Of a stretch of DNA of 64,000 bases, positions 1 to 64,000 are shown piece by piece. The notes beneath the pieces were generated by a model, which saw nothing but the letters and a program-made list of their open reading frames with translations, was not told the DNA's origin and did no database searches. How positions within the stretch are numbered: the stretch's first letter is position 1; each line of letters begins with the position of its first letter. The DNA comes from Candidatus Woesebacteria bacterium GW2011_GWB1_38_8b. Lineage in GTDB: Bacteria > Patescibacteriota > Microgenomatia > UBA8517. The position numbers and the translations under genes were made by a program. Location: contig LBVN01000007.1 in assembly GCA_000993115.1 (NCBI GenBank), positions 3,587-67,586 on the forward strand, read 5' to 3'.

Positions 1-906
1 CTTTTTCGCTTTTTCCAAATCGTAATCATATGATTTTATTTGAGGATTATAAGCCCATGAATTTGGTTGAATCGGGCTATATGCACGTTTTCCTAAAACC
101 TCTTTGTTAATCGCGTATGCAAGTGCCTGACGTAATTCTTTTTCTGAAAGAAGCGGGCTTTTGGTATTATAAAAAAGCGTAACAACCTGCTTTTGCTGTG
201 CATAGCTCTCAAGCTTAACTTGTCTCCACTTATCAAAAGGAGTTGGATCTAATAAATTCTCAATAATATCTACAGTTCCCAATTTAAAGGCTGTTTTTGT
301 GCTTTCGGTAGTCGGGAAAAACCTGTAAATATTTTTTTGCTTTTTATTTTTAAGAACTAATTCTTGGACGTAAGCTCCTGAAAGTGTTAATTTATCAACT
401 TTCCATTCCGTGACACCAACTAAACCCTTTTTGAAAGTTGGTTTTGAGACTACGGAAGGAAAAGGTGCAAAGTTATTTTCTATTATAAATTTTATAGTTT
501 TATCATCAGGTGTTTCAATCTTTACATCAGAAAATTCATACATTAAATTCCTGCTAGTAATTGGGGTATTATCCTGCCAGGTTAATCCGTCCTTAATCTT
601 AAAAACCCAAGTTTTTCCGTTATCTGTAGTTTCCCAAGATGAAGCAATACCCGGCTCGGGTATATTTTGGTTATTTATATTGGTTAAGCCGTAACTCATG
701 TTAAGAAGTATTTCGGAAGGTAGTGAATCCGGGTGAAACCGCCCCGTTATTCCTATGATTTGTTGTTTTTGTAATTCAAATTTTGAAAACAAATTGAAAA
801 ACAAAAAGAAGAATAAAACACCAAATGAAATACTTAAAAAAAGCAGTAATCTGAACTTTAATAAAAACGCTCTGGATAAACGCAGATAATAACGGGTACT
901 TCGCAT
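1..906 (-). CDS. ABC transporter substrate-binding protein, family 5 (peptide/nickel type); 3' end lies outside the window
   Basis: Not in the ORF track because it runs off the left edge. My translation from the ATG at 904-906 gives MRSTRYYLRLSRAFLLKFRLLLFLSISFGVLFFFLFF (signal anchor), then GIASSWETTDNGKTWVFKIKDGLTWQDNTPITS and LRQALAYAINKEVLG. The frame is open to base 1. The motifs are typical of SBP_bac_5. Confidence 0.6.
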   Translation of the reverse strand, partial: MRSTRYYLRLSRAFLLKFRLLLFLSISFGVLFFFLFFNLFSKFELQKQQIIGITGRFHPDSLPSEILLNMSYGLTNINNQNIPEPGIASSWETTDNGKTWVFKIKDGLTWQDNTPITSRNLMYEFSDVKIETPDDKTIKFIIENNFAPFPSVVSKPTFKKGLVGVTEWKVDKLTLSGAYVQELVLKNKKQKNIYRFFPTTESTKTAFKLGTVDIIENLLDPTPFDKWRQVKLESYAQQKQVVTLFYNTKSPLLSEKELRQALAYAINKEVLGKRAYSPIQPNSWAYNPQIKSYDYDLEKAKK

Positions 907-912
907 TGTATT

Positions 913-1119
913 TTAAACAAAAAGAAGAGAGATAGATATAATTATAAAAAAGATAACGAGTACGAAACTGAGTTTAAATACAATTTGTTCAAGTCCCCTG
1001 CGTGTAAATGAAGCTCCGGATAAACTTCTTCCGAAACCGGTTCCTTTCGATTGTATTAATATAAAAACTACAATCGAAGCTGAAACTAAAATTTGTGTAA
1101 ACAAAAGTATTTCTTTCAT
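913..1119 (-). CDS. secG: preprotein translocase subunit SecG
   Basis: 68 aa with two TM segments and a central QSKGTGFG...RRGLE motif typical of SecG. Confidence 0.8.
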   Translation of the reverse strand: MKEILLFTQILVSASIVVFILIQSKGTGFGRSLSGASFTRRGLEQIVFKLSFVLVIFFIIISISLLFV

Positions 1120-1140
1120 CGCACCTGTTATTATAGCAAA

Positions 1141-1259
1141 CTCAAAACAAAATGACAGATTTACTTCTTTACATTTTGAGATTGATATAAAGTTCCAAGT
1201 TCACCTTGGTAGGAATTCTATGCTTGCCAAACAAAATGTCAAAAACTAACATTTTGTTT
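1141..1259 (+). promoter_or_regulatory. rearranged third copy of the intergenic promoter/palindrome module
   Basis: CTCAAAA...TTTACATTTTGAGATTGATATAAAG is followed by the perfect palindrome AAACAAAATGT (1229-1239) / ACATTTTGTTT (1249-1259). It is homologous to the modules at 13750-13848 and 31821-31908 but carries about 23 extra nt, and no plus-strand gene lies downstream. Confidence 0.4.
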
Positions 1260-1314
1260 TAATATGACTATATACTTTAAAATAATCTAAATTGCATGGA
1301 TTTTTAGTATCGAA

Positions 1315-1716
1315 TTACTTTGTGAGCCAATAAAAGAATGAGGTTATGAGCGAAATAATAAAAGAAAATCCAACGTACGCATAAAACCCCGGTAGATTAA
1401 TTTGAGGGATGTCTATCCAAACGTTGTTAAAACCGGAGAATAAAAATCCGGTAACCCGAAAATCTTTAATTATAAGAGTTACTATAAATAGAACTATTGC
1501 CGAAGACACCCAGCGAAAAAGACCAAATGTAACCAAGTTTAGCGGGAGAAGCAAAATATTTATGACTGGTTTCGCGAGAAGTGAAACCAAAGCCATTACA
1601 ATACCTGTGAGAAACAAGGTTTTGTAATTATTCCCGAAAACCATACCGGTTGCCAGCTTTGATGCGATATATATTGCAAACGTATCAATTACGAAGTGTC
1701 GTAAAAGGCCTTTCAT
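1315..1716 (-). CDS. small 4-TM membrane protein, phage-holin-4 / DUF360 (YvlD-like) family
   Basis: Family-like sequence begins at MKGLLRHFVIDTFAIYIASKLATG (ATG at 1714-1716). The ORF-track version (to 1866) gains 50 extra residues by reading through repeat copy A. Confidence 0.6.
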   Translation of the reverse strand: MKGLLRHFVIDTFAIYIASKLATGMVFGNNYKTLFLTGIVMALVSLLAKPVINILLLPLNLVTFGLFRWVSSAIVLFIVTLIIKDFRVTGFLFSGFNNVWIDIPQINLPGFYAYVGFSFIISLITSFFYWLTK

Positions 1717-1739
1717 ATATTTAATATAGCAAATTATAA

Positions 1740-1866
1740 CAGTTTCGAGAAAACCACGGGTGGTAGCCCTTGGATGAATCGAACCTGATATGTCATCCTC
1801 CTTTGGAGGTTTCGTTCGCAGGAAGCGAACTGGAAACCACGTCTGGAAGGACGTGGAGGATGTCAT
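1740..1866 (-). repeat. structured repeat element, copy A (127 nt), between the uvrC stop and the DUF360 gene
   Basis: Positions 1740-1810 are identical over 71 nt to 2023-2093. The remainder is related but holds an extra hairpin, CCACGTC-tggaag-GACGTGG. On the minus strand the element starts with ATGACATCCTCC and contains GGAGGATGACAT, a 12-nt imperfect inverted repeat. Confidence 0.85.
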
Positions 1867-1870
1867 TAGC

Positions 1871-3325
1871 TTATTTAATTATACCAACAAGATTCCGCTT
1901 TATTAAAATGTGATGGTAGCGTCGGGCAAATCTATGTGCTTCATTTCTTATTTTTTGTACAAAATTCAAAGCAGGACCTCTTTTTAGCTTCACTAAAACA
2001 TATTCACTCTGATTTTTTATATCAGTTTCGAGAAAACCACGGGTGGTAGCCCTTGGATGAATCGAACCTGATATGTCATCCTCCTTTGGAGGTAGCGTTC
2101 GCTGAATGCGAACGGACGGTGAGGATGTCATAAAAACAAGAGTTTCTTCGCGTTTCGCGATTCCGACAACAGGAATGTTGTGGCTTTTAAAGACACTGTT
2201 AAATTTTGAAACTTGACCTTTTCCCCCATCTACAATAATTAGATCAGGTCTCCCCCACTTAGTAAGATAACGGACCCTTCTTTTTGCAACTTCTAAAAGA
2301 GAGTCGGTATCGCTGTTTCCTTTTGTCTGTCTTATCCTAAAATGCCGGTAAAAACTTTTATCTGCAACTCCGTTTATAAAAGTAACCATTGAAGCGGTTG
2401 GAAAATTTCCTGAAATATGAGCGATATCATAACACTCGATTCTTTTAAGATTGTCAATTTTGTAATAAATATTTACTAACTTCTGAAGCCGGTTTATTTC
2501 GTTATCAATTATATCTTCAATTAAATTTGGATTCTCAAAATATCCGGATGGCGCTTCGTGTGAGTGGATAATATAGTTTATTGCATCAATTTTTTCTTTA
2601 TAAAACGAAGCGTTTTCAAAATCTTCTCTCTGAGATGTCTGTTTCATCTCTTTTTCAAACTCCAGCAGTAGATTATTAACCTTACCATTTAAAGCTTTTT
2701 TCAAATAATCAATATTTTTTTTATATTGCAATTCGAGTGTGTGTTTTTGTTTTTCATCAGTACATTTGGCTATATTACTTGGGCAAGGATTACAAAGTCC
2801 GATATGGGAGTAGAAGCATGGCCTGACATCTTGTTTGTGCACTGCATAGGGAAAAATTCTACGAAATGTTTTCAATACGATATGAACGTTTTTACCAGAT
2901 AAAAAAGGACCGTAAGTAATGCCTTTTATATTTCCCAAATCACTTTTTCTTGCTGTTTTGACCCAGGGATATTTATCTTTGACTATCACAATATATAACG
3001 GAGTTTTATCGTCTTTAAGTTGAATGTTATATTTTGGCATATATTTTTTAACCAAAAATGATTCCAAAAGGAGGGACTCAATTTCGGAATTGACAACAAT
3101 TATTCCGAAAGTTTTAGTGTTTCTAACAAGTTCAGTTGTTTTTGTTCCGAGATTTGTTCCTAAATAACTTTTCAGCCTGTTTTTTAAACTCCTGGATTTT
3201 CCGACGTACAAAACCAAACTATGGGAGTCATAAAACAAATAAATACCGGGAAGCTCAGGACACAAAGAGACGTTTTCGAGGTTAAATGATTTTTTCTTTA
3301 GAATGTTTTTTATAACTTCACTCAT
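1871..3325 (-). CDS. uvrC: excinuclease ABC subunit C carrying a 36-codon insertion and lacking the C-terminal (HhH)2 domain
   Basis: GIY-YIG N-terminus (PGIYLFYDSHSLVLYVGKSRSLKNRLKSY), a UVR-like segment, the endonuclease region (RIECYDIAHISG) and IRNEAHRFA. The gene ends 17 aa after HRFA. The 4-nt ATGA overlap with the upstream gene suggests an operon. Confidence 0.85.
   Translation of the reverse strand: MSEVIKNILKKKSFNLENVSLCPELPGIYLFYDSHSLVLYVGKSRSLKNRLKSYLGTNLGTKTTELVRNTKTFGIIVVNSEIESLLLESFLVKKYMPKYNIQLKDDKTPLYIVIVKDKYPWVKTARKSDLGNIKGITYGPFLSGKNVHIVLKTFRRIFPYAVHKQDVRPCFYSHIGLCNPCPSNIAKCTDEKQKHTLELQYKKNIDYLKKALNGKVNNLLLEFEKEMKQTSQREDFENASFYKEKIDAINYIIHSHEAPSGYFENPNLIEDIIDNEINRLQKLVNIYYKIDNLKRIECYDIAHISGNFPTASMVTFINGVADKSFYRHFRIRQTKGNSDTDSLLEVAKRRVRYLTKWGRPDLIIVDGGKGQVSKFNSVFKSHNIPVVGIAKREETLVFMTSSPSVRIQRTLPPKEDDISGSIHPRATTRGFLETDIKNQSEYVLVKLKRGPALNFVQKIRNEAHRFARRYHHILIKRNLVGIIK
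2024..2131 (-). repeat. structured repeat element, copy B (108-109 nt), in frame inside uvrC
   Basis: It shares the 71-nt core with copy A and is translated as MTSSPSVRIQRTLPPKEDDISGSIHPRATTRGFLET. Without these 36 codons the GIAKRE...EAHRF spacing is 39 aa, against 40 aa in my recalled B. subtilis UvrC sequence. Confidence 0.85.
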
Positions 3326-5133
3326 CGATGAAATTTTCGGTGCAGCGTAAAAAAGATACTTACAATTATAAATATTAATACAAGTAAAATTGCAATTTGG
3401 TTAATAATAGCGACTTCTTTTCCCGTATCAACCTCAATTGCCCTGTCACTACTTAAAATAAGGACTTTATCAGGAATATTTTTTGCAAGTAGTCCGTAAT
3501 TAAGTTTTACTTGCATTTCAAATATTTCATAAGGTATTAAGGAGGGTAAGAAAACATTATCATTTGGGTTTTTATCATTAGATTTAACATGTAAATCAAT
3601 ATTATATTCGGCTGAATACCCTTTATTTATTAAAGTAACTAATAATGTTTTTCGAAGAGGGTTATAGCTTTTTTTTATTTCAGCCTTGGTTTCTATGTTT
3701 GGAGCAATCGAATCAGGTAATTTTCCGTAACTGACAAAAACATCTTTTTTGGGAACGCTTGAAAATTTGTATGAGCCGGCAGGCAAAGGCTCCGAGTCAT
3801 TTACACCGTGAATGACAAATGCAAAATGGTTTAGATCAAATTTATTGAAATAGTCAAAGCCTGTTGTAGATTCCCAAGTTGGATCAACCGCAACCCAAGT
3901 TCTTCTGTCATTGTCCCAATACTCTGGCCATGCATGTAAAACATCCGAGACAAGCGACAACGGTTGTAGTTTATCATTTTCTGTGTAAGCATAACCCTGA
4001 ATTTCACGCACAGGAATTCCCGCTGCTCTGGTGATTGCAATAAACAAATCGGTAAATTCCGTACATAGGGCACTATTATACTGCTGGAGAGCTTTGACGG
4101 ATCCGAACCTTTCAGACTGAGGATTGACTCTGTTGAAATCATACTTAAGAGTTTTAACGACATATTTATATATTTCATCTACGGTTTTCAGCTCATTCGC
4201 TAAATCAGTAATTGCTTTATCATCAGTTTGCCAAAAACGCGTATCGCCTAAATTGTTTAAAATTGATTGAGGTGTGGGAAGTGTTAAAGATCTGGGGTCG
4301 GAAAATAATTGGACAAAACCGCTAACTACAACTGTTTTTTGCTCTAGTGGTTTTAATTTAAAAGATAAAAGCCAGTTGCCATCCTCGTCTTTTCTGGATT
4401 TAACGGGATCAGTCGAGAGTTTTGTCAGATAAACATTTTGGTACGGTGTATCGGGGGGAACGGCGATATCTAAATTTTGAGATTTTGTCGATTCGTTTTT
4501 TAGATTGTAATTAAGGTTAAATTCAAAAACCTGGAATTCTCCGAATGCAGCTTTTATTCCGCTATCGAAAGAATTCTGTCCTTTAAAAACAAATTCAATG
4601 TTTTCGCCATTTTCATTTCTCTCATATTTTGACGGCGTAACATAAGCGAGTGGACCCGTTGATGACGGAATAATAAGATGATTTTCAAAAACATCTATAT
4701 CGATAGAATTTAACTTTGGAATCGAGATTTCCAATATATTCCCCGTTTTTTTTGCAATATTTTCTTCTGTGAAATTAATTTGGAAATTACGTGTTTTCCC
4801 CTGGCCGTATAAATCATCCTCAAAAATTATTTTGACATAGTAAGAGTTTTGTTCCTCGGTCAGGTTAAATTTTAATTCTTTTCCGTTTTGGGTGACACTA
4901 AGATTTTTGGGTTTTAGGTAAGTAAAATTTACATGAAATTCTTTAGCCAGTATTTCGGACTTTAGATTTTCTATCGTGTAATCAAAAGTAACGTTTGCAG
5001 AAGCTTGGGTACTAACTTCATATTTGGCAACAAGTGTAGTTTTAAAATCGTCTTTTGCAATTATATTTTTTGGGAAAATTAGTAGTAATAAAAATGATAT
5101 TAGTGCAAATTTGATTATTTTTTTAAGTGACAT
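3322..5133 (-). CDS. transglutaminase-like (Cys-His-Asp core) exported protein with N-terminal signal anchor and C-terminal TM helix
   Basis: ALCTEFTDLFIAITRAAGIPVREIQGYAY...HAWPEYWD...WVAVDPTW matches the transglutaminase-core motif. It overlaps uvrA by 11 nt and uvrC by 4 nt. Confidence 0.7.
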   Translation of the reverse strand: MSLKKIIKFALISFLLLLIFPKNIIAKDDFKTTLVAKYEVSTQASANVTFDYTIENLKSEILAKEFHVNFTYLKPKNLSVTQNGKELKFNLTEEQNSYYVKIIFEDDLYGQGKTRNFQINFTEENIAKKTGNILEISIPKLNSIDIDVFENHLIIPSSTGPLAYVTPSKYERNENGENIEFVFKGQNSFDSGIKAAFGEFQVFEFNLNYNLKNESTKSQNLDIAVPPDTPYQNVYLTKLSTDPVKSRKDEDGNWLLSFKLKPLEQKTVVVSGFVQLFSDPRSLTLPTPQSILNNLGDTRFWQTDDKAITDLANELKTVDEIYKYVVKTLKYDFNRVNPQSERFGSVKALQQYNSALCTEFTDLFIAITRAAGIPVREIQGYAYTENDKLQPLSLVSDVLHAWPEYWDNDRRTWVAVDPTWESTTGFDYFNKFDLNHFAFVIHGVNDSEPLPAGSYKFSSVPKKDVFVSYGKLPDSIAPNIETKAEIKKSYNPLRKTLLVTLINKGYSAEYNIDLHVKSNDKNPNDNVFLPSLIPYEIFEMQVKLNYGLLAKNIPDKVLILSSDRAIEVDTGKEVAIINQIAILLVLIFIIVSIFFTLHRKFHR

Positions 5134-8033
5134 TAAGGTGTTTTTTTAAATACTGCCCCGTGTATGAGTTTTTCTCTTTAATTATATCCGAAACGGTTCC
5201 GGCTGCTACAACATTTCCACCGTTTTCCCCGCCTCCGGGACCAAGGTCAATAATCCAATCGGCATTTTTAACGACGTCTAAATTATGCTCTATTACAAAA
5301 ACACTGTTACCTCTTGATACCAAAACTTTAAGGACATAAAGAAGCTTTCGGATGTCGTCTAAGTGAAGTCCAGTAGTGGGTTCATCTAAGATGTAAACTG
5401 ATTTACCAGCCTCTCTTTTTGATAATTCCGAAGACAGCTTGATTCTTTGGGCTTCTCCTCCGGAAAGAGTCGTCGCGGATTGTCCAAGCTGCATATATCC
5501 AAGCCCGACTTCCTTTAAAGTTTCGAGTTTTTTATAAACAGGTACAAAACTATGGAAAAACTCAAGCGCTTCATCGACTGTAAGCGCCAGAACTTCGGCG
5601 ATATTCTTACCCCGATAAGATACTTCCAAAGTCTGTGAGTTATAACGCGTTCCTTTACAAACTTCGCATTTAACCCAAATGTCGCTCATAAACTGCATTT
5701 CAATTTTAGTTTCGCCCTGACCTTCACAGGCTTCACAGCGTCCCCCTTTTACGTTAAAAGAAAATCTTCCCTTCTTAAATCCAAGTGACCTTGCCTCTCT
5801 TGTTTCGGAATACAAATCGCGAATTAAATCAAAGACTTTAGTGTAAGTTGCGGGATTACTTCTAGGAGTCCTTCCGATAGGAGATTGGTCAATTAATATT
5901 ACTTTCTCGATGAATTCGTTCCCATACAGTTCATTATATTTTGACTGCGTAATTCTTGAATTTTTATTAATGGTTTTAAATAATGCAGGATAAAGAGATT
6001 CGACTAAAAGCGTAGATTTTCCTGAACCGGATACACCCGTAATAACAACATATTTTGAAAGAGGGAAGCTTACATCGATATTTTTTAGATTATACTGCGA
6101 GCAGCCTGTAAGCGTAATTGAAGAGGGAGGTAAAAAATCGGTTGTTAAATTTTGATTTTTGTTATTTTCTGCATTTTTTATTTTACCTACTTCAACCTTC
6201 TTTTTCCCCGACAGATATTGTCCCGTAAGTGATTTGGGGTCTTTTTCTATTTCAAGAGCTGTCCCTTGTGAAACAACTTCTCCGCCGTATTTTCCCGCAC
6301 CAGGCCCAAAATCAACAACGTGGTCAGCGTGGCGAATCATATCCTCATCGTGTTCAACTACTATAACCGTATTACCAAGTTCCTTTAACTTTTTTAAAGT
6401 GCTTATTAGTTTATCGTTATCTTTTTGATGAAGTCCTATGGTTGGCTCATCCAAAACGTACAATACACCTGTTAAACCCGAGCCTATTTGGCTTGCCAAT
6501 CTGATTCTTTGTGCTTCTCCTCCAGACAGCGTTCCTGAAGTTCTTGAAAGAGATAAATAATCAAGTCCGACTTCGATTAAAAACAAGAGTCTGTCATGAA
6601 TCTCTTTTAATATAAGTTTTCCGATTTCTTTTTCCCGCGAGTTAAGAATCGGTTTTTCTATAAGAGAATTAATCCAATCCAAAGTTTGTGATATTGAAAC
6701 GACAGTTATGTCGTGAATAGAGCGGTTTTCTACAGTAATTCCCAAGATTTCCTTTTTAAGTCGTGTCCCTGCACATGTGGGGCAAATTATTTCTTTCATG
6801 TATTTAAGAGTTATTTCGCGCACCATCTCCGAGCTTGTAGTAGCATAGCGCTCTTCCAATACATTCAGAATTCCCTTAAATGGTTCATAAATTTGAGTTT
6901 CCCTACCGAATCGGTTTGTACCGTGAACCTCATAAATCCGATCCCCCGTACCATTTAGAAGCAATTTTATTTTTTCATCGTCGAGTGTTTTTAAAGGTAC
7001 TCTTGTTTCAACTGAGTTTTCTTCGCAAAATGCCAAAATTAGCCTTGAAAACCAGGTTTCATGCTCAAACATATTTGAAAAAGGAAGAATTGCACCTTCT
7101 GTTATAGAAAGTTCCCATGAAAAAACGCTTTCTGGGTCGACTTTCAAAACATGACCGATACCCGAGCATTCGAAACAAGCTCCGTGGGGTGAATTAAAAG
7201 AAAAAGATCTCGGCTCTATTTCCGGAATTTGAACATTGTCTATCGGACAAGCAAATTTTTCACTGAATAAATGATCCTCAAATTCTTTCGGGGTTACGGG
7301 AATTTCTAAAGAATTATCTTTAATGTGAGAAATTATTGCCAGTCCGTCGGAAAGCTTAAGTGTTTGATCAAGCGTTTCGAGCAGTCTTGATTCCAGGTTT
7401 AACCTAAAAACTTCATTTTTAAAATCTTTTTTGGAAAGTGAAAATTTATCAATGACAACTTCAATTGAATGCTTATTGGTTTTTATTAAATACAAGTCTT
7501 CATTAAGCCCTCTAATCTGCCCGTCAACTCTTATTTGGGAATAACCTTTTGCTTTGAGATTAACTAGAAGCTGAGAAAACTCTCCTTTTTTATCTTTTAC
7601 AATCGGAGACAGAACCAAAAACCTAATCGTAGGATTTAAATTTAGCTCTTTTTCTATAAGTTTTACTACCGAGATCTTGATTTCGTCAACAGTTTGAGTT
7701 GAAATTTCACGACCGCAAACAGGACAGTGTGGATGCCCTATTCTTGCAAACAAAAGCCTTAAATAATCGTAGATTTCCGTCACGGTTCCGACAGTTGAAC
7801 GCGGATTTTTAGAAGTCGTTTTTTGATCGATAGAAATTGCCGGAGATAATCCTTCTATCGAATCAACATCTGGCTTTTCCATTATTCCCAAAAACTGTCT
7901 GGCATAAGTCGACAAGCTTTCTACATAGCGCCGTTGGCCTTCGGCATAAATAGTGTCGAATATCCAGATTAATGTTTTTTAAATTGTGCTGACGGGCACC
8001 TCTTATTTTTATTTGTTGATTTGCAATTTCCAT
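5123..8033 (-). pseudogene. uvrA: excinuclease ABC subunit A, disrupted: N-terminal Walker A segment deleted and frameshifted
   Basis: ORF 5123-7915 is UvrA from STYARQFLGIMEKPDVDSIEGLSPAISIDQK onward. The frame is open to 7957 as DTIYAEGQRRYVESL. A separate frame (8033-7959) encodes MEIANQQIKIRGARQHNLKNINLDI. The segment expected between them (about 21 aa, containing GxSGSGKS) is absent. Confidence 0.8.
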
Positions 8034-8104
8034 TTTAGCGCATTAAAAACTAACCAGCGTTTCCCCTGGCGAAAATAATTATATCAGATAGATGAAGAAT
8101 TCAG

Positions 8105-8131
8105 ACTATACGAATTATACCCGAATGTCAA
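8105..8131 (-). promoter_or_regulatory. candidate sigma70-type promoter for uvrA
   Basis: The minus strand reads TTGACA (8131-8126), a 15-nt spacer, then TATAGT (8110-8105). The spacer contains TTCGGGTATAATTCG, which resembles the lexA promoter spacer. Confidence 0.35.
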
Positions 8132-10113
8132 TTAAACTGCTTAATTTTATCCCTAAATGCAATCGCAAGTTCAAAGTTCAAATCATCTGCGGCTGTGCGC
8201 ATTTCCCGACGTAACTTTGCAATAAGCTTTTTCTGCTCCATTGGGGTTAAACTTGACGATTCAAAATCAAGCTTCCTGGTCGAAACTTTCAGTAACTTTA
8301 TTTCTTAAGGGTTTTTGAATTGAAGTCGGAGTAATATTGTGAATTTTATTATATTCGACCTGATATGCTCGTCTTCTGTCTATTTCTGATAAAGCGGCTT
8401 CGATTGATTTCGTTCTTTTGTCTGCATATAAAATAACTTTGCCTTCAACGTGTCTGGCGGCGCGTCCCATTGTCTGGATTAAACTTACGCGGCTTCTTAA
8501 AAACCCTTCCTTGTCTGCATCTAAAATTGCAACCAAAGAAACTTCAGGAAGATCTAGTCCTTCACGGAGTAAATTAACTCCAACTATTACATCAAATTTA
8601 CCTCTTCTTAAGTTATCCAGAATGTCTGTTCGTTCCAAGGTATCAATATCCGAGTGCAAATAATTTACTTTTATTCCTTGCCCCCCAAGATATTCTGATA
8701 AATCTTCTGCGGTTTTTTTTGTTAAGGTTGTTACCAAAGTTCTCTGACCTTTTTTTGTGATTTTTATTATTTCTTCTATAACATCTTTTACCTGATTTTT
8801 AATCGGTCTTATTTCAACCAACGGGTCCGGAATTCCGGTTGGCCTTACAAGTTGTTCGGTAACTCCATTTTCTTTTGGGTTATTGTTATATGCGTTGGCA
8901 GCCGACTGGTAAGCATTATTTAATTCCCATTCGTCGGGAGTTGCACTTGTGGCAATAAAACGTGGAATTCTTCTTATAAATTCCTCAAATTTTAAAGGGC
9001 GGTTGTCAATTGCAGCAGGAAGCCTGAAGCCGTAATCGATTAATGTTTTTTTACGAGATAAATCTCCTGCGTACATACCCCGTACTTGTGGAAAGGTAAT
9101 ATGACTCTCGTCGGCAACAAGTAGCCATTTATCTCCGAAAGACTTCTTAAAATAGTCCAGGAGCGAGTAAGGGGCATCTCCGGGGTTTCTTCCGTCGAAA
9201 TATCTTGAGTAATTTTCAATACCTTTGACATAGCCTACTTCGGAAAGCATTTCAAGGTCATACTTTACGCGTTGAGAAATTCTTTGGGCTTCGATAAACT
9301 TTCCTTCCGAATTAAACAAATCTACCTGTCTTTGTAGATCGCTTTTAATATTTGCAATGGCGCCTTTATTTTGTAAAGGGTCAGTGATGAAGTGTTTAGC
9401 CGGGTACAAAACATAATTTGTTAATTTCCCCTTTGCCTTGGGTGCTGATGGAGTTAAAATTTTGGTTCCGAAAGATGAAATTAATCCAAAATATTATTAT
9501 TTTCCCATTCGGTGTTGTGGTGAAAGGTAAAATGAGGGTAGTTTTTCTTAACCACATCAATTAAATATCCGCCAATAAAATGGATATCCTTTAAGCCGTT
9601 AACGGAAAAATTCTCCAAAGCCCGGTCCAGCATGCTTTTACCATTAACTTTAGTAAAACCTTTAGGAACCTTGGCAGAATAAGGCATTATCCTGTTTCCC
9701 CGCCCTGCTCCAATAATTATTATTAATAAATTTGTCGTTGCACCCAGCCTGAGTTTGTCTATTAAATCATTTATGTCGGAATCTTTTTCGATATAGGTAT
9801 CGGTTGAAGGAATATAAGCTTCGGGCTGGTAATAATCATAGTACGAAACAAAATAACTGACAGCATTTTCAGGAAAAAAATCCCGGAATTCCTGGTAAAG
9901 TTGGGCGGCTAGGGTTTTATTGTGTGAAAGTATTAAAGTTGGAAGCTGCGTTCTTTCAATTACGTTTGCAATCGTAAAAGTTTTACCGGAACCCGTAACA
10001 CCCAAAAGAACCTGATTATCAATACCCCGTGATATGTTTTTGGAAAGCTTTTCAACTGCATTTTTTTGGTCTTCAATAAGATCGTATTCAGATTTTATTT
10101 TAAATTTGTTCAT
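8128..10113 (-). pseudogene. uvrB: excinuclease ABC subunit B, disrupted: internal replacement, frame change and 3' frameshift
   Basis: 9724-10113 encodes the UvrB N-terminus ([10 protein letters not shown]...[10 protein letters not shown]...RLGATTNLL). 8267-9480 encodes UvrB from about KILTPS...YPAKHFITDP to the helicase C-terminus, in a different frame. The UVR domain (MEQKKLIAKLRREMRTAADDLNFELAIAFRDKIKQFN) is in a third frame and ends at 8128. Confidence 0.8.
9481..9723 (-). other. 5' fragment of a nucleotidyltransferase (NTP_transferase, LicC/MobA-like) gene embedded in uvrB
   Basis: (L)[80 protein letters not shown] matches the N-terminal roughly 80 aa of sugar-phosphate/choline-phosphate nucleotidyltransferases (GxGxR signature). 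It is fused in frame to UvrB residue 130 and ends in a stop. Confidence 0.65.
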
Positions 10114-10165
10114 GTAATAATTTTATATGATATAAAAATATAAGAATAATACCCAAAATTAGCTA

Positions 10166-10194
10166 TTGACTTCTTCGGGTTATATTTGTATAAA
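10166..10194 (+). promoter_or_regulatory. candidate promoter for lexA, with leaderless geometry
   Basis: TTGACT (10166-10171), a 17-nt spacer, then TATAAA (10189-10194). The ATG at 10201 lies 6 nt after the -10 element. Confidence 0.5.
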
Positions 10195-10200
10195 TATAGC

Positions 10201-10770
10201 ATGGCTCCAATAATTTACAAGAAACAATCACAAATTCTCGATTACATAAAACAGCACATCCAATCAACAGGATCTGCACCAACACTGCGTGAAATTGCAA
10301 TTGCAATTGGAGTAAGCTCCTTGGCAACTGTTCATGAACACTTAACAGCTCTTGAAGAAAAAAAGTTAATTAAAAGAAAAACAGGTAAAAACCGTTCTAT
10401 TGAGTTGGTAAACGAAACTATTAATTTTGAGGAGAAAGGAATTGAAGTTCCTATTTTAGGCTTTATTGCGGCAGGTGCGCCAATTGAGCCTTTTACTGAT
10501 CCGAATTCGTCGCTATCAATTCCAAGTGTATTTCTTTCCGGCAAAAAAAGAACTTATGTTTTAAAAGTTAAGGGCGAGTCGATGATCGATGAGCAAATCA
10601 GGGACGGCGATTATGTGATTATTGAGCAGTCTGAGATAGCTAATAACGGCGACATTGTCGTTGCGCTTTTGGATAACGGTATGGCTACATTGAAGCGTTT
10701 CCCGATATTTGTAAAAAATGTACGAATTCAGGGAAAAGTAGTAGGCCTTATACGGCGTTATTCGGCATAA
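10201..10770 (+). CDS. lexA: LexA repressor (S24 peptidase), apparently about 15 residues short in the C-terminal domain
   Basis: Winged-helix N-terminus, Ala-Gly cleavage site (FIAAGAPIEP), catalytic Ser in KGESM and Lys in ATLKRF. I start it at the ATG at 10201 rather than the track's TTG at 10186. Confidence 0.8.
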   Translation: MAPIIYKKQSQILDYIKQHIQSTGSAPTLREIAIAIGVSSLATVHEHLTALEEKKLIKRKTGKNRSIELVNETINFEEKGIEVPILGFIAAGAPIEPFTDPNSSLSIPSVFLSGKKRTYVLKVKGESMIDEQIRDGDYVIIEQSEIANNGDIVVALLDNGMATLKRFPIFVKNVRIQGKVVGLIRRYSA

Positions 10771-10779
10771 ATTATTTTT

Positions 10780-12423
10780 TTAGAAGTTTTTGATTTCTTT
10801 AAGCAGATCTCTCCCCGTCATTGACGCAGGAGCCTGTACTTCCAATAAACTAAGTACTGTCGGAGCAATATCTGCCAAAATACCTACTTTCAGCGTTTGC
10901 GAATGGTTTAACAGCGGACGAAAAACACAAACAAAAGGTACATTATTATTACTATGTTCTGTATCAATCTCACCGGTTTTTAAATTTATCATTTCTTCTG
11001 CATTGCCGTGATCAGCTGTAATTAGCAGTGCTCCTTCGTAAGCCAGTGCAAAATTAGCCAGTATTCCAAGCTGTTCGTCAACTTTTTCTACAGCTTTTAC
11101 AGTAGGACCGATATTTCCTGTATGGCCTACCATATCCGCGTTGGGGTAATTAACTAACGCAAAACTGTAATCTCCATTTTTTAATTTTTCTACCAATACA
11201 GATGTTATTTCTTGAGCCATCATTTCGGGTTTTTGATCATAAGTAGGGACTTTGCTTGATGGAATAATTACTTTTTCTTCATTGGTGAAAGGCTTTTCGC
11301 GGAAACCGTTAAAGTAAAACGTTACGAATCTTTCTTTTTCGCTCTCTGTTACCTTAAGTTGTCTTAAATTGTTGTTTGAAATAACTGAGCTTAAAGGCAT
11401 AGTTACAGTATCCGGTGGAAAAGCAACTTGTGTGCCTTCGTCAACTAAAGACCTGCTGTATTCGGTCATTGTGACGAAAAATAAATTTTCAATTCTTGCT
11501 CCCCTTTCAAAAAGTTTTATGCTACTTGGATCAGTAGGAGTTTTTTTATAAGGGTTACTGTCGTAATCAGATTTTGCAGATGCGAAATCTTTATAAACAA
11601 ATGCTTTTGTAAGTTGCCTTGGCCTGTCAACTCTAAAGTTGAAAAATATTGCTGAGTCGTTTTTTGATATTAAATTTATTTTACCTTCTTTGTTTTTAAT
11701 AAGAATCGGCTCTATGAATTCATCGGTAATGCCTTTTGAATACGAATCATCCATAGCTGTTGCAATATTGTCATAAATTTTTCCTGTGCCTTGTGTTAAG
11801 GCTTTATATGCTTTTTCGGTTCTGTCCCAACGCTGGTCGCGGTCCATTGCCCAATATCGCCCCATGATTGATGCAATAGATCCTACTTTCTCTTTATCCA
11901 AAAGTTTTTGAATGCCGGCTAGCACGGCTTTTGATGAAGTTTGGGGAGAATCGCGGCCATCAGTAAATAAATGAAGATAAAGACTGTTAAATTTATGTAG
12001 AGCTGCAAGATGAATTAATGCATATAAATGATTTAAGTTTGAATGAACGCCTCCCGTTCCGATTAGTCCCATTAAATGCAAATTTGAATTATTTTTTTTG
12101 GAATTCTCTATCGCGGAAAGAAGTATTTTATTTTCAAAAAAAGAGCCGTCCGAAATTGACATATTTATTCTTTCCAAATCTTGATAAATAATACTTCCGG
12201 CGCCCAAATTAATGTGTCCGGTTTCAGTATTTCCGTCTTCGCCTCGAGGTAAACCGACAGCTTGGCCTGCAGCCTCTAATTGTGTATGGGGGTAACTGGC
12301 TAAAAATTTATTAATATTTGGAGTATTAGACAAAGTGATTGCATTTCCAGCCCCGGGTGTTGCAATTCCCCAGCCATCAAGAATAACTAAAACGACAAAC
12401 TTAGGTTTAGAATTTAATGACAT
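10780..12423 (-). CDS. gpmI: 2,3-bisphosphoglycerate-independent phosphoglycerate mutase
   Basis: 547 aa with VILDGWG, GNTETGH and ADHGNAE motifs. Confidence 0.85.
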   Translation of the reverse strand: MSLNSKPKFVVLVILDGWGIATPGAGNAITLSNTPNINKFLASYPHTQLEAAGQAVGLPRGEDGNTETGHINLGAGSIIYQDLERINMSISDGSFFENKILLSAIENSKKNNSNLHLMGLIGTGGVHSNLNHLYALIHLAALHKFNSLYLHLFTDGRDSPQTSSKAVLAGIQKLLDKEKVGSIASIMGRYWAMDRDQRWDRTEKAYKALTQGTGKIYDNIATAMDDSYSKGITDEFIEPILIKNKEGKINLISKNDSAIFFNFRVDRPRQLTKAFVYKDFASAKSDYDSNPYKKTPTDPSSIKLFERGARIENLFFVTMTEYSRSLVDEGTQVAFPPDTVTMPLSSVISNNNLRQLKVTESEKERFVTFYFNGFREKPFTNEEKVIIPSSKVPTYDQKPEMMAQEITSVLVEKLKNGDYSFALVNYPNADMVGHTGNIGPTVKAVEKVDEQLGILANFALAYEGALLITADHGNAEEMINLKTGEIDTEHSNNNVPFVCVFRPLLNHSQTLKVGILADIAPTVLSLLEVQAPASMTGRDLLKEIKNF

Positions 12424-12480
12424 AACTAATTAACTATATAACGAAGACGTGATTAACGTAATAAGAAGAGTCAAATTAGT

Positions 12481-13749
12481 TTATTTTGCTGAAGCAAGTT
12501 CAGCCTCAATACTTAAGAGTCGATTATATTTTGCGACACGTTCTCCTCTTGCCGGAGCACCGAATTTTACAAAATCGGATCCAATTCCCACCGCAAAATC
12601 AGCAATAAACCAGTCATTAGTTTCACCCGATCGGTGTGAAGTAATGACTTTCCAGTTTGCTTCGCGTGCACGCTTCACTACCAAAAGTGTTTCCCAAACA
12701 GTACCAACTTGGTTTGGTTTAACTAAAATTGCATCGCATGCTTTTTCTGCTATGGCTTTTTCAACTCGTTCGGTGTTTGTAACAAGCAGATCATCTCCTA
12801 CAACCGTCAGTTGTCCCTGGAAAGATTCATATAACTTTTTCCAGCTTGCCCAAGCATCCTCATGCAGAGGATCTTCAATGTGAGACATGTGATACTGACT
12901 GTTTAAGTATTTGTAATAATCAATTAATGCGTCATCCGAAAGCGGTGTGGACTTATCACGGATTGTATAATTTCCGTTTTTGTAAAAAACTGATGCGGCG
13001 ACATCCAGTCCCAAAAATACATCACGGCCGATTTGGTAAGTTGTTTCCTTAATTGATTCAAAAAGAACTTCCAACGCATCGGCGTTTGTAAACAAATTAG
13101 GAGCGTAGCCTCCTTCGTCGCCGACCGAGTGGATTGCACCTCTTCTCTCTAGGTTTTTTCCTAGTGTAATATAAACTTCAACACCAATCTTTAGTGCCTC
13201 CGAATAATTTTTGCTGGTTGCAGGAATAACATGGAACTCTTGAAAATCCAAATTTCCCGCTCCATGAAGACCTCCGTTTATCATGTTAAATACCGGGGTA
13301 GGCACCTTTAGGGCTGCATTTATACCTGCTCTTTTGGCAAGGGTATTTGTCCAAGCGTAAAGTGAGGTATTTTGTGCCATAGCGGCAGCTTTTGAATTGG
13401 CTGCAGATATTGAAAGTATTGCATTTGCACCAAATTTCGATTTATTTTTTGACCCATCAAGATCGATGAGCCTTTTATCAATAGCAGCCTGATCAGTTGA
13501 GTCTAATCCCCAAATTCCGGGTCCAAGTGTTTCATTTACATTTTTTACAGCCTTAGAAACTCCTTTTCCGTCATAGTTTGCAGGATCGTTGTCACGCAAA
13601 TCAACACACTCATAGGTTCCTGTTGAAGTACCTCCGGGGACAGAAGCCACCGCAGTGTGACCGGTATCAAGCTGAACAACTGTCTCTACAGTCGGTAACC
13701 CCCTTGAATCAAGAATTTGCCTTGCCCAAACTTTTGATACTTTGCTCAT
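12481..13749 (-). CDS. eno: enolase
   Basis: ARQILDSRGLPTVE at the N-terminus and SHRSGETND later. The start is set at the ATG at 13747-13749 (MSKVSKVWARQ). Confidence 0.9.
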   Translation of the reverse strand: MSKVSKVWARQILDSRGLPTVETVVQLDTGHTAVASVPGGTSTGTYECVDLRDNDPANYDGKGVSKAVKNVNETLGPGIWGLDSTDQAAIDKRLIDLDGSKNKSKFGANAILSISAANSKAAAMAQNTSLYAWTNTLAKRAGINAALKVPTPVFNMINGGLHGAGNLDFQEFHVIPATSKNYSEALKIGVEVYITLGKNLERRGAIHSVGDEGGYAPNLFTNADALEVLFESIKETTYQIGRDVFLGLDVAASVFYKNGNYTIRDKSTPLSDDALIDYYKYLNSQYHMSHIEDPLHEDAWASWKKLYESFQGQLTVVGDDLLVTNTERVEKAIAEKACDAILVKPNQVGTVWETLLVVKRAREANWKVITSHRSGETNDWFIADFAVGIGSDFVKFGAPARGERVAKYNRLLSIEAELASAK

Positions 13750-13848
13750 ATATTTATAATAGATCAAAATGTTATTTTAATAAATAACATTTTGATTAAA
13801 AAAAGTATTACTATATATCAAGCTCAAATATATTTATAACAGAGCTTG
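13750..13848 (-). promoter_or_regulatory. conserved promoter/palindrome module upstream of eno
   Basis: The minus strand reads AAGCTC-16 nt-GAGCTTGATATATAGTAATAC-7 nt-AATCAAAATGTTA-10 nt-TAACATTTTGAT-c-TATTAT-6 nt-ATG. The perfect 12-bp arms are 13763-13774 and 13785-13796. It is near-identical in layout to 31821-31920. Confidence 0.55.
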
Positions 13849-13883
13849 CTTTAATTTAAAATAACACAAAAAGTATTGTTTTG

Positions 13884-16157
13884 TCACTTCCTACCTTTAC
13901 TTACAACCTCTTTCTCTGCTTCATAGATAACTGATCGTACCCGATCAATTGCATCGGGATTTACAGAAATACTTGTTACACCGTATTTTACTAGCTTAAA
14001 TACAAGATCTTCATAAGTTGACGGTGCCTGACCGCAGATTGATGTTGTTACCCCGTGTTTTTTGCATTTTCTGATTACCCGGCGGAGTGACCAAAGGACA
14101 GAAGGAGAGCGTTCGTCGAATGCGCTTGCAACTTCTGCATTATCACGGTCTGTTCCTGTTGTTAACATTGTCAAATCGTTGCTTCCGATTGATACTCCGT
14201 CGATTCCTACCTTAATAAAATCTTCAATCTGAATTACGTTGACAGGGATCTCAACCATCATCCAAAGTTTAAAAGTAGGACTTTCGAGAAGTCCTTCAGT
14301 TGCTATCAATTTCTTAACTTTAGTCAGCTCCAAAGGAGATCGGACAAAAGGAATCATAAGCCATAAATTATTGTATTTTTCCCTGACATTTTTAATCGCC
14401 TGTAGCTCAAGATTAAAAACTTCAGGTGAAGAAATGTATCGGTAGGCTCCTCGGAAACCCAACATCGGATTTGCCTCAACAGGTTCCCATGTTGCCCCAC
14501 CCGGCAAAGATCTGTATTCATTGGTTTTAAAATCCGTTGCACGGTAAACTACCGGCCTTGGATAAAATGCTTTGCAGAAAATACTCATGTCGGCTGAAAG
14601 CTTCTCAATAAATTCTCCCTGTTTCTTATTTTTAATTGCTTCTTTAGGGTGTATACCGATTCCGGCTATCATAAATTCCGCACGAAGTAGCCCTACCCCG
14701 TTAACATTTTTCTTAGCCATTTCATTGGCAAGCTCTTTCTCGGCTAAGTTCACGTATACTTTGGTTGCGGTCTTTAGATTTGTTTTGTAGTTCTTTTTTG
14801 CTTCTTCTGATTTTTCAAGTTTTACGTTACCACCAAGGTAAATAAAACCTTTGCTTCCATCAACCGTAACAACAGCGTCATCTTTAAGGAGTTTTGTTGC
14901 CTCTTTAGTTCCGACAACACAGGGAATACCAAGTTCGCGCGATACAATCGCTGCATGGGAAGTTTGACCTCCTTCATCGGTGATAATTGCATTAGCCCGC
15001 TTCATTGCGGGTACATAGTCCGGTGAAGTCATTGGGGCAACTAAAACATCTCCTTGTTTAACTTTTGAAATTTCTTTCGGGCTTTTAAGAATTTTTACCT
15101 GTCCTGTTCCTATTCCCGGACTTGCACCTGCTCCTGTGAGAATAGGTATTTCGGCTGTTTTATATCCTGCAGCTACTTTATTTTTACCTTCCTTAATTGT
15201 TGTAACAGGTCTGGTTTGAACTATAAAAAGATCGCTTCCTTCTTTCGCCCATTCAATATCCTGAGGAAAATAATAATGTTTTTGCAGTGCATCCGCGATT
15301 TTTGCAAGCTTTATTATTTCGGCATCTGTTAGTTTTTGTTTATCCCGTATTGACTTTGGAACTTCAAGCTCAGATGTAACAGTTCCTTTTTTGATTAATT
15401 GAATAGACTGATCGGAAATTTCCTTAGACAAAATATCAAAAGTTTCTTTTTGGACAACATATCGGTCAGGTACAACAGAACCCTGTACAATCATTTCGCC
15501 TAATCCCCAAACGGACTCAATAATTATACGCTCTTTATCGTTTGTGACAGGATCAATTGTAAACATTACTCCGCTTACGTTGGACTGAACCATTTTTTGA
15601 ACAATCACGGAAATTTTTACTTTTTCGGTTTTTATATTATTTTGTGCACGGTAAAAAATCGCACGGGCTGTAAAAAGCGAAGCCCAGCAATCGCGAACGG
15701 CCAAAAGCAGGCTACTGTCGCCTTTGATGTTTAAGAACGTAGCCTGCTGGCCTGCGAAACTCATACCTGGAAGATCTTCTGCGGTTGCTGACGAGCGTAC
15801 CGCTACGAGCGCCTTTTTAAATGCACCTGAAAGTTTCCAATAAGATTTTAGGACATCTTTTTTAACGCTTTCCGGGACTTCGGCTTTCGAAACTAGCTTC
15901 TGGACTTTTTCTGAAGCATTTTGAAGTTCGTCAGGATTGTCAACATTTACATCCTTTAGTAAATTATTAATTTGTTCTGAAATTTTATTTTCCTCCAAGA
16001 ATATATCGTATGAAGCAACTGTTACGGCAAAACCGTTAGGAACAGGAAATTTAGCCTGAGTCATTTCGCCTAAATTTGCACCTTTTCCACCGACATCCGG
16101 TAAACTGTCCTTATCAATATCTCTGAAAAATAATGTAAGAGGTTTTTGGGCAGCCAT
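13884..16157 (-). CDS. ppsA: phosphoenolpyruvate synthase / pyruvate, water dikinase family
   Basis: 757 aa with an N-terminal ATP-grasp domain (VGGKGANLGEM), a phosphohistidine domain (GGQTSHAAIVSRELGIP) and a C-terminal PEP-utilising domain. Confidence 0.8.
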   Translation of the reverse strand: MAAQKPLTLFFRDIDKDSLPDVGGKGANLGEMTQAKFPVPNGFAVTVASYDIFLEENKISEQINNLLKDVNVDNPDELQNASEKVQKLVSKAEVPESVKKDVLKSYWKLSGAFKKALVAVRSSATAEDLPGMSFAGQQATFLNIKGDSSLLLAVRDCWASLFTARAIFYRAQNNIKTEKVKISVIVQKMVQSNVSGVMFTIDPVTNDKERIIIESVWGLGEMIVQGSVVPDRYVVQKETFDILSKEISDQSIQLIKKGTVTSELEVPKSIRDKQKLTDAEIIKLAKIADALQKHYYFPQDIEWAKEGSDLFIVQTRPVTTIKEGKNKVAAGYKTAEIPILTGAGASPGIGTGQVKILKSPKEISKVKQGDVLVAPMTSPDYVPAMKRANAIITDEGGQTSHAAIVSRELGIPCVVGTKEATKLLKDDAVVTVDGSKGFIYLGGNVKLEKSEEAKKNYKTNLKTATKVYVNLAEKELANEMAKKNVNGVGLLRAEFMIAGIGIHPKEAIKNKKQGEFIEKLSADMSIFCKAFYPRPVVYRATDFKTNEYRSLPGGATWEPVEANPMLGFRGAYRYISSPEVFNLELQAIKNVREKYNNLWLMIPFVRSPLELTKVKKLIATEGLLESPTFKLWMMVEIPVNVIQIEDFIKVGIDGVSIGSNDLTMLTTGTDRDNAEVASAFDERSPSVLWSLRRVIRKCKKHGVTTSICGQAPSTYEDLVFKLVKYGVTSISVNPDAIDRVRSVIYEAEKEVVSKGRK

Positions 16158-16209
16158 ACAATTATTTATACTAAAGGCTTATATGCGCTTGTGCAATAAG
16201 AAAAATTAC

Positions 16210-17292
16210 TTAAGAAATTCTCTTTTTGAAATAATCAACCCAAGGGATAGGAGTAGGATCCTGATTATAAAGCATTGATAAATAGAAATTTAAAAATGAA
16301 CCAAACTGAATAATCTCAAATACCTGCGATAAAATAGTTTCAGAGGTGGCTATATATTCGTATTTTTTCAATCCATTTTCTTCAATAACTTCAGTAGTTA
16401 CTTCAAACCTTTTTTTAATATGGTCAGAATACAAATTGGAATTAAATAAATAGACGCAAACCTGATTTTTAACAAAGTCCGGGTTTTTTAGTCCTTCCAT
16501 AAGGTGGTGATTAAGCTCAGGAATAACAAAATCAGCAGTTAAATTTTTACTGTTTTCATTAAACTGATTGTTAACTGTATGAGTAACGCCGACTAGATGT
16601 TCTGCGGAAAAAAATAAAATTATGTTATTTAATAGCTCAGATGCAGTTTTTTTGACAGGGTTTTGATCGAATACTACTTCAATTTTATATTTATCAATAA
16701 CATCATCCAATATCGCAACAATTTTTTGTATTTCAGATTCGTCGAAATCAATAAGGCCGCATTTGGATGCTAAGACAAGCTGTCCAATTACAGAATAACC
16801 AATAGCCATTCTGGGTTGATTTGAAGGATTAAATTTCGGGTCAATGTTATAAAAAGGCAATTTAAATTCTTTTGCAAAGTCCAGAAGTTTTCCGGAGTCT
16901 GCAATCGCAATAACTTTGGCCCCTTTTTCGATAGCACGTCTCGCGTTTGAAATTGACTCTTCTGTATTTCCCGAATAACTTGAGACAAATACTAGTGTAT
17001 GAAGGTCAACAAAACCCGGTAAATCATAATCATTTATCCTATATAAAGGTTTTCTCAACTGCTTTCTGTATGCCGACTCAATAATTCTTGCTCCCAACCC
17101 TGAACCTCCCATGCCGCACATAACAATATTTTCTACGTCATAATAGCTTTCAGGAACGACTACCTTTCTTGCTTCATCAAATGCATGAATACATTGTTTT
17201 GGAAGTTCAATTATTGAGCCATAAACATTACTCCTGTCAATATTTTTTATTTCTTCAATATTATCTAGACTATTCATCTGACTCATACCCAA
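16210..17292 (-). CDS. bifunctional phosphoglucose/phosphomannose isomerase (SIS domain)
   Basis: 360 aa with a CGMGGSG SIS motif and a length typical of the archaeal/CPR-type PGI/PMI. Confidence 0.65.
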   Translation of the reverse strand: MGMSQMNSLDNIEEIKNIDRSNVYGSIIELPKQCIHAFDEARKVVVPESYYDVENIVMCGMGGSGLGARIIESAYRKQLRKPLYRINDYDLPGFVDLHTLVFVSSYSGNTEESISNARRAIEKGAKVIAIADSGKLLDFAKEFKLPFYNIDPKFNPSNQPRMAIGYSVIGQLVLASKCGLIDFDESEIQKIVAILDDVIDKYKIEVVFDQNPVKKTASELLNNIILFFSAEHLVGVTHTVNNQFNENSKNLTADFVIPELNHHLMEGLKNPDFVKNQVCVYLFNSNLYSDHIKKRFEVTTEVIEENGLKKYEYIATSETILSQVFEIIQFGSFLNFYLSMLYNQDPTPIPWVDYFKKRIS

Positions 17293-18767
17293 CCCAATTT
17301 TCCAGTGTGTGAAGTTACATTATTTCTATCAAGCTTGTCGCCAATTTCAGTATATTTATCTAAAGTATCCTGAATTATATTTTTAATATTAATTACTTCT
17401 TCATCTGATGAAGCTTCAACACGAACTGTCAGGTATGGTGAAGTGTTTGATGCTCTGCATAACGCCCAGCTTGTCGGAGAAAATACTACTCTTGCACCAT
17501 CGATATCAATTACCTTGTTGGTTTTAGAAAAACTATCTTTTATTTCTTCAACTACTTTTTGTTTTATATCGTCTGCACAAGGAAGCTTTATTTCAGGTGT
17601 CATAGAAGTTATTGGAAATTCAGACATAAGCTCAGATAACTTTTTATTTTGATTTGAAATTAAAGTTAAAACTTTGGCTGCTGAATAGACACCATCGTCA
17701 ATTTTAAAGTAGTCTTCAGCCCAATAAAAGTGACCTGATATTTCGCCCGCAAAAATTACCTCAGCATCTTTTCTCATAGTAGCCTTAATCGGTGCATGAC
17801 CGGTAACATGCATGTAGGGTATTCCACCATATTTCGGAATTAAATCCTCAAGAAGTCTTGTGCATTTGACATCATACAAAATCTTTTTACCGGGATTTCT
17901 GGAAAGGATGTCTTTAGACAAAAGAAGTAGCATCCGATCCGCATAAACAAACTCACCTTTTTCATCTACACATCCAAATCTGTCACCGTCCGCGTCTAGT
18001 CCAATCCCGATGTCTGCCTTTTCTTCAATTACTTTTTTCGACAATTCTTTCATCGCGTCAACATCTTCCGGATCAGGAACATGATTTGGAAATGTTGCGT
18101 CTACTTCAGAATACATTTCGACGACTTCACAACCCAACTTCCGAAGAATACTGGGAGCGAACATTCCTGCACTACCATTACCGCAATCAAGTACTATTTT
18201 CAATTTACGGTTTAGTTTATTGTGTGTTAATAAATAATTTGTATATTCATCTATAACGCTCTTGTTGTTTAATTTTCCAGGCGAATCAATCGTATACTCG
18301 TCGCGACTGATAATATTTTTCATATCTTGAATTTCAGTACCAAATATTGGAAATACATTTTTAGCCATAATCTTAAAACCGTTGAAGAAATATACGTTAT
18401 GACTTCCGGTTACGTTTACTCCGCCATCGTAATCAAAAAAGGCAGTTGAAAAATAAATTATTGGTGTTAATGAAACTCCGGCATCATCAACGTCACACCC
18501 TGTAGTTAAAATACCATTTATAAAATATTCCTTAAGTTCCTTTCCAAACTGTCTCTCTTCGTGTCCAATAATTATCTTTTTACCACCCTTTTGCCTTATT
18601 TTGGTGCCGTATGCTTTACCAAGAGCGGTTGCAATTTCTGGAGTGATTGTGATTCCGGGAAATTTTCCGTACCACTTCTCATATTCTTTTAAGGCTTTGT
18701 CAGAAAACTTTTCTCCCGCGATGCCTCTTATATCGTACTCTCTGAAAATTGAAGGGCTAACATTCAT
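17283..18767 (-). CDS. phosphomannomutase/phosphoglucomutase (alpha-D-phosphohexomutase)
   Basis: Active-site loop VTGSHN, metal loop GLDADGDR, 494 aa. Confidence 0.8.
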   Translation of the reverse strand: MNVSPSIFREYDIRGIAGEKFSDKALKEYEKWYGKFPGITITPEIATALGKAYGTKIRQKGGKKIIIGHEERQFGKELKEYFINGILTTGCDVDDAGVSLTPIIYFSTAFFDYDGGVNVTGSHNVYFFNGFKIMAKNVFPIFGTEIQDMKNIISRDEYTIDSPGKLNNKSVIDEYTNYLLTHNKLNRKLKIVLDCGNGSAGMFAPSILRKLGCEVVEMYSEVDATFPNHVPDPEDVDAMKELSKKVIEEKADIGIGLDADGDRFGCVDEKGEFVYADRMLLLLSKDILSRNPGKKILYDVKCTRLLEDLIPKYGGIPYMHVTGHAPIKATMRKDAEVIFAGEISGHFYWAEDYFKIDDGVYSAAKVLTLISNQNKKLSELMSEFPITSMTPEIKLPCADDIKQKVVEEIKDSFSKTNKVIDIDGARVVFSPTSWALCRASNTSPYLTVRVEASSDEEVINIKNIIQDTLDKYTEIGDKLDRNNVTSHTGKLGWV

Positions 18768-18778
18768 ACTTCGAAATT

Positions 18779-19394
18779 CATTCTAACTGTGTGGCGATAA
18801 AGAAATCAAGAAGGGATCTTAAATCGCCCTTGCCGGTTTTTGCTTCAACATCAAGCTCTGATAATTTTTCTACCATAGCTTTAATATCATTTTCAGAGAA
18901 ACCTTCAGCTTGTGATTGTAGTCGCGAATAAATCGCTGAGATAGTAAATGAAAAACAAGTTCAACAGGTTCAACTTTTACAACCTCGTTTAAAAGATCCA
19001 TGGCATTTTTCGCATTTTTAGATTTTAGCGAATCCAAAAACTTCCATATTATTTTCGGTAAAGTGTAACTCTCAATTTTTAAGTCTTTTCCAAAATATTT
19101 TATTTTTGAAGCAGGAACTGCATTCTCGGTAATTACACATAGAACTAAATTATCATGGGTCAAGTTTTTATTTATAGAATCAAGATCTTTATTGGATAAA
19201 AGTGATAATTTTTCGATAAGTATAAACTTCTTGTTGAGAAAAAGATCATCAGCTCGGAGTTCGTTATCGATTTTTGTTGGTGAGTCTGATATTTTTGAAA
19301 TAATGTAGGATTTTTCCTTCGCGCTGTCGATAAGCTTTTTAATTCTTAAACTGACTTTTTCCGAATCATCGCCAGTTATTAAAATTACTTTCAT
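18779..19394 (-). CDS. holA: DNA polymerase III delta subunit-like protein (short), interrupted by a frameshift
   Basis: The N-terminal ORF 18870-19394 looks delta-like. A second frame, open over 18779-18960, encodes ...SRLQSQAEGFSENDIKAMVEKLSELDVEAKTGKGDLRSLLDFFIATQLE, a typical delta C-terminus. A single indel around 18925-18945 would join them into about 204 aa. Confidence 0.5.
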
Positions 19395-19787
19395 TTAACT
19401 CAATTTTGAAAATATGCTTGTAACTTTATCATGAAAATTTCTTTTTCCGCGTTTTTTAATATGCGGGATTAGGCTTCCTGAAAAATTTTTAGGAATATGG
19501 CTTAATTCGTGTGATAAGATTTCCTTTTTGTGACTAATATCTAAATTATCAAATCTTTCGGAAATTACTTCAATTATATATGACGGCTTAATTTTGAGTG
19601 CCTGCTGCCAAACACGACCCAATCCCCAAATCCGAGCATAAGCTCTCGCTTTTGAATTATATGATCGGAAATAATAAATATCGGCTTTAATTACCCAAGA
19701 AACTTTAGCTTCGACAATTATATTTTCGGTTAATTTTTTGATATCAGAAGCATTTTCCCAAACAACAGGTTTATTTTTTTTACGCAT
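19395..19787 (-). CDS. putative zinc metallopeptidase (HExxH)
   Basis: 130 aa with HELSH near the C-terminus. The family assignment is only approximate. Confidence 0.45.
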   Translation of the reverse strand: MRKKNKPVVWENASDIKKLTENIIVEAKVSWVIKADIYYFRSYNSKARAYARIWGLGRVWQQALKIKPSYIIEVISERFDNLDISHKKEILSHELSHIPKNFSGSLIPHIKKRGKRNFHDKVTSIFSKLS

Positions 19788-19839
19788 AATAAAGGCTATT
19801 TAATGAAGTATCAGTATACAATATAATTTTTAAAGTATA

Positions 19840-20094
19840 TTAACTTACTTTAAAAACCTCTGCACCTTCTTTTACAGGCTCATCAACCTTAAGTCCGACA
19901 ATGTCTCCTTTTTTTGCAGATTCTATTTTCTGATGTTCAACTTGGATGGAATCTACATTTTGCTCAAATAAAGTTTCACCGCCTCTTTCAAATTTGATTT
20001 TTTCTCCGACCGAAAGATCCCCAGTGAGTTCGATTATTGCAACACCAATTTTGTCAAAATAGTGGGTAACATTTCCAACCTTAAAATTTGCCAT
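19840..20094 (-). CDS. small EF-Tu domain-2-like beta-barrel protein
   Basis: 84 aa. VGNVTHYFDKIGVAIIEL...GEKIKF...KGDIVGLKV resembles the translation-factor domain II fold family. Confidence 0.5.
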   Translation of the reverse strand: MANFKVGNVTHYFDKIGVAIIELTGDLSVGEKIKFERGGETLFEQNVDSIQVEHQKIESAKKGDIVGLKVDEPVKEGAEVFKVS

Positions 20095-20129
20095 CGATTA
20101 TCACCCCCTTACAATAAAATATTACGCTC

Positions 20130-20636
20130 TTATTTTATCACGATACCGGCAGATTGTATCGCATGCGTCATTGCAATAGCCAAGGCATCGGCAGCGTTAT
20201 CAAAATGAGTTTTTTTATGTTTTTCACTTTTAATTTTATTACCTAAAAGCCTTCTGACAGCTTTTTGAACTTCTTTTTTATTTGCCCTTCCGCTTCCCGT
20301 AATTACTTTCTTTATCGTACCTGGTGCATATTCAACAACTTTTATTTTCATGGTTGATGCTGCAAGTAACATTACTCCTTGTGCCTGACCAACCGCTATT
20401 GCGGTTTTAGCATTAGTTGCAAAAAATATTTTTTCGATTACAAAAAGATCAGGTGAATATTTTTTAATAATCGTCAAAGTCTCTTCATAAATTACCTGAA
20501 GCCGGTTTTCCTTAAATCCATTTTTATCAGTCTCTATTAACCCCCATTTAATTACACTTGAGTCTCCATTATCGTTAATTTCAAGAAGTCCGTAACCCGT
20601 AGTTGCAGTTCCGGGGTCAATTCCGAGGATGATCAT
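20130..20636 (-). CDS. ruvC: crossover junction endodeoxyribonuclease RuvC
   Basis: MIILGIDPGTATTGYGL at the N-terminus, 168 aa, and a DAADALAIA motif. Confidence 0.85.
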   Translation of the reverse strand: MIILGIDPGTATTGYGLLEINDNGDSSVIKWGLIETDKNGFKENRLQVIYEETLTIIKKYSPDLFVIEKIFFATNAKTAIAVGQAQGVMLLAASTMKIKVVEYAPGTIKKVITGSGRANKKEVQKAVRRLLGNKIKSEKHKKTHFDNAADALAIAMTHAIQSAGIVIK

Positions 20637-20662
20637 GAAAAGAGTATAACACCAATTTGCTC

Positions 20663-21355
20663 TTAGTAACTTACGAAGTAATTTATTTTATATTGAGCCT
20701 TCAGGTCAGTTAGATATTTTTCAATTTCTGTCTGAAATATTTGAGATTTTAACTGGGACTCTATTTGGGCTTTTAAATCTTCGTATTTTGCAGTTTTATC
20801 AAAAGTATCTTTGTTTTCGTCATAATACTTTCTGACATCATCCTCCGTAACTGCTGTCTTATCAGCCAAAAGAAGTTCCGCCGACTTTTGGAGTTTGATA
20901 TTTGCCTTCAAGTCATTCATAGTCTGACCTTGTGTGGTAAGTGCCGCTTCCAAGGTTGTACCTTGTGCCTCTAACCCCTTTTTAATTTCGTCAATCTGTT
21001 TTTGAACATCTTCATCAGAAACTGTAATGTTTTTCTTCTTAACCTCCTGATTTATAAGCTCTTTTGTAACTATATTTTCCAACACTCTTTTACCGGATTC
21101 CTTTTCCAACTCTCTTATAATTTGAAATCTTGTAATTGGAAAGCCACCTACTGTCGCTACCACAAAAAGACCTCTTGCAAGATAAATTCCTCCTGCTAAA
21201 ACCAACAAAAGAAGTATAACAAGGTATTTTCTACTTAATTTTAATTTTGAAGTTTTCAAATTAGTACTCTTTACTTCATCAAAACCCACCGGTTTGACCA
21301 GAATTTTTGATGCAGTTTTTTTAACCACGCTCTTTTTAGATTTAGTTGTTGCCAT
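20663..21355 (-). CDS. SurA N-terminal-domain / PpiC-like chaperone, membrane anchored
   Basis: An N-terminal TM segment is followed by a coiled, lysine- and glutamate-rich chaperone-like domain. No clear PPIase core was seen. Confidence 0.45.
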   Translation of the reverse strand: MATTKSKKSVVKKTASKILVKPVGFDEVKSTNLKTSKLKLSRKYLVILLLLVLAGGIYLARGLFVVATVGGFPITRFQIIRELEKESGKRVLENIVTKELINQEVKKKNITVSDEDVQKQIDEIKKGLEAQGTTLEAALTTQGQTMNDLKANIKLQKSAELLLADKTAVTEDDVRKYYDENKDTFDKTAKYEDLKAQIESQLKSQIFQTEIEKYLTDLKAQYKINYFVSY

Positions 21356-21555
21356 TAAAATAAGGTTTTGAAGATTATATATAACAAGATAGTCAAAAGT
21401 AAAGAGGAACTTATTGGGAAGTAAATATGAAGACCTTGTTTTTCAATATAAATATCACCGGGTAAGATTATTTCAAATTTCCCTTTAATCCTAATTGCAT
21501 AAATAAAAGCCGTCGAAATTATATAGCAAAGTAGAAAAAGTTTAAAAGGACTCAT
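21355..21555 (-). CDS. DUF2905-like small membrane protein
   Basis: 66 aa with two TM segments and a PGD-I...YFPI motif. Confidence 0.45.
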   Translation of the reverse strand: MSPFKLFLLCYIISTAFIYAIRIKGKFEIILPGDIYIEKQGLHIYFPISSSLLLTILLYIIFKTLF

Positions 21556-21644
21556 GTCTATAATATTTCAAAACTTGTAAAAAATGTAAAGACGCAAAAA
21601 ATTAACTGTTGAAATGTTTATTAATTTAGGGCAATAATAGATGT

Positions 21645-22469
21645 ATGGAGGAACAGGAAGATATTCCAAATATTCCGGTGAACCCGGAGACGGTTGTTGA
21701 AAAAAAAGTTGAGACTCAGTCTGACTTGGGTCAGGTAATGCAAAATAACACCCCCGGTCCTCAATCTGTTATCTCATACAAGAAAAAGAAAGGTTTTATT
21801 GACTATTTTATTTATTTTGTTTCGATAGTTGCTTTTTTGGTTTGGGTAGCTGTAATAGCTCTATATTTTCTAAATAAAAACAAAAAAGAAGCAATTACTA
21901 ATGTAGACACTTCAGAAGTTACACCAGTCGTAACTTTAGTACCAGAAAAAAAATATAATATTACGACAAAAAACGGAAATGTTATTAATATCAATGAAAA
22001 AGGTGAAGAGGAAATTGTAGTAAAAAAAGAAGATTATGAATTTACAGGAATTTCAGGTTTTATAAAAGTATCAGTTGCCCCGAATAAGAAAAAGTTATGC
22101 TTCGAATCTTGGCCACCATCTCCACAACCAGCTCTTTATGTTTCGGATATAGAAGGTACTGGAGTATTAAAAGTAAATACAAACAGAAGAAATTGTTATT
22201 GGTCCGGTGACAGTTTAAAGCTGGTTTATAACGATGTTAAAAGTGAAAAAGAAGCCACTAATCTTTATGTTTATGATGTCGAAGCCGCCTCGGAGACTTT
22301 GCTTACTGTACATACTGCAACCGAATCAGCTAAGCCTAAGCTACACACCGCATTGGGTTGGAGCTCTGATAATAAAAAGGTGTTATGTCAATACTCTTAC
22401 CAAAAAACCCCTAAAGACGTAAGGGAATGTGAGGTTGACGTTGAATCAAAGTTTGTAAACTACTTTTAA
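21645..22469 (+). CDS. hypothetical membrane-anchored protein
   Basis: 274-aa ORF with a single TM segment (FIYFVSIVAFLVWVAVIALYF). I did not recognise a family. Confidence 0.5.
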   Translation: MEEQEDIPNIPVNPETVVEKKVETQSDLGQVMQNNTPGPQSVISYKKKKGFIDYFIYFVSIVAFLVWVAVIALYFLNKNKKEAITNVDTSEVTPVVTLVPEKKYNITTKNGNVININEKGEEEIVVKKEDYEFTGISGFIKVSVAPNKKKLCFESWPPSPQPALYVSDIEGTGVLKVNTNRRNCYWSGDSLKLVYNDVKSEKEATNLYVYDVEAASETLLTVHTATESAKPKLHTALGWSSDNKKVLCQYSYQKTPKDVRECEVDVESKFVNYF

Positions 22470-22481
22470 AATATTTTCTTC

Positions 22482-23246
22482 ATGGTGAAATTTAAAATAA
22501 TATTTGTAATTTCACTTTTATTTTTATCTCTAAGCATAGGCTATTATTTATTTAATAATATTTCAACTAAAAATGTTAATATCGATCCATCGGCCTCTAA
22601 TACTCCAACTTTAAAAAACCCTTACGAAAATATATTCAATGGGTACGAGATTGATTGGATTGAGATAAGAAATTTAGAAAGTATAAATTTAAACTCTAAT
22701 TTGATTAAAAAACTTTCATCCGACGAAATTTATGAAAATAAAAAATGTAAATATTTAATCAGTGCCGGCTTTTATAACAAAAATGATGAACACATAGGTC
22801 TTTTTGTTGAACAGGGGAAATTAATCAGTGATTACATAAAAGACGATTTTTTTAATGGGTTTTTTTATTTAAAAGAAAATAAAGCGTATATTTCTTTAAA
22901 TAACCCAAAGAACCCAACCATCGCTTTACAATCAGGTCCGGTTTTAATGTTAAATAACAGATATTTAATTAATAATTTTGTTAACGAGGAATTTGCAAGA
23001 AGAATTTTAGTTGGATTATCAAATTCGGGAAGTGTTATTTTTATAACAATATTTGCAGAGAATAAAATAAACGGTCCAAAACTTTCTGAGATTCAAGGTT
23101 TGTTTGAAAAGTTGGAAGAAAAAACACAAATAAATATAGTTGATTTGATCAATCTTGATGGAGGTAGTCACTCTGCTTTTTTTTCTGATACTAATAAAAT
23201 AAGAGAACTTTCAACAATCGGAGGCTATTTTTGTATTTCCCGATAG
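22482..23246 (+). CDS. phosphodiester glycosidase family protein (DUF2233/NAGPA-like)
   Basis: Signal anchor, with ISAGFYN, LQSGPVL and NLDGGSHSAF motifs. Confidence 0.55.
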   Translation: MVKFKIIFVISLLFLSLSIGYYLFNNISTKNVNIDPSASNTPTLKNPYENIFNGYEIDWIEIRNLESINLNSNLIKKLSSDEIYENKKCKYLISAGFYNKNDEHIGLFVEQGKLISDYIKDDFFNGFFYLKENKAYISLNNPKNPTIALQSGPVLMLNNRYLINNFVNEEFARRILVGLSNSGSVIFITIFAENKINGPKLSEIQGLFEKLEEKTQINIVDLINLDGGSHSAFFSDTNKIRELSTIGGYFCISR

Positions 23247-23247
23247 G

Positions 23248-23613
23248 TTAAGATAACCCCACATTTTTTATATGATTCAAGGAAATATTACCCTGGTTCC
23301 CGGAAATTGCAATTACATCAATTCTAATTTTATTTTTACCTTCATTTAAACCGTGACTATATAAATAATAATCAATCGTTTTTATAATTCTTTTTAATTT
23401 CGTTTTTGTAATAGCTTCCTCCGGAGTACCAAATTTACTATTGATTCTTTTCTTAACTTCTATAAACACCAATGAGTTACCGTCTTTTGCAATGATATCG
23501 ATTTCTCCGAATTTACCTCTAAAATTTTTATCTATTATTTTATAGCCAAGACTACTGATAAATTTAGCAGCAATCAACTCACCTAGATCTCCACTAGCTT
23601 TAGAGGTAACCAT
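23248..23613 (-). CDS. yraN: YraN family (UPF0102) endonuclease-like protein
   Basis: GELIAAKFISSLGYKIIDKNFRGKFGEIDIIAKDGNSLVFIEVKKR. Confidence 0.75.
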   Translation of the reverse strand: MVTSKASGDLGELIAAKFISSLGYKIIDKNFRGKFGEIDIIAKDGNSLVFIEVKKRINSKFGTPEEAITKTKLKRIIKTIDYYLYSHGLNEGKNKIRIDVIAISGNQGNISLNHIKNVGLS

Positions 23614-23639
23614 TCTTTAAATTATATAACTTTCAAAAC

Positions 23640-23984
23640 TTAGGAGCGTTTGGTGTTTCTTGAATTTATTTTATCTATCTCGCGTCTGGATTTGTCGCGA
23701 ACATAATATATTTTTGCGTGTTTCACTCCTTTGACATTACTTTTTACAACAACAATATTTGAAATTGTCGGAGTATTTAGTGGAAAAACTTTCTCAATTC
23801 CAACATTTTGTTCACCAATTTTTCTGACTGTAAAAGTTTTTACGGTAGGACTACCTTTTATGGCTATTACCATACCTTCAAAAATTTGGTTTCTGGTTTT
23901 TTCATGCTCCTTTATTGTCTGAAACACTTTAATTTTATCCCCGACTCCAAAGGTAATATCTTTATAAGTTAATGTAAGTGACAT
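23640..23984 (-). CDS. rplS: 50S ribosomal protein L19
   Basis: FGVGDKIKV...RNQIFEGMVIAIKG...FTVRKI...GIEKVFPLNTP. Confidence 0.9.
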   Translation of the reverse strand: MSLTLTYKDITFGVGDKIKVFQTIKEHEKTRNQIFEGMVIAIKGSPTVKTFTVRKIGEQNVGIEKVFPLNTPTISNIVVVKSNVKGVKHAKIYYVRDKSRREIDKINSRNTKRS

Positions 23985-24031
23985 ACTAAGTGGCTATTTT
24001 ACACTAAAGTAGAACCAATATTCAACGACAA

Positions 24032-27000
24032 TTAATTTGCGAGGTTTTCTAATATTTGCTCGATAGAATGGGCCATCTGGGTGTCCCAATTAATTTTTAC
24101 GTTTAAATCGAGCTGTTTATTTATTTCTCCTTCAAAAACAAGGCAGACTTTATGATCACCCGGATTTTTTAATATCAATTCTTTAAGGCTGGATAATTTT
24201 TCCGTCCCAGTCCCTTTAGGGATTCTTATAAATAATTTATTATCTTCAGTAATTATTTCCTTTTCGTTTTTAATTGACTCAACTATAAGTGAAGGCTCTT
24301 CGTCACGAAAATCAATTTTTCCTGATAATAAATAAGGATTGCTGTCCGTAAGAATTTCTTTTGTTCCGCTAAAAATACTTGGGAAAATAACTACATTAAT
24401 TGTTCCTGTTTCATCCTGAAATTTTGCAAAAGCCATTTCTTGTCCGCTTTTTTTTGTAATAATTACCCTCAAATCATTAATTATACCGGCGATGTTTACT
24501 TCCATTCCTTCTGATCCTGTTATGTGATTATCAAATATATCGCTTATTTTAAAGTTGGATAATTTATTAATGTTTTTCAGGATTTCACCGTTTGGATTTC
24601 TTCGTCGGTAAACTCGTCGATATCCTGACCCATCAAATTGTCAAACTTTAAAGAAGTTGAGTTTAAATCTGAAAGTGAAAACAGTTCATTTTGGTTTTCA
24701 TTTTTGAGAGCTTTACCTGAATATTTTTTATACTCCTCAACCACTTTCAGAAGTTGTGATCTTTTACCAAAGTCCGATAAAGCACCTACTTTGATTAAAC
24801 TTTCCAAAACCTTTTTGTTTACCCTTCTTCCATCTACTCTTTCCAAGAAGTCCAGGAAATTCTTAAATTTCTCTTTATTTCGTTCAGTTAATATAGCATC
24901 TATTGCAGCATTCCCTACGTTTTTAATAGCGCTTAAACCAAAGCGAATCCCTTTTTTATGACTTGAATCAACAGTTTCTTCAATATCAAACCCAACAGAA
25001 CTTTTATTAATATCGGGTGATAAAACTTTTACGTCCATTCTTCGGCATTCATTTATGGCTTCGGTAATTTTATCAGTGTCATTGCTTTCTGCAGTCAAAA
25101 GCGCACACATGTACTCAACAGGATAGTTCGCCTTCATATAGGCGGTTTGGTACGCGACTAACCCGTAACTTGCAGCATGTGCTTTATTAAAGCCGTAAGA
25201 TTGAAAAGGTTCAAATAATTTCCATAGATCTTCTGCAAATTTCCCGGTTTGTCCATTGTCAACTATACCTTTTATGAATTTTTCTTTCTGCGCCGCCATT
25301 TCTTCGGGAATTTTTTTACCTACCGCTTTTCTGAATTTGTCAGCTTCTTCCCAGGAATAACCTGCCAAATCAAGTGCACAGAACAATAGATCGTCCTGAT
25401 AAACTAAAAGACCGTACGAAGCTCCTAAGAATTTTTCCATTCTCTTGTCTAAAAATTTTACGAGAGTTGGATCGTGCTTTCTTTTGATGTACTCAGGGAT
25501 TTGTTGAATAGGCCCGGGGCGATAAAGCGCTACCATTGCCATTAAATCTTCAATTCGGGTTGGTTTTAACTCTTTTAAAAATTTTGTCATGCCTGAGCCT
25601 CCCAATTGAAAAGTGCCCATTGTTTCTCCTCGAGCTAGCATCTCATATGTTTTTTTATCGTCAAGGGGAATGTCATTAATTTTTATTTTTGTCCCGTACC
25701 TTTCTTCAACAATTTTTATGGCAGCCCCCAAAATAGATAAATTCCGGATTCCTAAAATATCAAATTTAATTAGTCCAACATCTTCACAGGTATGGAATTC
25801 ATATTGAGTAATAATTTTGTCGCCTGATGGCTCAAGCTGTACTGGAGAATAATCGGTAATTTCAGTGGGTGCAACCACAACTCCTGCTGCGTGTACCGAG
25901 AGATGTCTTGCCGATCCTTCAAGCTGTATAGCTAAGTCTAAAATCTTTTTAACATCAGCATCACTTTTATACATATCGTTTAGTTCGCTAACTTCTTCCA
26001 GAGCTTTCGGAACTGTAATAGGGAAACCCTGTTTTGGCGGAGGGATGAGTTTTGCTACCTTGTCTCCTGTTGCATATGGATATCCTAAAACACGTGCCAC
26101 ATCACGTACAGCCGCTCGGGATAGCATCCTTCCGAATGTACAAATTTGTGCGACCTTGTCATGGCCGTATTTATCGGAAATATATTTTATGATTTCTTCT
26201 CGTCTGTCGTCGGCCACGTCGAAGTCAATATCCGGAGGAGAGGGTCTGTAAGGATTTAAAAAACGCTCAAACGGTAAATAATACAAAAGTGGATTTATTG
26301 TGGTTATTCCTAAAACAAAAGAGACGAGTGAGCCTGCCGCAGAACCCCTTGTATTTGTAATAATCCCCTGTTCGTTGCTCCACCTTGCGAGATCCATAAC
26401 AATTAAAAAATATGGCGAGTAACCCTTTTGGCAAATTATATCTAGTTCGTAATTTAATCTTTCTTCTTCTTCTTTGCCTGATTTAGGAATTATAATTTTT
26501 AAGTTTTCGTGTGAAAGTCTTCTTAATTCCTCATCGGGTGTTTTCCCTTTGGGCAAACTGAATTTAGGAAAAAACCATTTGCCTAAAGTAATTTCCAGTT
26601 CGCACTTTTGGGCTATCTTTACGCTGTTTTCTATTGCATCCGGGATATCAGAAAATATTTTCTGCATTTCATCGGGTGTTTTTAAATAAAAGTCCGGATT
26701 ATCTATATATCGTAAGCGCTTTATGTCGCCTACGTTTTTCCCTGTTGCAATGCAAACCAAAGCATCCTGAGCAGGAGCGTCTTCCTTTTTAATATAATGA
26801 GCATCGTTTGTTGCTACTAATGGAATACCGAATTCACGGCTTAATTTAATCACTCCATCTTCATACTTTTTACAATTATCAGCAACTCTCTCGAGATCAG
26901 ATTTTAATTCAGGAATTTTTATATCTGGTAATATACTCTCGTAATTATGCCGTTGTATTTCCATATAAAAATCGTCTTTAAAAACATCTAAATAAAACTC

Positions 27001-27465
27001 TGCCAACTTTGATGCTTCCAGGTAGTTTTCATTTATAAGGCTTTGCGGTATTTGAGCGGCTGGACATCCTGAAAGACAAATTAAGCCTTCACTGTATTTT
27101 TTAAGGATTTCGTTGGTAAAGCGAGGTCTGTAATAAAATCCTTCAATATGTGCAATCGATGTAAGTTTCATCAGGTTTTTATATCCGGCTATATTTTTTG
27201 CTAAGAGAGTGAGGTGATAGTTGTCTTTAACCTTTTCGGTAAGAGACGTTGTTACATATCCTTCAAGTCCAATAATTGGCTTTATTCCTTGTTTAATCCC
27301 TTCTTTGTAGAACTCTATTGCACCATACAACTCTCCATGGTCAGTGATTGCAACGGCATCCATATTGTTTTCACCAATATGCTTAAAAAGCTTTTTTATA
27401 TTGCTTAAGCCGTCAAGAAGAGAATACTCAGTATGAACGTGAAGATGTACAAATTTTGCGGACAT
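24032..27465 (-). CDS. dnaE: DNA polymerase III alpha subunit, split into two ORFs by a frameshift near 24577-24613
   Basis: 24577-27465 encodes the PHP, palm/fingers and HhH regions (FVHLHVHTEYSLLDG...). The OB-fold and C-terminal tail (MEVNIAGIINDLRVIITKKSGQEMAFAKFQDETGTINVVIFP) are in another frame that is open from 24613 downward. The fused length would be about 1143 aa, normal for DnaE. Confidence 0.8.
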
Positions 27466-27474
27466 AGGAAAAAA

Positions 27475-28806
27475 CTATTTTGGACTTTTCAAGTTCAATA
27501 TTAGCATATCCGTTATAACTTTTGGGTTGCCTTTTCCACCCAGTTTTTTCTGAACCATGCCTACCAAAAAGCCTATAACGGCTCCTTTTCCGCTATTGTA
27601 ATCAGAAACTGCTTTTGGGAACTCGTGTAGAACTTCATACACGGCATTTGTGTTTTCGTCAGTCGTGGAATAATCTTTTTTTGTAATTTCCAAAAGTTTC
27701 TTAATAAATAATTCAGGTTCCGGGTATTCCTGATCCAGGTTTTTATTTACCATTAGATTTGCGATTGTATTTAAGCCTATGGAATATTTTTTATCCAGCT
27801 CGGCCAACTTATCAAAATACTCAGACCGTTTTTTGTCTGACAACAAAACCTCTATATAGTTTTGTGGGATTTTGTAATCATTTGCGAATCGTACACGCTT
27901 TTCTTGAGGCATTTCTCCTATTTCACTTTTTATTACGAAGATAAACTTATCTTCAAAGCGAAAAGGCGGAATATCGGGCTCAGGGAAATATCTATAATCT
28001 TGTGCTTCCTCCTTAATTCTTTGAGAAAAAGTTGTATTTTTAAGCTGGTCAAAGCCTCTTGTCTCCTGAGCAACTTTTACCCCTTTGTTTAAAAGATCTG
28101 CCTGTCTTTGAATTTCGTAATTTAGTGCCTTTTCCAAAAATCTGAATGAGTTTATATTTTTAAGTTCAATTTTATAATCAGGAAGAATTGAGTCTTTTTC
28201 AGGACGAAGAGATAAATTTGCCTCTAACCTCATTGACCCTTTTTCCATATCCGCTTGAGAAATTCCTAAATACCTTACGATAAGCTGAATTTCTTTTAAA
28301 AATTCAATTACATCGTCTACATTTTCAAAATCGGGTTCGGTTACCATTTCGCAAAGAGCAACGCCACTTCGATTAAAGTCAATTAAAGAGTACTGCCCGG
28401 TTTCGTCTTCGTAGTGCTGCAGCTTAGCTGTATCTTCTTCAAGATGTATTCGTCTTAAGTTAATAGTTTTACCGCTTTTTAAACTAATTTTACCGTTTAT
28501 ACAAAAAGGAAGATCATATTGGCTGATTTGGTAAGATTTCGGCAGATCCGGATACATATAATGTTTTCTATCGAATTTTGAAAATTTATTTACTTTTGAA
28601 TTTGTTGCCAATCCGAATTTTAATACATCCTTTATTGCTATCTTGTTAGGATAAGGCATAGCACCGGGAAGTCCCAGGCATGTTGGACACACTTGCGTAT
28701 TAGGTTCTTTTGCAAAATGAAGAGCACTGCAGGAACAAAACATTTTTGAAACTGTAGATAACTCAATATGCACCTCAAGACCAATCACGGGAATGTATTT
28801 ATTCAT
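27475..28806 (-). CDS. gatB: Asp/Glu-tRNA amidotransferase subunit B
   Basis: IGLEVHIEL, CPTCLGLPGAMP and LEEDTAKL motifs. Confidence 0.9.
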   Translation of the reverse strand: MNKYIPVIGLEVHIELSTVSKMFCSCSALHFAKEPNTQVCPTCLGLPGAMPYPNKIAIKDVLKFGLATNSKVNKFSKFDRKHYMYPDLPKSYQISQYDLPFCINGKISLKSGKTINLRRIHLEEDTAKLQHYEDETGQYSLIDFNRSGVALCEMVTEPDFENVDDVIEFLKEIQLIVRYLGISQADMEKGSMRLEANLSLRPEKDSILPDYKIELKNINSFRFLEKALNYEIQRQADLLNKGVKVAQETRGFDQLKNTTFSQRIKEEAQDYRYFPEPDIPPFRFEDKFIFVIKSEIGEMPQEKRVRFANDYKIPQNYIEVLLSDKKRSEYFDKLAELDKKYSIGLNTIANLMVNKNLDQEYPEPELFIKKLLEITKKDYSTTDENTNAVYEVLHEFPKAVSDYNSGKGAVIGFLVGMVQKKLGGKGNPKVITDMLILNLKSPK

Positions 28807-28815
28807 TTTATTTAC

Positions 28816-30060
28816 TTAAAGTTCGACATATAATTTACTTTGATTTTTCTTAATAAAAATCGTAATTGCCAAAAACATAAAGAACAATATTGTTAACAAA
28901 ACTCTAATTCCAAATACCTCAGAAATTATACCCGAAAATAGAATCGGGAAAATATTAATCAGAGTTGTTACAAACCATAAGTTTCCAAGTACCCTACCCC
29001 TTAGTTTTACAGGCGATTCTTCTTGGATAAGTGTTTGTAAAGGAATAACAACACCAACGAAGCTATAGCCAAGTACTCCGAATGAAAGTACCTGTATTAA
29101 TATTCTAATTGTTTGGTTGTTAATTTCTGGAAAAATAATAGCTAGGAAAAACAATACAAATACCAAAGTCATAAGGCTTTTATATATAATTTTTATCTTT
29201 CTTCTGTTCTTCAAAAGTAATTTTGGTATTAAGTAAGATGAGGCAATTGAACCGATTACCGTCGGCAGTACAATAAAAATGGAACCCAAATCCGAGTGCA
29301 TTCGAAGAAGGGTTTTAGAAATCTCAGGAATATTTACAACTACAACAGTGAGTGACGCGGTCATAATAATTTGAAGTATATAAGAATACAAAAGTTTTTG
29401 ATTACTCCTAATATAGTTATACCCTTCAAATATTTCTTTTATAAACTCCATCAAATTACTTTCTAAATTAAGAGCGGTTTTTTTAGTAACTGTACTAGGT
29501 AAAAATGTAACCGATACAAAAGCAATCAAAAGAAATATTGAAGAGATATATAGCGTTATACTAAATCCTAGGAATTTATTAAAAATACCGGCAATAAGAA
29601 AACCAAATATTATAGCGACCTGCGTACTAGTAAAAAAAACACCATTGGCAACAGATAAATCTTTCTTTTTAACAACTTCAGTTAAACTAACAGTTTCTGC
29701 CGGGACGTATAACTGATTTAGTGTTGAATAAAGAAAGACTACAAAATAAATTGTAAAAATCGACTTTCCAAATAAGAAAGATAATAAGAAAACAAGAACT
29801 GCTTGGAAAAGATTGGTGTAAATAAGAAGTTTACGCCTGTCAAAGAAATCAACAAGTGTTGCAGCAAACGGGCCGAATATAAGTGAAGGAAGGGCATAAA
29901 ATATCCAGACTATCGATGTCGCTAAAGACGATCCTGTTTCACTGTATATTTTTAAAATAAATAGAAAATTTAAAAGTTGTATCGTCACCTGAGAAAGGTT
30001 TTGAGAAACAAATAAATAGAAAAAATTTCGGTTTGAAAATATTTTTTTCCACTCTTCCAT
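28816..30060 (-). CDS. MFS transporter
   Basis: 414 aa with about 12 predicted TM segments and an MFS-like DRRKLL loop after TM2. Confidence 0.65.
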   Translation of the reverse strand: MEEWKKIFSNRNFFYLFVSQNLSQVTIQLLNFLFILKIYSETGSSLATSIVWIFYALPSLIFGPFAATLVDFFDRRKLLIYTNLFQAVLVFLLSFLFGKSIFTIYFVVFLYSTLNQLYVPAETVSLTEVVKKKDLSVANGVFFTSTQVAIIFGFLIAGIFNKFLGFSITLYISSIFLLIAFVSVTFLPSTVTKKTALNLESNLMEFIKEIFEGYNYIRSNQKLLYSYILQIIMTASLTVVVVNIPEISKTLLRMHSDLGSIFIVLPTVIGSIASSYLIPKLLLKNRRKIKIIYKSLMTLVFVLFFLAIIFPEINNQTIRILIQVLSFGVLGYSFVGVVIPLQTLIQEESPVKLRGRVLGNLWFVTTLINIFPILFSGIISEVFGIRVLLTILFFMFLAITIFIKKNQSKLYVEL

Positions 30061-30068
30061 ATGAAAAA

Positions 30069-31460
30069 TTAAAATTTAGGCGGCTCGAATTTATAATTTG
30101 TGAAACTTTCAAAATCCCGTGCCATTTTAAAAATAAGTTTTTCTGAAAATCGTGGTCCCATTAATTGAAAACCAAGCGATAAGCCGTTATGTATCCCAAA
30201 AGGGACCGAAAGTCCCGGTATACCTGCAATATTTGCGGGTACTGTTAACACATCAGAAAGATACATTTTTAGAGGGTCATTGACTTTTTCACCAAGTTTA
30301 AAGGGTTGTGACGGTGAAACAGGAGCAATTAATAGATCGACTTCATCGAACGCCTTATCTAATTCATTTATAATGAGCGTCCTAACTTGAGTTGCCTTTT
30401 TGTAATAGGCATCGTAATAGCCTGAAGATAACACAAAATTGCCTAGAATTATTCTTCTTTTTGCTTCAGCCCCAAATGAGTTTCTGGGATTTCCAAATCG
30501 TATTCCATCATATCTTCCGAGATTTGAGCAGACTTCAGCAGGTTGAATTATATAATAAACAGATATTGCATGTTTTGTGTTTGGAAGATTAACTTCCTTA
30601 AATTTATAATTGTTCTTCTCAAATATTTTTATAGCTTCGTGAACTTTATCGGAAACTACCTGATCAACACCTTTTTCGAAATATTGCTTAGGAATACCAA
30701 CAGTAATATTATCTTTTTGCTTTTTGTCCTCGTCTTTAAGAGTTGCGTCGCATAAATCCACGCCAGATGATATCTTGAAAACATTTTCAATATCCGAAAT
30801 ATTGTTTCCAAAATGTCCTACAGTATCAAGTGATGATGCCATTGCAATAACTCCATATCTTGAAACCGATCCATATGTAGGCTTAAGTCCGTATATACCG
30901 CAAAAATTTGCCGGTTGTCTTATTGATCCCCCGGTATCTGTCCCAAAAGACACATGATTAAATCCGGCAGCTACTGATACTGCCGACCCACTTGAAGAAC
31001 CCCCTGGTACATAAGCTTTATTCCAAGGATTAAGTGTCGGCCCAAAATCAGAGTTTTCTCCTGAAGCTCCATGTGCCCAAGCATCGCAATTAGTTTTACC
31101 GATAATTATTGCACCTGCCTTTTTTATTTTATCGACAACTTTCGCCGAATAAGGAGGGATGAATGAATCTAATACTTTAGATCCCGCAGTTGTTCTAAGG
31201 CCTTTTGTTAGAAATAAATCTTTAAAAGAAACAATGCATCCAAGCAATGGATATTTTTCAAAAATTTGGTCTGGGTTTTCTTTTAAAAGACCGTCGTATT
31301 TTTTTGCAAGTTCGTAAGATTCATCTTCGTTAAGTGTCAAAAAAACATTTAGATCTTTATTTTTCTCGTTTATTTTTGTTAAGAAATGTGAGACAACATC
31401 TCTTACAGATATCTTTTTATTTCTTAACGCATTTTGCGTAGTTCTAACAGAAGTAAACAT
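30069..31460 (-). CDS. gatA: Asp/Glu-tRNA amidotransferase subunit A (amidase signature)
   Basis: GGSSSGSAVSVAAG and GTDTGGSIRQPA motifs. Confidence 0.9.
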   Translation of the reverse strand: MFTSVRTTQNALRNKKISVRDVVSHFLTKINEKNKDLNVFLTLNEDESYELAKKYDGLLKENPDQIFEKYPLLGCIVSFKDLFLTKGLRTTAGSKVLDSFIPPYSAKVVDKIKKAGAIIIGKTNCDAWAHGASGENSDFGPTLNPWNKAYVPGGSSSGSAVSVAAGFNHVSFGTDTGGSIRQPANFCGIYGLKPTYGSVSRYGVIAMASSLDTVGHFGNNISDIENVFKISSGVDLCDATLKDEDKKQKDNITVGIPKQYFEKGVDQVVSDKVHEAIKIFEKNNYKFKEVNLPNTKHAISVYYIIQPAEVCSNLGRYDGIRFGNPRNSFGAEAKRRIILGNFVLSSGYYDAYYKKATQVRTLIINELDKAFDEVDLLIAPVSPSQPFKLGEKVNDPLKMYLSDVLTVPANIAGIPGLSVPFGIHNGLSLGFQLMGPRFSEKLIFKMARDFESFTNYKFEPPKF

Positions 31461-31461
31461 C

Positions 31462-31761
31462 TTATTTTTTTAATATAATTGGTACTTTGAATAAATTATT
31501 TTTGTTATCATTTGCGTTATACATAACGTCTTCCAAGCTGAGTGTTTGATTTGTATCAATTTTGTCGGCACGGGTAATGTTTTCAAGCCCGGTTGTTTGG
31601 CTTGTTGGTAGGATATTTTTAGTGTTTGTTTCCTTTAATTCCTCAAAAAAAGTTATTACACTTGATAAATCGTAAGACAATTCTTTAACCTCTTTTTCAG
31701 TCAAAGTAAGCCCTGAAAGCTTAGCTAAGTGTAAAATATCAGATTTAGTTAAGTGAATCAT
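31462..31761 (-). CDS. gatC: Asp/Glu-tRNA amidotransferase subunit C
   Basis: MIHLTKSDILHLAKLSGLTLTEKEV... The start is set at the ATG at 31759-31761 rather than the upstream TTG. Confidence 0.75.
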   Translation of the reverse strand: MIHLTKSDILHLAKLSGLTLTEKEVKELSYDLSSVITFFEELKETNTKNILPTSQTTGLENITRADKIDTNQTLSLEDVMYNANDNKNNLFKVPIILKK

Positions 31762-31820
31762 ATTAAGTAAATCTTCACTATTGTACAGCAAAAAGTTAGT
31801 GGTTAAAATGGATTTATATT

Positions 31821-31908
31821 AAGCTCAAAAAATTTTACATTTTAAGCTTGATATATAGGAATACAGTTTATAATCAAAATGTTAGTATTAAAATCTTACA
31901 TTTTGATT
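31821..31908 (+). promoter_or_regulatory. conserved promoter/palindrome module upstream of the 31921 membrane-protein gene
   Basis: AAGCTC-17 nt-AAGCTTGATATATAGGAATAC-7 nt-AATCAAAATGTTA-12 nt-TACATTTTGATT-TAATAT-6 nt-ATG. The arms are 31872-31882 and 31898-31908. Confidence 0.55.
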
Positions 31909-31920
31909 TAATATGAATAT

Positions 31921-32283
31921 ATGGATAAGCCTCCTGCCTTGGTTAAGAAAGACAGATTTATTATTATATTTTACGTACTTTACTTCGGTTGGCTTCTTTT
32001 GACCACCTATTTAAGCCGAGACGATTTTTATAATAATTTACTCATATCTTTTGTAGTTATGATTTACTTTATATTTCTAAACGAAACTTTTGATCTGTTT
32101 TTGTTTTTGGGTATTACTCTCCTTTCATATTACTTGATGGGTAAGCTTTATGGTTATCCCGGTATCGTATTTACGCTAGAGTCTATAAAAACAATGCCTC
32201 TTTGGATTTATATTTCTTGGGGTTTTACAGCAGTTGCTCTTAAGAAACTTTTTTCAATGATTATAAGAAGGGTTGAAATATAA
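31921..32283 (+). CDS. hypothetical 4-TM membrane protein
   Basis: 120-aa hydrophobic ORF with no recognised family. Confidence 0.5.
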   Translation: MDKPPALVKKDRFIIIFYVLYFGWLLLTTYLSRDDFYNNLLISFVVMIYFIFLNETFDLFLFLGITLLSYYLMGKLYGYPGIVFTLESIKTMPLWIYISWGFTAVALKKLFSMIIRRVEI

Positions 32284-32286
32284 AAA

Positions 32287-33219
32287 CTACTCCATTTTAG
32301 TTAATGCGGCAATTCTTTCTTCAACCGGAGGATGGGTATTGAACAAATTAGAAAATATCCCCACAGCACTTTTAGTTTTATTTTTAAAAGGATTTTCTAT
32401 GTAGAGATGAGCTGTTGCTTTATTGGCAGCTTCCAGTGGTTCGGTGTCGGCGGCAATTTTTTTCAAAGCGGATATTAAACCATTTGGCTGCCTGGTTATC
32501 GCAACCGAAGTAGCATCTGCCGTAAACTCCCTGCGACGTGATATCGCCAACTGAATCAATTGTGCAATAATAGGAGAAAGTATTGCAAAAATAATTCCTA
32601 ATATTAAAAAAATAGCACCGATCTGACCGTTGTCGTTGTCGTTGCTTCTGCCTCTTCCGCGAAAACCTATTCTTAAAAACCAATCTGCAAGAAGTGCTAT
32701 AGATCCTACTAAAACAGAAACAACACTCATTAAACGAATGTCGTAATTTTTAATATGACCGTATTCGTGAGCTAAAACACCTTCAAGTTCTGTACGATTT
32801 AGTTTCGTAAGAAGTCCCGTTGTGGCACATATTACACCGTGATGCGGATCACGGCCCGTTGCAAATGCATTAGGTGCAGAGTCATCTATAACATAAAGCT
32901 TGGGTTTTGGTAATCCGGTTCCAATTGCTAGGTTTTCTGCGACTGTGTAGAAATCATAAAATTGTTTTCTATCGGCAGGTTTAGCACCGGAAATTCCCAA
33001 AACAATTTTATCAGAATAAAAGTAACTTCCAAAACTCATTAAACCTGAAATTATAAATGCCAAACCCAAAAATCCTAGACCACCGGGTTCATACCCGATG
33101 TAATATGAAAATGCGTTTGATAAAACGTAAAGTACTGAAGTTGTAAAAACAAAAAATACTATAACGATCAAAACACTTTTTCTTTTATTGCTGGCTACTG
33201 CTTCATAAATATTTTGCAT
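32287..33219 (-). CDS. htpX: zinc metalloprotease HtpX
   Basis: HEYGHIKNYD (HExxH), a TM topology typical of M48B, and a GRGRSNDNDNGQ low-complexity loop. Confidence 0.85.
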   Translation of the reverse strand: MQNIYEAVASNKRKSVLIVIVFFVFTTSVLYVLSNAFSYYIGYEPGGLGFLGLAFIISGLMSFGSYFYSDKIVLGISGAKPADRKQFYDFYTVAENLAIGTGLPKPKLYVIDDSAPNAFATGRDPHHGVICATTGLLTKLNRTELEGVLAHEYGHIKNYDIRLMSVVSVLVGSIALLADWFLRIGFRGRGRSNDNDNGQIGAIFLILGIIFAILSPIIAQLIQLAISRRREFTADATSVAITRQPNGLISALKKIAADTEPLEAANKATAHLYIENPFKNKTKSAVGIFSNLFNTHPPVEERIAALTKME

Positions 33220-33301
33220 ATATTATTTTTACTTGATTCTACGCCACACAGAAAACCTGGCGCAGTACACCTTACTAACAACGCGTATTTATTTTAGGCA
33301 A

Positions 33302-33892
33302 TTAATTTAATTTAACTTTAGGAGATTTCAACTCAGTCGCACTAACACTAACATGTTCTCCCTCAGTTGGTGTAATAAGTCCCGGTTGTTCCTCAAATTT
33401 AAAAATATTGGCAATGATACTTGATGGAAAACTTACTCTTTTGACATTAAAGTCAGCCGTTAAATCAATAACAAGTCTTCTGGCATACATTACTTTATCT
33501 GATGTATCCCGAAGCTCGTCCATCAACTTTGTAACCACTCCGTCAGCTTTTAATTCCGGATTACTTTCTACAAGAACTTGAATTCCGGGCAACACTGAAG
33601 CGAGTTTACTTCCTGCATCTGCCATTTTTTGCAGATTACCGCTTTTTACAGCTTCAGTAATTTGTTTTCTGGCATCAGTTAAATCTTTATAAATTCCTTT
33701 TTCGTGACTTAAATATCCTTTTGCAGATTCTTCCAAATTTGGAATTAAATCCGCCTGTCTTTTTAATTGATTTCCGATTTCCTGAACAGCAGCCTTGATT
33801 CTAGCCTTGCTTGCAACAAAAAAGTTATATAGTGAAATTACCCATGCAGCAATTGCTAATAGAACTAATAAAGGTATCAATAGAATTCCCAT
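33302..33892 (-). CDS. lemA: LemA family protein
   Basis: N-terminal TM segment followed by YNFFVASKARIKAAVQEIGNQLKRQADLIPNL. The start is set at the ATG at 33890-33892. Confidence 0.8.
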   Translation of the reverse strand: MGILLIPLLVLLAIAAWVISLYNFFVASKARIKAAVQEIGNQLKRQADLIPNLEESAKGYLSHEKGIYKDLTDARKQITEAVKSGNLQKMADAGSKLASVLPGIQVLVESNPELKADGVVTKLMDELRDTSDKVMYARRLVIDLTADFNVKRVSFPSSIIANIFKFEEQPGLITPTEGEHVSVSATELKSPKVKLN

Positions 33893-33980
33893 ATTTATCA
33901 CCACTTTCGTAAGCCAGAGGCTCTCAGAGACTAAGGTGGATTCTAAATTCACCCGTCTTCAGATTACTAAGCTTGGCAAA

Positions 33981-35816
33981 TTATTCTAACACTTTTTTAA
34001 ATTCATCAAAAGTCAAAGTATTGACTATATTATTTTTCTCAGCCCAACCCCGACGTGCGGTGTATATCCCGTAAATCATATTATCCATATGATCGATATG
34101 ATGTGCATCTGTACCCAATGTAAGTTTTACACCATATTTTACGGCATCTTTCACAAGATAATCAGGTAAATCCAGTCTCATTGGGTCAGCATTAATTTCA
34201 ATCCACTTATTGTATTTTAGAGCAAAATCAAATATTTTATCCCAGTCTAGTTCAACACCCTCTCTTTCATTCAATTTTCTACCGGTAGGATGAGCAAATA
34301 TCCTTACTCTTGGATTTTCAAGAGCCGACATAACACGTTTTGTCATCTCAGCCTTTTTTAATCGAAAGCTGGAATGTATTGAAACTAGGGCAAAATCCAG
34401 CAACTCAAGACATTTATCTGGAACCGGTAATCTTCCGTCAGGCACTATATCTATCTCGAGAGAATTGAATACATGTTTTACTCGTTGATTATTTGTTAAT
34501 GTGTTATTTATTTGTTCAACAATATATTTTTTCTTTTTCAATATTTCTATTATATCGTTATCGCTGTGGCCTTTTTGACTGGGATTGTGTTCTGTAAGAG
34601 CTATATATTCATAACCCAAATCATTTGCTTTAGCAATTATTTCTTCAATTGAAGATAAACCTAAATCATGACTTGTTTCGACATTAAAATCCGAGTGAAT
34701 CTGTAAATCAGCTTTAACATCCCCTATATTAACTAATTTGGGTAATCCGGGTAGTTTACCCTGAGCGCTTCGTTGGGATGCTTCAATTTCTCCATTATCT
34801 TCTCTTATCTCTGGCGGAATCCAGTCCATTCCTAAAGCATTGTAAAAATCCCTTTCTGTTTTGTATTCATAAATTTTCAATTTAGAATTATAATTTTTGT
34901 TTTCCAATCTAAAATTCGGAACAGACTTCTTTAATGTTTTAATACCTTTTTCTGATAGTGATAACCCTTTTTTCAAAGCAAACTCACGAAGTTTAATGTT
35001 GTGATGTTTGCTGCCAGTAAAATGTTGTAAAAGCGCGCCAAACGAAGAAGGATTTTGGGTAATTAAGTCAACCTGTACACCGCTTGGTAGTAAAATCGAC
35101 GCACTCGTCTCACCTTTTTCAACAATTCTACTTTTATTCGGATAATCGGTAAAATGCATAATAGATTTTTTCTTATCTTTTGTTGCAACTGCGATATCTA
35201 TATCTCCTACTGTTGAAGCTTTTCGTCGTAAGCTTCCTAAAACTTCAACTGTTTCACACACTGCTTCACGCTTCATCCAATCTACTATTTGATCGGATAT
35301 TTCAATTGCATAATTAAGTAAATGTCTGGTGCTGGTACCCTTGAAATCGTTTATTGCGTTAATAATTTCTTTTTCCGATTCAACTCCAAAATCAGATAGC
35401 TTAGAAATTTCTCCTTTTTTAGCATATCTTAATAAGCTTTTAATTGGATCTTTTTTATCTATTTTAAAGGCCTTTGAAAGTTTATCAGCAGTTTTAGGTC
35501 CAATTCCCGGAAGTTTTATAAGTTCATAAACGGAAGAGTCGATTCCACGAAAGACATCTTTAAAATGTTTGCTTTTACCGTTGAGAAAAATTTCCGACAA
35601 ATTTTCCGAAATGCTTTTACCGACCCCAGGAATTTCGTCAAGTTTATTGTCGTCATATAAATCTTTAGCTTCACTTGATAGGTGCTCGATAGCATCTGCG
35701 GCGCGCTCGTACGCAATTATTCTGAATTTATTTTTATCTTTGTCTTTTATTTCGTATGCAGAAGCTACGGAACGTAGTAAATCAGCAATTTCAAGATTGT
35801 TTATGTCTTTTTTCAT
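33981..35816 (-). CDS. polX: DNA polymerase X family protein with C-terminal PHP domain
   Basis: HhH motifs (IPGVGKSI, LPGIGPKT), a nucleotidyltransferase core (GSLRRKASTVGDIDIAV) and a PHP domain (DLQIHSDFN...TDAHH). Confidence 0.85.
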   Translation of the reverse strand: MKKDINNLEIADLLRSVASAYEIKDKDKNKFRIIAYERAADAIEHLSSEAKDLYDDNKLDEIPGVGKSISENLSEIFLNGKSKHFKDVFRGIDSSVYELIKLPGIGPKTADKLSKAFKIDKKDPIKSLLRYAKKGEISKLSDFGVESEKEIINAINDFKGTSTRHLLNYAIEISDQIVDWMKREAVCETVEVLGSLRRKASTVGDIDIAVATKDKKKSIMHFTDYPNKSRIVEKGETSASILLPSGVQVDLITQNPSSFGALLQHFTGSKHHNIKLREFALKKGLSLSEKGIKTLKKSVPNFRLENKNYNSKLKIYEYKTERDFYNALGMDWIPPEIREDNGEIEASQRSAQGKLPGLPKLVNIGDVKADLQIHSDFNVETSHDLGLSSIEEIIAKANDLGYEYIALTEHNPSQKGHSDNDIIEILKKKKYIVEQINNTLTNNQRVKHVFNSLEIDIVPDGRLPVPDKCLELLDFALVSIHSSFRLKKAEMTKRVMSALENPRVRIFAHPTGRKLNEREGVELDWDKIFDFALKYNKWIEINADPMRLDLPDYLVKDAVKYGVKLTLGTDAHHIDHMDNMIYGIYTARRGWAEKNNIVNTLTFDEFKKVLE

Positions 35817-35909
35817 TCTATATCTCTGTTCTTATATAATAAACACACCTGTGCGAAAGTAAAGAGGTTATGAAAAAACTAAATATAATATTTAAAATAA
35901 TTAAGATCG

Positions 35910-36302
35910 ATGGGAGAAAGAGATGAAGATGGTTTTGACTTTAGATTAATGTTTGTAACTACAGCATTTGCTGCTGGCATAATTGTAATACTTTATGCAA
36001 ATCAAAATAGAAGAAGAGATCTTAACTCTTTTAATCAACCCGTCATCCAATCAGTCTCCGAACCTCCTGATTATGGATTACAATGGAATTGGGATTGTAC
36101 CAATATCGATCCCGAACACGGAAGACCTAATTTTTATAGGGCAGTATTGTTTGCGGGAGATCGTAGGATTGTTGAACCGGGACCATATAAATATTTTGCT
36201 GGACCAAATAACCCAAGTCCCGATAAAAGCGAAAAAACTATCTACGATATGAATCAAATGAAACTCGTATACCTTGATGACACAATCTGTGTCGATCCGT
36301 AA
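35910..36302 (+). CDS. hypothetical membrane-anchored protein
   Basis: 130-aa ORF with one TM segment and no recognised family. Confidence 0.4.
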   Translation: MGERDEDGFDFRLMFVTTAFAAGIIVILYANQNRRRDLNSFNQPVIQSVSEPPDYGLQWNWDCTNIDPEHGRPNFYRAVLFAGDRRIVEPGPYKYFAGPNNPSPDKSEKTIYDMNQMKLVYLDDTICVDP

Positions 36303-36308
36303 AGCTAG

Positions 36309-36382
36309 CGGGGCTGAAGGGACTCGAACCCTCGACCTTCCGCGTGACAGGCGGACGCTCTAACCAGCTGAGCTACAACCCC
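36309..36382 (-). tRNA. tRNA-Asp (GUC)
   Basis: The minus strand reads GGGGTTGTAGCTCAGCTGGTTAGAGCGTCCGCCTGTCACGCGGAAGGTCGAGGGTTCGAGTCCCTTCAGCCCCG and folds as a cloverleaf by hand. CCA is not encoded. Confidence 0.9.
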
Positions 36383-36483
36383 ATACCAACACAGTGTTGG
36401 AAATTACAATAAACAAATTCCAAACAACAAATATTTGAAATTATTGTGCAATTATAAAACAATTAGCTTTATGAGGCAATCAG

Positions 36484-38109
36484 CTAAACTGATTTTCCGA
36501 AGTTATAGAAAAGGAAGCTGTAATCAATTATGTCAACAATTCCATCTCCATTAATATCTGCCCTCTCGTCGAATGGTGTTTTTGCAAAATTGTAAAACAG
36601 TATTCCGTAATCAACAATATCAACCCCACCATTGACGTCACAATCGCCAGGAAACGCAATTCTGACAACTCTATTAAGAGCAAAGCCAAGTCGGTCATTA
36701 GAAGCAGCGAGATTCCAGGTGAACGAAGAACTGTTCGTTACAGCAAAATCGCACGAATAGACATTATTAACATTTGCAGAATTATAAAAACATAATCTGC
36801 TCAAATTACCGTTAGCCAATTGAGAAAACTCTAAAGTTCTCTGTCCACCACAGTCCTTAAAATCAGCTACAGACGCTTGTAATCTAACGGTAGTCGTACG
36901 TGAATTAAATATTACCATGTCAGCAGGTAAAATAAGGTTGTTATTAAAGATTGGTGTACCTAATGCACAAGTCGGAGTTGGAGTAAAAGTAGAGGTAGGA
37001 GTTAAAGTGAAAGTAGGCGTAACGGTTGCTGTAGGAGTCGGAGTATTTGTCGGGGTATTAGTCGGTGTATTAGTCGGTGTATTGGTGGGTGTAGGCGAAG
37101 GTGTCCAGTTTCCAGTAGCTGTATCTTCATTGTTGGTTTCGTTGAGCTCGATAATAGTATTGGTATAATCTACATACGCCCGATAGTTATACCAACCATT
37201 AACTGTTCCATTGGGAACAGTCTGGGTGACTTGATAAGATTGATTTACACCAAGGCCAGTCGTTCTAGTATTTAATAATGCTAATGAATTATTCGGGTTA
37301 GTACATCCACTTGTCGTGCAGTAAGCTGTATGCAACCTAATAGAGGTACCAGAGGGAATTGCGGCTGTACCATTATTGCTTACTGTTGTTGTAAATGTGA
37401 AAAGGCTATTTCCTACAACTCCTGCGCTCGGAATAAAAACAGTCAAGTCAGGTCGTAAAGCTATAGTTGGGGTCGGTGTGTTTGTAAAAGTTGGAGTCGG
37501 AGTATTGGTAAATGTTGGAGTTGGTGTTCTAGTTGGGGTTGGAGTGCTGGTTGGTGTCGGTGTAGGTGTTCCAACAACTAAATTCAAATTAGTGGTATTT
37601 TGTAAAACATTATTCCCTGGGTCTTCCAAGGAAGCAACTAAAGTTCCGGTACCAAAAGTCACAGAGGTACTTGGAGAACTCGAAAAAGGTGCTGAAGCTA
37701 TAATGGTTGCTACGAGACCAGGAGTAGTTGCATATACTCTTGTTGCAGGATTTATCCAAACAACGTAGAAAATTGTTCCGGCAACGTTATCAATTTCTTT
37801 TTTTACTACATCCACCTGACCCGGTAGAAATGTGCCTAAGGTGACATCGCTTACGTTAATATACCTGGGGTCGAAGTGAATATCCAACTGAACTCCAATA
37901 ACCTGGTTATTTCCAGGCGTTGCGTTGACATCAATAGAAAAACTCTGTCCGGGGTGAATTAAAGTAGTATTAGTTGTCATGGAAAGGCTGGTAGAAGGAG
38001 CTGCCTCTTCTCTAATATCCTGGCTGGATCTTAAAAGGTAGATTCCTATAAATGCACCGACTGCAATAATTAACACCACTAAAAGTTGAAGCATTACCTT
38101 CTTTGACAT
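36484..38109 (-). CDS. secreted multidomain protein: cohesin-like domain, TP linker, CARDB domain, TP linker, unknown domain, type-I dockerin
   Basis: Signal anchor. Cohesin-like segment FSIDVNATPGNNQVIGVQLDIHFDPRYINV. CARDB-like PDLTV...NNGTA...VDYTNTIIELNETNN. Dockerin repeats DVNGGVDIVDY and DINGDGIVDIIDY. Confidence 0.65.
   Translation of the reverse strand: MSKKVMLQLLVVLIIAVGAFIGIYLLRSSQDIREEAAPSTSLSMTTNTTLIHPGQSFSIDVNATPGNNQVIGVQLDIHFDPRYINVSDVTLGTFLPGQVDVVKKEIDNVAGTIFYVVWINPATRVYATTPGLVATIIASAPFSSSPSTSVTFGTGTLVASLEDPGNNVLQNTTNLNLVVGTPTPTPTSTPTPTRTPTPTFTNTPTPTFTNTPTPTIALRPDLTVFIPSAGVVGNSLFTFTTTVSNNGTAAIPSGTSIRLHTAYCTTSGCTNPNNSLALLNTRTTGLGVNQSYQVTQTVPNGTVNGWYNYRAYVDYTNTIIELNETNNEDTATGNWTPSPTPTNTPTNTPTNTPTNTPTPTATVTPTFTLTPTSTFTPTPTCALGTPIFNNNLILPADMVIFNSRTTTVRLQASVADFKDCGGQRTLEFSQLANGNLSRLCFYNSANVNNVYSCDFAVTNSSSFTWNLAASNDRLGFALNRVVRIAFPGDCDVNGGVDIVDYGILFYNFAKTPFDERADINGDGIVDIIDYSFLFYNFGKSV
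36970..37104 (-). repeat. coding tandem repeat (TP/TNTP linker 2)
   Basis: Encodes TPSPTPTNTPTNTPTNTPTNTPTPTATVTPTFTLTPTSTFTPTPT. 12-nt units such as ggtgtattagtc are visible on the plus strand. Confidence 0.8.
37443..37569 (-). repeat. coding tandem repeat (TP linker 1)
   Basis: Encodes TPTPTPTSTPTPTRTPTPTFTNTPTPTFTNTPTPT, including a duplicated TFTNTPTPT unit. Confidence 0.8.
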
Positions 38110-38162
38110 ACTTCATTATTGATTAAAAGATATTTAAAATGCAATAGTCAACTAAATGCCTA

Positions 38163-38191
38163 TTGACAGCTTGTACTTTTTGAAATAAATT
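38163..38191 (+). promoter_or_regulatory. candidate promoter for the LysM gene
   Basis: TTGACA (38163-38168), a 17-nt spacer, then TAAATT (38186-38191). Confidence 0.45.
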
Positions 38192-38229
38192 TACGCTTAA
38201 TTTTCTGCCCCACATAATATATTTTTTTA

Positions 38230-38832
38230 ATGCTTTCTTTAAAACTTAATCAAATATTAAAGCCTTTAAAATTTCATGAGAGTTCGTTAAGTGTAATTTT
38301 TGGTATAGTATTTATTGTAATAATAGGCATATTTGTAATAAATTATATTTCTAAAAATAAAGGCGAAATTACAATTCCAACAGTATCCGGAGAAAATTCC
38401 ACTTCATTAAAAATTCATAAAGTCGAAAAAGGTGATGATCTTTGGAAAATTTCCGAAAAATACTATGGAACCGGATATAAGTGGGTCGAAATTGCAAAAG
38501 AAAACGAAATAAAGAATCCTGGATTAATAGAGGTAGGACAAGAAATTAAAATTCCTGAAACATCTCCTGCAGTTACTGTTACCGTTGCTCCACCTAAAAC
38601 CGAAATACTAACTACAACCACATCTTTAGTAGCTACAGAAGTTGATAAAGCAGTTGTCAAGGCTGATGTAATCACATCTGAAACTTATGTAGTTGAAAAA
38701 GGAGACAATCTATGGAAAATTTGTGTCAGGGCATACTCCGACGGCTATAAATGGACAGATGTCGCCAAAGCAAATAAATTGAAAAATCCGAGTCTGATAC
38801 TTCCAGGTATGAGCCTTACACTACCAAGGTAG
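38230..38832 (+). CDS. membrane-anchored protein with two LysM domains
   Basis: Two copies of the motif H/YxVEKGDxLWKI...YGxGYKW..IAKxNxxKNPxLIxxGxxxxxP. Confidence 0.8.
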   Translation: MLSLKLNQILKPLKFHESSLSVIFGIVFIVIIGIFVINYISKNKGEITIPTVSGENSTSLKIHKVEKGDDLWKISEKYYGTGYKWVEIAKENEIKNPGLIEVGQEIKIPETSPAVTVTVAPPKTEILTTTTSLVATEVDKAVVKADVITSETYVVEKGDNLWKICVRAYSDGYKWTDVAKANKLKNPSLILPGMSLTLPR

Positions 38833-38871
38833 CGCTAATATATTGTATAATTATTCCCGTGATATCAAATC

Positions 38872-38942
38872 GCGGGATTAGTTAAGCGGCCTAACGCTAC
38901 CTTCCCAAGGTAGAGAAAGGGGTTCAACTCCCCTATCCCGCT
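38872..38942 (+). tRNA. tRNA-Gly (CCC)
   Basis: GCGGGATTAGTTAAGCGGCCTAACGCTACCTTCCCAAGGTAGAGAAAGGGGTTCAACTCCCCTATCCCGCT. The anticodon loop is TTCCCAA. Confidence 0.85.
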
Positions 38943-38959
38943 CTAAATTTAGTTCGTTT

Positions 38960-39391
38960 ATGAATAAAACAACTACATACACCCCCTATATTATCCCCGT
39001 TTCAGTGAAAGGTGTTGTGTTTGATGGAGGCAAGGTTTGGTTAAGGCAAAATGAACGAAACGAATGGGAATTACCAGGAGGTAAATTAGACGAGGGTGAG
39101 CAACCAGAACAAACGATAAAAAGAGAATTACAAGAAGAACTAGGTTTTGAAACAGATGTAAAAGATATTATTCAATCCTACTTGTATATTATAAAAACAT
39201 CAAATGACGAGTCACGGGGTGTTTTAGTTATTTCATATCTATGCCAAATTTTAAAAAAGACTGGAAAATTCGAAATTAATAGTGAAGCTGGTCCGTCAAA
39301 ATTTAAGCAGTTTAGTTTGGAAGAAATTAAGGATTTGAATATACCCGAGTTTTATAAAAAAGCAATTTTAAAAGCTTCTAAGTTGAATTGA
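38960..39391 (+). CDS. NUDIX hydrolase
   Basis: Nudix box GGKLDEGEQPEQTIKRELQEELG. Confidence 0.8.
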   Translation: MNKTTTYTPYIIPVSVKGVVFDGGKVWLRQNERNEWELPGGKLDEGEQPEQTIKRELQEELGFETDVKDIIQSYLYIIKTSNDESRGVLVISYLCQILKKTGKFEINSEAGPSKFKQFSLEEIKDLNIPEFYKKAILKASKLN

Positions 39392-39879
39392 TGAAAAATA
39401 AAGAATTCCTACATGAAATTGCAATAACGGCCATTATCGTTAAGAAGGGAAAATATTTAATTACCAAACGCTCTTCAAATAAGAAAAGATTTCCAGGCAA
39501 ATGGACTGTGCCGGGTGGAAAACTTGAAACTGATGATTACATAAATCTTCCAAAAGATACTGAATTTTATTGGTATAACGTATTGGAAAAAGTTTTACGA
39601 AGGGAGGTAATGGAAGAAGTTGGTGTTGAAATAACTAATATTGAGTATGTCACAAGTTTAGCTACAACACACAGTGATGGTAACCCCTCTTTGGTAATTT
39701 CATGTATGGCAGATTATGTTTCAGGGAAAGTCAAATTGCAAAAAGAGGAAGCCGATGAATATGGTTGGGTTAGTTTAGACGAAGCCAAAAATTATGATCT
39801 TATTGACGGCATTTATGATGAACTTGTAATGGCGGAAAACAAAATTAAAGGGGTAAAAAGCGAATGGAAAAGAAATTAA
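39391..39879 (+). CDS. NUDIX hydrolase (second, tandem)
   Basis: Nudix box GGKLETDD...LRREVMEEVG. Its ATG shares one nucleotide with the preceding TGA (TGATG). Confidence 0.8.
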   Translation: MKNKEFLHEIAITAIIVKKGKYLITKRSSNKKRFPGKWTVPGGKLETDDYINLPKDTEFYWYNVLEKVLRREVMEEVGVEITNIEYVTSLATTHSDGNPSLVISCMADYVSGKVKLQKEEADEYGWVSLDEAKNYDLIDGIYDELVMAENKIKGVKSEWKRN

Positions 39880-39969
39880 ATATCTTATAACTTCAAAAGT
39901 ATTTCAAATGCAATCCTATTTTTAAAACTGCTATAATATCACTTGTAGCCAGGGTATCAGAGAGAATCT

Positions 39970-40041
39970 GCCGGTGTGGCTCAATGGTAGAGCGATCCCT
40001 TCGTAAGGGATAGGTTAGAGGTTCAAGTCCTCTCATCGGCT
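39970..40041 (+). tRNA. tRNA-Thr (CGU)
   Basis: GCCGGTGTGGCTCAATGGTAGAGCGATCCCTTCGTAAGGGATAGGTTAGAGGTTCAAGTCCTCTCATCGGCT. Confidence 0.85.
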
Positions 40042-40094
40042 CATGAGCCTATTGTTAAGTGTTTAGGTCCCGGGAGAGAAAGCGATTTTTATTT

Positions 40095-40811
40095 ATGCGT
40101 GATTATATTTCAAGAAGACAAAAGGTTCAGCAGAAAAAAAACGTGAGATCGACTCTATTTTTTATAATCCTCACTATTTCCACTTTTTTTATATTGATAT
40201 TTTTCGGAATTCCGCTTGTTGTTAAGTATGTAGGATTTTTAACAAACCTTAAAAAAAGTAATGATCAAATTGATCAGGAAGACACGACTCCTCCACCCCC
40301 TCCTACTTTTGAATATTTCCCTGAGAGTACGAAAGAATCTGATATCGAAATCAAAGGGTTTACTGAGCCCGGATCGATTGTTGTTCTTTATATTAATAAT
40401 GAAGCTAATGAATTAGTTACTGACAATGAGGGCGGTTTTAGTTATAAATTGACCCTTACTGGGAACGAATATGTTGTCGAGGCAATTGCAAAAGATAAAA
40501 GCGGAAACGAAAGTAAGCGTGTAGTGGGAGGTAAAATCGTGATTGATAAAGAGCCACCTGAACTCACTATCAATAAACCAGCCGACAAAGAACAGTTTTT
40601 CGGTTCAACAAATAAACAAATCAGGATTGAGGGTACAACGGAAGCGGAATCTAAAGTAAATATAAACGGAAGAAACGTGATAGTTGATTCATCAGGAGCA
40701 TTCACACATTCTATAACACTGAACGAAGGAGAAAACGCCTTTAGTATAACATCCGAGGATCAAGCAGGAAACAAAAACGAGAAGATTATAACTGTTTCAT
40801 TCTCCTTCTAG
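40095..40811 (+). CDS. membrane-anchored protein with tandem bacterial Ig-like domains
   Basis: TM segment, a PPPPP linker, then two repeats of the type IEIKGFTEPGS.V...N......DNEGGF...L.L..NEY...A.DKSGNES. The start is set at the ATG at 40095. Confidence 0.6.
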   Translation: MRDYISRRQKVQQKKNVRSTLFFIILTISTFFILIFFGIPLVVKYVGFLTNLKKSNDQIDQEDTTPPPPPTFEYFPESTKESDIEIKGFTEPGSIVVLYINNEANELVTDNEGGFSYKLTLTGNEYVVEAIAKDKSGNESKRVVGGKIVIDKEPPELTINKPADKEQFFGSTNKQIRIEGTTEAESKVNINGRNVIVDSSGAFTHSITLNEGENAFSITSEDQAGNKNEKIITVSFSF

Positions 40812-41022
40812 AAATGTAAGCGTCTCCCATTATAACAAACGACTCAAGACTTTTTATAACACTATTTACGAACCCTTTTGTACCTTCTAAGATATTAAAC
40901 TTTAGTAAGTAACTCCTTAAAAAAGTAGCAGCCGGGTTATTTAGGACAGTAAAAAAACTCGATTGACGCTGGTTCCTTTTTGATTTATTTATTATTTTGT
41001 TAACAGTCTGAGATAATTCCAT
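40786..41022 (-). pseudogene. C-terminal remnant of a family-2 glycosyltransferase
   Basis: NPAATFLRSYLLKFNILEGTKGFVNSVIKSLESFVIMGD resembles the conserved C-terminal helix region of GT2 enzymes (F.r.Y.lk.G.ldG..G). No catalytic domain lies upstream; the next gene ends at 41040. Confidence 0.45.
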
Positions 41023-41039
41023 TAGATAAAATAATCTAG

Positions 41040-41507
41040 TTATACAGTTCTCAAAATCAAATAAACAATAATTAAAAATAAAAATACATATACGGTTATA
41101 TTATAGACGAACTTTGTAGGATCATTTTTTTCTTTTATAAGTTTCTGAAAACCCATGCCCAGTAGATAATAAATCACTAAGTTAACAAAAATTATTAAAA
41201 TAAAACTAATAATTACAGGTAAAGTAAAAGGTAAATATTTTATAATACTTCCCAATACAATGTACCCGGGTAAGCTGGTCAAAGTATAAATATAAATTCC
41301 AGCGAGTGTACAGACTTGTCGACCACCCAAATTTATACAAAAAGTCGTATTAAAAGCCGGAATTATTTTATAAATTAAATAAAGAATCAACCCTAAAAAT
41401 AAAGACAAAACATATGTTGTAGGTAGCAATAATTTATAATTATTTTTTAGTTTTGTTCTAAGTGTTTTAAAGTTTTTAATTTTTCCAACCATGTTTATAT
41501 TATACAT
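41040..41507 (-). CDS. hypothetical polytopic membrane protein
   Basis: 155 aa with about 4 TM segments. Its start abuts the stop of the upstream gene. Confidence 0.5.
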   Translation of the reverse strand: MYNINMVGKIKNFKTLRTKLKNNYKLLLPTTYVLSLFLGLILYLIYKIIPAFNTTFCINLGGRQVCTLAGIYIYTLTSLPGYIVLGSIIKYLPFTLPVIISFILIIFVNLVIYYLLGMGFQKLIKEKNDPTKFVYNITVYVFLFLIIVYLILRTV

Positions 41508-41951
41508 TCAAAACTTACTTTTAATTTTATTAATAAATATATTGGTTGCAATGAAAAAAACACAGTTATATAAAAACCCTGATACAATTAACTTTCCGGC
41601 TGAAAAAGAATAAATTGAATAAGGAATACCGACTGAGACTGGTGGGTTTTTCCAAAAGAAAATTGATAACACGAAATACTGTGCCACTGCAGTTACAAAC
41701 ACGATAAATAAAGAAATTACCAATGTTCTCAAAACACCTTCCTTCATAAAATCCATAACAAATCTTTTATCGGTTGAGAAATTTGCCAAGCCATAAAATA
41801 TTATAATAGTTACACCTGCGAGAATAATTAAAATCTTTTCCCAAAAGCCAGGTGTCGGTCCGTTTGTGAAAAAAGCATAGTAAATTATGGCTAAAAAAAT
41901 AGAAAATGGATATGAATTGCGTTTAAAAAGTCCAATTATATCTTTCCCCAT
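41508..41951 (-). CDS. hypothetical polytopic membrane protein
   Basis: 147 aa with about 4 TM segments. Confidence 0.5.
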   Translation of the reverse strand: MGKDIIGLFKRNSYPFSIFLAIIYYAFFTNGPTPGFWEKILIILAGVTIIIFYGLANFSTDKRFVMDFMKEGVLRTLVISLFIVFVTAVAQYFVLSIFFWKNPPVSVGIPYSIYSFSAGKLIVSGFLYNCVFFIATNIFINKIKSKF

Positions 41952-42195
41952 ATATAATATTCATCATATAATAATTTATGACTGATATTCCAGGCACAAC
42001 ATCAACTAAATCAAAAAAGGATATCGTAAAAGACGATAGCAGTATTCAGTTAAAAACGGTTATTAACATAAAAAGCATACTAACGGGGAAAATTAAACCT
42101 ACCGCATTAAACTTTAATAATAAACAATTTAAAAATTGGGTAATAGTTTCTTCAGTTCTGACTTTAATTTTTGTTTTATTTTTATCGCTTACCAG

Positions 42196-42738
42196 TTACA
42201 AGTTTCTGATACTCGCTTTTTCCGGCCCAGGAATAGGGGTAGTGTCGTGCAGAGTTGCGTGTTTTCTTAGATATTGGATCTCCTCTACTTCATCGGGTGA
42301 TTTAAATGTCAAAAATGCTTTTCCACCGGGTTTCAAAATTGTAAAAATATCTTGGAGAAGAAGCGCTGTTTCACTCTTGTCAAAATAATTAAGCGAAAGT
42401 CTTGAATACGCAATATCAACAGTAGCCGGCTTTAACGGAATTCTATGAAGACTAAAATCTACTTGTTTAATTATTAATTTACTTTCAAAACCTTTTTTCT
42501 TGGCATTCGCCATTGCAATACCAAGTGCGTATTGTGAAATATCCAAAATAATAACACTATGACCTTTTTCCAAAAAATACATAGCATCAGCACCAACTCC
42601 ACCTCCCAAGTCAATAATTACGGAATTTCTGGGAAATAAAGCTTCTTTTTCCTGAGCATATTTTGATACAATCAATCCTCCGGTGGCAGTTTTCTGATGA
42701 TATAAATCCCAAACCTTAGAATCTTTCTCAAAACTCAT
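42196..42738 (-). CDS. class I SAM-dependent methyltransferase
   Basis: Motif I VIIDLGGGVGADAMYF, 180 aa. Confidence 0.75.
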   Translation of the reverse strand: MSFEKDSKVWDLYHQKTATGGLIVSKYAQEKEALFPRNSVIIDLGGGVGADAMYFLEKGHSVIILDISQYALGIAMANAKKKGFESKLIIKQVDFSLHRIPLKPATVDIAYSRLSLNYFDKSETALLLQDIFTILKPGGKAFLTFKSPDEVEEIQYLRKHATLHDTTPIPGPEKASIRNL

Positions 42739-42824
42739 AATTCATGATACCACTTTTTGAAAAAATAATGAGCAAAAATGGTAAGCATAGCTTGGCCACG
42801 TTGAGCGTGGTAAAATATGTTTAA

Positions 42825-42898
42825 GGATGCATAGCTCAGCTGGTTAGAGCGTTCGATTCACATTCGAAAGGTCCCAGGTTCGAATCCTGGTGCGTCCA
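42825..42898 (+). tRNA. tRNA-Val (CAC)
   Basis: GGATGCATAGCTCAGCTGGTTAGAGCGTTCGATTCACATTCGAAAGGTCCCAGGTTCGAATCCTGGTGCGTCCA. Confidence 0.85.
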
Positions 42899-42915
42899 CA
42901 ACATTTTTTAATACT

Positions 42916-43542
42916 ATGAAAGTGTATATAGTCAGACATGGTCTAAGTGTAGACATGGCTAACGGCATTTACCAGCGGCCTGATTCTCCACTTAACGGTG
43001 ACGGAATAAAACAAGCTAACGCTGCAGCAGTTAGATTCAAAGATATTCCTATTGATATTATTTGGTCCAGTCCCCTTAGAAGATCTTTTGAAACAGCTCA
43101 AATAATAAATAAAATAATAAATAAAAAGCTAGTTCTCGAAAACCTTCTAGAAGAGGAACATAGACCTTCCGAAATAATCGGAAAAGAAAAAACCGATATC
43201 AAATCGATTGAAATTGTTAAAAAACTAAATCAAAATTACGGTAGAATAGGTTATAGATACTCTGACGAAGACACGTTTGAAAATTTAAAAACACGAGCGT
43301 CTGACATATTACAAAAATTAATTAAGCAAAAATACGATTCTATTCTTCTGGTAACACACGGAGATATTAGCAAAATGCTTTTAACAACTATTTTTTACCA
43401 GCTCAAATTCCCCGTTTCTAAATATATTCAAATTCAAAATTTATTTTCTTTGAGTAAAGGAGCATTAAGTTTGTTGGTATTTAACCCACAAATCGGATGG
43501 AAAATTGAGTTTTGGAATGATAAATCTCATCTCGAGAATTAA
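42916..43542 (+). CDS. histidine phosphatase family protein (phosphoglycerate mutase-like)
   Basis: VYIVRHGLS (RHG motif), SSPLRRSFETA and LVTHGD motifs. Confidence 0.75.
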   Translation: MKVYIVRHGLSVDMANGIYQRPDSPLNGDGIKQANAAAVRFKDIPIDIIWSSPLRRSFETAQIINKIINKKLVLENLLEEEHRPSEIIGKEKTDIKSIEIVKKLNQNYGRIGYRYSDEDTFENLKTRASDILQKLIKQKYDSILLVTHGDISKMLLTTIFYQLKFPVSKYIQIQNLFSLSKGALSLLVFNPQIGWKIEFWNDKSHLEN

Positions 43543-45020
43543 GCTAATGGTCTTCCCTGTTCGTTTGATCCATACCCGCTGACATGAATTAGATTTGCTT
43601 TTTTCAACTCACTAATTGAATGTGAACCTGTATAGCTCATTGCCGACCGTAGACCTCCAACATATTCCATTAAAAGTTCCTGAGTTGAACCTTGATATGG
43701 AGTAAAAGTTTCTCGGCCTTCCGGAGCGTAAACAGTGATGTTTGTCGAAGTGCTACTAATTTTCTTTCTGTCTTCCAAAACACCCTTTGACGCCATACCT
43801 CGAACTCTTTTCTGCAATGTCCCGTTAATTCTCACAGTATCCCCGGGGCTCATATCTGTTCCTGCAAACAAACTACCTATCATAACTGTATCCGCACCAC
43901 AAGCTATAGCTTTAGAAGGATCACCCGGCTCGCGTACTCCACCATCCGATATAATTGGCAGCGCTTTCTTTATATTTTTTAAAGCCCTGCTAACTTCCAA
44001 CACCGCTGTTATTTGAGGTACTCCCGTCCCTGCAACGTTTCTTGTTTTACAAACAAACCCGGGTCCAATTCCTACTTTAATTCCATCTGCACCCGCCTCG
44101 TAAGCAAAAAGCGCTCCGTCATAGGTTGCAATATTTCCAACAATAATAGGTATTTTAATATTTTCTTTAACTTTGAGCTTACGTATCATTTCTTTTGTAT
44201 ATACCGAATGACCGTGTGCTATATCCAAAAATATAACATCGACACCTGCCTCTACGACAAGTAAAGCTCTCTCCACATCCACTTCGTGCACACCTATAGC
44301 CGCCCCAACGATCAATCTTCCACGATTATCGGTTGCAGCATTAGGATATCTATTAATAAGTTCGTAATCTTTTAGTGTATAAACCCCTAAAAGTACATTT
44401 GCCTTATCAAGTACAGGAAGTTTTTCTATTCTGAAATCTCTCATTATTTTCACCGCCTGCGTCAAACTCGTTCCATCTTTTGCAGTAATCAATTTTCTTA
44501 TACCGTTTCCGGTGACCGAAGTCATAACTTTGGAAATTAATGTTTCGTTGTTTCCAGCATTGAAATCCTTATTTGTTGCGATACCACAAATATTCCCTTC
44601 GAATTTATCCCCTTTAAAAACTAAAACATAACCACGGTTTCGTTTTTCCAACAAATTTAGCGCATCTGATATTTTTGCCTTAACAGAAACCATCGGGGGG
44701 TTTGTTTCTATAGTTCTCATTTTTTCCTTGACTATTCTAACCATTTCTGCCTGTTGTGATGGAGTATTATTACGGTGAATTTCACCTAATCCTCCGTTTA
44801 AAGACATCACTTCCGCCATTTTTTCACCTGTTACAGTATCCATTCCGGAAGATATAAACGGTATATTTAATTTCGGAGCTCCTTTTGCAACTTCGGTTGA
44901 AGTATCTATTTGATTACTGTAACGTGATTTGATATCGGAATAACTTGGCTTTAGGTATACATCAGAAAATGCCAAAGCTTCACCTTCATTATAAAAATTG
45001 ATTTTTGGAAAGTTTTTCAT
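43539..45020 (-). CDS. guaB: IMP dehydrogenase
   Basis: A CBS pair, then the catalytic loop [11 protein letters not shown] and a GGVREPGD motif. 493 aa. Confidence 0.85.
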
Positions 45021-45113
45021 TACACCCGACTATTATTGGTTATATAATTGTTTTAGTCAAATATTAAATTCCTTTACTTGTAATTTTTACTAAGTTTTAA
45101 ATATAATATACAT

Positions 45114-45671
45114 ATGCTGCAAAGGTTGGGTGCTTTTTTTTTGGACATAATTGAAGTTGTTGTTTTTGCAATTGCAATATTTTTATTTATCTACCTTCTT
45201 ATTATGCAGCCCCATAAAATAAAAGGGGATTCTATGCAACCAAATTACCCCGATGGGGAATATCTTCTTACTGATAAAATCTCATATAGATTCGGCGAAC
45301 CCAAAAGAGGAGACGTTGTTGTTTTTGAAGCCCCGGGTACTAATGGAGATGAATATATAAAGCGTATAATCGGGCTTCCAGGAGAAAGTGTTAAAGTTGA
45401 AGGCGGTAAAGTATTCGTAAACGGCAAAAGTCTAAATGAAATGTATCTGACATCCACGCTTTATACAAGCTCGGGAGCTTTTTTGACTGAAGGCAAAGAA
45501 GTTACAGTTCCCACTGATAATTATATTGTTTTTGGTGATAACCGCTTGGCATCTTCGGATTCAAGAGCGTGGGGATTGGTTTCAAAAGACAAACTAAAAG
45601 GTAAGGCATTCTTTATCTATTGGCCGCCAAAAAGTTTTGGTATGACGGAAGTTGTAAATTATAATATCTAA
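45114..45671 (+). CDS. lepB: signal peptidase I
   Basis: GDSMQPNY, RGDVVVF, KRIIGLPGE and GDNRLASSDSR motifs. Confidence 0.9.
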   Translation: MLQRLGAFFLDIIEVVVFAIAIFLFIYLLIMQPHKIKGDSMQPNYPDGEYLLTDKISYRFGEPKRGDVVVFEAPGTNGDEYIKRIIGLPGESVKVEGGKVFVNGKSLNEMYLTSTLYTSSGAFLTEGKEVTVPTDNYIVFGDNRLASSDSRAWGLVSKDKLKGKAFFIYWPPKSFGMTEVVNYNI

Positions 45672-45675
45672 GTAT

Positions 45676-46524
45676 TTAGGAAGTTATAGATTTATAAATT
45701 TTCTGAAGCCTTTCCTCAGTATCCTCCAATCCGCCTTTAAACGTAAAAACTAGCCGTGTTTCACGGCGTGATCGTATGAGTTTTACAGAAGTTTGTTTTG
45801 TATCATCACCATTTCCGATTAAAGAAAGTGCATTTTGCAAATCACTTTGCATTTTATCTACATCTTCAGAAACAATTCTTAAATCAGTCTGTCTAACACT
45901 TGGCTTATGCATATTCTGGCCTGATTTAGCTTTCATTCTTCGTGCCAGCTCTTCTGCTCTTCGTACCGATCCGGACTCTCTTAAAATTATCTTATAGGCT
46001 TCTATCATCAGGTTTGTATCATCAACGGCTGCCAATGCCCGTGCATGACCCTCACTTATTAACCCGGACAAAAGCCCATCTTTAAGTGCATCCGGGAGTG
46101 ATAATAATCTTATTGAGTTTGAAACGTATGCAACTGATTTTCCGATTCTTACTGCAATTTCAGAAGTTGAAAGCCCAAACTCACTTTGTAATCGTTCAAA
46201 ACCTTTTGCGCGGTCGAGTGCATTAAGATCGATTCGCTGTACATTTTCAACTAAGGCCATCTCAAGCATTCCTTTTGGAGAAGTTTCACGAATAATTACA
46301 GGGACATGAGAAAGGCCTGCAAGTTTGGAGGCTCTCCAACGCCGCTCCCCAGCGATAATTTGAAAACCGGCCGGAGTTTTCGCAACTACAAGAGGCTCTA
46401 ATATTCCGTGTTCTTTTATTGAATCAACAAGATCAACTAAACTTTCGGGAGTAATCGCACCGCGAGGCTGGAGAGGATTTGGTTGAAGTTCATCTATTTT
46501 TAATTGAACAATTTCTTCTGCCAT
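45676..46524 (-). CDS. parB: ParB/Spo0J-type partition protein
   Basis: LQPNPLQPRG, EPLVV, IIAGERRWRA and an HTH segment. Confidence 0.8.
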   Translation of the reverse strand: MAEEIVQLKIDELQPNPLQPRGAITPESLVDLVDSIKEHGILEPLVVAKTPAGFQIIAGERRWRASKLAGLSHVPVIIRETSPKGMLEMALVENVQRIDLNALDRAKGFERLQSEFGLSTSEIAVRIGKSVAYVSNSIRLLSLPDALKDGLLSGLISEGHARALAAVDDTNLMIEAYKIILRESGSVRRAEELARRMKAKSGQNMHKPSVRQTDLRIVSEDVDKMQSDLQNALSLIGNGDDTKQTSVKLIRSRRETRLVFTFKGGLEDTEERLQKIYKSITS

Positions 46525-46526
46525 AT

Positions 46527-46772
46527 TTATTTTACTGAAACCAACGTTTTTCCAAGTCTTTTTGAAAATTTAACAACCCCTTCTTTAATTGAAAAAAGAG
46601 TATGATCACGGCCAACTTTTACATTTCCGCCTGCGTGATACTTTGTACCTCTTTGTTTAATTAAAATTGAACCTCCCGTTACTTTTTCCCCATCAGCTAC
46701 TTTAACCCCCAAATATTTTGGCCGGGGTCTTTCCTGAATTCTTAATTTACCTGCTGCTTTATGCTTTGACAT
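46527..46772 (-). CDS. rpmA: 50S ribosomal protein L27
   Basis: LGVKVADGEKVTGGSILIKQRGTKYHAGGNVKVGRDHTLFS. Confidence 0.9.
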   Translation of the reverse strand: MSKHKAAGKLRIQERPRPKYLGVKVADGEKVTGGSILIKQRGTKYHAGGNVKVGRDHTLFSIKEGVVKFSKRLGKTLVSVK

Positions 46773-46851
46773 ATTTTGTTAAAAAAACTATAAATTATAT
46801 TTTCACGGTTGTCAAGATAGTATTATGATATATTGTGATATATAAGAAGAA

Positions 46852-47160
46852 CTATTTTAAGGAAATGTTATCTACTTTTAATTTGGTAAATACAGGGCGG
46901 ATTCCCAATTTTTTCCTATAACGGGATTTGGCTTTGTATTTTATAACCGTTACTTTATCTCCCTTAAATTTTTCATCAACAACACTGAATTTAACCGAAA
47001 CATTATCAAGTTTTGGTGTTCCTATTATTACTTTACCGTCATTTGAGGCAAAAATTACATCCGTAGCTTTTGGATCAAACCCTTCCCCTTGTACCAATAT
47101 TTCATCCCCTTCAGAAATTAAATATTGTTTTGATTTAATAATTACTGCGACGTATTTCAT
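46852..47160 (-). CDS. rplU: 50S ribosomal protein L21
   Basis: MKYVAVIIKSKQYLISEGDEI...KGDKVTVIKYKAKSRYRKKLGIRP. The start is set at the ATG at 47158-47160. Confidence 0.85.
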   Translation of the reverse strand: MKYVAVIIKSKQYLISEGDEILVQGEGFDPKATDVIFASNDGKVIIGTPKLDNVSVKFSVVDEKFKGDKVTVIKYKAKSRYRKKLGIRPVFTKLKVDNISLK

Positions 47161-47226
47161 AAAATTAAATTTCTTAAATATAAGTTCATATTCTAGCTGT
47201 AAATTCAAAATATTACAAGGCTAACT

Positions 47227-48276
47227 TCATTTTTTGGCATTTAAAACCATTGCTGTTGATATTACTGTACCTATAAGAGCAGATCCTCCTGCAGAAACAA
47301 AAGGCAGTGGAACTCCTGTAATAGGCAGAAGTCCCATGTTCATCCCAATATGGATTACTGCTTCAGTTAATAAACTTAATAGAACTGCTGTAATAAAAGC
47401 CCTGGACTTGGGATCTTTTGCTCGGTCAATAAAAGATGACATAACAAAAAAATAAATAAATAGAAGTAATAAAATTGTAAATGTTCCTATCAATCCCAAC
47501 TCCTCCCCTATAGATGCAAAAATAAAATCAGTGTGCCTTTCCGGTAAAAAGGCAAGCTGAGTTTGTATTCCTTTCCCCAACCCTTTCCCAAAAACCCCTC
47601 CCGAACCCACCGATATCATAGACTGAATGCTGTTGTAACCAACCCCTAATGGATCGCTGTTAGGATCTAGAAAACCGGTAATGCGGTTTTTTTGGTAAGG
47701 AGCAAGCAGTAACCAAATAAGAGGAAGTGTTGCAAGTCCTAACAAAATCACGGTAAATATTTGTTTTTTGTTAATACTTGATGATAAAAGCACTCCGAAA
47801 AATCCTACTCCAGTCAAAAGTGAAACACCAAGTGACGGTTGTACTAATATCAAGAAAAAGGGAATTAAAAATAATATTACGGATTTGACCAGGTGCTTAA
47901 AATCAATCTCATCCCGAATTAAATACTGGGCAAAAAACAAAAACAAAAAAGGTCTTACAATTTCCGACGGTTGAAAACTAAGCCCGAATAAAGGAATCCA
48001 TCTGATAGCACCTCTGGTTACTTGTCCGATTATAAGAGGTAATATTAAAAGTAGTAATGATCCAATATACAAATGAAGCGAAAATATTTTCATAATTTCA
48101 GGATCAAGTCTCCAAAACATGATAAAGACAACCAGCGACGCTCCTAAATATATGTAATATGTAGGAAAAATACCCGGTGCGACAGTTCTCAAAACCAATG
48201 TACCAATTAGTATAAGAAGCGAAATTGACAATAATATGAGTCCATCTCTACCAAAAAGTTTAGTTACTTTCCCCAT
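47227..48276 (-). CDS. rodA: SEDS family protein (RodA/FtsW type), outside the dcw cluster
   Basis: QPSE, TDFIFA and PLPFVSAGGS motifs. 349 aa. Confidence 0.65.
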   Translation of the reverse strand: MGKVTKLFGRDGLILLSISLLILIGTLVLRTVAPGIFPTYYIYLGASLVVFIMFWRLDPEIMKIFSLHLYIGSLLLLILPLIIGQVTRGAIRWIPLFGLSFQPSEIVRPFLFLFFAQYLIRDEIDFKHLVKSVILFLIPFFLILVQPSLGVSLLTGVGFFGVLLSSSINKKQIFTVILLGLATLPLIWLLLAPYQKNRITGFLDPNSDPLGVGYNSIQSMISVGSGGVFGKGLGKGIQTQLAFLPERHTDFIFASIGEELGLIGTFTILLLLFIYFFVMSSFIDRAKDPKSRAFITAVLLSLLTEAVIHIGMNMGLLPITGVPLPFVSAGGSALIGTVISTAMVLNAKK

Positions 48277-48282
48277 ACTGAA

Positions 48283-51200
48283 TCATTTGTTCTCTTTTTC
48301 TACTTTAAATTCTCCCACCACTACTTCATTAGCAAGGGTAATTCGTTTTATTAAACCAAGTAATTCCGAACTTTTGGGTAACCACTCTGATGTAACTTTT
48401 ATTTTTTCTGATAGATCTACATTTAATTTTTTTCTCTGATGCTGGATATTTCTTATCAACGCACGTGTTTTTGCCTCCTCAAGAAGATCAGGGGTTATTG
48501 TCAAATCCAATTCTACTGAAATGTCTTTGGTATCTTTTGTATTTCCCCAGACTACATTTTTTACATTGACTTCGTCTTTAATGACATCTGCAATTTCTTT
48601 TCCCATTTCATAAATATTTGTAGTTAATTTATTTAGAGGTTGTCTTACGGCAATTTGTTTTTCTTTCCTTTGGGCATGAACCTCTTCGCAAATTTTCCTT
48701 GCTAAAAGCATATTAATTAATAGTTCCCCGTCCACGGTGAAATCAATTTCCGGCCATTCGGATAAATGAATACTTTTGGCTTTTGTTATGTTTTCATATA
48801 TTTCATCCGATAAAAATGGAGTAAAAGGTGCCAGTATTTTAACTAAAGTGAGCAAGACAAAATATGTGGTCTCATAAAAATGATTTTTATCTGTATCCGA
48901 AATTGAAGTAAACCCCGTTCTTACTCGGGACCTTCTTATATACCAATTTGACAAATCATCAACAAATTCCTCCAAACAAACTGATGCTGTTTGCGAGTCA
49001 AATTTATCCAAAGCATCTTCTACCGAATTTAAGGTTTCTGTCAACCTAGTTAATATCCAGCGATCTAAAATATTTGTTGACCCTTCGATTAATTTCCCTT
49101 CTTTTAAAACACCGTCAGGAGACCAATTGTCCAAAGTCGCATACGTAACAAAATAATTATAAACATTCCAAATTTTTAAATGAAATCTTCGCCTTATTTC
49201 ATCGCCTATTTTATATCCGAACAATAAATTATCCGATGGGTTTTGCCTTGTGTAAAGCCAGCGCATAACATCTACTCCGATTTTTCCTGCACCTTCATTA
49301 AATTCAATTGAATTACCTGTGCTTTTATGCATTGGTCGTCCATCTTCGGCAAGAAGTGTCGCAAATCCCAGTATTGTTTTTGCAGGCTCAATATTTTCCA
49401 TTACAGTACTCATTGCAATGAGCGAATAAAACCAATTCTTAAACTGACCGGGGAAACTTTCCGTAATAAAATCAGCCGGGACCCATTTCTCCCATTCCTT
49501 TTTATCCTTTGTGTAAAGAGGTTCTTCATCGCTTTTTTCAAATAAAGTAGCACGATTATTCTCAGAGACCGTAGAATAAGCAACAATTCCTGCATCAAGC
49601 CAGGGGTTTCCAACCGGTTCAATTCGCGACATCAATTTGCCGCATTTATCACACTTTAATTTGAGAAAATCTATTTCAGGTTTATGTGGAGTTTTTCCTT
49701 CAAACTTATCCCATCCTTCAACAGTTTTATCCCGGAGCTCATCATAAGATCCGATAACCGCAAAGTTACCGCACTCGCATTCCCAAATTGGCAAAGCCAA
49801 TCCCCAGTATCTGTTCTTTTTTGAAATAAGCCAGTCATGCATATTCTTAAGCCAATCCAGCTCCCTCTCCATCCCAAATCTCGGAATCCATTTAATATTT
49901 TTACTAACATCTATCATCCTTTCCCGTAAAGATTTACCTTTTACTTTGTCGTCCGGAAAGTTTGTGGTAGGTCGATCCATTGCGATATACCATTCTTTAG
50001 TTACTTTCCAAACCAATTCAGCTTTGCATCTCCAACATGCCGGGTATCTATGTTTATATGGAAGAATTTTAAACAGAAAATCTTTTTCCTCCAATTTTTC
50101 CAAAATTAATTCAGGTTTGTCTTTTGCATTAAGTCCTTCTAAATATCCAAAACCATCAAGATAATTTGCGGTATCGTCAATTGCGGGTATAACAGGAAGA
50201 CCTAATTTAACCCCAAGTTTATGGTCTTCTTCCCCGGTTGAAGTTGAAGTGTGTACCAAGCCGGTTCCTTCTTCGATGGTTATTGGCATGATTAGAGTGT
50301 CTGTTGGAATTACCTTGTGAAACTTTTCTTTGTCTTCAGAGCCTAAACCGGCTACGTAAGGCAAATCGTCAAAAGCAGAGGTGTATTTTAATCCCAAAAG
50401 TTCTTCCCCTTTTGCTTCCTTTAACACTTTTACATCTTCCCCGAATATTTTTTTGGAAAGTTCTTTAACAACCCAATATTTTTTCCCTTCAAACTCGCAC
50501 AACACATAAATAAAGCCTGCGTCCACTGCAACAGCTGTGTTTGCAGGAATTGTCCAAGGAGTTGTTGTCCAAACCAAAAGATATTCATTCTCCCGATCAA
50601 TCAATGGCAATCTGAAATAAACAGATTTATGTGTTACCTCCTTATAGTCTTCAGTCAAAATCTCATGCTGAGAAATCGCAGTTTCGCATCTGGGGCACCA
50701 GGGTACGACATCGTTTCCGCTGTATATCCAGCCATTATCGTGACACACTTTCAAAAATTTCCAGATCATGTAATTATTGTTCTCCGATAACGTAAAATAG
50801 GAGTTATCCCAATCCATAAAATAGCCTAATCGTTTACTCTGCTGCGTTTGTATATCTGAATATTTTTTTACCCGTTCCCGGCAAAGAACAACGAACTTGG
50901 CAATTGATGCGTTCTTGTCCCCGGGGACAAGATTTTCTATGTCTTTTTTGCTTTTTAATCCCAATTCTTTTTCTACTTCTACCTCAACCCAAAGTCCCTG
51001 GCAATCAAAACCGTTTTGGAACCTTTGCCTGAATCCTCTCATGTTTTTATACCTTTGCCATAAATCTTTATATGTTCTTCCCCAAGCATGATGTACCCCC
51101 ATTGGATTATTTGCGGTAATGGGTCCGTCTAAAAAAGAAAAGAATTTATCGGAATTATCGTTTTTATGAAGGTATTTATCTACAATCCCTTGTTCATACC

Positions 51201-51294
51201 ACTTTTTCAAAAGCCTTTCTTCAATTTCAGGAAAATTAGGGTTCGGGTTTATTGGTTCAAAATATGGCTTTTTGGTAGTCTTTTTTACGATCAT
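48283..51294 (-). CDS. ileS: isoleucine--tRNA ligase
   Basis: PITANNPMGVHHAW (HIGH-type motif), KMHKSTGN (KMSKS) and zinc-knuckle cysteines. 1003 aa. Confidence 0.9.
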   Translation of the reverse strand: MIVKKTTKKPYFEPINPNPNFPEIEERLLKKWYEQGIVDKYLHKNDNSDKFFSFLDGPITANNPMGVHHAWGRTYKDLWQRYKNMRGFRQRFQNGFDCQGLWVEVEVEKELGLKSKKDIENLVPGDKNASIAKFVVLCRERVKKYSDIQTQQSKRLGYFMDWDNSYFTLSENNNYMIWKFLKVCHDNGWIYSGNDVVPWCPRCETAISQHEILTEDYKEVTHKSVYFRLPLIDRENEYLLVWTTTPWTIPANTAVAVDAGFIYVLCEFEGKKYWVVKELSKKIFGEDVKVLKEAKGEELLGLKYTSAFDDLPYVAGLGSEDKEKFHKVIPTDTLIMPITIEEGTGLVHTSTSTGEEDHKLGVKLGLPVIPAIDDTANYLDGFGYLEGLNAKDKPELILEKLEEKDFLFKILPYKHRYPACWRCKAELVWKVTKEWYIAMDRPTTNFPDDKVKGKSLRERMIDVSKNIKWIPRFGMERELDWLKNMHDWLISKKNRYWGLALPIWECECGNFAVIGSYDELRDKTVEGWDKFEGKTPHKPEIDFLKLKCDKCGKLMSRIEPVGNPWLDAGIVAYSTVSENNRATLFEKSDEEPLYTKDKKEWEKWVPADFITESFPGQFKNWFYSLIAMSTVMENIEPAKTILGFATLLAEDGRPMHKSTGNSIEFNEGAGKIGVDVMRWLYTRQNPSDNLLFGYKIGDEIRRRFHLKIWNVYNYFVTYATLDNWSPDGVLKEGKLIEGSTNILDRWILTRLTETLNSVEDALDKFDSQTASVCLEEFVDDLSNWYIRRSRVRTGFTSISDTDKNHFYETTYFVLLTLVKILAPFTPFLSDEIYENITKAKSIHLSEWPEIDFTVDGELLINMLLARKICEEVHAQRKEKQIAVRQPLNKLTTNIYEMGKEIADVIKDEVNVKNVVWGNTKDTKDISVELDLTITPDLLEEAKTRALIRNIQHQRKKLNVDLSEKIKVTSEWLPKSSELLGLIKRITLANEVVVGEFKVEKENK

Positions 51295-51346
51295 GAAGCA
51301 ATTTTACACCGAGTCAAGATTATTGTGAACAATGAATCAATTTAAA

Positions 51347-52489
51347 CTATGTAATTTTTCGCAAAAATGCAGGGATTTCAAACTTGTCTCCGAAAGGATC
51401 GTCGTCGTCCTTTTTACCTTCCTCGTCATCCTCGTCATCACTGACGGTATCTTCTTTTCTCTCCGGAGTTTCACTGACGACACCCTGAATTGGAGTGTTA
51501 TGTATCAGGTTCATCTTACCAATTCGAGAGCGGGTTTCATCAAATCCTGTCGCGACAACAGTAATTTTAAGCTGGTCCGCTAATTCTTCTTTAATTACAG
51601 CTCCGAAAATTATATTCGCATCCCTATCTGCACTATTTGATATTATCTTAGCAGCCTCATCAACCTCAAACATTGTCAGATCAGATCCACCCGTGATGTT
51701 AAAAAGAACGCCTGTTGCACCTTCGATTGATAGATCCAGTAGAGGAGATGAAATTGCCGCACGAGCCGCCATTTGGGCACGGTTTTCTCCGACACCTGTT
51801 CCAATTCCCAAAAGAGCTGATCCCGTATTTTTCATAATTGTTTTAACGTCCGCAAAATCAACGTTTATAAGACCGGGAGTTGTTATTATATCTGCGATTC
51901 CGCCAACCGCCTGGGCAAGAACCGAATCGGCAACTTTAAAAGCCTCAAGAAGCGTCATTTTTCGGTCAATTACATCCATAAGCCTTTGGTTCGGAATTAC
52001 AATAAGGGTATCAACACTGTCCCGCAGTTTTTCTATTCCGTCATCTGCGGCAACTGTTCTTCTCGTGCCTTCAAAATGAAAAGGCTTTGTAACAATACCA
52101 ATTGTAAGAGCGCCTTGTTCTTTAGCAAGTTTTGCAATTACAGGTGAAGCACCCGTTCCTGTTCCTCCACCCATCCCCGCGGTTACAAATACCATATCAG
52201 AGTCGACCAAAAATTCCTTTATTTTTTCAATTGACTCCTCAGCAGCCTGCTCACCAATTGCAGGATCCCCTCCAACCCCTAATCCTTTAGTAAGTTTTTC
52301 ACCGATTTGAAGTTTGGTCGGTGCTTTATTAGCAAGTAAAACTTGTGCGTCAGTATTTATTGCGATAAATTCAACACCGCGAATTGAATTATCTTCGATC
52401 ATTGAAGATACTGCGTTGCCGCCACCGCCACCGACTCCAATAACTTTAATTTTTGCAATTCTTGCTGAGTCTGGTTTTACAAGTGCCAT
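51347..52489 (-). CDS. ftsZ: cell division protein FtsZ
   Basis: [18 protein letters not shown], and a C-terminal peptide FEIPAFLRK. Confidence 0.95.
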
Positions 52490-52505
52490 AAGTGCATTTA
52501 GCGCG

Positions 52506-52534
52506 ATTATATAAGGGGCAGAAATAAATTACAA
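52506..52534 (-). promoter_or_regulatory. candidate promoter for ftsZ
   Basis: The minus strand reads TTGTAA (52534-52529), a 17-nt spacer, then TATAAT (52511-52506). A 16-nt leader without SD follows. Confidence 0.45.
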
Positions 52535-52631
52535 GCTACGGAAGTGCTTTCTAAATCGCATATTAATATAGCACAAATTATTTCGTACTATAAGTACAAC
52601 ATTTACACCACCGTCGGCTGTTTAAAAATTG

Positions 52632-53903
52632 CTATGGCAGAAGATCTTTAACCGTATTTATTAACTTTGAAAATATTCCCATTGATGGAAGCTTCAGTTT
52701 TTTTGAAAATGAAAAAGATTGAGGAACAACTTCTTTCGAATACCCGAACAAAATTAAACCGGCTGGAGTCGCAAACGAAGGAGTAACTACATCGTCAATT
52801 AATCCGCTTAAGCCTTTAGGTTTTCCGATACGCACAGGCAGTGCTAACATACGCCGAGCTGATTCGGTAATTCCGACAGTATCAGCGCCACCCCCGGTAA
52901 TAATTGCACCTGAGGGAATCATATGAGATAAATTATCTTTATCAAGCTGAAGCTTAATCATAGAAAATATTTCGTTTAAGCGGGGTCTAATTATGCCCTC
53001 AACCAAAGTCTTTTTTGACACCTTTTTATTATCATTAACTCCCCACTCATTCAGATCAAGTTGGTCTTCATCCTCCTTTTTCTTAATTTGTTTCTTATCT
53101 TCTTTTGACAACATGACCTTTATTTTTTCTGCAGATTCCAGTGGAACCCGAAGTCCGATTGCCAAATCATTTGTAACATTTTTAGCCCCAATCGGCAGAA
53201 CCGAAGAAAAAACCAAAGCTCCATCTACAAAAGCTGCAATAGAAGTTGTTCCGCCTCCAATATCAATCAGGACACAACCTAATTCTTTCTCCGTTTTAGT
53301 TAAGACCGCCTCCGCAGAAGCTAAACCCGAAAAAACCAATCCGTTAATTGCAACCCCTACCTCATTTATGGCTCTTTTAAGGTTCTTTATGGCTGGTCCT
53401 GATGCAGTGACCAGATGGGTCTCAACTTCAAGACGGATTCCGCTCATACCTACAGGATCTTTAACCCCGGCTTCCCCATCTACAATATATTCTCTCGGAA
53501 GAACGTGTATTATTTCCCGGGAAGAGGGGATTGAAACTGCGCTAGCGGCTTCGATTACCCGATCAACGTCGTCTGCAACTATTTCTTCGTTAGGGTTTGA
53601 AACGGCAACAACACCATGAGAATTTTGTGAGGATATATGTGCACCACCTAAAGAAATAAAAGCATTGTCAACATTATATCCGGCCATCCTTTCAGCAGCT
53701 TCAACGCTTTGTATGATTGCCTCAACCGCTTCTTCGATGTCGACAATTTGTCCCTTTTTAATTCCTCTTGATTCGATCGATGAAACTCCAACTATGTTCA
53801 CACCTTCCATTAATCCGTCCTCATTTGCATTAACCTGTGCAATAAGTGTTGCAATTTTTGAAGACCCTATCTCGATGCCTGTTACAATCTTAGCCTTTGT
53901 CAT
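52632..53903 (-). CDS. ftsA: cell division protein FtsA
   Basis: Actin-like ATPase motifs GIEIGSSK, DIGGGTT and ITGGGA. Confidence 0.9.
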   Translation of the reverse strand: MTKAKIVTGIEIGSSKIATLIAQVNANEDGLMEGVNIVGVSSIESRGIKKGQIVDIEEAVEAIIQSVEAAERMAGYNVDNAFISLGGAHISSQNSHGVVAVSNPNEEIVADDVDRVIEAASAVSIPSSREIIHVLPREYIVDGEAGVKDPVGMSGIRLEVETHLVTASGPAIKNLKRAINEVGVAINGLVFSGLASAEAVLTKTEKELGCVLIDIGGGTTSIAAFVDGALVFSSVLPIGAKNVTNDLAIGLRVPLESAEKIKVMLSKEDKKQIKKKEDEDQLDLNEWGVNDNKKVSKKTLVEGIIRPRLNEIFSMIKLQLDKDNLSHMIPSGAIITGGGADTVGITESARRMLALPVRIGKPKGLSGLIDDVVTPSFATPAGLILFGYSKEVVPQSFSFSKKLKLPSMGIFSKLINTVKDLLP

Positions 53904-53908
53904 ATTTT

Positions 53909-54694
53909 TTATTTTTTTCGTATCACAGGATTTTTAAACCTGAAATCAATCTCTTTAATTTCACTTTTTTCAATTGTAGTTTCTTTATCGGGGTTATTCA
54001 AGCGTGAAACTATTAAGTTAATAGCACCGGTTAAATAATCACTATCTCCATCGAGAGGAAATATATACAATATACCAGTATTTTTTAAAATTAAATTTAT
54101 ACGATCGTCCTCTATTTTAAAACTCTCAATTTCAAGTATTTTACTTATTTTTTCATATAATAAGCATCCGAAATATATATTTTTTGGCACTTTTTCACCG
54201 ATATTTGGAAGTCCTCCTTTAACTTCTAATTTTTTAATATTTGTGGATTCAGTTAATTCCAAAACTGTACCGTCTATATCTAAAAGTGCAAACCAATTAC
54301 TATCTCCTTTTACAGCAATAACAGGTGATTTAAACTCAACATTAACTTTTACGGTACTGGGAAAGACATAACTGACCTTATAGCTTTTAAGTAAATCATT
54401 TTGCCTGAGCAGTTTTTTTATTCCGGAAATCGATTCTGTTGGAGAATTATTAAGATAAGCTCTAAAATTATCTCCAAAACCTTCCCTACAGGCAATATTA
54501 CTTTCAAAACAATAAATATTTTTAACTAACAGCTGCTTCCAAGCAACTATCACAATTGGAAATATTAAAAAAGCAAATAAGAAGCCTACTATTATTTTTT
54601 TAATTACTTTCCCCGGTAAAATTCTAAATCTTTTACTCTTGTTTCTAAATTGCTTGTGGGCAAATAAAATATTCCTGACCATGACATTTATCAA
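53909..54694 (-). CDS. ftsQ: FtsQ/DivIB-like cell division protein (TM segment plus POTRA-like domain)
   Basis: Its position between murG and ftsA, a single TM segment, and a beta-rich periplasmic domain. Confidence 0.55.
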   Translation of the reverse strand: MINVMVRNILFAHKQFRNKSKRFRILPGKVIKKIIVGFLFAFLIFPIVIVAWKQLLVKNIYCFESNIACREGFGDNFRAYLNNSPTESISGIKKLLRQNDLLKSYKVSYVFPSTVKVNVEFKSPVIAVKGDSNWFALLDIDGTVLELTESTNIKKLEVKGGLPNIGEKVPKNIYFGCLLYEKISKILEIESFKIEDDRINLILKNTGILYIFPLDGDSDYLTGAINLIVSRLNNPDKETTIEKSEIKEIDFRFKNPVIRKK

Positions 54695-54702
54695 AGCTGA
54701 GT

Positions 54703-55806
54703 TTATACCCTAAACAGTAAATCTACGAGTTTTTCAGAAGCATCCAAGTCGGGGGATTTTTTGTTACTCACGGATGAAGTAATTTCTTTCCAATTCTTAA
54801 CTATATTTTTCAGCTCTTCTACTAAAAGCTCGGGTGTGGCGTCTTTCTGGGAAATTACTGTTGCAAGCCCAAAATCCTTAACGTAATCTGCGTTTATTTG
54901 TTGTTCGTTTAAATAAGAATAAGGGATTGGGATTAATATTGCAGGTTTTTTAATAATTGCCAACTGGTAAGTAAAGTTAGCGCCTGACCTGGCAACAAAA
55001 ATGTCAGCCCAATCTAAATGTTCTCCCCACTTATCAGGATGAATTACACTCTCCACTTTATATCTCTCACTAAACTTTATTGGCAGCTCTACTTTTATAC
55101 TGACAAACTTCTTATACTCTATATCTCCTGTCTGATGTATTACCTCGCAGGTATCGAGCAAGTTTAATAATGCAACCTGAACAAGTTTATTGATCATTGC
55201 TGAACCGCTAAATCCTCCCGTTACAAATATGTGTACGGGATTATGAATATTAGGCGTATTATCCGCTTTAACGTTTTTGGGAATTGGATTTCCAGTTACA
55301 ACACACTTTTGCTTTGGAAAATATTTCATGCTGGACTCTCTGGCTAGAGCTATTTTTTTAGCCATACGTGATGAAGCTAGATTAGCTCTTCCGGCAACGC
55401 TTGTTTGTTCGTGTATAACAACCGGAATTCTTCTTATCCATGAAGCCAAAACAACAGGAAAACCTGCATATCCACCAAAAGACAAAATTATATCAGGATT
55501 TATTTTATTTATTATTACTAGTGATTGAAGAAGTCCCAAAGGAAGTTTTAATAAAGACATCCACGACCAAAAAGACCGCTTTATTGCAAGCCTTCCGGCA
55601 TTAATACTATAAAGTTTTATCCCTATATCGGAAAATGCGATTTGTGCCAGTGTTCTTGATCGTTTGCCTTCAACCGATGTTTTTCCACCAATGAAAAAAA
55701 GTTTTATATCCGGATCTCTGCGTTTAATCTCCTCGAATACCGCTAAAGCGGTAGAACCTGCATGTCCTCCGGTTAATACTATTTTATTTATCTTGTTTTT
55801 TTGCAT
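54703..55806 (-). CDS. murG: UDP-GlcNAc:lipid I GlcNAc transferase MurG
   Basis: LTGGHAGST at the N-terminus (G-loop), HEQT, and the dcw context. Confidence 0.8.
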   Translation of the reverse strand: MQKNKINKIVLTGGHAGSTALAVFEEIKRRDPDIKLFFIGGKTSVEGKRSRTLAQIAFSDIGIKLYSINAGRLAIKRSFWSWMSLLKLPLGLLQSLVIINKINPDIILSFGGYAGFPVVLASWIRRIPVVIHEQTSVAGRANLASSRMAKKIALARESSMKYFPKQKCVVTGNPIPKNVKADNTPNIHNPVHIFVTGGFSGSAMINKLVQVALLNLLDTCEVIHQTGDIEYKKFVSIKVELPIKFSERYKVESVIHPDKWGEHLDWADIFVARSGANFTYQLAIIKKPAILIPIPYSYLNEQQINADYVKDFGLATVISQKDATPELLVEELKNIVKNWKEITSSVSNKKSPDLDASEKLVDLLFRV

Positions 55807-56878
55807 ATTTACTTATGTTTAAAAGTATACCCGAAGAAGCCAATAACATCACAATCGAGGTTCCGCCGAACGAAATAAATGGAAGAGGAACTCCTGTAAT
55901 TGGTGTAATTGAAAGCATTGAGCTTAAGTTTAAAACAGTCTGTAGTCCAATCCATGAAGTAATTCCTATAGCGAGAATCTTCCCAAACTTGTTTTCAGTT
56001 TGAAGAGCAACTTTATATCCTTCGAATACGAGCAAAAAGAATATTAAAAGAAGCAAACCCGACCTGATAAAACCTGCCTCTTCCGCAATTATTGCAAATA
56101 TAGAATCTGAGGCTGATTCGGGGATAAATAAAAATTTTTGCCTTGACTGTCCCAGTCCTACACCAAACAATCCCCCCGATCCGATAGCAAGGAGAACTTG
56201 TCTGATATGATATGAGCTTTCGATATTTTGATTGTGATTAATAAAAGATATAAGGCGATCTCTTCTGTAATCCGAAGTAAATATGAGTGCAACCCCCGAA
56301 ACGATACCTACCAAAACCATTCCGAAATAAGAAAATATGTTAACACCGGCAGCAAAAATTTGGATTAACCCGGCGCCCACCAATATCATGGCTGTACCCA
56401 TATCCGGTTGTAGCATGACGAGTAAACTTACTATACCGAGTGGAATAAAATATGCCAGGATTTTTTTGTTTCCAACTGCAAGTTTTGCAATGTATATGGA
56501 AAGTGTTAGTTTTACCAGCTCCGATGGCTGAAAGTTTATTGGTCCTAACATGAGCCATCTTCTGGCACCCAAATATTTATTTCCGAATCCCGGAATTAAA
56601 ACCAGTAACAATAATCCCAAAGATGCAAAAAATATAAGCACGGCATACTTTTCCCACAATTTATAATTTACAAAAGACAATATAAACATACATATTAATC
56701 CTATACCCACAACGTAGACTTGCTGCTTTATAAAGAAAAATTTATCGTCAAATTGTCTTATTGCTAGTGGAGCTGATGCGTCTGCAACAGCAATCAATCC
56801 AATTCCCGTAAGCGTCAAAACATAAATTAGTATTTTTCGATTGACATGAAGTTTGTTTGAGTTTTTGCTTTTTTTCAC
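55784..56878 (-). CDS. ftsW: SEDS family lipid II flippase/polymerase FtsW
   Basis: QPSELVK, SDSIFAI and PLPFISFGGTS motifs. The start is provisionally the GTG at 56876-56878, just after the mraY stop. The longer ORF-track start would overlap mraY by 68 nt. Confidence 0.7.
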   Translation of the reverse strand: MKKSKNSNKLHVNRKILIYVLTLTGIGLIAVADASAPLAIRQFDDKFFFIKQQVYVVGIGLICMFILSFVNYKLWEKYAVLIFFASLGLLLLVLIPGFGNKYLGARRWLMLGPINFQPSELVKLTLSIYIAKLAVGNKKILAYFIPLGIVSLLVMLQPDMGTAMILVGAGLIQIFAAGVNIFSYFGMVLVGIVSGVALIFTSDYRRDRLISFINHNQNIESSYHIRQVLLAIGSGGLFGVGLGQSRQKFLFIPESASDSIFAIIAEEAGFIRSGLLLLIFFLLVFEGYKVALQTENKFGKILAIGITSWIGLQTVLNLSSMLSITPITGVPLPFISFGGTSIVMLLASSGILLNISKYAKKQDK

Positions 56879-56882
56879 TACT

Positions 56883-57938
56883 TTAGATTGTAGCAAGCCA
56901 TAGACCAAAAATAGCCAGAACAATTCCTGCAAGCCAGGCCCTTGTAACAATTTTTGGTTCTTCCCAACCCATCGCCAAATAAGTGTTATGAAGTGGTGCT
57001 AAAGGAAGTATCGGGCGTTTTAAGTACTTCCAACCTAAAATTTGTACAGCAGAAGATGCAACTTCCAATACAAATATTCCTCCAATAAATACAAGTGCGA
57101 TAATGTTACCCGTAATTAAACCTATTATTCCAAGTGTTGCACCAAAAGATAGCGCACCGGCATCTCCCAACCAAATACGTGCAGGCCAAATGTTAAAGTA
57201 AAGAAAAGCTAAAAGAGATCCTGCCCAAAGAATCAGAAAAAGTGTTAACGGCATGTCAAGTGTTTTTGCAGCAATCACACCGAAAGCAATTATACAAATA
57301 AATAAAAGGCCGCTTGATAATCCGTCCAGTCCGTCAGTAATATTGAAAGCATTACTGAATGAAATTATAACAAAAGCCGCAAAAGGAATATAAAATACTC
57401 CCAAATTAATTGTTACATCAACAATCGGTATATGTAAAATACTTATTCCCAATACTCTATTTAAAAAATACCCAATCACTAAACCTAAAGTTAATTGAAT
57501 TAAAAACTTCAGTTTTCGTGTCATACCAAACCAAAGTCCTAATGTTCCTTTTTGAGGCTTTCCGAACATTTTTTTAATATCATCCGAAACACCTAAAATC
57601 GCAAATGATAAAAAAGTAAAAATTATTATAAACACTTCCTTGTTAACCGAAAAGCTGCTTCTTATTGGAATACCCATGTGTTTAGTTAAAAACATCAGAA
57701 CAAAAAATAAAACGGAAACAGAAGCGACTAATAAAATACCACCACCCACAGGAGTCCCTGCTTTTTTATCGTGCAGCTTATCAAATAGAGGAATTTTTCC
57801 CTTGGTTGGAGCTTCCTTACGTCGTAAAAACTTATATTTATACAAAAGATTAATAAAGGGAACTATCATCACACTATTGATTAAGAAAGAGAATAAAAAA
57901 ACTCCGAGTATCAACGATGATCCGTTTTGTAAGTTCAT
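56883..57938 (-). CDS. mraY: phospho-N-acetylmuramoyl-pentapeptide transferase
   Basis: NAFNITDGLDGL, GDAGALSFG and LAPLHN motifs. Confidence 0.9.
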   Translation of the reverse strand: MNLQNGSSLILGVFLFSFLINSVMIVPFINLLYKYKFLRRKEAPTKGKIPLFDKLHDKKAGTPVGGGILLVASVSVLFFVLMFLTKHMGIPIRSSFSVNKEVFIIIFTFLSFAILGVSDDIKKMFGKPQKGTLGLWFGMTRKLKFLIQLTLGLVIGYFLNRVLGISILHIPIVDVTINLGVFYIPFAAFVIISFSNAFNITDGLDGLSSGLLFICIIAFGVIAAKTLDMPLTLFLILWAGSLLAFLYFNIWPARIWLGDAGALSFGATLGIIGLITGNIIALVFIGGIFVLEVASSAVQILGWKYLKRPILPLAPLHNTYLAMGWEEPKIVTRAWLAGIVLAIFGLWLATI

Positions 57939-57962
57939 ATCTTTGTTAAAATTATAATAAAG

Positions 57963-59198
57963 TTACAACAGTGGTACAAGCTGCTCAAGATGTAAAGAGT
58001 GAGATCCTTTTATTAATATATCTGTATTTTTACCAAGATGCTTTTTAATTATTAATGGAATCCTATTTAAATCATTAAAAAAGTAGACGTTCGCCAGTTT
58101 TCTGGACGCAGCTTTGGCCGTATATTCACTTCTCTTTCCAACGCAAATTAAAGCATCCGGTTTGTATTCAGAAATAAAACTACCCATTTCGTCGTGGAAT
58201 TTGATTTCATCAGCGCCTAACTCAAGCATATCACCAAAAACTATTATCTTGGAATTCTCCTTATTATTTTTCATAAAATTATCTATAGTTGTCTTTGCTG
58301 CCATGGGATTGTTGTTGTAAGCATCATCATATATTTTAACTCCACCACTTTTATTTAATATTTGCATTCTGTGTTTGGGGGGAGAAAAGTTCTTAAGACC
58401 AATTTCTATTTTAGTAAAATCGATATTTAAGTTTTTTGCACAAGTAATTGCCGCTAGGGCATTTTCAACATACTGCATCCCAATCATCGGGATTTCTATA
58501 CCAATTTGATTATTTTCATATACTAAATTAAACTTTGTTTTACCCTCTTTCGTAACTTCAACTTTTGAAGAATATATTTCTGCTTTGGATCCATACCAAA
58601 TTATTTCGGAGCTTAATTTATTTTTTAAGGTATTTAAAAACTTATCATTGGCATTTAATATTGCTTTGTCATCGGAAGTTAAAACTTCCACCAATTTTTT
58701 TTTCTCCTTAAAAACACCATGGACATTTTTAAAAAATTGGGTATGGGTTGGAAAAATATTAGTAATAATCCCAATATCAGGCTTCGCAAGCCACAAATAA
58801 AAATCCATTTCTCCCGGATACTCTACTCCCATTTCCAAAATCAAATATTTTGTACCTGGAACACATTTAAGTATGGTTGTCGGGATATTAAAAACAGAAT
58901 CGATATTTTCATAACTTGCGACTGTTTTTTCACATAATCTTAAAATTCCCAAAAGCATTTCTTTTGTTGTAGTTTTTCCGGCACTTCCTGTAATTCCTAT
59001 TACTTTTAATCCAAATGTTTTTCTTAATAAAACTAAATAATATTTAGCAATCCTACGTTTCAACGGATGAATAATTAGAAGACGTATAAGAACTCTTGCT
59101 TTTTCTGAGTTACTTTTAATACGCATTATTTTAGCCAAATCCCTATGCTCTTTTGGTAAATTCCCACCAGATATTTTTTTCAATAATTGATTATCCAT
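57963..59198 (-). CDS. murF: UDP-MurNAc-tripeptide--D-Ala-D-Ala ligase
   Basis: GITGSAGKTTTKEM and DDAYNNNP motifs. Confidence 0.75.
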   Translation of the reverse strand: MDNQLLKKISGGNLPKEHRDLAKIMRIKSNSEKARVLIRLLIIHPLKRRIAKYYLVLLRKTFGLKVIGITGSAGKTTTKEMLLGILRLCEKTVASYENIDSVFNIPTTILKCVPGTKYLILEMGVEYPGEMDFYLWLAKPDIGIITNIFPTHTQFFKNVHGVFKEKKKLVEVLTSDDKAILNANDKFLNTLKNKLSSEIIWYGSKAEIYSSKVEVTKEGKTKFNLVYENNQIGIEIPMIGMQYVENALAAITCAKNLNIDFTKIEIGLKNFSPPKHRMQILNKSGGVKIYDDAYNNNPMAAKTTIDNFMKNNKENSKIIVFGDMLELGADEIKFHDEMGSFISEYKPDALICVGKRSEYTAKAASRKLANVYFFNDLNRIPLIIKKHLGKNTDILIKGSHSLHLEQLVPLL

Positions 59199-59251
59199 TT
59201 TCTTAAATATTAAATTTATTCTAAATCGGATCCGACAAAATGTCGATTAAA

Positions 59252-60046
59252 CTATCCAACGCTAATTTTTTCCGGCTTATCAATTTTATTTCCTAAAAAT
59301 TTCTCCGCAACCTGTTTAAAACTTGGGGTGATATCTGTTACATATATTTTTAACCCGCCGTGACCGACCCCCAACATCTTATTTTTAGTTAAGTATAATT
59401 TTAATATCTTTGAGAGCTCTTCAGCTGGATCTATTATTATTACTTTATCTCCAATGGTCTTTTTAATTGAATTTCTAATAATTGGGTAATGAGTACAACC
59501 TAATATCAAGGTGTCAATTCCGGTTTCCTTAAACATTAATAGGTATTTTTTAACTACAGAATCTAATATATTGCCATTTATTAAACCTTCTTCAACTAAA
59601 GGTACAAGAAGAGGACAAGCTACCTGAAAAGTTATAATTTTGGAATTTAATTTGGCAATTTCTCTTATATAGCTCTTACTGTTTATTGTACCCCGTGTGC
59701 CAATAATTCCGATTTTTCCGTTAATAGTCGATTTTACAGCATCAGCGGACCCGGCTGTAATTACGTCAAATATAGGAATACTCGTAATTTGTCTTAAATT
59801 ACTTGCAGCAAATGCTGATGCGGTATTACAGGCAATAACTACACATTTAACCTTATTCTTAAGCAAAAATGTTAAATCTTCTTTGGCAAACTTATTTACA
59901 ATTTCCTTGCTTCTCGTACCATACGGAACTCTTGCAGTATCGCCTAAGTAGATTATATTTTCTTTAGGAAGAGCTTTTCTAATTTTGTTAACTACTGTCA
60001 AGCCTCCCAATCCGCTATCAAAAACTCCGATCGGCCGGTTATCCAT
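59252..60046 (-). CDS. murI: glutamate racemase
   Basis: IGVFDSGLGGLTV, ACNTAS and GCTHYP motifs. The start is set at the ATG at 60044-60046; the longer track ORF would overlap murD. Confidence 0.85.
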   Translation of the reverse strand: MDNRPIGVFDSGLGGLTVVNKIRKALPKENIIYLGDTARVPYGTRSKEIVNKFAKEDLTFLLKNKVKCVVIACNTASAFAASNLRQITSIPIFDVITAGSADAVKSTINGKIGIIGTRGTINSKSYIREIAKLNSKIITFQVACPLLVPLVEEGLINGNILDSVVKKYLLMFKETGIDTLILGCTHYPIIRNSIKKTIGDKVIIIDPAEELSKILKLYLTKNKMLGVGHGGLKIYVTDITPSFKQVAEKFLGNKIDKPEKISVG

Positions 60047-60065
60047 GAAGCAATTATACAGTAAG

Positions 60066-61418
60066 TTACAGTTTATTGACCTCTTTCTTAAATTGATTAC
60101 CTCTTTCTTTATAATTGGGAAACATATCAAAAGATGCAGTGGCCGGTGATAAAACCACAACACCACCTTTTGGAGTAAGTTCTAAACATTTTTTTACGAT
60201 TTGCTTCATTTTAGGCTTGCCCATTTTGATTATATTTTTCGTGCAATTTGCCTTAAGTAAAGCGTTATAAATAATATCGGTAATATCTCCGATTAAAATA
60301 ATATTTTCAATATTTTTTTTATTTGCAATTACCATCCCCATTTCGTTATATTCAAGTCCCTTATCAGACCCACCTAAAATCAGGGACATTGGTTCGGAAA
60401 ATGAATTTATTGCTGCTATCGTAGTCTGTGGATTTGTAGAAAACGAATCATTGTAAAATTTAACACCTTTTACATCTCTAACTAATTCCAATCTGTGTTC
60501 TAAACCCTTAAATGAATATATTGTTTTTTTAATTGAACCGGGTTTTGCTCCTGCCAAAGACGCCGCGCAAATTGCCGCGGTAACATTTTCCCAATTATGT
60601 TCACCTTTTAGAAGCAAATCACCGGTTCTCCCTATTTCTATTTTCTTCCCATCAGTGTCCAAATAAATTGTCCCATGATTTACGTAGCTACCTTTTACGA
60701 TCTTGTTTTTGCTGAAATAATATTTTTTTGCACCCGTTAATTTTTCGAACCGTTTACTGGATGAATAGTCAGCGTTAATGACAGCCAGGTTGTTTGTGTT
60801 TTGATGTGAAACTATGCTTTCTTTTGCTCTTACATATTCTGTGCTTCCTTGATGCCAATCCATATGATCAAGTGTGATATTAAGTACAACACCAATATGG
60901 GGGCTTTTTGTCAAATCTATTAATTGAAAGGATGATAATTCTAAAACCACTAATGATTTTTTAGTTAGTTTTGGAAGCAGATTTAAAACCGGATCACCAA
61001 TATTTCCTGCTAAGTACACATCTTTACCCTGGTTTTTTAAAATTTCATAGATTAAAGTGCTCGTTGTTCCTTTGCCTTTAGTTCCGGTTACACCAATTAT
61101 TTTTCCAGGGCATAAATCACAAAAAAGTTTTAGTACAGAGGTAACTATAACTCCGCTTCTTTCTGCATCGACCAGTTCGGGGAGATATCGATAAACCGCA
61201 GGAGCTCTAAAAATATAATTATATTTCTTAAGACCTCGAAGGTAATTGACTCCTTTAATAAAATTTATTTTAGCTTTATTTACTTCTGTAATCTTTAAAT
61301 TAGGATTTCGATCCAAAACCGTTACGTTTGCACTGTGAGAGAGTAAATATTTCGCTGCGTCAACCCCATTTATTCCCCATCCCAAAACCGCTACATTCTT
61401 ACCTTTGAAATTTTCCAC
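60066..61418 (-). CDS. murD: UDP-MurNAc-L-Ala--D-Glu ligase
   Basis: GVTGTKGKGTT, YNDSFSTNP and GGSDKG motifs. Confidence 0.85.
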   Translation of the reverse strand: MENFKGKNVAVLGWGINGVDAAKYLLSHSANVTVLDRNPNLKITEVNKAKINFIKGVNYLRGLKKYNYIFRAPAVYRYLPELVDAERSGVIVTSVLKLFCDLCPGKIIGVTGTKGKGTTSTLIYEILKNQGKDVYLAGNIGDPVLNLLPKLTKKSLVVLELSSFQLIDLTKSPHIGVVLNITLDHMDWHQGSTEYVRAKESIVSHQNTNNLAVINADYSSSKRFEKLTGAKKYYFSKNKIVKGSYVNHGTIYLDTDGKKIEIGRTGDLLLKGEHNWENVTAAICAASLAGAKPGSIKKTIYSFKGLEHRLELVRDVKGVKFYNDSFSTNPQTTIAAINSFSEPMSLILGGSDKGLEYNEMGMVIANKKNIENIILIGDITDIIYNALLKANCTKNIIKMGKPKMKQIVKKCLELTPKGGVVVLSPATASFDMFPNYKERGNQFKKEVNKL

Positions 61419-61455
61419 GATATGTTATTTTATCACGATCAGACGAAGTAGTATA

Positions 61456-62538
61456 ATGTTGAAAATGCTAAGAATTTTTAAAAAGTACAATCTTAAAAAG
61501 CAAAACGCATTTAAACTTGATGTAATTGCTGAATATTTTGTATCAGTAACACAGAAGAAAGATTTAAAAAAACTCGCTAAGAGAATTGATTTAAAAACCA
61601 ACAAACATTTTATACTAGGGTCGGGATTTAACACTTTATTTACCGGAAACTTTAACGGACTGATCATCCACCCAAACATTGGTGGGATTGTTAAATTAAA
61701 AGAAAACAAATCACACGTGTGGTTTAAAGTTGGCGCGGGTGTTGATTGGACTAATTTTGTAAAATTTGCGGTAAGTAAAAACTTAAGCGGTATTGAAAAC
61801 CTGAATCTTATTCCCGGCTCTGTTGGCGCTGCACCAGTTCAAAACATCGCAGCATACGGTCAGAATTTTGAAGATGTATTCGTTAGTCTTACTTCATACG
61901 ATATTATAGAAAATAAATTTGTGAAGTTTAATAAATCAAAGTGCAAATTTGCCTACCGCGATAGTTTTTTCAAAAGGGAAAGCAACGGAAGGTATGTAAT
62001 AATTGATGTAACAATTAAGCTCTCAAAAATTGCAAACATCGATACATCGTATCACTCACGATATGGCGGGATAGTCGATGAACTCAATAAATTTACAAAG
62101 CCACCTTACAATGTTTCTGTTATTGCAAAAGCGGTAGGAAGAATTAGACGAAGAAAGTTTCCGAATTGGAATAAATTTGGTACTGCGGGAAGCTTTTTTT
62201 TAAACCCATTTGTAAGCAAAGAAAAGCTTTCGGAAATTCAGAAAATTGCACCGGGTGTTCAGTTTTACCCGATTGAAAAAACAACTTATCCCCCTACTGA
62301 TGATCATTATCTTAAGCATAGCAGTTATGTAAAAATTGCGGCTGGTTGGCTCTTGGAAGAAATAGGTTGGCGCGGGAAAAGAATAGGCAATGTGTCAACT
62401 TCACCTAATCAAGCGCTCGTTGTAATAAGCCATGGAAAAACGAGTCCAAATGAAATATTATCATTCACTAAAAGAATGCAAGATGATTTCGAAAAAGCAT
62501 ACGGAATTAAATTAGAACCGGAAGTAAACATTATTTAA
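61456..62538 (+). CDS. murB: UDP-N-acetylenolpyruvoylglucosamine reductase
   Basis: GSGFNTLF, IPGSVGAAPVQNIAAYG and a GSFFLNP motif. The start could be the ATG at 61456 or at 61465; the latter sits 7 nt after TATAAT at 61452-61457. Confidence 0.8.
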   Translation: MLKMLRIFKKYNLKKQNAFKLDVIAEYFVSVTQKKDLKKLAKRIDLKTNKHFILGSGFNTLFTGNFNGLIIHPNIGGIVKLKENKSHVWFKVGAGVDWTNFVKFAVSKNLSGIENLNLIPGSVGAAPVQNIAAYGQNFEDVFVSLTSYDIIENKFVKFNKSKCKFAYRDSFFKRESNGRYVIIDVTIKLSKIANIDTSYHSRYGGIVDELNKFTKPPYNVSVIAKAVGRIRRRKFPNWNKFGTAGSFFLNPFVSKEKLSEIQKIAPGVQFYPIEKTTYPPTDDHYLKHSSYVKIAAGWLLEEIGWRGKRIGNVSTSPNQALVVISHGKTSPNEILSFTKRMQDDFEKAYGIKLEPEVNII

Positions 62539-62824
62539 TCGTTATTTTATCTCCCGGGTTAATTTTGTATTTTTGAATAAATCCTGATTGTACTTCAATC
62601 ACTCTAATATATTTAGGGCTCCAGAAAAATATCCGATTGGGTTTAACATTTGCAAATTTACGTACTATGAAGTCTTTATCCAAAACCAGAACGTCAATCG
62701 GTTTTTTAACGAAAAAAGTATGTATTCCAAAATGTGTTTCAAAATATATCGGCTCGGATAAATCACTAAACATCAACCCTACAAACTTATTAATACCGAA
62801 AAGTTTTTTGACTTTAATTACCAC
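62531..62824 (-). CDS. DUF192 family protein
   Basis: GLMF..., FETHFGIHTFFVKKPIDVLVLD and IEVQSG. Confidence 0.6.
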   Translation of the reverse strand: MVIKVKKLFGINKFVGLMFSDLSEPIYFETHFGIHTFFVKKPIDVLVLDKDFIVRKFANVKPNRIFFWSPKYIRVIEVQSGFIQKYKINPGDKITIK

Positions 62825-63511
62825 TTAAAAATTAATAGTATCCTTTTCACTTACGTTTTCATGAGTAAAATCTTCCCCCAAATGTCTATATTGACACCAT
62901 TTACAGGCTTTACTTTCCTGAGGCAGTGGGGATTTAAGTAACTCATCAATATCTTTCATTAACTCCAAAAAGCTTTTGTCGTCGATCGGGATTTCCAACC
63001 ATTTCGGAGGAAAACTTACCATAGCTGAATTATCGGTAAAATTTACTGTATCGGGATAAAAAATTAAAAGGGCAAGTTTTGTAATTTTATAAGAATTTCC
63101 ATTTTTAGGATTTTCCAAAGCAAATTTATAAGCTCCAAGCTGAGTTTTATATTTTTCTATTTTATCAATATTTGGGGAACTTATTTTTAAATCAACCAGT
63201 GTGTGAGAATTATCCGGATTTTTAACGAGCAAATCATATTTTCCCTTAATAAAAACAGACGTTTCGGGAACGAGAATAGAATCTACCCAACCTTCCTGAT
63301 TTACAACTTCCCCATCCGGTAAATCATCGGACAAGGTTTTAAGGTTCTTTCCGACCAGACTTCCCTGAATCCTTGTATTTATTGCCGAAAAAACACCCGG
63401 CATCGGCATTGAAGGTTGAGTAATTCCCTTTTTCACTTTAAGGCAGTAACAAAGTTTACATTCCTCATAAAGATAAGCGAAATCGGACGGAGACAATTTA
63501 AACATGTCCAT
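62825..63511 (-). CDS. PD-(D/E)XK nuclease, Cas4/RecB-like, with four-Cys cluster
   Basis: N-terminal C-x2-C-x-C (ECKLCYCL), the core YDLL...LVDLKIS, and C-terminal CKWCQY. Confidence 0.6.
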   Translation of the reverse strand: MDMFKLSPSDFAYLYEECKLCYCLKVKKGITQPSMPMPGVFSAINTRIQGSLVGKNLKTLSDDLPDGEVVNQEGWVDSILVPETSVFIKGKYDLLVKNPDNSHTLVDLKISSPNIDKIEKYKTQLGAYKFALENPKNGNSYKITKLALLIFYPDTVNFTDNSAMVSFPPKWLEIPIDDKSFLELMKDIDELLKSPLPQESKACKWCQYRHLGEDFTHENVSEKDTINF

Positions 63512-63589
63512 ATTCTACACCCGGGACAATATATTTATAAACCACAAATGTATAAATTCAAAAAAATCAAAGAGGATTTTAAGCCGAGG

Positions 63590-64000
63590 CTATTTTAGCT
63601 GTAAGCTTTTTATTACTGATCGGGCTACTTCAGAATCAATACTTAATGTTTTTTCCACTTCTCCCCCCGTGTAAAATCCAAGTAAACATATCGTATCATT
63701 TTTGGTAAAAATAAATCGGGTTTCAGAAGTTCCACTTGGAAATTCCCAGGGTTTATTGTTCTCAAATACCAAAGATGTATTACCCCCAATTTCCACATCT
63801 TCGAGGCGTTTGTAAGTAAACCATTGGTTAAGATTAGGCTGATTTTTATCTCCAAGTGAAATACTTTCTCCAACTTTTAATTTTATCAAAGCCTGATAGT
63901 TTTTTTCATTGAAGTTGTAGATCTCCCCCTCCTCCGATTTATTGTCAGCGGTAATAACTGAAATATAAATAAAATTAGTGCCTCCTTTACCACTTTCTTT
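63590..64000 (-). CDS. hypothetical protein; 5' end lies outside the window
   Basis: The track starts it at the TTG at 63889, but I find the same frame open with no stop through base 64000 (KESGKGGTNFIYISVITADNKSEEGEIYNFNEKNYQA-LIKLKV...). Confidence 0.45.
   Translation of the reverse strand, partial: KESGKGGTNFIYISVITADNKSEEGEIYNFNEKNYQALIKLKVGESISLGDKNQPNLNQWFTYKRLEDVEIGGNTSLVFENNKPWEFPSGTSETRFIFTKNDTICLLGFYTGGEVEKTLSIDSEVARSVIKSLQLK

What the first reader, a model, noticed from the sequence alone, without database searches (positions are those of the whole stretch)
1740..2131. Structured 109-127 nt repeat, two direct copies 283 bp apart, one an in-frame 36-codon insertion inside uvrC
Positions 1740-1810 and 2023-2093 are identical over 71 nt. 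The remaining 56 nt (copy A) and 38 nt (copy B) are related; A has 18 extra nt, so the length difference keeps the reading frame. On the gene (minus) strand each copy starts with ATGACATCC. Its 5' 12-mer can pair with an internal GGAGGATGACAT (12 bp with one A-A mismatch). That long pairing competes with two local hairpins, CCTCC-AAA-GGAGG and GGATGA-15 nt-TCATCC. A GTTCGC/GCGAAC hairpin keeps its stem in both copies, while its 5-nt loop differs at 3 positions. The conserved 3' tail, CAGGTTCGATTCATCCAAGGGCTACCA, looks like a tRNA T-loop plus acceptor strand plus CCA, yet none of the four real tRNAs here encodes CCA. Copy B interrupts UvrC between REETLVF and DIKNQSEY. Removing it restores the canonical spacing to the EAHRFA motif. 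Copy A is intergenic, but the same stop-free frame runs from its ATG straight into the next gene, giving a 50-aa N-terminal extension. So the element is open and in frame with a host ORF in both contexts. The only precedent I know is the Rickettsia palindromic elements, which insert in frame into genes. There are no terminal inverted repeats at the outer ends, no clear target duplication and no transposase nearby. It could be a new mobile or structured-RNA element.
Basis: partly seen in the sequence, partly recalled or inferred. Interest (0 to 1): 0.8.

Follow-up and report, generated by a model that had tools for sequence, protein, structure and literature searches.

The report
Gene-less IS200/IS605 mini-transposon inside uvrC
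The repeat is two copies of a tiny, gene-less mobile element of the well-known IS200/IS605 transposon family in a Woesebacteria (CPR) genome; one copy landed in frame in a surface loop of the repair gene uvrC, which is a neat case but not a new kind of element.

Summary
Window 1738-1866 (copy A, 129 nt) and 2021-2131 (copy B, 111 nt) are direct repeats, identical over 1740-1810. At least 8 independent assemblies show the same arrangement.

The repeat belongs to a small family with copies in unrelated contexts in other Microgenomates contigs. Every copy lies directly 3' of TTAT (mostly TTTAT). None has terminal inverted repeats or a target duplication. Typical copies carry two subterminal hairpins that keep pairing through compensatory changes.

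The right end, GGAAA-CC[hairpin]GG-AGGATGTCAT, matches the right end found just after tnpB genes in Klebsiella and haloarchaeal plasmids. A covariance model built only from six non-CPR right ends (three beside such tnpB genes) finds copy A's right end at E=1e-11.

So this is a PATE-like, ORF-less IS200/IS605 element (fused left and right ends). Both sites are empty in a sister species. The uvrC site is also empty in a near-identical strain.

The tRNA/CCA resemblance falls in a variable hairpin and is spurious. In-frame openness is not a family trait. The 50-aa extension is an ORF-calling artefact.

No TnpA or TnpB was found in the sequence available. Verdict: new member of a known kind, of modest interest.

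The parts
1733..1737 (+). ATTAT, the transposon-adjacent motif (target or left cleavage site, TTAT core) directly 5' of copy A. It is host DNA, not part of the element.
   Evidence: All 7 distinct copies are preceded by TTAT, and 5 of those 7 by TTTAT. The Klebsiella tnpB element has TTTAT at the same distance from its hairpin.
1738..1866 (+). Copy A, a complete 129-nt ORF-less IS200/IS605 element (PATE-like, fused left and right ends). It lies between uvrC and the holin_4_2-like membrane protein gene, with its top strand on the + strand.
   Evidence: Boundaries come from the family alignment. The family covariance model scores it 129 bits. The site is empty in the sister species L047.
1750..1773 (+). 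Left-end guide tetranucleotide AAAA (1750-1753) plus the left subterminal hairpin IP_L, CCACGGGTGGTAGCCCTTGG (1754-1773). The hairpin foot is 16 nt from the left cleavage site.
   Evidence: Three hairpin pairs change on both sides across copies. The Klebsiella left end has the same layout: TTTAT, 16 nt ending in AAAA, then the hairpin.
1774..1798 (+). Invariant core ATGAATCGAACCTGATATGTCATCC. TCGAA and CTG pair back to 1744-1752 (stem P1). ATGTCATCC can pair with the right-end tail.
   Evidence: This stretch is invariant in 7 copies. P1 covaries in the diverged L047 copy (TGTTCAA/TTGAACA).
1799..1831 (+). Variable middle. It holds a short hairpin CCTCC-TTT-GGAGG and an extra GTTCGC-AGGAA-GCGAAC hairpin found only in this species' copies (A and B).
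   Evidence: Alignment A2 and the parse table.
1832..1866 (+). Right end. It consists of the guide GGAAA (GAAA), the hairpin IP_R CCACGTCTGGAAGGACGTGG (1837-1856) and the 10-nt tail AGGATGTCAT, which ends in the transposon-encoded motif TCAT.
   Evidence: Model R2, built only from six non-CPR IS200/IS605-type right ends, scores it 41.3 bits, E=1.3e-11, ending exactly at 1866. IP_R has 3 pairs with changes on both sides.
2016..2020 (+). TTTAT, the transposon-adjacent motif 5' of copy B. It is host uvrC sequence, read on the antisense strand.
   Evidence: The empty allele L011 reads TTTTTGT|AAAAAC at the same place.
2021..2131 (+). Copy B, a 111-nt copy inserted antisense into uvrC. It is read as 37 in-frame codons (MTSSPSVRIQRTLPPKEDDISGSIHPRATTRGFLETD). 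The left end is intact and identical to copy A. The right-end guide and hairpin are lost (18-nt deletion plus substitutions), so the copy is probably immobile.
   Evidence: no parse of the right end. R2 scores it only 11.4 bits, E=0.64. The insertion is absent from P0129/P0133 (same 90% cluster), from the nine orthologues aligned, and by length from the other listed orthologues.
1871..3325 (-). uvrC (484 aa, GIY-YIG plus UvrC RNase H-like domain), the host gene of copy B.
   Evidence: In the AlphaFold2 model, residues 402-438 have pLDDT below 50, between confident strands 395-400 and 441-446.
1315..1716 (-). Holin_4_2-like membrane protein with a true length of 133 aa. The 183-aa ORF (1315-1866) annotated in some records adds 50 residues read through copy A and the short spacer downstream of it.
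   Evidence: Gene calls of 133 aa in L012-L015 and L047. Sequences.

Best explanation
[quoted passage not shown] It is a PATE-like element: a left end (LE) and a right end (RE) fused with about 30-60 nt between them.

**Anatomy of a complete copy, top strand = window + strand.**
- Host TT(T)AT, the transposon-adjacent motif, which is the left cleavage and target site.
- 16 nt ending in the guide AAAA.
- Subterminal hairpin IP_L.
- A conserved core.
- A variable middle hairpin.
- Guide GAAA.
- Subterminal hairpin IP_R.
- The 10-nt tail AGGATGTCAT, whose last four bases TCAT are the right cleavage site.

**How it moves (inferred).** Such elements move as single-stranded DNA by 'peel and paste'. 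A Y1 HUH transposase (TnpA), supplied in trans, binds the two hairpins. It finds the cleavage sites through pairing with the guide tetranucleotides. It excises a circle and re-inserts it 3' of a TTAT without duplicating the target.

**History here.** Copy A inserted between uvrC and the next gene before the sampled strains diverged. Copy B sits antisense inside uvrC, 283 bp away. It shares the species-specific extra hairpin and an identical left half with copy A. It has since lost its right guide and hairpin, so it can probably no longer be excised.

**Why it persists in uvrC.** The copy is 111 nt long and the frame being read happens to be its only stop-free frame. It therefore adds a 37-residue, probably disordered loop between two beta-strands of the UvrC RNase H-like domain rather than breaking the gene.

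**Shown versus inferred.** Shown: family membership of the ends, insertion polymorphism, lack of TIR and TSD, and hairpin covariation. Inferred: TnpA-mediated movement, the origin of B from A, and tolerance of the insertion by UvrC.
For: 1. **A family in unrelated contexts.** Copies occur in L002, L003/L006, L004, L009 and, more diverged, in L047. All lie directly 3' of TTAT, with unrelated right flanks, no TIR and no TSD.
2. **Insertion polymorphism.** UvrC of a strain in the same 90% cluster (P0133, L011) lacks copy B but has copy A. The sister species L047 lacks both. The nine orthologues aligned lack the insertion and the other 110 listed are about 430-507 aa.
3. **Hairpin covariation.** Both subterminal hairpins keep pairing through changes on both sides, 3 pairs each. 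93.8% of cells are paired, against 28-49% when partners are slid by 1-3 columns.
4. **IS608-like geometry and motifs.** IS608 has TTAC/AAAG at the left end and GAAT/TCAA at the right end, with the right cleavage site 10 nt from the hairpin foot (PMC3201880, PMC5934647). This family has TTAT/AAAA and GAAA/TCAT with a 10-nt tail.
5. **Matches beside tnpB genes.** blastn of the L004 copy hits its right-end part 8-21 nt downstream of Pfam-confirmed tnpB genes, on the same strand, in Klebsiella, Natrinema and Haloarcula plasmids. The Natrinema and Haloarcula right ends read GGAAA-CC[hairpin]GG-AGGATGTCAT, the same guide and tail as here.
6. **Guide and cleavage site covary across elements.** GAAT-TCAA occurs in IS608, Klebsiella and Halorussus. 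GAAA-TCAT occurs here, in Natrinema and in Haloarcula. GAAC-TCAG occurs in Allomeiothermus and in the HgcC consensus.
7. **Independent model test.** Covariance model R2, built only from six non-CPR right ends, finds copy A's right end at 41.3 bits, E=1.3e-11. It finds L004, L002, L009 and L006 at E=1e-14 to 8e-7. Each match ends exactly at the inferred boundary.
8. **Left-end agreement.** The Klebsiella element's left end has TTTAT, then 16 nt ending in AAAA, then the hairpin, as here. Its right junction and TTTAT target are confirmed by an IS-less plasmid.
9. **Literature.** ORF-less PATE-like elements with fused LE and RE are described for this IS family.
Against: - **No transposase found.** No TnpA (Y1) or TnpB gene turned up in the window. 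Pfam scans of 40 ORFs gave only housekeeping families. A tblastn with IS200 and IS608 TnpA sequences that I recalled from memory found nothing in 343 kb of related loci. The mobilising enzyme is therefore unidentified.
- **Low copy number.** There are only 2 copies in 64 kb.
- **Extra structure.** The conserved P1 stem around IP_L and the possible long-range pairing of the right-end tail with the core are not described for IS608. They could point to an RNA-level role.
- **One motif exception.** In the Haladaptatus copy, guide GAAT goes with TCAC.
- **The diverged copy is weakly tied in.** The L047 copy is not detected by R2, and its guide and motif pairing does not fit cleanly.
- **Weak BLAST statistics.** Single-hit E-values for the right-end similarity were only 0.09-4. 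The strength comes from position, architecture and the covariance model.
- **Mosaic similarity of B to A.** The left 71 nt are identical but the right 38 nt are much diverged. This suggests gene conversion or a third master copy rather than a simple recent hop from A.
Confidence: 0.85

Rival explanations
1. The element is primarily a structured small RNA. It could be an omega-RNA/sotRNA/HgcC-like transcript derived from an IS200/IS605 right end, kept for an RNA function such as guiding a TnpB in trans or a regulatory role. This overlaps with the main explanation rather than excluding it.
For: - Both strands fold far better than shuffles (z = -4.7 to -6.3).
- IP_R carries GNRA-type loops (GTAA or GGAA) in most copies.
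- The P1 stem covaries in L047.
- There is a weak full-length Rfam match to HgcC (15-19 bits, E = 0.45-0.8).
- HgcC and a haloarchaeal PATE-derived RNA share the RE-like tetraloop motif and are expressed (PMC4615843).
- PATEs are said often to encode omega-RNAs.
Against: - No expression data are available.
- Orientation relative to neighbouring genes is inconsistent: antisense in the window, sense in L004, between divergent or convergent genes elsewhere.
- No conserved promoter or terminator was seen.
- No TnpB was found in the sequence available.
- Wobble-pair asymmetry does not pick a strand (8 vs 5 cells).
- The HgcC score is far below the gathering threshold of 50 bits and appears only for A-type copies.
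Confidence: 0.15
2. This is a new class of in-frame, peptide-adding mobile element analogous to Rickettsia palindromic elements, selected to stay open in frame with host genes.
For: - Copy B is in frame and stop-free within uvrC.
- The minus-strand frame that starts with ATG is open in 5 of 7 distinct copies.
- The filled allele co-occurs with intact uvrA and uvrB in several assemblies.
Against: - The same frame has 1 stop in L002 and 3 stops in L003/L006.
- Element lengths of 113 nt occur (L004, L009), which are not multiples of three.
- Most copies are intergenic.
- In L006 a different frame supplies a gene's last 12 residues.
- Copy A's 'extension' is an ORF-calling artefact.
- The ends are IS200/IS605 ends.
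Confidence: 0.03
3. The element is tRNA-derived or tRNA-like (T-loop, acceptor strand and CCA), for example a tRNA-mimic RNA or a remnant of an integration site.
For: The minus strand of the window copies reads CAGGTTCGATTCATCCAAGGGCTACCA.
Against: - ARAGORN and the Rfam tRNA/tmRNA models find nothing there, even at E up to 10.
- The bases flanking TTCGATT do not form a T-stem, as read directly from the sequence.
- 'GGGCTACCA' is part of the variable IP_L hairpin. Other copies have CATGTAAACTGAACATGG or similar at that place.
Confidence: 0.01
4. The 283-bp direct duplication is an assembly artefact.
For: - Several contigs break inside the repeat (L012, L014, L015).
- One contig (L049) shows a B/A hybrid with the 283 bp missing.
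Against: - Seventeen contigs carry the exact 484-aa UvrC. Eight independent assemblies (megahit, SPAdes and scaffolds from ENA, NCBI and JGI) show both copies in place.
- The two copies differ by an 18-nt indel and about 9 substitutions.
Confidence: 0.01

Closest known systems
PATEs (palindrome-associated transposable elements): ORF-less derivatives of IS200/IS605 elements with fused left and right ends, described in haloarchaea and Geobacillus
   Same: - There is no ORF, no TIR and no TSD, and the size is about 110-130 nt.
- The left end has a guide and hairpin preceded by a TTTAT-type adjacent motif.
- The right end is GGAAN-CC[hairpin]GG-AGGATGTCAN', identical in guide and tail to the right ends of Natrinema and Haloarcula tnpB elements.
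   Different: - The host is a CPR bacterium (Candidatus Woesebacteria/Microgenomates).
- Copy number looks very low.
- No cognate TnpA or TnpB was seen in the sequence available.
- There is an extra P1 stem around the left hairpin.
- One copy is retained in frame inside a conserved repair gene.
IS608 (Helicobacter pylori), the mechanistic paradigm of IS200/IS605 single-strand transposition
   Same: - The target and left cleavage site lies outside the element. The right cleavage site is the last 4 nt, 10 nt after the hairpin foot.
- The guide tetranucleotide sits 5' of each hairpin.
- The motifs differ from IS608 only at the fourth, Watson-Crick position: AAAG/TTAC becomes AAAA/TTAT, and GAAT/TCAA becomes GAAA/TCAT.
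   Different: - IS608 is about 1.8 kb and carries tnpA and tnpB. Here there are no genes.
- The left spacing is 16 nt rather than 19 nt.
- The hairpin sequences are unrelated.
tnpB-only IS200/IS605 element in Klebsiella IncF plasmids (NZ_CP026161.1, between traT and traD)
   Same: - The adjacent motif TTTAT lies 16 nt from the left hairpin foot, and the left guide is AAAA.
- The right end is GGAAT-CC[hairpin]GG-AGGATGTCAA, directly after the tnpB stop codon.
- The right junction and the TTTAT target are confirmed against an IS-less plasmid.
   Different: - It is 1332 nt long and encodes TnpB.
- The right guide and motif are GAAT/TCAA.
- There is no similarity outside the end modules.
Rfam HgcC family RNA (RF00062) and haloarchaeal sotRNAs / PATE-derived RNA VNG_R0052
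   Same: - The overall layout is the same: hairpin, GAUGA..GAACC, then ...GGAAC-CC[hairpin]GG-AGGAGGUCAG.
- The literature links HgcC to the RE-like tetraloop of IS1341-type elements (PMC4615843).
   Different: - The score is only 15-19 bits against a gathering score of 50, and only for A-type copies.
- HgcC is archaeal.
- HgcC is defined as an expressed RNA, whereas expression here is unknown.
Rickettsia palindromic elements (RPE)
   Same: They are short structured repeats that can sit in frame inside protein genes and add a peptide segment.
   Different: - In-frame openness is not a family trait here.
- The ends here are IS200/IS605 ends.
- Homology to RPEs was not tested, because no RPE sequences were held.
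REP/BIME elements with RAYT (TnpA-REP)
   Same: They are short hairpin elements related to IS200/IS605 ends and acted on by a Y1 HUH enzyme supplied in trans.
   Different: - REPs are 20-40 nt single hairpins with a 5' GTAG-type motif, at high copy number and in inverted pairs.
- Here there are distinct left and right ends, with an adjacent motif and a transposon-encoded motif.

Membership tests
IS200/IS605 family (non-autonomous, PATE-like) | No terminal inverted repeats | tested here: met
   The 5' end AACAGTTTCGAG and the reverse complement of the 3' end, ATGACATCCTCC, are unrelated.
IS200/IS605 family (non-autonomous, PATE-like) | Insertion 3' of a specific AT-rich tetra- or pentanucleotide that stays in the left flank, with no target-site duplication | tested here: met
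   TTAT precedes all 7 distinct copies (TTTAT in 5 of them), and the right flanks are unrelated. The empty allele L011 keeps a T-run...GT at the junction, so the motif is host DNA. That last comparison is with a strain slightly diverged at DNA level, so it is suggestive rather than exact.
IS200/IS605 family (non-autonomous, PATE-like) | Subterminal imperfect hairpins at both ends, conserved as structure | tested here: met
   IP_L and IP_R each have 3 pairs changed on both sides, and 93-95% of cells are paired. L002 and L047 have a bulged T, like the extra-helical T noted for the IS608 right hairpin.
IS200/IS605 family (non-autonomous, PATE-like) | Guide tetranucleotide 5' of each hairpin matching its cleavage site; right cleavage site inside the element about 10 nt after the hairpin | tested here: met
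   The pairs are AAAA/TTAT and GAAA/TCAT, with a 10-nt tail (9 nt in L002). Across elements the right guide's 4th base and the motif's last base covary: T-A, A-T, C-G. There is one exception, Haladaptatus.
IS200/IS605 family (non-autonomous, PATE-like) | End sequences homologous to those of elements that carry tnpA or tnpB | tested here: met
   A covariance model built from six non-CPR right ends finds copy A at 41.3 bits (E=1.3e-11) and four other family members. Three of those six right ends lie directly after Pfam-confirmed tnpB genes.
IS200/IS605 family (non-autonomous, PATE-like) | Evidence of mobility (filled and empty sites) | tested here: met
   The uvrC site is empty in L011 (same 90% protein cluster). 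Both sites are empty in the sister species L047.
IS200/IS605 family (non-autonomous, PATE-like) | A Y1 HUH transposase (TnpA) in the same genome able to act in trans | tested here: inconclusive
   None was found in 40 window ORFs by Pfam, or in 343 kb of partly redundant loci by tblastn with recalled IS200 and IS608 TnpA sequences. The rest of the genome was not available.
IS200/IS605 family (non-autonomous, PATE-like) | Single-strand circle intermediate, precise excision, strand bias towards the lagging-strand template | not testable with these tools
   This needs experiments, or complete genomes with known replication direction.
Classical MITE (derived from a DDE transposon) | Terminal inverted repeats and a target-site duplication | tested here: not met
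   No TIR and no TSD in any copy.
tRNA / tRNA-like element | Cloverleaf or at least a T-arm plus acceptor stem, detected by tRNA models and conserved among copies | tested here: not met
   ARAGORN and Rfam RF00005 give no match at the copies. The 'acceptor-CCA' bases lie in a hairpin that varies between copies.
Rfam HgcC (RF00062) | Score at or above the family's gathering threshold (50 bits) | tested here: not met
   The scores are 15.3 and 19.3 bits, for A-type copies only. The resemblance in architecture is real, but membership is not established.
Rickettsia palindromic elements (RPE-like in-frame elements) | Copies are systematically in frame and stop-free within host ORFs | tested here: not met
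   Stops occur in the same frame in L002 and L003/L006, 113-nt copies exist, and most copies are intergenic.
Rickettsia palindromic elements (RPE-like in-frame elements) | Sequence homology to RPE families | not tested
   No RPE sequences or models were available in the tools used.

The most novel reading that the evidence does not exclude
The family could persist in streamlined CPR genomes that encode no TnpA or TnpB at all. In that case it would be a domesticated remnant kept for an RNA-level role (HgcC/sotRNA-like), or it would be mobilised by a transposase delivered by phages or host cells. The in-frame UvrC copy could then be a retained, functional loop rather than a tolerated scar.
Probability: 0.1. 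Interest if true: 0.5.

Novelty: new member of a known kind. Interest (0 to 1): 0.3.

Why it matters
- **Known biology, new host.** A striking-looking 'structured repeat inside uvrC' is ordinary transposon biology: a gene-less IS200/IS605 derivative. It extends the documented range of PATE-like elements to a Candidate Phyla Radiation lineage (Woesebacteria).
- **A clean natural case.** It offers filled and empty alleles of such an element tolerated in frame in a conserved DNA-repair enzyme.
- **Wide conservation of the right end.** The right-end module GGAAN-CC[hairpin]GG-AGGATGTCAN', with guide and motif covarying, is conserved from enterobacterial plasmids to haloarchaea, Thermales and CPR.
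- **Annotation.** The 183-aa 'integral membrane protein' and the 484-aa UvrC both contain element-encoded residues. These shared residues cause unrelated proteins to fall into one 90% protein cluster.

Tried and rejected
1. **Peptide search.** A search with the copy-A 42-aa translation found nothing. This negative is unreliable. The database holds only cluster representatives with a word index, and the exact peptide is in fact present (P0121).
2. **Genome-contig scan.** The pattern CCTTGGATGAATCGAACCTG gave only one chance hit. In hindsight the pattern included window-specific hairpin bases, so the negative says little.
3. **Viral-contig scans.** Three scans found no true copy.
4. **Rfam.** Gathering-threshold and E-value modes gave no significant family. 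The weak HgcC hit was first dismissed as noise. It was later understood as a distant architectural relative, via the IS200/IS605 right end.
5. **Hammerhead, twister, K-turn and group II domain V readings** of the motifs were considered by eye and dropped. The required consensus is absent.
6. **Strand assignment from G-U wobble asymmetry** was inconclusive.
7. **'Decaying repair pathway' idea.** I considered that uvrC is under relaxed selection because uvrA and uvrB are broken in the window. I rejected this as a general explanation, because other assemblies with the same uvrC insertion have intact uvrA and uvrB.
8. **Transposase search.** Searches for TnpA or TnpB in the window and loci found none.
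9. **Phage collection.** blastn against phages gave only chance hits.
Full report
**1. Observation**

The repeat is real. The repeat finder reports 1734-1830 and 2017-2113 as direct copies at 94% identity, spaced 283 bp. A 43-mer from the core occurs exactly twice in 64 kb, against 0 expected by chance. Either strand folds much better than shuffled sequence (z = -4.7 to -6.3).

With boundaries taken from the family alignment, copy A is 1738-1866 (129 nt) and copy B is 2021-2131 (111 nt). Both are about 50% GC in a 35% GC window. Copy B adds 37 codons to uvrC. Copy A's minus-strand frame runs into the next ORF.

**2. The repeat is a family**

A scan of metagenome contigs with an invariant 20-mer returned 9 loci, and 7 of them hold true copies.
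- L010 is the same locus as the window.
- L005 is the orthologue of copy A in another strain.
- L002, L003 (same as L006), L004 and L009 are copies in unrelated gene neighbourhoods of other CPR-type contigs.

A covariance model of the family found no third copy in the window. It did find a diverged copy in the sister species' contig, L047 18679-18797.

On the window + strand, the close copies (all except the diverged L047 copy and the truncated copy B) read:

TTAT | A(A/T)CAGTTTCGAGAAAA-CC[hairpin]GG-ATGAATCGAACCTGATATGTCATCC-[variable]-GGAAA-CC[hairpin]GG-AGGATGTCAT |

The right flanks are unrelated. There are no terminal inverted repeats and no target duplication. The two hairpins vary in sequence but keep pairing. 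Each has three pairs with changes on both sides. Overall 93.8% of cells are paired, against 28-49% when partners are slid by 1-3 columns.

**3. It is mobile**

The organism is Candidatus Woesebacteria (Microgenomates). NCBI records KKQ24693, KKQ87350 and KKQ43348 are this UvrC.

The listed UvrC orthologues are about 430-507 aa long. The nine that I aligned lack the insertion, which falls in a 10-residue variable stretch.

The same 90% cluster contains 451-aa UvrC proteins without the insertion. Their contig, L011, shows an empty site (...CTTGTTTTT|ACAAAAAAATCAG...) while copy A is present.

In the sister species (UvrC 66% identical, fully syntenic) both sites are empty. There the uvrC-to-membrane-protein spacer is 28 nt and the membrane protein is 133 aa. 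The '50-aa N-terminal extension' is therefore an ORF-calling artefact, although it is present in public annotation (P0121).

The arrangement with both copies occurs in at least 8 independent assemblies, and the exact 484-aa UvrC is on 17 contigs. It is not an assembly artefact.

**4. What kind of element**

The anatomy matches the IS200/IS605 paradigm, IS608.
- The target and left cleavage site (TTAC) lie outside the element.
- The right cleavage site (TCAA) consists of the last bases, 10 nt after the right hairpin.
- Each site is recognised by a guide tetranucleotide 5' of the hairpin foot: AAAG on the left and GAAT on the right (PMC3201880 and PMC5934647).

This family has TTAT with AAAA, and TCAT with GAAA, plus a 10-nt tail. 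That is the IS608 pattern with the fourth, Watson-Crick position swapped at both ends.

A blastn search of the L004 copy against plasmids hit its right-end part in 1019 records. In a Klebsiella IncF plasmid the match lies 8 nt after the stop codon of a tnpB gene, on the same strand. In Natrinema and Haloarcula plasmids it lies 18-21 nt after 'transposase' genes that Pfam identifies as TnpB.

The right ends compare as follows.

| Element | Right end |
|---|---|
| Klebsiella, Halorussus | GGAAT-CC[hairpin]GG-AGGATGTCAA |
| Natrinema, Haloarcula | GGAAA-CC[hairpin]GG-AGGATGTCAT |
| This family | GGAAA-CC[hairpin]GG-AGGATGTCAT (identical guide and tail to Natrinema and Haloarcula) |
| Allomeiothermus | GGAAC-CC[hairpin]GG-AGGATGTCAG |

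The guide's last base and the motif's last base covary, with one exception (Haladaptatus, GAAT with TCAC).

The Klebsiella element's left end reads TTTAT, then 16 nt ending in AAAA, then the hairpin, as in this family. An IS-less plasmid confirms its right junction and that it sits 3' of a TTTAT.

The formal test was a covariance model built only from six non-CPR right ends. It finds copy A's right end at 1832-1866 with 41.3 bits, E=1.3e-11. It finds the L004, L002, L009 and L006 copies at E=1e-14 to 8e-7. Every match ends exactly at the inferred boundary. Copy B scores only 11.4 bits, E=0.64.

The element is therefore an ORF-less IS200/IS605 derivative with fused left and right ends. The literature calls this kind a PATE-like element.

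The weak full-length Rfam hit to HgcC makes sense in this light. The HgcC consensus ends in GGAAC-CC[hairpin]GG-AGGAGGUCAG, and Gomes-Filho et al. already linked HgcC to the RE-like tetraloop of IS1341-type elements. The score is nevertheless far below the family threshold.

**5. Mechanism**

Shown:
- the ends, motifs and geometry;
- the filled and empty sites;
- the absence of TIR and TSD.

Inferred from established knowledge of the family:
- movement as single-stranded DNA by a Y1 HUH transposase acting in trans ('peel and paste');
- insertion 3' of TT(T)AT.

No TnpA or TnpB was found in 40 window ORFs. None was found in 343 kb of partly redundant related loci using a tblastn with TnpA sequences that I recalled from memory.

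Copy B shares with copy A the species-specific extra GTTCGC hairpin and an identical 71-nt left part. It lacks the right guide and hairpin (18-nt deletion) and differs at about 9 of 38 remaining positions. It probably derives from the copy A lineage, with later decay or partial gene conversion, and is now probably immobile.

**6. Why it sits in frame**

Of the six reading frames of copy B, only one is stop-free, and that is the frame read in uvrC. Together with its length of 111 nt, this lets the gene stay open.

AlphaFold2 (10-sequence alignment, mean pLDDT 78.7) places residues 402-438 as a loop with pLDDT below 50. The loop lies between confident strands 395-400 and 441-446, ahead of the helix that carries EAHRFA. 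This suggests a tolerated surface loop, but that is an inference.

Openness is not a family trait.
- The same frame has stops in L002 and L003/L006.
- L004 and L009 copies are 113 nt long.
- In L006 a different frame of the element supplies the last 12 residues of a 684-aa membrane protein.

**7. The tRNA resemblance**

No tRNA or tmRNA model matches the copies. The bases around TTCGATT do not form a T-stem. The 'acceptor plus CCA' is the window-specific sequence of the variable left hairpin. The resemblance is coincidental.

**8. Verdict**

It is a new member of a known kind, a PATE-like IS200/IS605 element in a CPR genome.

Interest is modest. What it offers is a tidy natural example of in-frame tolerance with filled and empty alleles, and a demonstration that the right-end module is conserved across very distant hosts.

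**9. Limits**

- The genome-contig scan used a poorly chosen pattern.
- The metagenome scan is not exhaustive. L055 and L057 carry both copies but were not returned.
- Copy number per genome and the presence of a transposase therefore remain open.

Noticed in passing
window 7958-7960, 8271/8272, 9435-9722, 10701/10702: The window is 100% identical to other assemblies of the same organism (L050, L052, L057) except for four discrete lesions in the SOS/repair cluster.
- A 59-nt deletion removes the first Walker A motif of uvrA and shifts the frame.
- A 41-nt deletion lies near the 3' end of uvrB.
- 313 nt of uvrB are replaced by 288 nt that encode the N-terminus of a nucleotidyltransferase.
- An in-frame 51-nt deletion lies in lexA.

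Two of the three deletion junctions show 1-3 nt of microhomology. In this assembly uvrA and uvrB are pseudogenes, while they are intact in assemblies carrying the identical uvrC insertion. It is unclear whether this is a real sub-population or an assembly problem.
   Followed up: partly
L010 (Ga0209210_1016515), junction corresponding to window 2127-2148: One metagenome contig has a 22-nt deletion (GTCATAAAAACAAGAGTTTCTT) that removes the last 5 nt of copy B plus 17 nt of uvrC. It shifts the uvrC frame and gives a 428-aa product, P0134.
   Followed up: partly
L049 1590-1710 (ENA ERZ27254746 k141_180945): One contig carries a hybrid of copies B and A. The 283 bp between them (the uvrC 3' end) is deleted, giving a 575-aa UvrC-membrane protein fusion, P0130. 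This is either recombination between the direct repeats or an assembly collapse.
   Followed up: partly
window 1315-1866 and 1871-3325; protein cluster of P0001: Public annotation (KKQ24694) calls the membrane protein at 183 aa, including 50 residues read through copy A and the short spacer downstream of it. Because copies A and B encode a shared 23-residue peptide, this unrelated membrane protein and UvrC fall into the same 90% protein cluster.
   Followed up: yes
L006 13816-13856 (same as L003): The element overlaps the 3' end of a 684-aa membrane protein gene. Its last 12 residues (DVLPALKSEVSF) and the stop codon are element-encoded, in a different frame from the one read in uvrC.
   Followed up: partly
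L047 18679-18797 (minus strand): A diverged family member sits in the sister species, about 150 nt upstream of an rve-type (DDE) transposase gene. Its two hairpins are nearly identical to each other (CGAGC-GTAA-GCTCG and CGACC-GTAA-GGTCG, each with a bulged T). Its right boundary and its guide and motif pairing are unclear.
   Followed up: partly
L059 1919-2537 (Halorussus limi plasmid NZ_CP096663.1); the same right end also in L065: An unannotated stretch of about 620 nt has an IS608-like left end (TTAC, 19 nt ending in AAAG, then a hairpin) and the right end GGAAT...AGGATGTCAA. It looks like a decayed tnpB element or a long PATE.
   Followed up: no
L060 vs L061 (Klebsiella IncF plasmids, traT-traD spacer): The plasmid with the tnpB element lacks 49 nt that lie between two TTTAT motifs in the IS-less plasmid. 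The insertion is thus associated with a small deletion between two copies of the target motif.
   Followed up: partly
L012, L014, L015 (contig ends at the position of window about 1750-1760): Several contigs of this organism end inside copy A. The repeat evidently breaks short-read assemblies.
   Followed up: no
window 18870-19394, 31921-32283, 35910-36302, 41040-41951: Five ORFs of 120-174 aa have no Pfam match. A 130-aa ORF at 19395-19787 matches a putative phage metallopeptidase family, PF18894.
   Followed up: no

Follow-up and report, generated by a model that had tools for sequence, protein, structure and literature searches.

Disruptions of DNA repair and replication genes in a Candidatus Woesebacteria assembly are very probably local assembly errors

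The DNA analyzed here (the window; 64,000 nt, positions 1 to 64000) derives from a groundwater population of Candidatus Woesebacteria (CPR/Microgenomates) and carries, among other genes, uvrC, uvrA, uvrB, lexA, holA, dnaE and a SAM-methyltransferase gene (Table 1). The first six of these had been predicted to be damaged, in an otherwise intact gene set, by either decay of the nucleotide excision repair (NER) and SOS pathway or local assembly problems. We compared the window with 36 stretches fetched from near-identical public contigs (ENA, JGI, NCBI and Logan), to which it is 98.5 to 100% identical. The flanks of the lesions match the other assemblies covering uvrA, uvrB, lexA, holA and dnaE at 99.1 to 100% identity.

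Table 1. Genes, lesions and repeat copies in the window
Feature	Position	Strand	State in the window	Other assemblies
Second element copy	1727..1870	-	spacer between uvrC and a holin-like gene	
uvrC	1871..3325	-	484 aa; GIY-YIG and RNase H-like endonuclease domains, no (HhH)2	
uvrC insertion	2021..2130	-	in-frame, ~99 nt, hairpin-rich repeat; adds 33 aa between EETLVF and YVLVKL	
uvrA	5123..8033	-	broken by 62-nt deletion	990 aa, intact
uvrB	8128..10113	-	two breaks	683 aa, intact
uvrB 41-nt deletion junction	8269..8271	-	frame shift ahead of C-terminal UVR motif	
uvrB replacement	9435-9722	-	313 nt exchanged for 288 nt	
Rest of uvrB replacement	9435..9484	-	50 nt, no match to uvrB or donor gene	
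Foreign fill in uvrB	9485..9722	-	238 nt, 1 mismatch to another organism's NTP-transferase gene	
lexA	10201..10770	+	in-frame 51-nt deletion at 10701|10702	206 aa
holA	18778..19394	-	58-nt deletion at 18925|18926; frameshifted	224 aa
dnaE	24032..27465	-	46-nt deletion, junction 24591-24599; frameshifted	1159 aa
SAM-methyltransferase	42196..42738	-	truncated by 251-nt deletion at 42248|42249	229 aa

Exactly seven differences of at least 41 nt set the window apart from the near-identical contigs. Six are deletions (62, 41, 51, 58, 46 and 251 nt), and in the seventh a part of uvrB has been replaced by a mosaic of nearly the original length. No other indel of any size was found at positions 1 to 64000, with at least one other assembly compared at each position, and none of 1 to 5 nt is private to the window in its 64 kb. 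Private SNPs number at most three in the 64 kb, and the window holds no N characters. None of the seven junctions is present in any other fetched contig, and these contigs come from many samples. An exact look-up of the ORFs encoding the 210-aa UvrB chimera and the 962-aa DnaE fragment gave no match in the gene index, nor did a uvrB 44-mer scan of GTDB representative genomes. In other assemblies, the UvrA, UvrB, LexA, HolA and DnaE proteins are of full length, with full Pfam domain sets. Thus, five of the six genes singled out by the original prediction (uvrA, uvrB, lexA, holA and dnaE) are indeed broken in the window, and uvrC is not; the expectation that other genes are intact was borne out, the seven events being the only lesions.

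The uvrA deletion (junction 7958-7960) removes the first, N-terminal Walker A motif (PKNQLIVFTGVSGSGKSSMAF) and shifts the frame, and the lexA deletion takes 17 aa (FKEATRIRLEPANTTMS) out of the S24 peptidase domain. The uvrB replacement is of composite origin. Its longer part corresponds to the 5' end of a 614-aa NTP-transferase/MetE-like gene (loci L037 and L039; 43% GC), which turned up when JGI contigs were scanned for exact DNA matches; at the protein level, the 82-aa fragment of foreign origin gave matches of at most 63% identity. Because the remaining 50 nt match neither uvrB nor this donor gene, the fill is a mosaic; no source was found for that segment. ENA assembly ERZ27254845 contains the donor organism too, and it is the nearness of this accession number to those of the ERZ assemblies with Woesebacteria contigs that may point to an origin in the same community.

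The holA and dnaE lesions, for which sequencing indels had been suggested, turned out to be deletions of the same class as those in the uvr genes. holA is intact in 10 of the 10 other contigs fetched. In dnaE, the deletion splits the gene into ORFs of 962 and 157 aa and cuts off the OB domain, with 9 nt matching on both sides of the junction; the gene is intact in contig L012, and contigs L011 and L018 run on without a break across the site of the deletion. Both genes lie far from the uvr block. The 251-nt deletion in the methyltransferase gene also takes the 3' end of a convergent 111-aa ORF. This lesion falls outside the range to which the original prediction applied (1740-27465), and it may be what was described there as a glycosyltransferase remnant. 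Programmed frameshifting, split genes and an alternative genetic code were considered for the broken frames and rejected, as the missing segments encode conserved motifs (e.g., Walker A) that are present in other assemblies.

The uvrC gene differs from the other five: all fetched contigs that include it have the same open ORF of 484 aa. The predicted damage by insertion and truncation was a misreading; uvrC is present as the normal allele of the population and is not an assembly lesion. The GIY-YIG domain (PF01541, residues 27-100; PDB 1yd6, E = 1.8e-21) and the RNase H-like endonuclease domain (PF08459, residues 292-467, E = 1e-36) are both recognizable, and although the insertion interrupts the latter, the motif with the catalytic His (EAHRFA) is kept. 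The ORF stops just past the endonuclease domain, and neither of the alleles, of 484 and 451 aa, gave a match to an (HhH)2 domain; the lack of this C-terminal domain is a trait of the lineage.

The insertion itself, the one real if small item of biology, is a genuine in-frame insertion of a small structured repeat, apparently a mobile element. The 33 aa (99 nt) are absent at this position in P0036, P0040 and L038; the empty site is found in a sister strain. A second copy, 283 nt away and 94% identical over 97 nt, is present in the sister strain too, and these two are the only copies within the ~72 kb examined. The element measures ~99 to 140 nt and folds into two hairpin domains (z = -4.4 to -5.9). 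Its 24-nt core has no match in 185,579 GTDB representative genomes, and neither terminal inverted repeats nor a target-site duplication were identified. An Rfam search, in which the element was included, returned four tRNAs and no other family.

Lesions of the same class as those of the window are found in related assemblies, and their occurrence differs between types of assembly. There are 13 of them in 283 kb of scaffold-type sequence (from ANAN16 scaffolds and from NCBI genomes of the GW2011 series), versus none in the MEGAHIT, SPAdes, JGI and Logan contigs of this population, which amount to 264 kb (P about 2e-4). They comprise clean deletions of 14 to 125 nt and N-gaps replacing 19 to 232 nt, and they strike iPGM, ppsA, PGI/PGM, IMPDH, ParB, ileS, uvrA and lexA. 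In the genes under study, four sibling scaffold assemblies carry lesions of their own that differ from those of the window. In one of the siblings, GCA_000992155.1 (L009), different deletions in lexA and at the Walker A of uvrA overlap those of the window, and iPGM, IMPDH and ParB are damaged as well. The breakpoint that L009 seemed to share with the window in these two repair genes, lexA and uvrA, was traced to the alignment to the window; the deletions overlap, and their ends differ.

Nominally, the lesions are not spread evenly over the gene classes. Genes for repair or replication take up 21% of the window and hold six of the seven lesions (binomial P = 5e-4 with the lesions taken as independent; P = 0.03 with the 2.9-kb uvrA-uvrB-lexA block counted once). 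To this extent the predicted nonrandom distribution stands, and it is explained only in part. In strain L008, a sharp recombination breakpoint lies in uvrA at ~7790, with 100% identity below it and 60 to 75% above, and the window, L009, L003 and L002 all have their uvrA lesions within ~70 to 330 nt of it. It is likely that a fork between two very different haplotypes of the block from uvrB to the 5' part of uvrA led to the clustering. SNP-dense patches occur within 250 nt of two of the seven lesions (uvrA and dnaE), compared with a background of 13%, a difference that is not significant.

What would decay of the repair pathway look like? A lineage-wide loss of NER and SOS functions in a reduced CPR genome would be in keeping with the small size of CPR genomes, with a lineage UvrC devoid of (HhH)2 and with a short HolA. 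Nevertheless, apart from the four siblings with their own, different lesions, every fetched conspecific assembly has intact uvrA, uvrB and lexA genes, and the domain sets are complete. Nor is there a sign of relaxed selection in the remaining uvr sequences: dN/dS is 0.12 for uvrA (0.06 in the divergent 5' patch) and 0.20 for uvrC, both genes being under purifying selection, and no substitution in either is private to the window. As the spectrum of the window is limited to events of at least 41 nt, with no small indels, pseudogene decay would not give such a pattern. The predicted NER/SOS decay thus finds neither point mutations nor small frameshifts in its favor and has almost no probability left as a lineage-wide process; at the level of the population, reductive evolution is refuted, as judged from the assemblies compared.

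Three further accounts keep the broken genes apart from the lineage as a whole. The deletions could be real in a single sub-clone of recent origin that has lost NER and SOS control, has an altered replicase and was captured by the assembly. The concentration of lesions in repair and replication genes would fit such a sub-clone, as would the L009 deletions, which look the way recurrent loss-of-function alleles would look, and the 9-nt match at the dnaE junction, of a kind that real deletions can leave. We nonetheless consider it very unlikely, given that the junctions are confined to the window among the contigs fetched, that private point mutations are essentially missing, that two essential replicase subunits (DnaE and HolA) are both frameshifted, that the uvrB fill is a three-source mosaic including another organism's gene start, and that the additional lesions of L009 argue for assembly error in that genome too. 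Marginally less probable again is the idea that the deletions are real low-frequency alleles of the aquifer population and that the assemblers picked minority alleles; if they were, the independent, overlapping deletions in the uvrA Walker A and LexA peptidase sites of two assemblies (the window and GCA_000992155.1) would indicate that inactivation of NER/SOS is repeatedly selected for, or else tolerated, in a CPR symbiont. Somewhat better placed, but still improbable, is a processing step after assembly in which short N-gaps of scaffolds were cut out, or were closed with no bases put in their place, leaving clean deletions. Sibling scaffolds do have runs of 10 to 32 Ns in place of 19, 38, 59 and 232 nt of real sequence, the last three being near the 41 to 62 and 251 nt lost from the window, which itself is free of Ns; the 288-nt foreign mosaic is not accounted for in this way. 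This account is a variant of the artefact explanation rather than a biological alternative, and the original scaffold records would be required to separate the two.

We therefore favor, with good confidence, the interpretation that all seven lesions are artefacts of how the assembly of the window was built and not a trait of the organism. Since they are absent from every independent assembly found, they are very probably errors of assembly and not a loss of DNA repair; together with the same class of lesion in sibling scaffolds, this bears out the local assembly problems named as one option in the original prediction. The errors would most likely have arisen in assembly or scaffolding, as collapsed or misclosed gaps of ~40 to 250 nt, one of which (in uvrB) would have been closed with chimeric sequence of a co-occurring organism, and the haplotype fork would be the likely cause of their clustering. 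We infer both the exact pipeline step and the absence of read support at the junctions of the window. Some observations run against an artefact: chance would, nominally, seldom place so many of the lesions in repair and replication genes, and holA and dnaE are distant from the uvr block; SNP-dense patches do not accompany the lesions more often than background; the overlapping deletions of GCA_000992155.1 could reflect real recurrent deletion alleles, and the density of lesions in the window is higher than in sibling assemblies (one per 9 kb versus one per 22 kb) and higher than in a published CPR example.

Had it been a true trait, the joint loss of uvrABC and lexA would have been informative on mutation rate and lifestyle in CPR bacteria. 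Our findings indicate the opposite of loss. The population has complete uvrA, uvrB, uvrC, lexA, holA and dnaE genes, and it keeps its NER/SOS set under purifying selection. Draft metagenome-assembled genomes can hold dense local errors of 40 to 250 nt, which can cluster near forks between strain haplotypes. Because such errors mimic pseudogenes, claims of gene loss need to be checked against independent assemblies or reads.

Two known biological systems offer themselves for comparison. In-frame insertion into ORFs is a feature of Rickettsia palindromic elements (RPEs) and of other miniature structured repeats. The uvrC element resembles RPEs in its length of ~100 nt, its strong hairpins, its in-frame position without a stop in a conserved protein-coding gene, the empty site in a close relative and the second copy in a nearby spacer; it differs from them in having no sequence relation to RPEs and in its low copy number in the DNA examined. 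Reductive loss of DNA repair genes is known in small symbiont genomes, such as those of insect endosymbionts. The window shares with these a small genome and several repair genes apparently broken in one stretch. However, its lesions are not common to conspecific genomes, point and nonsense mutations are missing, selection is not relaxed, and essential replicase genes are struck as well.

A close parallel is provided by the local errors of IDBA-UD-type short-read metagenome assemblies, which are found with ra2.py (Brown et al. 2015) and of which 13 were described in one CPR genome (Chen et al. 2020, Genome Res, PMC7111523). Like those errors, the lesions of the window span tens to hundreds of nucleotides in otherwise perfect sequence, disrupt ORFs and have no counterpart in independent assemblies; siblings have the same kind of lesion elsewhere, and one lesion is filled from another genome. 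In contrast to the published examples, both the density of lesions and their concentration in one functional class are higher in the window.

Exact protein matches assign the window (GC content about 35%; coding dense, with genes mainly on the minus strand) to a groundwater-metagenome population of “Candidatus Woesebacteria” (Microgenomates, CPR). Its NCBI relatives are GCA_000990505.1 and GCA_000992155.1 (proteins KKQ24692/3, KKQ87350/1, and KKQ43348/9), and many further contigs exist in ENA, JGI, and Logan. For comparison we used 36 overlapping stretches (L001 to L036), which jointly span the entire window with 98.5 to 100% identity, frequently 100.000% across 6 to 16 kb.

Seven lesions separate the window from the population consensus (see the table). 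No other length difference, and no 1- to 5-nt indel, was found in the 64 kb, in keeping with the original prediction that the remaining genes are intact; candidate private SNPs occur at only three positions, each covered by just four loci. Translation of the junctions confirmed the predicted disruption of uvrA, uvrB, lexA, holA, and dnaE. The uvrA translation runs through MEIANQQIKIRGARQHNLKNINLDI and, with the Walker A segment lost, continues out of frame as FDTIYAEGQRRYVESL. The uvrB translation is normal up to ...LGATTNLL, continues with an NTP-transferase-like stretch, and returns in a different frame at ...YPAKHFITDP, with a second frame shift ahead of the UVR motif. In LexA, 17 residues are missing, and holA and dnaE have one frame change apiece. 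Outside the region covered by the original prediction, the 251-nt deletion takes away the final 63 codons of a SAM-methyltransferase of 229 aa, together with the 3' end of an ORF of 111 aa that converges on it. The truncated methyltransferase may be the “glycosyltransferase remnant” mentioned there.

Lesions, repeats, and related features (window coordinates unless a donor contig is named)
Feature	Sequence	Position	Strand	Description
uvrA	Window	7958-7960		62-nt deletion (fork lesion, 7958)
uvrB	Window	8269-8271		41-nt deletion
uvrB	Window	9435-9722		288 nt in place of 313 nt
uvrB fill, donor-derived	Window	9485-9722		238 nt
lexA	Window	10701/10702		51-nt deletion
holA	Window	18925/18926		58-nt deletion
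dnaE	Window	24591-24599		46-nt deletion
SAM-methyltransferase and 111-aa ORF	Window	42248/42249		251-nt deletion, window only
uvrA fork lesion	L009	7930-8022		
uvrA fork lesion	L003	7858		1-nt insertion
uvrA fork lesion	L002	8086-8125		N-gap
dnaE OB-domain region	L012	~24300-24410		Substitution patch
iPGM; lexA; IMPDH	GCA_000992155.1			Clean deletions of 26; 98; 125 nt
uvrA	GCA_000992155.1			Clean deletions of 97 and 69 nt
parB	GCA_000992155.1			232 nt replaced by 32 Ns
Upstream of uvrA; ileS; PGI/PGM junction	ANAN16			N-runs replacing 38; 59; 19 nt
N-run	ANAN16	~60,500		9 Ns
ppsA; PGM; IMPDH	ANAN16			Deletions of 14; 41; 17 nt
Donor gene	L037	7422-9266		
Donor gene	L039	2869-4713		
Repeat copy in uvrC	Window	2021-2130	minus	In frame, +33 aa
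Repeat copy, spacer downstream of uvrC	Window	1727-1870	minus	
Inverted repeat pair	Window	13776-13828 and 31841-31893		53 nt, both intergenic

The five genes encode full-length products in other assemblies (UvrB, 683 aa; UvrA, 990 aa; LexA, 206 aa; HolA, 224 aa; DnaE, 1159 aa). Pfam sets are complete for UvrA (interaction and DNA-binding domains and ABC ATPase), UvrB (ResIII, UvrB_inter, Helicase_C, UvrB, and UVR), LexA (DNA-binding domain and all 116 positions of the S24 profile), and DnaE (PHP, alpha, finger, HhH, and OB domains). Putting the missing segments back into the window yields exactly these ORFs. Thus, corrected data (independent assemblies, not reads) restore the genes, an outcome that the original prediction took as counting against itself.

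When each locus was aligned to the window with its missing segments put back, 13 lesions (listed in the table under GCA_000992155.1 and ANAN16) were found in 283 kb of sibling scaffold assemblies, whereas 264 kb of contigs from the same population that were built with MEGAHIT or SPAdes or came from JGI and Logan had none (conditional P, ~2e-4). The ORF-breaking ones lie in L009 and L028 (GCA_000992155.1) and in L002, L011, L015, L017, L021, and L029 (ANAN16). Public protein databases contain truncated proteins from the sibling lesions in lexA, uvrA, iPGM, IMPDH, parB, ileS, ppsA, and PGM. Chen et al. (PMC7111523) describe 13 local assembly errors in one CPR genome; ra2.py is a tool built for detecting such errors.

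An exact DNA scan traced 238 nt of the uvrB fill, with one mismatch, to the first ~238 nt of a 614-aa NTP-transferase/MetE-like gene of a different organism with 43% GC (JGI contig C687J35174_10002319 [L037] and ENA ERZ27254845 [L039]); the other 50 nt match neither uvrB nor the donor gene. Because the replacement is a mosaic of nearly the original length (313 to 288 nt) and such patchwork from other genomes has the appearance of a misfilled scaffold gap, the fill points to an artifact. ERZ27254845 is numerically near the Woesebacteria-bearing ERZ27254732, 746, 749, and 767, which suggests that the donor and Woesebacteria contigs may come from the same study. The donor gene is an unusual fusion of an N-terminal NTP-transferase, whose nearest proteins in a 5.8-billion-cluster database are merely 63% identical, and a C-terminal MetE-like domain (Meth_synt_2).

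The best explanation for the lesions is assembly or scaffolding error, which we consider likely, and highly likely once gap-handling artifacts are included. The proposed real decay of the NER/SOS pathway is not supported: the genes are intact elsewhere, siblings carry the same class of lesion, and seven large events with almost no point changes, in flanks that match intact contigs base for base, form the wrong spectrum for decay. We regard a real, subclonal origin as very improbable. The features are real in this sequence record, but decay as biology is not supported.

The distribution of the lesions was predicted to be nonrandom. Under a strict definition of the repair/replication class (uvrABC, lexA, holA, ruvC, dnaE, and polX; 21% of the window), this holds nominally within the window, where six of seven lesions fall in the class (P = 5e-4 assuming independent lesions; P = 0.03 with the four lesions of the 2.9-kb uvrA-uvrB-lexA block collapsed to one event). 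In sibling assemblies the share of uvrA or lexA (5/15) is not significant (P of ~0.19, from a rough expectation). That holA and dnaE are also affected is, pending reads, treated as chance. Part of the clustering may have a mechanistic basis. L008 (ENA ERZ4902915) matches the window at 100% below ~7790, downstream in uvrA; on the other side of this point (5' end of uvrA, spacer, and uvrB) identity is just 60 to 75%, and the divergent stretch reaches at least 9060 (~9200 with the missing segments put back); in the divergent uvrA patch, dS is ~1.5 and dN/dS is 0.06. Therefore, the population has two very different uvrB/uvrA-5' haplotypes, with an abrupt recombination breakpoint at the junction between them. 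In four assemblies, the defects in or next to uvrA are all located within ~70 to 330 nt of this fork, which would account in part for the clustering. Overall, the association of lesions with SNP-dense patches is not significant. In L012, a contig of the comparison set, 14 substitutions in ~100 nt, mainly at third codon positions with identical surroundings, form a small recombinant patch ~180 nt away from the dnaE lesion of the window.

The uvrC gene, predicted to be disrupted by insertion and truncation, must be removed from the list, as its 484-aa ORF is identical in every fetched contig covering it. The (HhH)2 domain is missing from this allele and from the 451-aa allele of a sister strain, and its absence is therefore a lineage trait. 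The “insertion” is one of two copies, 283 nt apart, of a hairpin-rich repeat of ~100 to 140 nt (94% identity over 97 nt; 2017-2113 versus 1734-1830). Both copies are strongly folded, with two hairpin domains each (z = -4.4 to -5.9); neither matches an Rfam family, and a 24-nt core had no match among GTDB representatives. In one ENA contig, collapse between the two copies has produced a UvrC-holin fusion of 575 aa (P0037). A separate inverted repeat pair, 83% complementary and 18 kb apart, lies upstream of enolase and beside gatC and could represent a promoter or regulatory motif common to both sites.

The sister strain has an empty uvrC site (proteins P0036 and P0040; DNA L038) and retains the intergenic copy. 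It reads ...EETLVF-TKKSASGEVK-YSLVKL..., versus ...EETLVF-MTSSPSVRIQRTLPPKEDDISGSIHPRATTRGFLETDIKNQSE-YVLVKL... in the window, a difference of 33 aa (99 nt). The dN/dS between the alleles is 0.20, and UvrC with the insert is predicted to be functional. This small structured in-frame element is the sole new biological observation; in an alignment with Thermotoga UvrC (2NRR), it maps to the short stretch linking the EETVVFE strand to the catalytic-His helix.

What the first reader, a model, noticed from the sequence alone, without database searches (positions are those of the whole stretch)
9410..9723. About 100 codons of uvrB replaced by the 5' end of a nucleotidyltransferase gene
UvrB reads normally to RLGATTNLL (residue 130). 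It then switches without a stop into [32 protein letters not shown]...[13 protein letters not shown]. This is the N-terminal ~80 residues of an NTP_transferase-type enzyme (GxGxR loop) and ends in a stop at 9481. UvrB resumes around KILTPSAPKAKGKLTNYVLYPAKHF in a different frame. The intervening UvrB region, including the beta-hairpin/domain 1b-2 segment, is missing. The rest of the donor gene is not in this window. This is either a genuine illegitimate-recombination scar or a chimeric assembly join.
Basis: partly seen in the sequence, partly recalled or inferred. Interest (0 to 1): 0.6.

Follow-up and report, generated by a model that had tools for sequence, protein, structure and literature searches.

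The report
Misassembled foreign patch inside uvrB
The odd uvrB/nucleotidyltransferase hybrid is real in the deposited sequence, but it is almost certainly an assembly error in one low-coverage metagenome-assembled genome, because every other assembly of the same bacterial population carries a normal uvrB.

Summary
On the minus strand uvrB reads normally for 130 codons (10113..9723). A 288-nt foreign patch follows (9722..9435), and uvrB resumes at 9434 in another frame. The patch replaces 313 nt, UvrB residues 131-235, which form the UvrA-interaction domain 2. The beta-hairpin is retained.

The window is Candidatus Woesebacteria GW2011_GWB1_38_8b, and the hybrid ORF is GenBank KKQ87354.1. Six independent contigs of the same population have 99.8-100% identical flanks and an intact 683-aa uvrB. 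That intact protein is also annotated in two sibling MAGs. None carries either junction.

The first 238 nt of the patch match, with one mismatch, the 5' end of a 614-aa nucleotidyltransferase/MetE-like fusion gene. That gene lies on contigs with 43% GC (window 35%) from the same ANAN16-1 and ERZ272547xx assembly series. The last 50 nt are of unknown origin.

The same contig has six further private blunt deletions of 41-251 nt. They hit uvrA, the uvrB 3' end, lexA, a pol III delta-like gene, dnaE and a methyltransferase, yet there are almost no SNPs.

Verdict: a local misassembly with a chimeric gap fill, not biology. Its only value is as a database-hygiene flag.

The parts
9723..10113 (-). uvrB 5' part: codons 1-130 plus the first base of codon 131. 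It is 100% identical to the intact population uvrB.
   Evidence: L081 8232-9210 aligns to window 10701-9723 at 100% identity.
9485..9722 (-). Donor-derived part of the foreign patch, 238 nt. It corresponds to codons 4-82 of a 614-aa nucleotidyltransferase/MetE-like fusion gene from another organism. It happens to be in frame with uvrB codons 1-130.
   Evidence: Positions 9719..9485 are identical in 8 donor contigs (L090, L100-L107). Five more (L125-L129) match 237/238. The only mismatch is at 9720 (A versus G).
9435..9484 (-). 50-nt tail of the patch, of unknown origin. It supplies the TAA stop at 9481-9483. On the + strand it reads ..LGADGVKILVPKDEI..
   Evidence: there is no significant match in the donor loci, the intact uvrB loci, the window or the viral contigs.
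8272..9434 (-). uvrB middle and 3' part, from residue 236 (KGKL...) onward. It is out of frame with the 5' part, because 313 nt were replaced by 288 nt.
   Evidence: L081 9524-10689 aligns to window 9434-8269 at 99.9%. Pfam finds Helicase_C and UvrB.
8269..8271 (-). Junction of a private 41-nt deletion near the uvrB 3' end. It causes a frameshift, so the UVR-domain codons at 8128-8268 are left in another frame.
7958..7960 (-). Junction of a private 62-nt deletion in uvrA (gene 5123..8033). It removes the first Walker A segment and shifts the frame.
   Evidence: The intact UvrA of 990 aa is seen in L081-L083.
10701..10702 (+). Junction of a private in-frame 51-nt deletion in lexA, which shortens it from 206 to 189 aa.
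18925..18926 (-). Junction of a private 58-nt deletion in a DNA pol III delta-like gene, which shortens it from 224 to 174 aa.
24591..24599 (-). Junction of a private 46-nt deletion in dnaE. The gene spans 24032..27465. The 1159-aa protein is cut to 962 aa by a frameshift.
42248..42249 (.). Junction of a private 251-nt deletion. It removes the 3' ends of a methyltransferase gene (229 to 180 aa) and of a convergent 111-aa gene.

Best explanation
The hybrid is a local assembly error in one deposited MAG contig: Candidatus Woesebacteria bacterium GW2011_GWB1_38_8b, contig UT10_C0007, 73,852 bp.

In a poorly covered stretch around uvrA-uvrB-lexA, the assembly broke into short pieces of about 311, 1166 and 979 nt. 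These pieces were then joined without their missing sequence, which left blunt 'deletions' of 41-62 nt. One gap of about 313 nt was filled with a 288-nt chimeric piece. That piece was built from reads of a different, co-occurring organism (238 nt of its nucleotidyltransferase/MetE-like gene) plus 50 nt from elsewhere.

Because the patch happens to be in frame with uvrB codon 130, gene callers produced a 210-aa 'UvrB' hybrid, KKQ87354.1. The organism itself most likely has an intact 683-aa UvrB.

Shown here:
- The lesions are private to this contig.
- All other assemblies agree with each other.
- The donor has been identified.
- The donor's contigs have a different GC content.

Inferred:
- The exact software step is not known. 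It could be scaffolding, gap closure, local assembly or automated error 're-assembly'.
- Low coverage as the cause is read from the '_8b' in the MAG name.
For: 1. Intact locus elsewhere. Six independent contigs span both junctions with the intact sequence (ENA MEGAHIT re-assemblies and ANAN16-1 scaffolds). Their flanks are 99.8-100% identical to the window. A JGI contig, L087, ends inside uvrB before the junctions. No fetched locus contains any of the three chimeric junction 40-mers.

2. Singleton versus common. The intact 683-aa protein is on 11 contigs and in the sibling MAGs GWA1_37_8 and GWC1_37_12b. The hybrid is a singleton on one contig and is absent from the gene-position index.

3. 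Donor identified. Patch positions 9719..9485 are identical to 8 contigs of a 614-aa gene that sits next to the L25, ValRS, TsaD and LigT genes. The longest of these contigs has 43.0% GC, against 35.2% for the window. The donor protein is known only from JGI and ENA and is not in any NCBI MAG, so it is not annotated in this MAG. Donor variants occur in the same ANAN16-1 and ERZ272547xx assembly series as the Woesebacteria contigs.

4. More private lesions. The contig has six further private lesions across 63 kb. All are blunt, with 0-3 nt of microhomology. Five of the six shift the reading frame, and they truncate dnaE and a pol III delta-like gene. The 18 compared population contigs, including two NCBI sibling-MAG contigs, show no internal structural break against their reference contigs.

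5. Almost no point differences. There are 0 mismatches over 16,038 nt against L122, 0 over 12,772 nt against L117, and 2 over 13.7 kb against L083.

6. Not an artefact of window preparation. The lesion-spanning ORFs are annotated in GenBank for this MAG only, so the joins are in the deposited record.

7. Known problem. Local assembly errors with unsupported sequence are a described problem of IDBA-UD scaffolds from this laboratory's pipelines (PMC7111523).
Against: No reads could be examined, so lack of read support at 9722/9723, 9484/9485 and 9434/9435 is inferred and not shown. The metagenome assembly of the MAG's own sample (GWB1) could not be identified among the reference contigs, so a sample-specific variant is not formally excluded. 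The origin of the 50-nt tail is unexplained. The blunt joins carry no Ns, so the precise artefact mechanism is unknown. Four of the seven lesions cluster in 2.8 kb of SOS/NER genes, which could superficially suggest targeted decay.
Confidence: 0.92

Rival explanations
1. This is a genuine illegitimate-recombination scar. In the strain sampled in GWB1, DNA taken up from a co-resident bacterium replaced uvrB domain 2, and nucleotide excision repair (uvrA, uvrB) is decaying into pseudogenes.
For: The junctions are in the deposited record. uvrA and uvrB carry three further lesions within 1.8 kb, which is what a decaying pathway would look like. The donor lives in the same aquifer sample series. 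Blunt joins with 0-3 nt of microhomology are compatible with illegitimate recombination.
Against: The same kind of blunt lesion also truncates dnaE and a pol III delta-like gene and removes part of lexA and a methyltransferase, so the lesions are not specific to NER. A frameshifted dnaE is hard to reconcile with a viable cell. Seven structural events against about 0-2 SNPs in 63 kb is not a natural mutation spectrum. No other assembly among the 20 or more contigs fetched carries any of the seven lesions. The replacement (288 nt) is nearly the same size as the lost segment (313 nt), as expected when a gap of estimated size is filled.
Confidence: 0.04
2. The patch and deletions are real but belong to rare defective genomes in the population, for example dead or dying cells or DNA in vesicles, and the assembler picked these up at low coverage.
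For: The MAG appears to be low coverage, judging from the '_8b' in its name, so a minority haplotype could dominate locally by chance.
Against: This would need seven independent minority structural variants to be chosen on one contig while every SNP position follows the majority. No other sample shows any of them.
Confidence: 0.03
3. The lesions were introduced after deposition, for example by stripping Ns or by editing during preparation of the window.
For: The window contains no N, and the joins are blunt.
Against: GenBank proteins of this MAG span the joins exactly as in the window: KKQ87354.1 (hybrid), KKQ87355.1 (LexA, 189 aa), KKQ87371.1 (DnaE, 962 aa), KKQ87361.1, KKQ87389.1 and KKQ87390.1.
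Confidence: 0.01

Closest known systems
Local assembly errors in short-read metagenome scaffolds (described for IDBA-UD and other assemblers; Chen et al. 2020, PMC7111523)
   Same: The consensus sequence is unsupported at scaffold joins, with missing or wrong sequence. It is confined to one assembly. It yields truncated or incorrect protein-coding genes that then spread into public databases.
   Different: Read support could not be checked here. The diagnosis rests on comparison with many independent assemblies. In this case the wrong sequence can also be traced to a specific gene of another organism.
Inter-genome chimeric contigs in MAGs
   Same: Sequence from two organisms of one community is joined in a single contig. 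The donor contigs differ in GC (43% versus 35%) and in gene neighbourhood.
   Different: Typical chimeras join long blocks at shared repeats or conserved genes. Here only 238 nt are foreign and they sit inside a gene. The junctions share no k-mer-length sequence, only an AT-rich TAA/TTA run at the 5' join.
Genuine uvrB pseudogenes and NER loss in reduced genomes
   Same: The result is a disrupted uvrB and uvrA with frameshifts and internal deletions.
   Different: True pseudogenes are shared by related strains and accumulate point substitutions. Here the lesions are private to one contig, the flanks are identical to intact copies, and essential replication genes are hit in the same way.

Membership tests
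Local misassembly / chimeric gap fill | The structural difference is present in one assembly only, while independent assemblies of the same population agree with each other. | tested here: met
   All seven lesions are private to the window. The 18 compared population contigs show no internal structural break against their references. There are 0 hits for the chimeric junction 40-mers and 6 hits for the intact ones.
Local misassembly / chimeric gap fill | The inserted sequence is traceable to another genome of the same community. | tested here: met
   There is 235/235 identity to 8 donor contigs. The longest donor contig has 43% GC against 35% for the window. Donor contigs come from the same ANAN16-1 / ERZ272547xx assembly series. 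The donor protein is absent from NCBI MAGs.
Local misassembly / chimeric gap fill | No read matches the consensus perfectly across the junctions, and read pairs are inconsistent. | not testable with these tools
   No read data are available. This is the decisive missing test.
Local misassembly / chimeric gap fill | Other errors of the same kind occur on the same contig, including in genes that cannot be lost. | tested here: met
   There are six further blunt deletions. dnaE is cut from 1159 to 962 aa, and the pol III delta-like gene from 224 to 174 aa.
Genuine recombination scar / uvrB pseudogene | The junctions recur in independent samples or assemblies of the lineage. | tested here: not met
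   The hybrid ORF and the shortened LexA are singletons. The gene-position index has no record of either.
Genuine recombination scar / uvrB pseudogene | The donor gene is present in the same genome (an intragenomic event), or the patch has diverged from the donor (an old transfer). | tested here: not met
   There is no other copy in the window. The donor protein is not in NCBI under this or the sibling MAGs. The patch differs from the donor at only 1 of 238 positions. The rest of the MAG's DNA could not be read directly.
UvrB (excinuclease ABC subunit B) | A complete architecture: helicase domains 1a/1b with the beta-hairpin, domain 2 (UvrB_inter), Helicase_C, the UvrB motif and a UVR domain, all in one frame. 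| tested here: not met
   The window copy lacks residues 131-235 (UvrB_inter, PF17757) and is split over three frames. The population copy P0151 has all the domains.
Sugar-phosphate nucleotidyltransferase (Pfam NTP_transferase / NTP_transf_3) as identity of the insert | The score reaches the curated family threshold. | tested here: inconclusive
   the fragment scores 21.1 bits against a cut-off of 21.2; the full donor scores 24.7 bits on NTP_transf_3 against a cut-off of 27; there are weak sub-threshold hits to GlmU/AglF/MurU-type models; there are 830 homologues, many of ~250 aa. The fold class is likely, but the exact family is unassigned.

The most novel reading that the evidence does not exclude
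A real sublineage of this Woesebacteria population, present only in the GWB1 sample, took up DNA from a neighbouring bacterium. That DNA replaced the UvrA-binding domain of UvrB, and the sublineage is rapidly losing SOS/NER functions through a burst of blunt-ended deletions. This would be a snapshot of repair-pathway collapse in an ultra-small CPR bacterium.
Probability: 0.04. Interest if true: 0.5.

Novelty: not a real feature. Interest (0 to 1): 0.08.

Why it matters
Biologically it does not matter, because the organism almost certainly has normal uvrA, uvrB, lexA and dnaE genes.

Practically it is a database-hygiene flag. GenBank KKQ87354.1 (UniRef100_A0A0G0NN77) is annotated 'UvrABC system protein B' but is a two-organism chimera. 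At least six other proteins of this contig are truncated by assembly errors: KKQ87353.1, KKQ87355.1, KKQ87361.1, KKQ87371.1, KKQ87389.1 and KKQ87390.1.

Surveys of gene loss, pseudogenes or domain fusions in CPR bacteria that include this MAG would misread these as biology. The case also shows that such calls can be settled without reads, by comparing a MAG contig with independent assemblies of the same population.

Tried and rejected
- A word-index protein search with the 80-aa fragment found nothing. The exhaustive representative search and the metagenome locus search were needed to find relatives and the donor.
- A genome-contig search with the UvrB C-terminal part gave only relatives of 59% identity or less. 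There is therefore no close species representative, and the window's own genome is not in that collection.
- An exact look-up of the hybrid ORF and of the 189-aa LexA in the gene-position index found no record.
- I tested whether the 50-nt tail is a diverged or internally deleted continuation of the donor gene ('GFISSYSDITFTPE' versus '[14 protein letters not shown]') or a diverged uvrB. The local DNA alignment score was 24, no better than random matches elsewhere at 24-30. No hit appeared in any fetched locus or in the viral contigs. Both ideas were rejected as unsupported, and the origin is left unexplained.
- I considered microhomology-mediated deletion as a biological signature. The junction overlaps are 0, 0, 0, 1, 2, 3 and 3 nt, the last within an imperfect 9-nt match, in AT-rich DNA. 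This is not distinguishable from chance.
- I considered N-stripping or editing by the window provider. This was rejected because GenBank proteins span the joins.
- Brown et al. 2015 (doi 10.1038/nature14486) could not be read. Statements about that study's assembler and curation script rest on secondary descriptions and on my own recollection.

Full report
**What is in the sequence**

On the minus strand, ORF 9481..10113 encodes 210 aa. Residues 1-130 are a normal UvrB N-terminus: Walker A 'GVTGSGKT', then '[10 protein letters not shown]...[11 protein letters not shown]'. Residues 131-210 read [32 protein letters not shown]...[13 protein letters not shown], followed by a stop. Pfam places residues 11-85 in ResIII/DEAD. 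It places residues 132-180 at the very start of NTP_transferase, with 21.1 bits for the isolated fragment against a cut-off of 21.2. A second ORF (8267..9409, 380 aa) carries Helicase_C and the UvrB motif, and a third small ORF (8128..8241) holds the UVR domain.

**Source of the window**

An exhaustive search with the 80-aa fragment returned a 210-aa protein identical to the hybrid ORF. An exact look-up identifies it as GenBank KKQ87354.1, 'UvrABC system protein B', of Candidatus Woesebacteria bacterium GW2011_GWB1_38_8b. It is a singleton on one 73,852-bp contig. The chimera is therefore in a public MAG and was not created when the window was prepared.

**The same locus in other assemblies**

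The neighbouring phosphoglycerate mutase (10780..12423) is encoded with an identical product on 21 public contigs. Five of the ten shown reach across uvrB, and every one carries a 683-aa UvrB with all domains, a 206-aa LexA and, where complete, a 990-aa UvrA. A sixth (L089) reaches 1.1 kb into uvrB and covers both junctions.

At the DNA level the window is 99.8-100% identical to these contigs on both sides. Between L081 positions 9210 and 9524, however, 313 nt are replaced by 288 unrelated nt (window 9722..9435). Forty-mers spanning the two intact junctions occur in six independent contigs. Forty-mers spanning the three chimeric junctions occur in none. The intact 683-aa protein is on 11 contigs and is annotated in the two sibling MAGs GW2011_GWA1_37_8 and GWC1_37_12b.

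The lost residues 131-235 align to B. caldotenax UvrB 132-237. They contain the UvrA-interaction domain (PF17757; PDB 3FPN chain B). The beta-hairpin region is upstream and is retained, so that detail of the finding is wrong. UvrB identity resumes at KGKLTNYV (9434), not at 'KILTPSAPKA'.

**Origin of the patch**

A metagenome scan with the fragment found a contig with 97% amino-acid identity. At the DNA level, window 9719..9485 (235 nt) is identical to this contig and to seven other contigs that encode the same 614-aa protein. Five contigs of a variant match 237/238.

The donor gene starts ATGAAAGTAGTAATTATTGG, so the patch begins 9 nt after its start codon and ends inside codon 82. The donor protein is a nucleotidyltransferase-like N-domain fused to a cobalamin-independent methionine-synthase-like domain. 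It lies beside the genes for ribosomal protein L25, ValRS, TsaD and LigT, on contigs with 43.0% GC against 35.2% for the window.

The donor protein is known only from JGI and ENA assemblies and from no NCBI MAG, so it is not annotated in this MAG or its siblings. Donor contigs come from the same assembly series (ANAN16-1_SAMN038424xx, ERZ272547xx) as the Woesebacteria contigs. The remaining 50 nt (9484..9435), which supply the stop codon, match nothing I could search.

**The contig has more errors of the same kind**

I compared the whole window with more than 20 population contigs fetched through four further proteins. The comparison shows six additional differences private to the window:

| Position | Lesion | Gene affected |
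|---|---|---|
| 7958-60 | 62-nt deletion | uvrA (removes the first Walker A, frameshift) |
| 8269-71 | 41-nt deletion | uvrB 3' end (frameshift) |
| 10701/2 | 51-nt deletion | lexA (in frame) |
| 18925/6 | 58-nt deletion | pol III delta-like gene (224 to 174 aa) |
| 24591-99 | 46-nt deletion | dnaE (1159 to 962 aa) |
| 42248/9 | 251-nt deletion | methyltransferase and a convergent 111-aa gene |

No lesions occur between 42249 and 64000. The joins are blunt, with 0-3 nt of microhomology. The reference contigs, including two NCBI sibling-MAG contigs, show no internal structural break against one another and differ only by SNPs.

Point differences between the window and the closest contigs are almost nil. 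There are 0 in 16,038 nt (L122), 0 in 12,772 nt (L117), and 2 in 13.7 kb (L083). The lesion-spanning ORFs are all annotated in GenBank for this MAG and each sits on a single contig, whereas the intact versions sit on 2-27 contigs.

**Interpretation**

The contig has seven structural lesions against essentially no SNPs. Five of the six deletions shift the reading frame, and so does the 25-nt net loss at the patch. Two lesions hit replication genes. None is seen in any other assembly of a population sampled many times. One lesion is filled with sequence identical to another organism's gene and is close in size to what it replaces (288 versus 313 nt). This is the signature of local misassembly and not of evolution.

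The short blocks between lesions (311, 1166 and 979 nt) look like small contigs of a poorly covered region that were scaffolded and then closed without the missing bases. This step is inference. The exact software cause cannot be determined here. Chen et al. 2020 (PMC7111523) describe such unsupported 'local assembly errors' as common in IDBA-UD scaffolds. Castelle et al. 2017 (PMC5220378) describe the ra2.py correction script, credited to Brown et al., being applied to a genome from the same study.

I put about 0.92 on the artefact. I put about 0.04 on a true recombination scar, and the remainder on a rare defective haplotype or post-deposition editing.

**Comparison with known things and novelty**

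This is a known kind of error (local assembly error, inter-genome chimera in a MAG) and not a new biological feature. It fails the test for a genuine pseudogene or recombination scar because the junctions do not recur. It meets all the sequence-level criteria for misassembly. The read-support criterion could not be tested.

**Verdict**

Interest is low (0.08). The only value is in flagging KKQ87354.1 and six neighbouring truncated proteins as unreliable.

Noticed in passing
window 7958-7960, 8269-8271, 10701-10702, 18925-18926, 24591-24599, 42248-42249: Six further blunt deletions (62, 41, 51, 58, 46 and 251 nt) are private to this contig. They truncate uvrA, the uvrB 3' end, lexA, a pol III delta-like gene, dnaE and a methyltransferase. 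All the other population contigs are intact.
   Followed up: yes
window 9435-9484: The 50-nt tail of the foreign patch has no identifiable source. On the + strand it reads like coding sequence (..[17 protein letters not shown]..), so it may come from a third organism.
   Followed up: partly
window 1734-1830 and 2017-2113: A 97-nt direct repeat at 94% identity, with copies 283 nt apart. One copy lies inside the 3' part of uvrC (aa 405-437, apparently an insertion in the RNase H-like domain). The other lies at the 5' end of the downstream holin-like membrane-protein ORF. Both encode 'PPKEDDISGSIHPRATTRGFLET'. The unit contains two small hairpins (CCTCCTTTGGAGG and a GTTCGC...GCGAAC stem). It is also present in the population contigs, so it is real. 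There are only two copies in the window, and no tRNA is detected there.
   Followed up: partly
L100 10001-11845 (donor contig C687J35174_10002319): The donor gene encodes a 614-aa fusion. The N-terminal ~250 aa are a nucleotidyltransferase-like domain and the C-terminal part is a cobalamin-independent methionine-synthase-like (Meth_synt_2) domain. All family hits are below curated cut-offs. A 597-aa protein with the same length class and N-terminal domain (P0004) exists elsewhere. The function of this fusion is unclear.
   Followed up: partly
L111 1-301 (GCA_000992155.1 LBTR01000010.1) and L112 1-106: The first 301 nt of a sibling-MAG contig and the first 106 nt of an ENA contig do not align to the window or to the other population contigs. 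These may be unrelated sequence at contig ends, another possible local error.
   Followed up: no
P0162 (KKQ43353.1, sibling MAG GW2011_GWA1_37_8): LexA is annotated as 143 aa in that MAG, ending '...DYVIIET', against 206 aa in the population contigs. This is probably a contig-end or assembly truncation in the sibling MAG as well.
   Followed up: no
window 10114-10200: lexA and uvrB are divergently transcribed from an 87-nt AT-rich intergenic region. uvrA follows uvrB. uvrC lies further downstream, after a transglutaminase-like gene. No SOS box was looked for.
   Followed up: no

Follow-up and report, generated by a model that had tools for sequence, protein, structure and literature searches.

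The DNA analyzed here is a single 64-kb window of a Candidatus Woesebacteria genome, with a GC content of about 35%. A profile built from 23 copies of a short repeat (nhmmer) gives exactly three matches in it, upstream of eno, upstream of a gene for a small membrane protein, and beside secG. The neighbors of these copies are gatC, the gene of a PEP-utilising (PPDK_N-family) enzyme, and a holin-like gene.

The eno gene (12481-13749, minus strand) encodes a protein of 422 residues with the Pfam domains Enolase_N and Enolase_C. An identical enolase protein sequence is also present on Rifle groundwater contigs, and GenBank lists it under Candidatus Woesebacteria/Microgenomates GW2011 genomes. The copy in front of it, a short variant, follows the stop codon of the PEP-utilising enzyme gene and spans 13751-13853 on the minus strand (nhmmer E = 2.1e-8, profile match 13851-13750); its body of 99 nt (13851-13753) is flanked by TA at 13853-13852 and at 13752-13751. 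An earlier reading of this DNA, made from the sequence alone (the sequence-only reading in the following), had found a module here but drew it somewhat too short, at 13750-13848. Hairpin 1 and the left terminal repeat (13811-13851, minus strand, AAGCAAGCTC...GAGCTTGATATATAG) contain the TTGATA that was taken there for a -35 box, and the palindrome of hairpin 2 (13762-13797, AATCAAAATGTTA...TAACATTTTGATC) adjoins the -10 hexamer TATTAT (13756-13761, minus strand) of the right end. The hexamer is followed by AAATAT and then by the ATG (13749-13747), which begins 1 nt past the right-hand TA of the copy.

The second copy, also a short variant, is positioned between divergent genes at 31815-31921 on the plus strand (nhmmer E = 3.9e-11, profile match 31819-31920). 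Its body of 103 nt (31817-31919) has TA flanks at 31815-31816 and 31920-31921, and the second of these supplies the A of the ATG of a 120-residue membrane protein (31921-32283, plus strand). The protein belongs to a small family with few relatives, which is unassigned (a Pfam search gave no match), while its gatC neighborhood is conserved. Hairpin 2 (31872-31908, from the palindrome search and the fold) is followed here by the -10 hexamer TAATAT (31909-31914, plus strand), GAATAT, and the ATG at 31921. What appears to be the native promoter of the gene, TGTACA-16-TAAAAT (31782-31809, plus strand, 9/12 in the consensus scan), is now about 105 nt farther upstream, where the insertion has pushed it; in a relative, TAAAAT-GGATTT-ATG is contiguous. 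The resemblance of the two modules described in the sequence-only reading is borne out: the mean column identity on alignment is 79%, the longest ungapped stretch measures 53 nt at 83% identity, and a -10-like hexamer stands exactly 6 nt before each ATG.

Both of these modules are thus real, but that reading overlooked a third and more canonical copy at 1132-1272 (plus strand, nhmmer E = 8.5e-23), which is 141 nt long including the terminal TATA at both ends. It sits between secG (913-1119, minus strand, 68 residues, Pfam SecG) and the 3′ end of the holin-like gene. The left terminal repeat and hairpin 1 occupy 1132-1194 (TATAGCAAACTCAAAAC...TTTTGAGATTGATATA), an optional hairpin 3 of the form CCAAG-N5-CTTGG 1195-1209, and hairpin 2 1229-1259 (AAACAAAATGT...ACATTTTGTTT). 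At the left junction, the element's TATA and a flanking AT form the putative -10 hexamer TATAAT of secG (1130-1135, minus strand), 10 nt before the secG ATG (1119). The right-end TAATAT (1260-1265, plus strand) has no gene to drive, since the holin-like gene beyond it is convergent and presents its 3′ end. A near-consensus promoter, TTGACA-16-TAGAAT (1215-1242, minus strand, 11/12 in the consensus scan), points leftward inside this copy; its TTGACA is the complement of the left arm of hairpin 2, and the bases GGAATTCTATGCTTGCCAAACAAAATGTCA under it are conserved among the canonical copies. The eno and membrane-gene copies form a shorter, divergent subfamily.

Comparison with relatives shows that all three copies are precise insertions into core promoters, and that the sister orthologues have intact, element-free promoters. 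The closest relative of the membrane protein (87% identity; locus L245 on the JGI contig Ga0130016_10000306) keeps the gatC neighborhood and reads ...GGTTAAAATGGATTT|ATGGAAAAGCC, that is, the native TAAAAT, 6 nt, and the ATG, and the window has about 105 nt exactly at the bar. The empty site is GGATT-TA-TGG, and two more distant relatives (L246 and L247, 63% and 58% identity) are also without the element at this site. On the same sister contig, the eno site (L363) reads TTTAAAT-TA-TATGAGC, where the window has the element between two TAs; the gap between the PEP-utilising enzyme gene and eno is 33 nt in the sister contig and 134 nt in the window. The spacer between the holin-like gene and secG (L365) is AAAGTA-TA-ATAGTAAGGCAATG, without the 141-nt module, and a relative of 71% identity (L366) has an empty secG site too. 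The insertion point at secG lies within the native TATAAT and shows no extended homology.

When filled and empty sites are compared, TA, TAT, or TATA is shared between the longest common prefix and the longest common suffix at 3/3 sites, as a duplication of a TA target predicts; the duplication can be read as 2, 3, or 4 bp because the TA always lies within the terminal TATA. Strains with flanking genes about 96-100% identical to those of the window all carry the membrane-gene copy and the sister does not; the insertions are therefore fixed in this species and missing from the sister species. In a strain of about 96-97% identity, six of six differences within the element fall in its left half, one of them restoring a pair of hairpin 1, and none in the promoter-proximal half. 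At eno, the element has a right end shorter by 2 nt and its target TA was 2 nt farther upstream, which makes the 6-nt spacing exact again; it is plausible that a TA was lost from a TATATA run after the insertion, giving this adjustment.

These comparisons bear directly on the proposal of the sequence-only reading that two unrelated genes share one regulatory cassette, for which a lack of conservation upstream of orthologous genes had been named beforehand as a refutation. The eno, membrane-protein, and secG promoters of the closest relative are without the module. A promoter-bearing cassette common to both genes therefore stands, while a conserved regulatory region does not, the module being absent from the orthologous promoters; the unrelated genes have the cassette in common because of transposition rather than a conserved regulon. 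The genes downstream, once listed, are indeed functionally unrelated. The other expectation, an occurrence above chance, is confirmed: CAAAATG-N(11-17)-CATTTTG is found 4 times in the window against 0.03 expected, and 0/100 shuffles reach 4. All four palindromes are inside the three copies, two of them in the 1132-1272 module. Searches with single boxes allowing 2-3 mismatches gave matches at chance frequency, and of these only the exact ones fall inside the modules. Since loose single-box searches give chance numbers, the signal is the whole module and no single motif.

Beyond the window, a metagenome scan with the common right-end pattern gave at least 115 loci. After removal of AT-rich chance matches and duplicates from the matches listed, at least 24 distinct full-length copies remain among these, or about 30 with partial ones, all with different flanks. 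Because the metagenome scan relied on an intact right end, copies with a decayed one are under-sampled and the fraction docked on genes is perhaps inflated. The 23-copy profile has 58 matches in the 49 loci examined and none at the orthologous loci of relatives. The copies are 98-143 nt long and non-coding, with no ORF. The contigs that carry them have a GC content of 33-47% and belong to related low-GC organisms; the gene order is common, and where genes overlap with those of the window the proteins are 37-76% identical. Given this divergence of the hosts, the element is spread across the clade rather than confined to one genome. Three copies per 64 kb would extrapolate to tens per genome. 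Between hosts with only 40-76% protein identity the copies remain very much alike, which suggests either a recent horizontal spread or selection acting on the entire element; plain neutral decay of a miniature inverted-repeat transposable element (MITE) does not explain this similarity.

The canonical sequence consists of TATAGCAAACTCAAAACAAAATG, a variable loop, TTTGAGTTTGATATATAGGAATTCTATGCTTGCCAAACAAAATGTCA, a loop, and TGACATTTTGTTTTAATATGACTATA, and some copies add the CCAAG-N5-CTTGG hairpin after GATATA. The terminal inverted repeats of the element are imperfect and 21-23 bp long (TATAG...CTATA), the left end TATAGCAAACTCAAAACAAAATG matching the reverse-complemented right end TATAGTCATATTAAAACAAAATG at 18/23 positions. 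There are two conserved internal hairpins and the optional third. Hairpin 1, made of the left terminal repeat and its inverted copy (the TTGATA box), corresponds to the AAGCTC...GAGCTT of the sequence-only reading, and hairpin 2 to its palindrome of 11-13 bp; the latter is a palindrome of -35-like TTGACA boxes.

The pairing of these helices is well preserved. Over the 23 copies, 89% of the cells of the three helices are paired, compared to 31-44% with slid partners, and one base pair reads A:U in 13 copies and U:A in 9, only one copy being an exception. The covariation score is reached by 0/500 shuffles, where the cells count sequences and not events and may reflect a few changes at the level of subfamilies. 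The loops vary freely in length and sequence. As single-stranded DNA, the canonical copy folds into exactly the three hairpins (-19 kcal/mol, z = -3.7), and hairpin 2 of the eno copy has an RNA fold of -13.9 kcal/mol (z = -5.8).

The ends of the element have the appearance of promoters. In the right end, the terminal or duplicated A follows 7 nt after the hexamer TAATAT (TATTAT at eno). This A, together with a TG from the flank, opens a long ORF in 11 of the about 30 distinct copies (those among the matches listed and in the window). The genes docked in this way encode enolase, the membrane protein, a sortase, DnaE (PHP domain), a Na/H exchanger, a YkuD transpeptidase, a GT1 glycosyltransferase, a GDSL hydrolase, AtpA, and others, and the docked ATGs are taken as the true starts because the Pfam domains begin at residues 1-11. 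A TG follows 5.1% of the TA sites in the same DNA, which gives P = 1.3e-7 for the docking. The right end alone is found at a gene start 17 times and the left end alone 2 times (P = 3.6e-4).

Further arrangements of this kind involve the flank. In four copies (L266, L268, L274, and L330) a hybrid promoter TTGACA-17-TATA|NT can be recognized with an ATG 5-7 nt downstream; its -10 would consist of the terminal TATA and two bases of the flank, and its -35 (TTGACA or ATGACA) comes from the right arm of hairpin 2. Another copy (L299) ends 4 nt before the apparent 5′ end of a tRNA gene. The left junction at secG reads CTGTCA-17-TATAAT, scoring 10/12 in the scan, with a TG before the -10 hexamer. A sigma-70 consensus scan calls the promoter at this junction, the displaced native one upstream of the membrane-protein gene, and the leftward one inside the canonical copy; the right-end TAATAT/TATTAT promoters are not called because they lack a good -35.

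The sequence-only reading had offered two promoter models. In one, TTGATA-17-TAATCA is the promoter and the palindrome a hairpin of the 5′ leader. This model fares poorly, as its TTGATATATAG box turns out to be the left terminal repeat in inverted form, TAATCA is without the final T of a -10 hexamer, and a start about 7 nt past TAATCA falls within the left arm of the hairpin, which therefore cannot form in such a transcript. In the other model, a leaderless promoter uses the TATTAT/TAATAT located 6 nt before the ATG. It agrees with the geometry of the genome's own TANNNT hexamers and with nine further start-codon-docked copies elsewhere, and it is favored here. Among the genes of the window, the most frequent position of TANNNT is 6 nt before the ATG, and 11 of the 38 that have an upstream spacer carry it 5-7 nt before the start. 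Few genes (3/38 and 0/18) have an anti-Shine-Dalgarno 5-mer, and the sole match in the eno leader is a chance TGATC in the hairpin arm. The right end has the sequence features of a leaderless promoter, namely a -10, 6 nt, and an ATG, with a Shine-Dalgarno lacking. Judged by these features, the leaderless geometry appears to be native to the genome, and the end of the element would copy it.

Taken together, the module is probably a MITE, that is, a non-autonomous, TA-duplicating transposon that acts as a portable promoter suited to leaderless genes. It is small and non-coding, it has terminal inverted repeats and a target duplication, and it occurs at many unrelated sites with presence/absence differences. 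A TA-duplicating DDE transposase would mobilize it in trans, and an IS630/Tc1-mariner-like enzyme is our guess as to the family. In a search for an autonomous partner with the same ends, no pair of terminal repeats more than 311 nt apart and within 4 kb was found in 0.95 Mb of the loci examined. The element would insert at a TA and duplicate it. RNA polymerase would then start at or just past the end of the element by means of the right-end TAATAT, producing a leaderless or nearly leaderless mRNA; where the flank permits, TTGACA-17-TATA|NT or the left-end TATAAT may be used instead. In this way, the element would substitute for the native core promoter that its insertion has disrupted, and it is perhaps tolerated in a compact genome because it brings this replacement. 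As short intergenic spacers are largely promoter, only correctly spaced, promoter-bearing insertions are likely to survive, and such a filter can account for the docking bias without special targeting. Selection would keep the hairpins and terminal repeats for recognition by the transposase, for promoter function, or for both.

Explanations that give the palindromes a regulatory role have to be weighed against this one. A shared operator or regulon, with a dimeric transcription factor binding the palindromes over the -35/spacer region, either by itself or carried along by the element, would place eno, the membrane-protein gene, and secG under joint control. It would be supported by the conservation of the palindromes, by compensatory changes that preserve their symmetry, by their position directly upstream of the -10 hexamer, and by a conservation of the whole element over divergent hosts that exceeds the prediction of neutral decay. 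We nevertheless regard it as unlikely: the site is missing from the orthologous promoters of the nearest relatives, no free-standing palindrome is found at other promoters of the window (4/4 are inside the three copies), the genes downstream are functionally unrelated, and the adjacent genes are gatC, the PPDK_N-family enzyme gene, and the holin-like gene, with no candidate regulator. In addition, the spacer between CAAAATG and CATTTTG is 11-17 nt in the window and the loops of hairpin 2 range from about 4 to 17 nt family-wide, which is ill-suited to a rigid dimer. Somewhat less doubtful, though well short of being our preferred interpretation, is a promoter-and-operator cassette maintained by its function, in which a conserved and possibly transposase-derived protein binds the palindromes and the regulon is built by insertion. 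If so, unrelated leaderless genes (eno, secG, dnaE, atpA, the sortase gene, and others) would have come under one control via transposition, and the near-identity across hosts and the invariant promoter-proximal half between strains would be marks of selection.

Other mechanisms of spread, and a role in RNA, can be judged from the same data. The two related, imperfect subterminal hairpins, one near each end, with stems preserved by covariation and loops free to vary, are what one would expect of a single-stranded element whose hairpins are recognized, either of the IS200/IS605 type or a REPIN moved by a RAYT. The ends, however, are inverted repeats (18/23 positions), the 3/3 empty-site comparisons fit a TA duplication, and no conserved target of 4-5 nt is seen 5′ of the left end, where the three bases before the terminal TATAG include AAT, TTA, TTC, ATT, TAC, and TCC; IS200/IS605 elements are not known to duplicate their target or to have terminal inverted repeats, and an origin of this type seems quite improbable. 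There is still less to be said for a transcribed RNA element, such as a 5′-leader hairpin, attenuator, or terminator between the PEP-utilising enzyme gene and eno. The hairpins do fold better than shuffles (-8 to -14 kcal/mol) and the eno copy does follow the stop codon of that gene, but the module has terminal repeats and was inserted, the genes on either side of the membrane-gene copy diverge and leave it nothing to terminate, and the TAATCA start discussed above would fall inside the left arm. There is no match to an Rfam family: only tRNAs reach the gathering score in that search, and the best match in 1100-2200 (E = 0.82) is outside the element. The terminator scan makes no call at hairpins 1 and 2, the latter having no proper T-tract; the sole hairpin that it does call is the optional CCAAG/CTTGG one (hairpin 3) in the canonical copy, read on the minus strand. 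Finally, duplication of a promoter by recombination or gene conversion between similar promoters, without transposition, could draw on the resemblance of the native target sites to the right end of the element (TAAAATGGATTTA and TAATATGAATATA, respectively), and promoter-reuse families of 2-3 copies are often so ascribed (PMC3488235). With at least 24 distinct full-length insertion sites in many organisms, defined boundaries (terminal inverted repeats, flanked by TA on either side at 3/3 junctions), and an insertion inside the TATAAT box of secG without extended homology, we consider this extremely improbable, and an element spread by transposition accounts better for the data.

Some specific candidates have also been considered. 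A LexA SOS box (lexA is about 3 kb from eno) is rejected, as the palindrome lies in an insertion that is absent from relatives keeping lexA. Operators of the Fur, BirA, NrdR, and CodY types show no notable resemblance and are likewise dismissed. On a separate matter, an alternative genetic code for the broken uvrA and uvrB ORFs is rejected, since the window differs by indels of 41-59 nt from another assembly of the same strain. A search of the GTDB representative genomes with the palindrome ATCAAAATGT-N7-17-ACATTTTGAT listed unrelated hairpins as matches; the three examined among those listed, two of them in Yanofskybacteria, look like terminator-type hairpins. The palindrome and the left terminal repeat gave only chance matches in viral contigs, and a BLAST search of the canonical copy against plasmids and phages gave no match.

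The system that appears closest in function is the Correia element (CREE) of Neisseria, to which the Woesebacteria element would be analogous in its working without being a member of the family. CREE duplicate TA and begin with TATAG. They are typically 104-108 or 153-157 bp long, with terminal inverted repeats and a target duplication (PMC2649163). Both elements come in length variants and many copies, differ in presence/absence between relatives, and have promoters (putative in the present case) at their ends. The "Black promoter" of CREE, in which the element holds a -35 and part of a -10 that the flank completes (PMC2649163), matches the TTGACA-17-TATA|NT arrangement, and the "Snyder promoter", with its -10 within the terminal 6 bases (PMC2649163), resembles the present case at secG, where TATAAT is restored by the terminal TATA. 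Internal inverted repeats that could fold into RNA hairpins are found in the two elements alike, and the stem-loops of CREE act on RNA (PMC2649163). The sequence and the host phylum are unrelated (Woesebacteria of the Candidate Phyla Radiation, CPR, rather than Neisseria), and neither of the CREE core ends, CCGGTACGG and TCAGGACAA (PMC2649163), is in the consensus of the present element. The latter is not known to have an IHF site. It has a complete -10 and a terminal A that is the first base of the start codon, and it forms two or three separate hairpins instead of one long terminal-repeat stem. PMC2649163 makes no mention of CREE docked on leaderless genes.

The element also relates to the putative mobile promoters surveyed in 1362 complete genomes by Matus-Garcia et al. 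(2012, "Promoter propagation in prokaryotes"; PMC3488235). It agrees with their definition in that the eno and membrane-gene copies are 79-83% identical and the downstream genes unrelated, and it fits the non-autonomous route proposed there as mechanism (ii), in which non-autonomous elements emulate terminal inverted repeats (PMC3488235). That survey, however, predates CPR genomes, and neither docking on start codons nor the Woesebacteria family is described in it. The MITEs derived from IS630/Tc1-mariner transposons are alike in their terminal inverted repeats and TA duplication, but membership among them is conjectural. REPINs and the palindromic elements of IS200/IS605 share with the present family the character of short extragenic repeats with conserved hairpins, long persistence, and high conservation; the Woesebacteria element differs by its terminal inverted repeats and TA duplication, with no RAYT/TnpA gene and no fixed target tetranucleotide seen. 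As in the outward hybrid -35/-10 promoters of insertion sequences, the end of the element supplies promoter parts to a neighboring gene, but here the element is non-coding, about 120 bp long, and would supply the whole -10 and the start site. A literature search on MITEs together with Patescibacteria/CPR or leaderless promoters found nothing relevant; because its coverage was incomplete, this speaks only weakly for novelty.

In CPR bacteria the genomes are tiny and densely packed, and transcription and gene regulation are almost uncharted. The present analysis points to a mobile element that would survive in such a genome by inserting into core promoters and replacing them, the last base of the element being the first of a leaderless mRNA, and it provides a candidate promoter for an uncultured phylum. 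It would be a concrete case of promoter reuse by transposition, in which insertions that do not supply a promoter are probably lost. Recent genome change between species of Woesebacteria can be traced by the insertions themselves, which serve as natural markers. They also carry a warning for annotation, namely that a motif conserved upstream of genes may, in genomes of this kind, mark a repeat and not a regulon.

Longer, chimeric variants of the MITE (200–311 nt) are found at the metagenome loci L289 and L294 (duplicates L316 and L333). Both hairpin 2, the CAAAATG...CATTTTG palindrome of the element, and the right end next to it are retained in these variants, the left half being a different palindromic sequence. 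At another metagenome locus, L299, the element copy (2137-2247) stops 4 nt 5' of the 5' end of an apparent tRNA gene (GGACACGTAGCTCAATGG...). Such a position suggests that the portable promoter attributed to the right end may also drive RNA genes.

On metagenome contigs of four different organisms (L252, L278, L297, and L303), a conserved TatA-like gene (MFEFIKNIGPTEL...) carries at its 5' end a solitary sequence, TATAGTTATATTAAATCAAAATG, that is almost identical to the right terminal repeat of the MITE. The start codon of the gene is the ATG inside the CAAAATG of the repeat. This could be a co-opted solo terminal repeat or, alternatively, a clue to the origin of the repeat.

The window also contains a second repeat, unrelated to the MITE and GC-richer, whose two copies (1734-1830 and 2017-2113) are 94% identical over 97 nt, contain several short palindromes, and are located at the minus-strand genes uvrC (1871-3325) and holin-like (1315-1716). 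The sister genome, the nearest relative of the window, lacks this repeat as well. One copy is an in-frame insertion of 99 nt that adds 33 aa to the C-terminal portion of UvrC, which has 484 aa in the window and 450 aa in the sister genome, while the other fills the spacer between uvrC and the holin-like gene, 154 nt long compared to 28 nt in the sister genome. The in-frame insertion into uvrC is reminiscent of the Rickettsia palindromic elements. Repeats of another kind lie inside a minus-strand ORF of 541 aa (36484-38109), where a GT-rich 40-nt unit of the GTnGGnGT type occurs as six direct repeats (36969-37569) with 60-80% identity to the reference copy. This arrangement points to a low-complexity repeat protein.

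Compared to L001, another assembly of the same strain, the window lacks segments of 51, 41, and 59 nt and has a single stretch of about 290 nt that does not align, but is otherwise 100% identical. The differences, at ~10700 (lexA), ~9430-9720 and ~8270 (uvrB), and ~7960 (uvrA), make LexA 17 aa shorter and break the uvrB and uvrA ORFs. They are probably assembly artefacts, although small indel elements may alternatively be their source. The DnaE ORF (24577-27465), which encodes 962 aa as opposed to 1159 aa in near-identical cluster members, is probably another assembly truncation.

Finally, Shine-Dalgarno-like 5-mers are almost absent upstream of the window genes (3/38 and 0/18), and the position of TANNNT relative to the ATG peaks at 6 nt upstream across the whole window. 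Taken together, these two sequence features suggest that leaderless or SD-independent initiation is widespread in this Woesebacterium.
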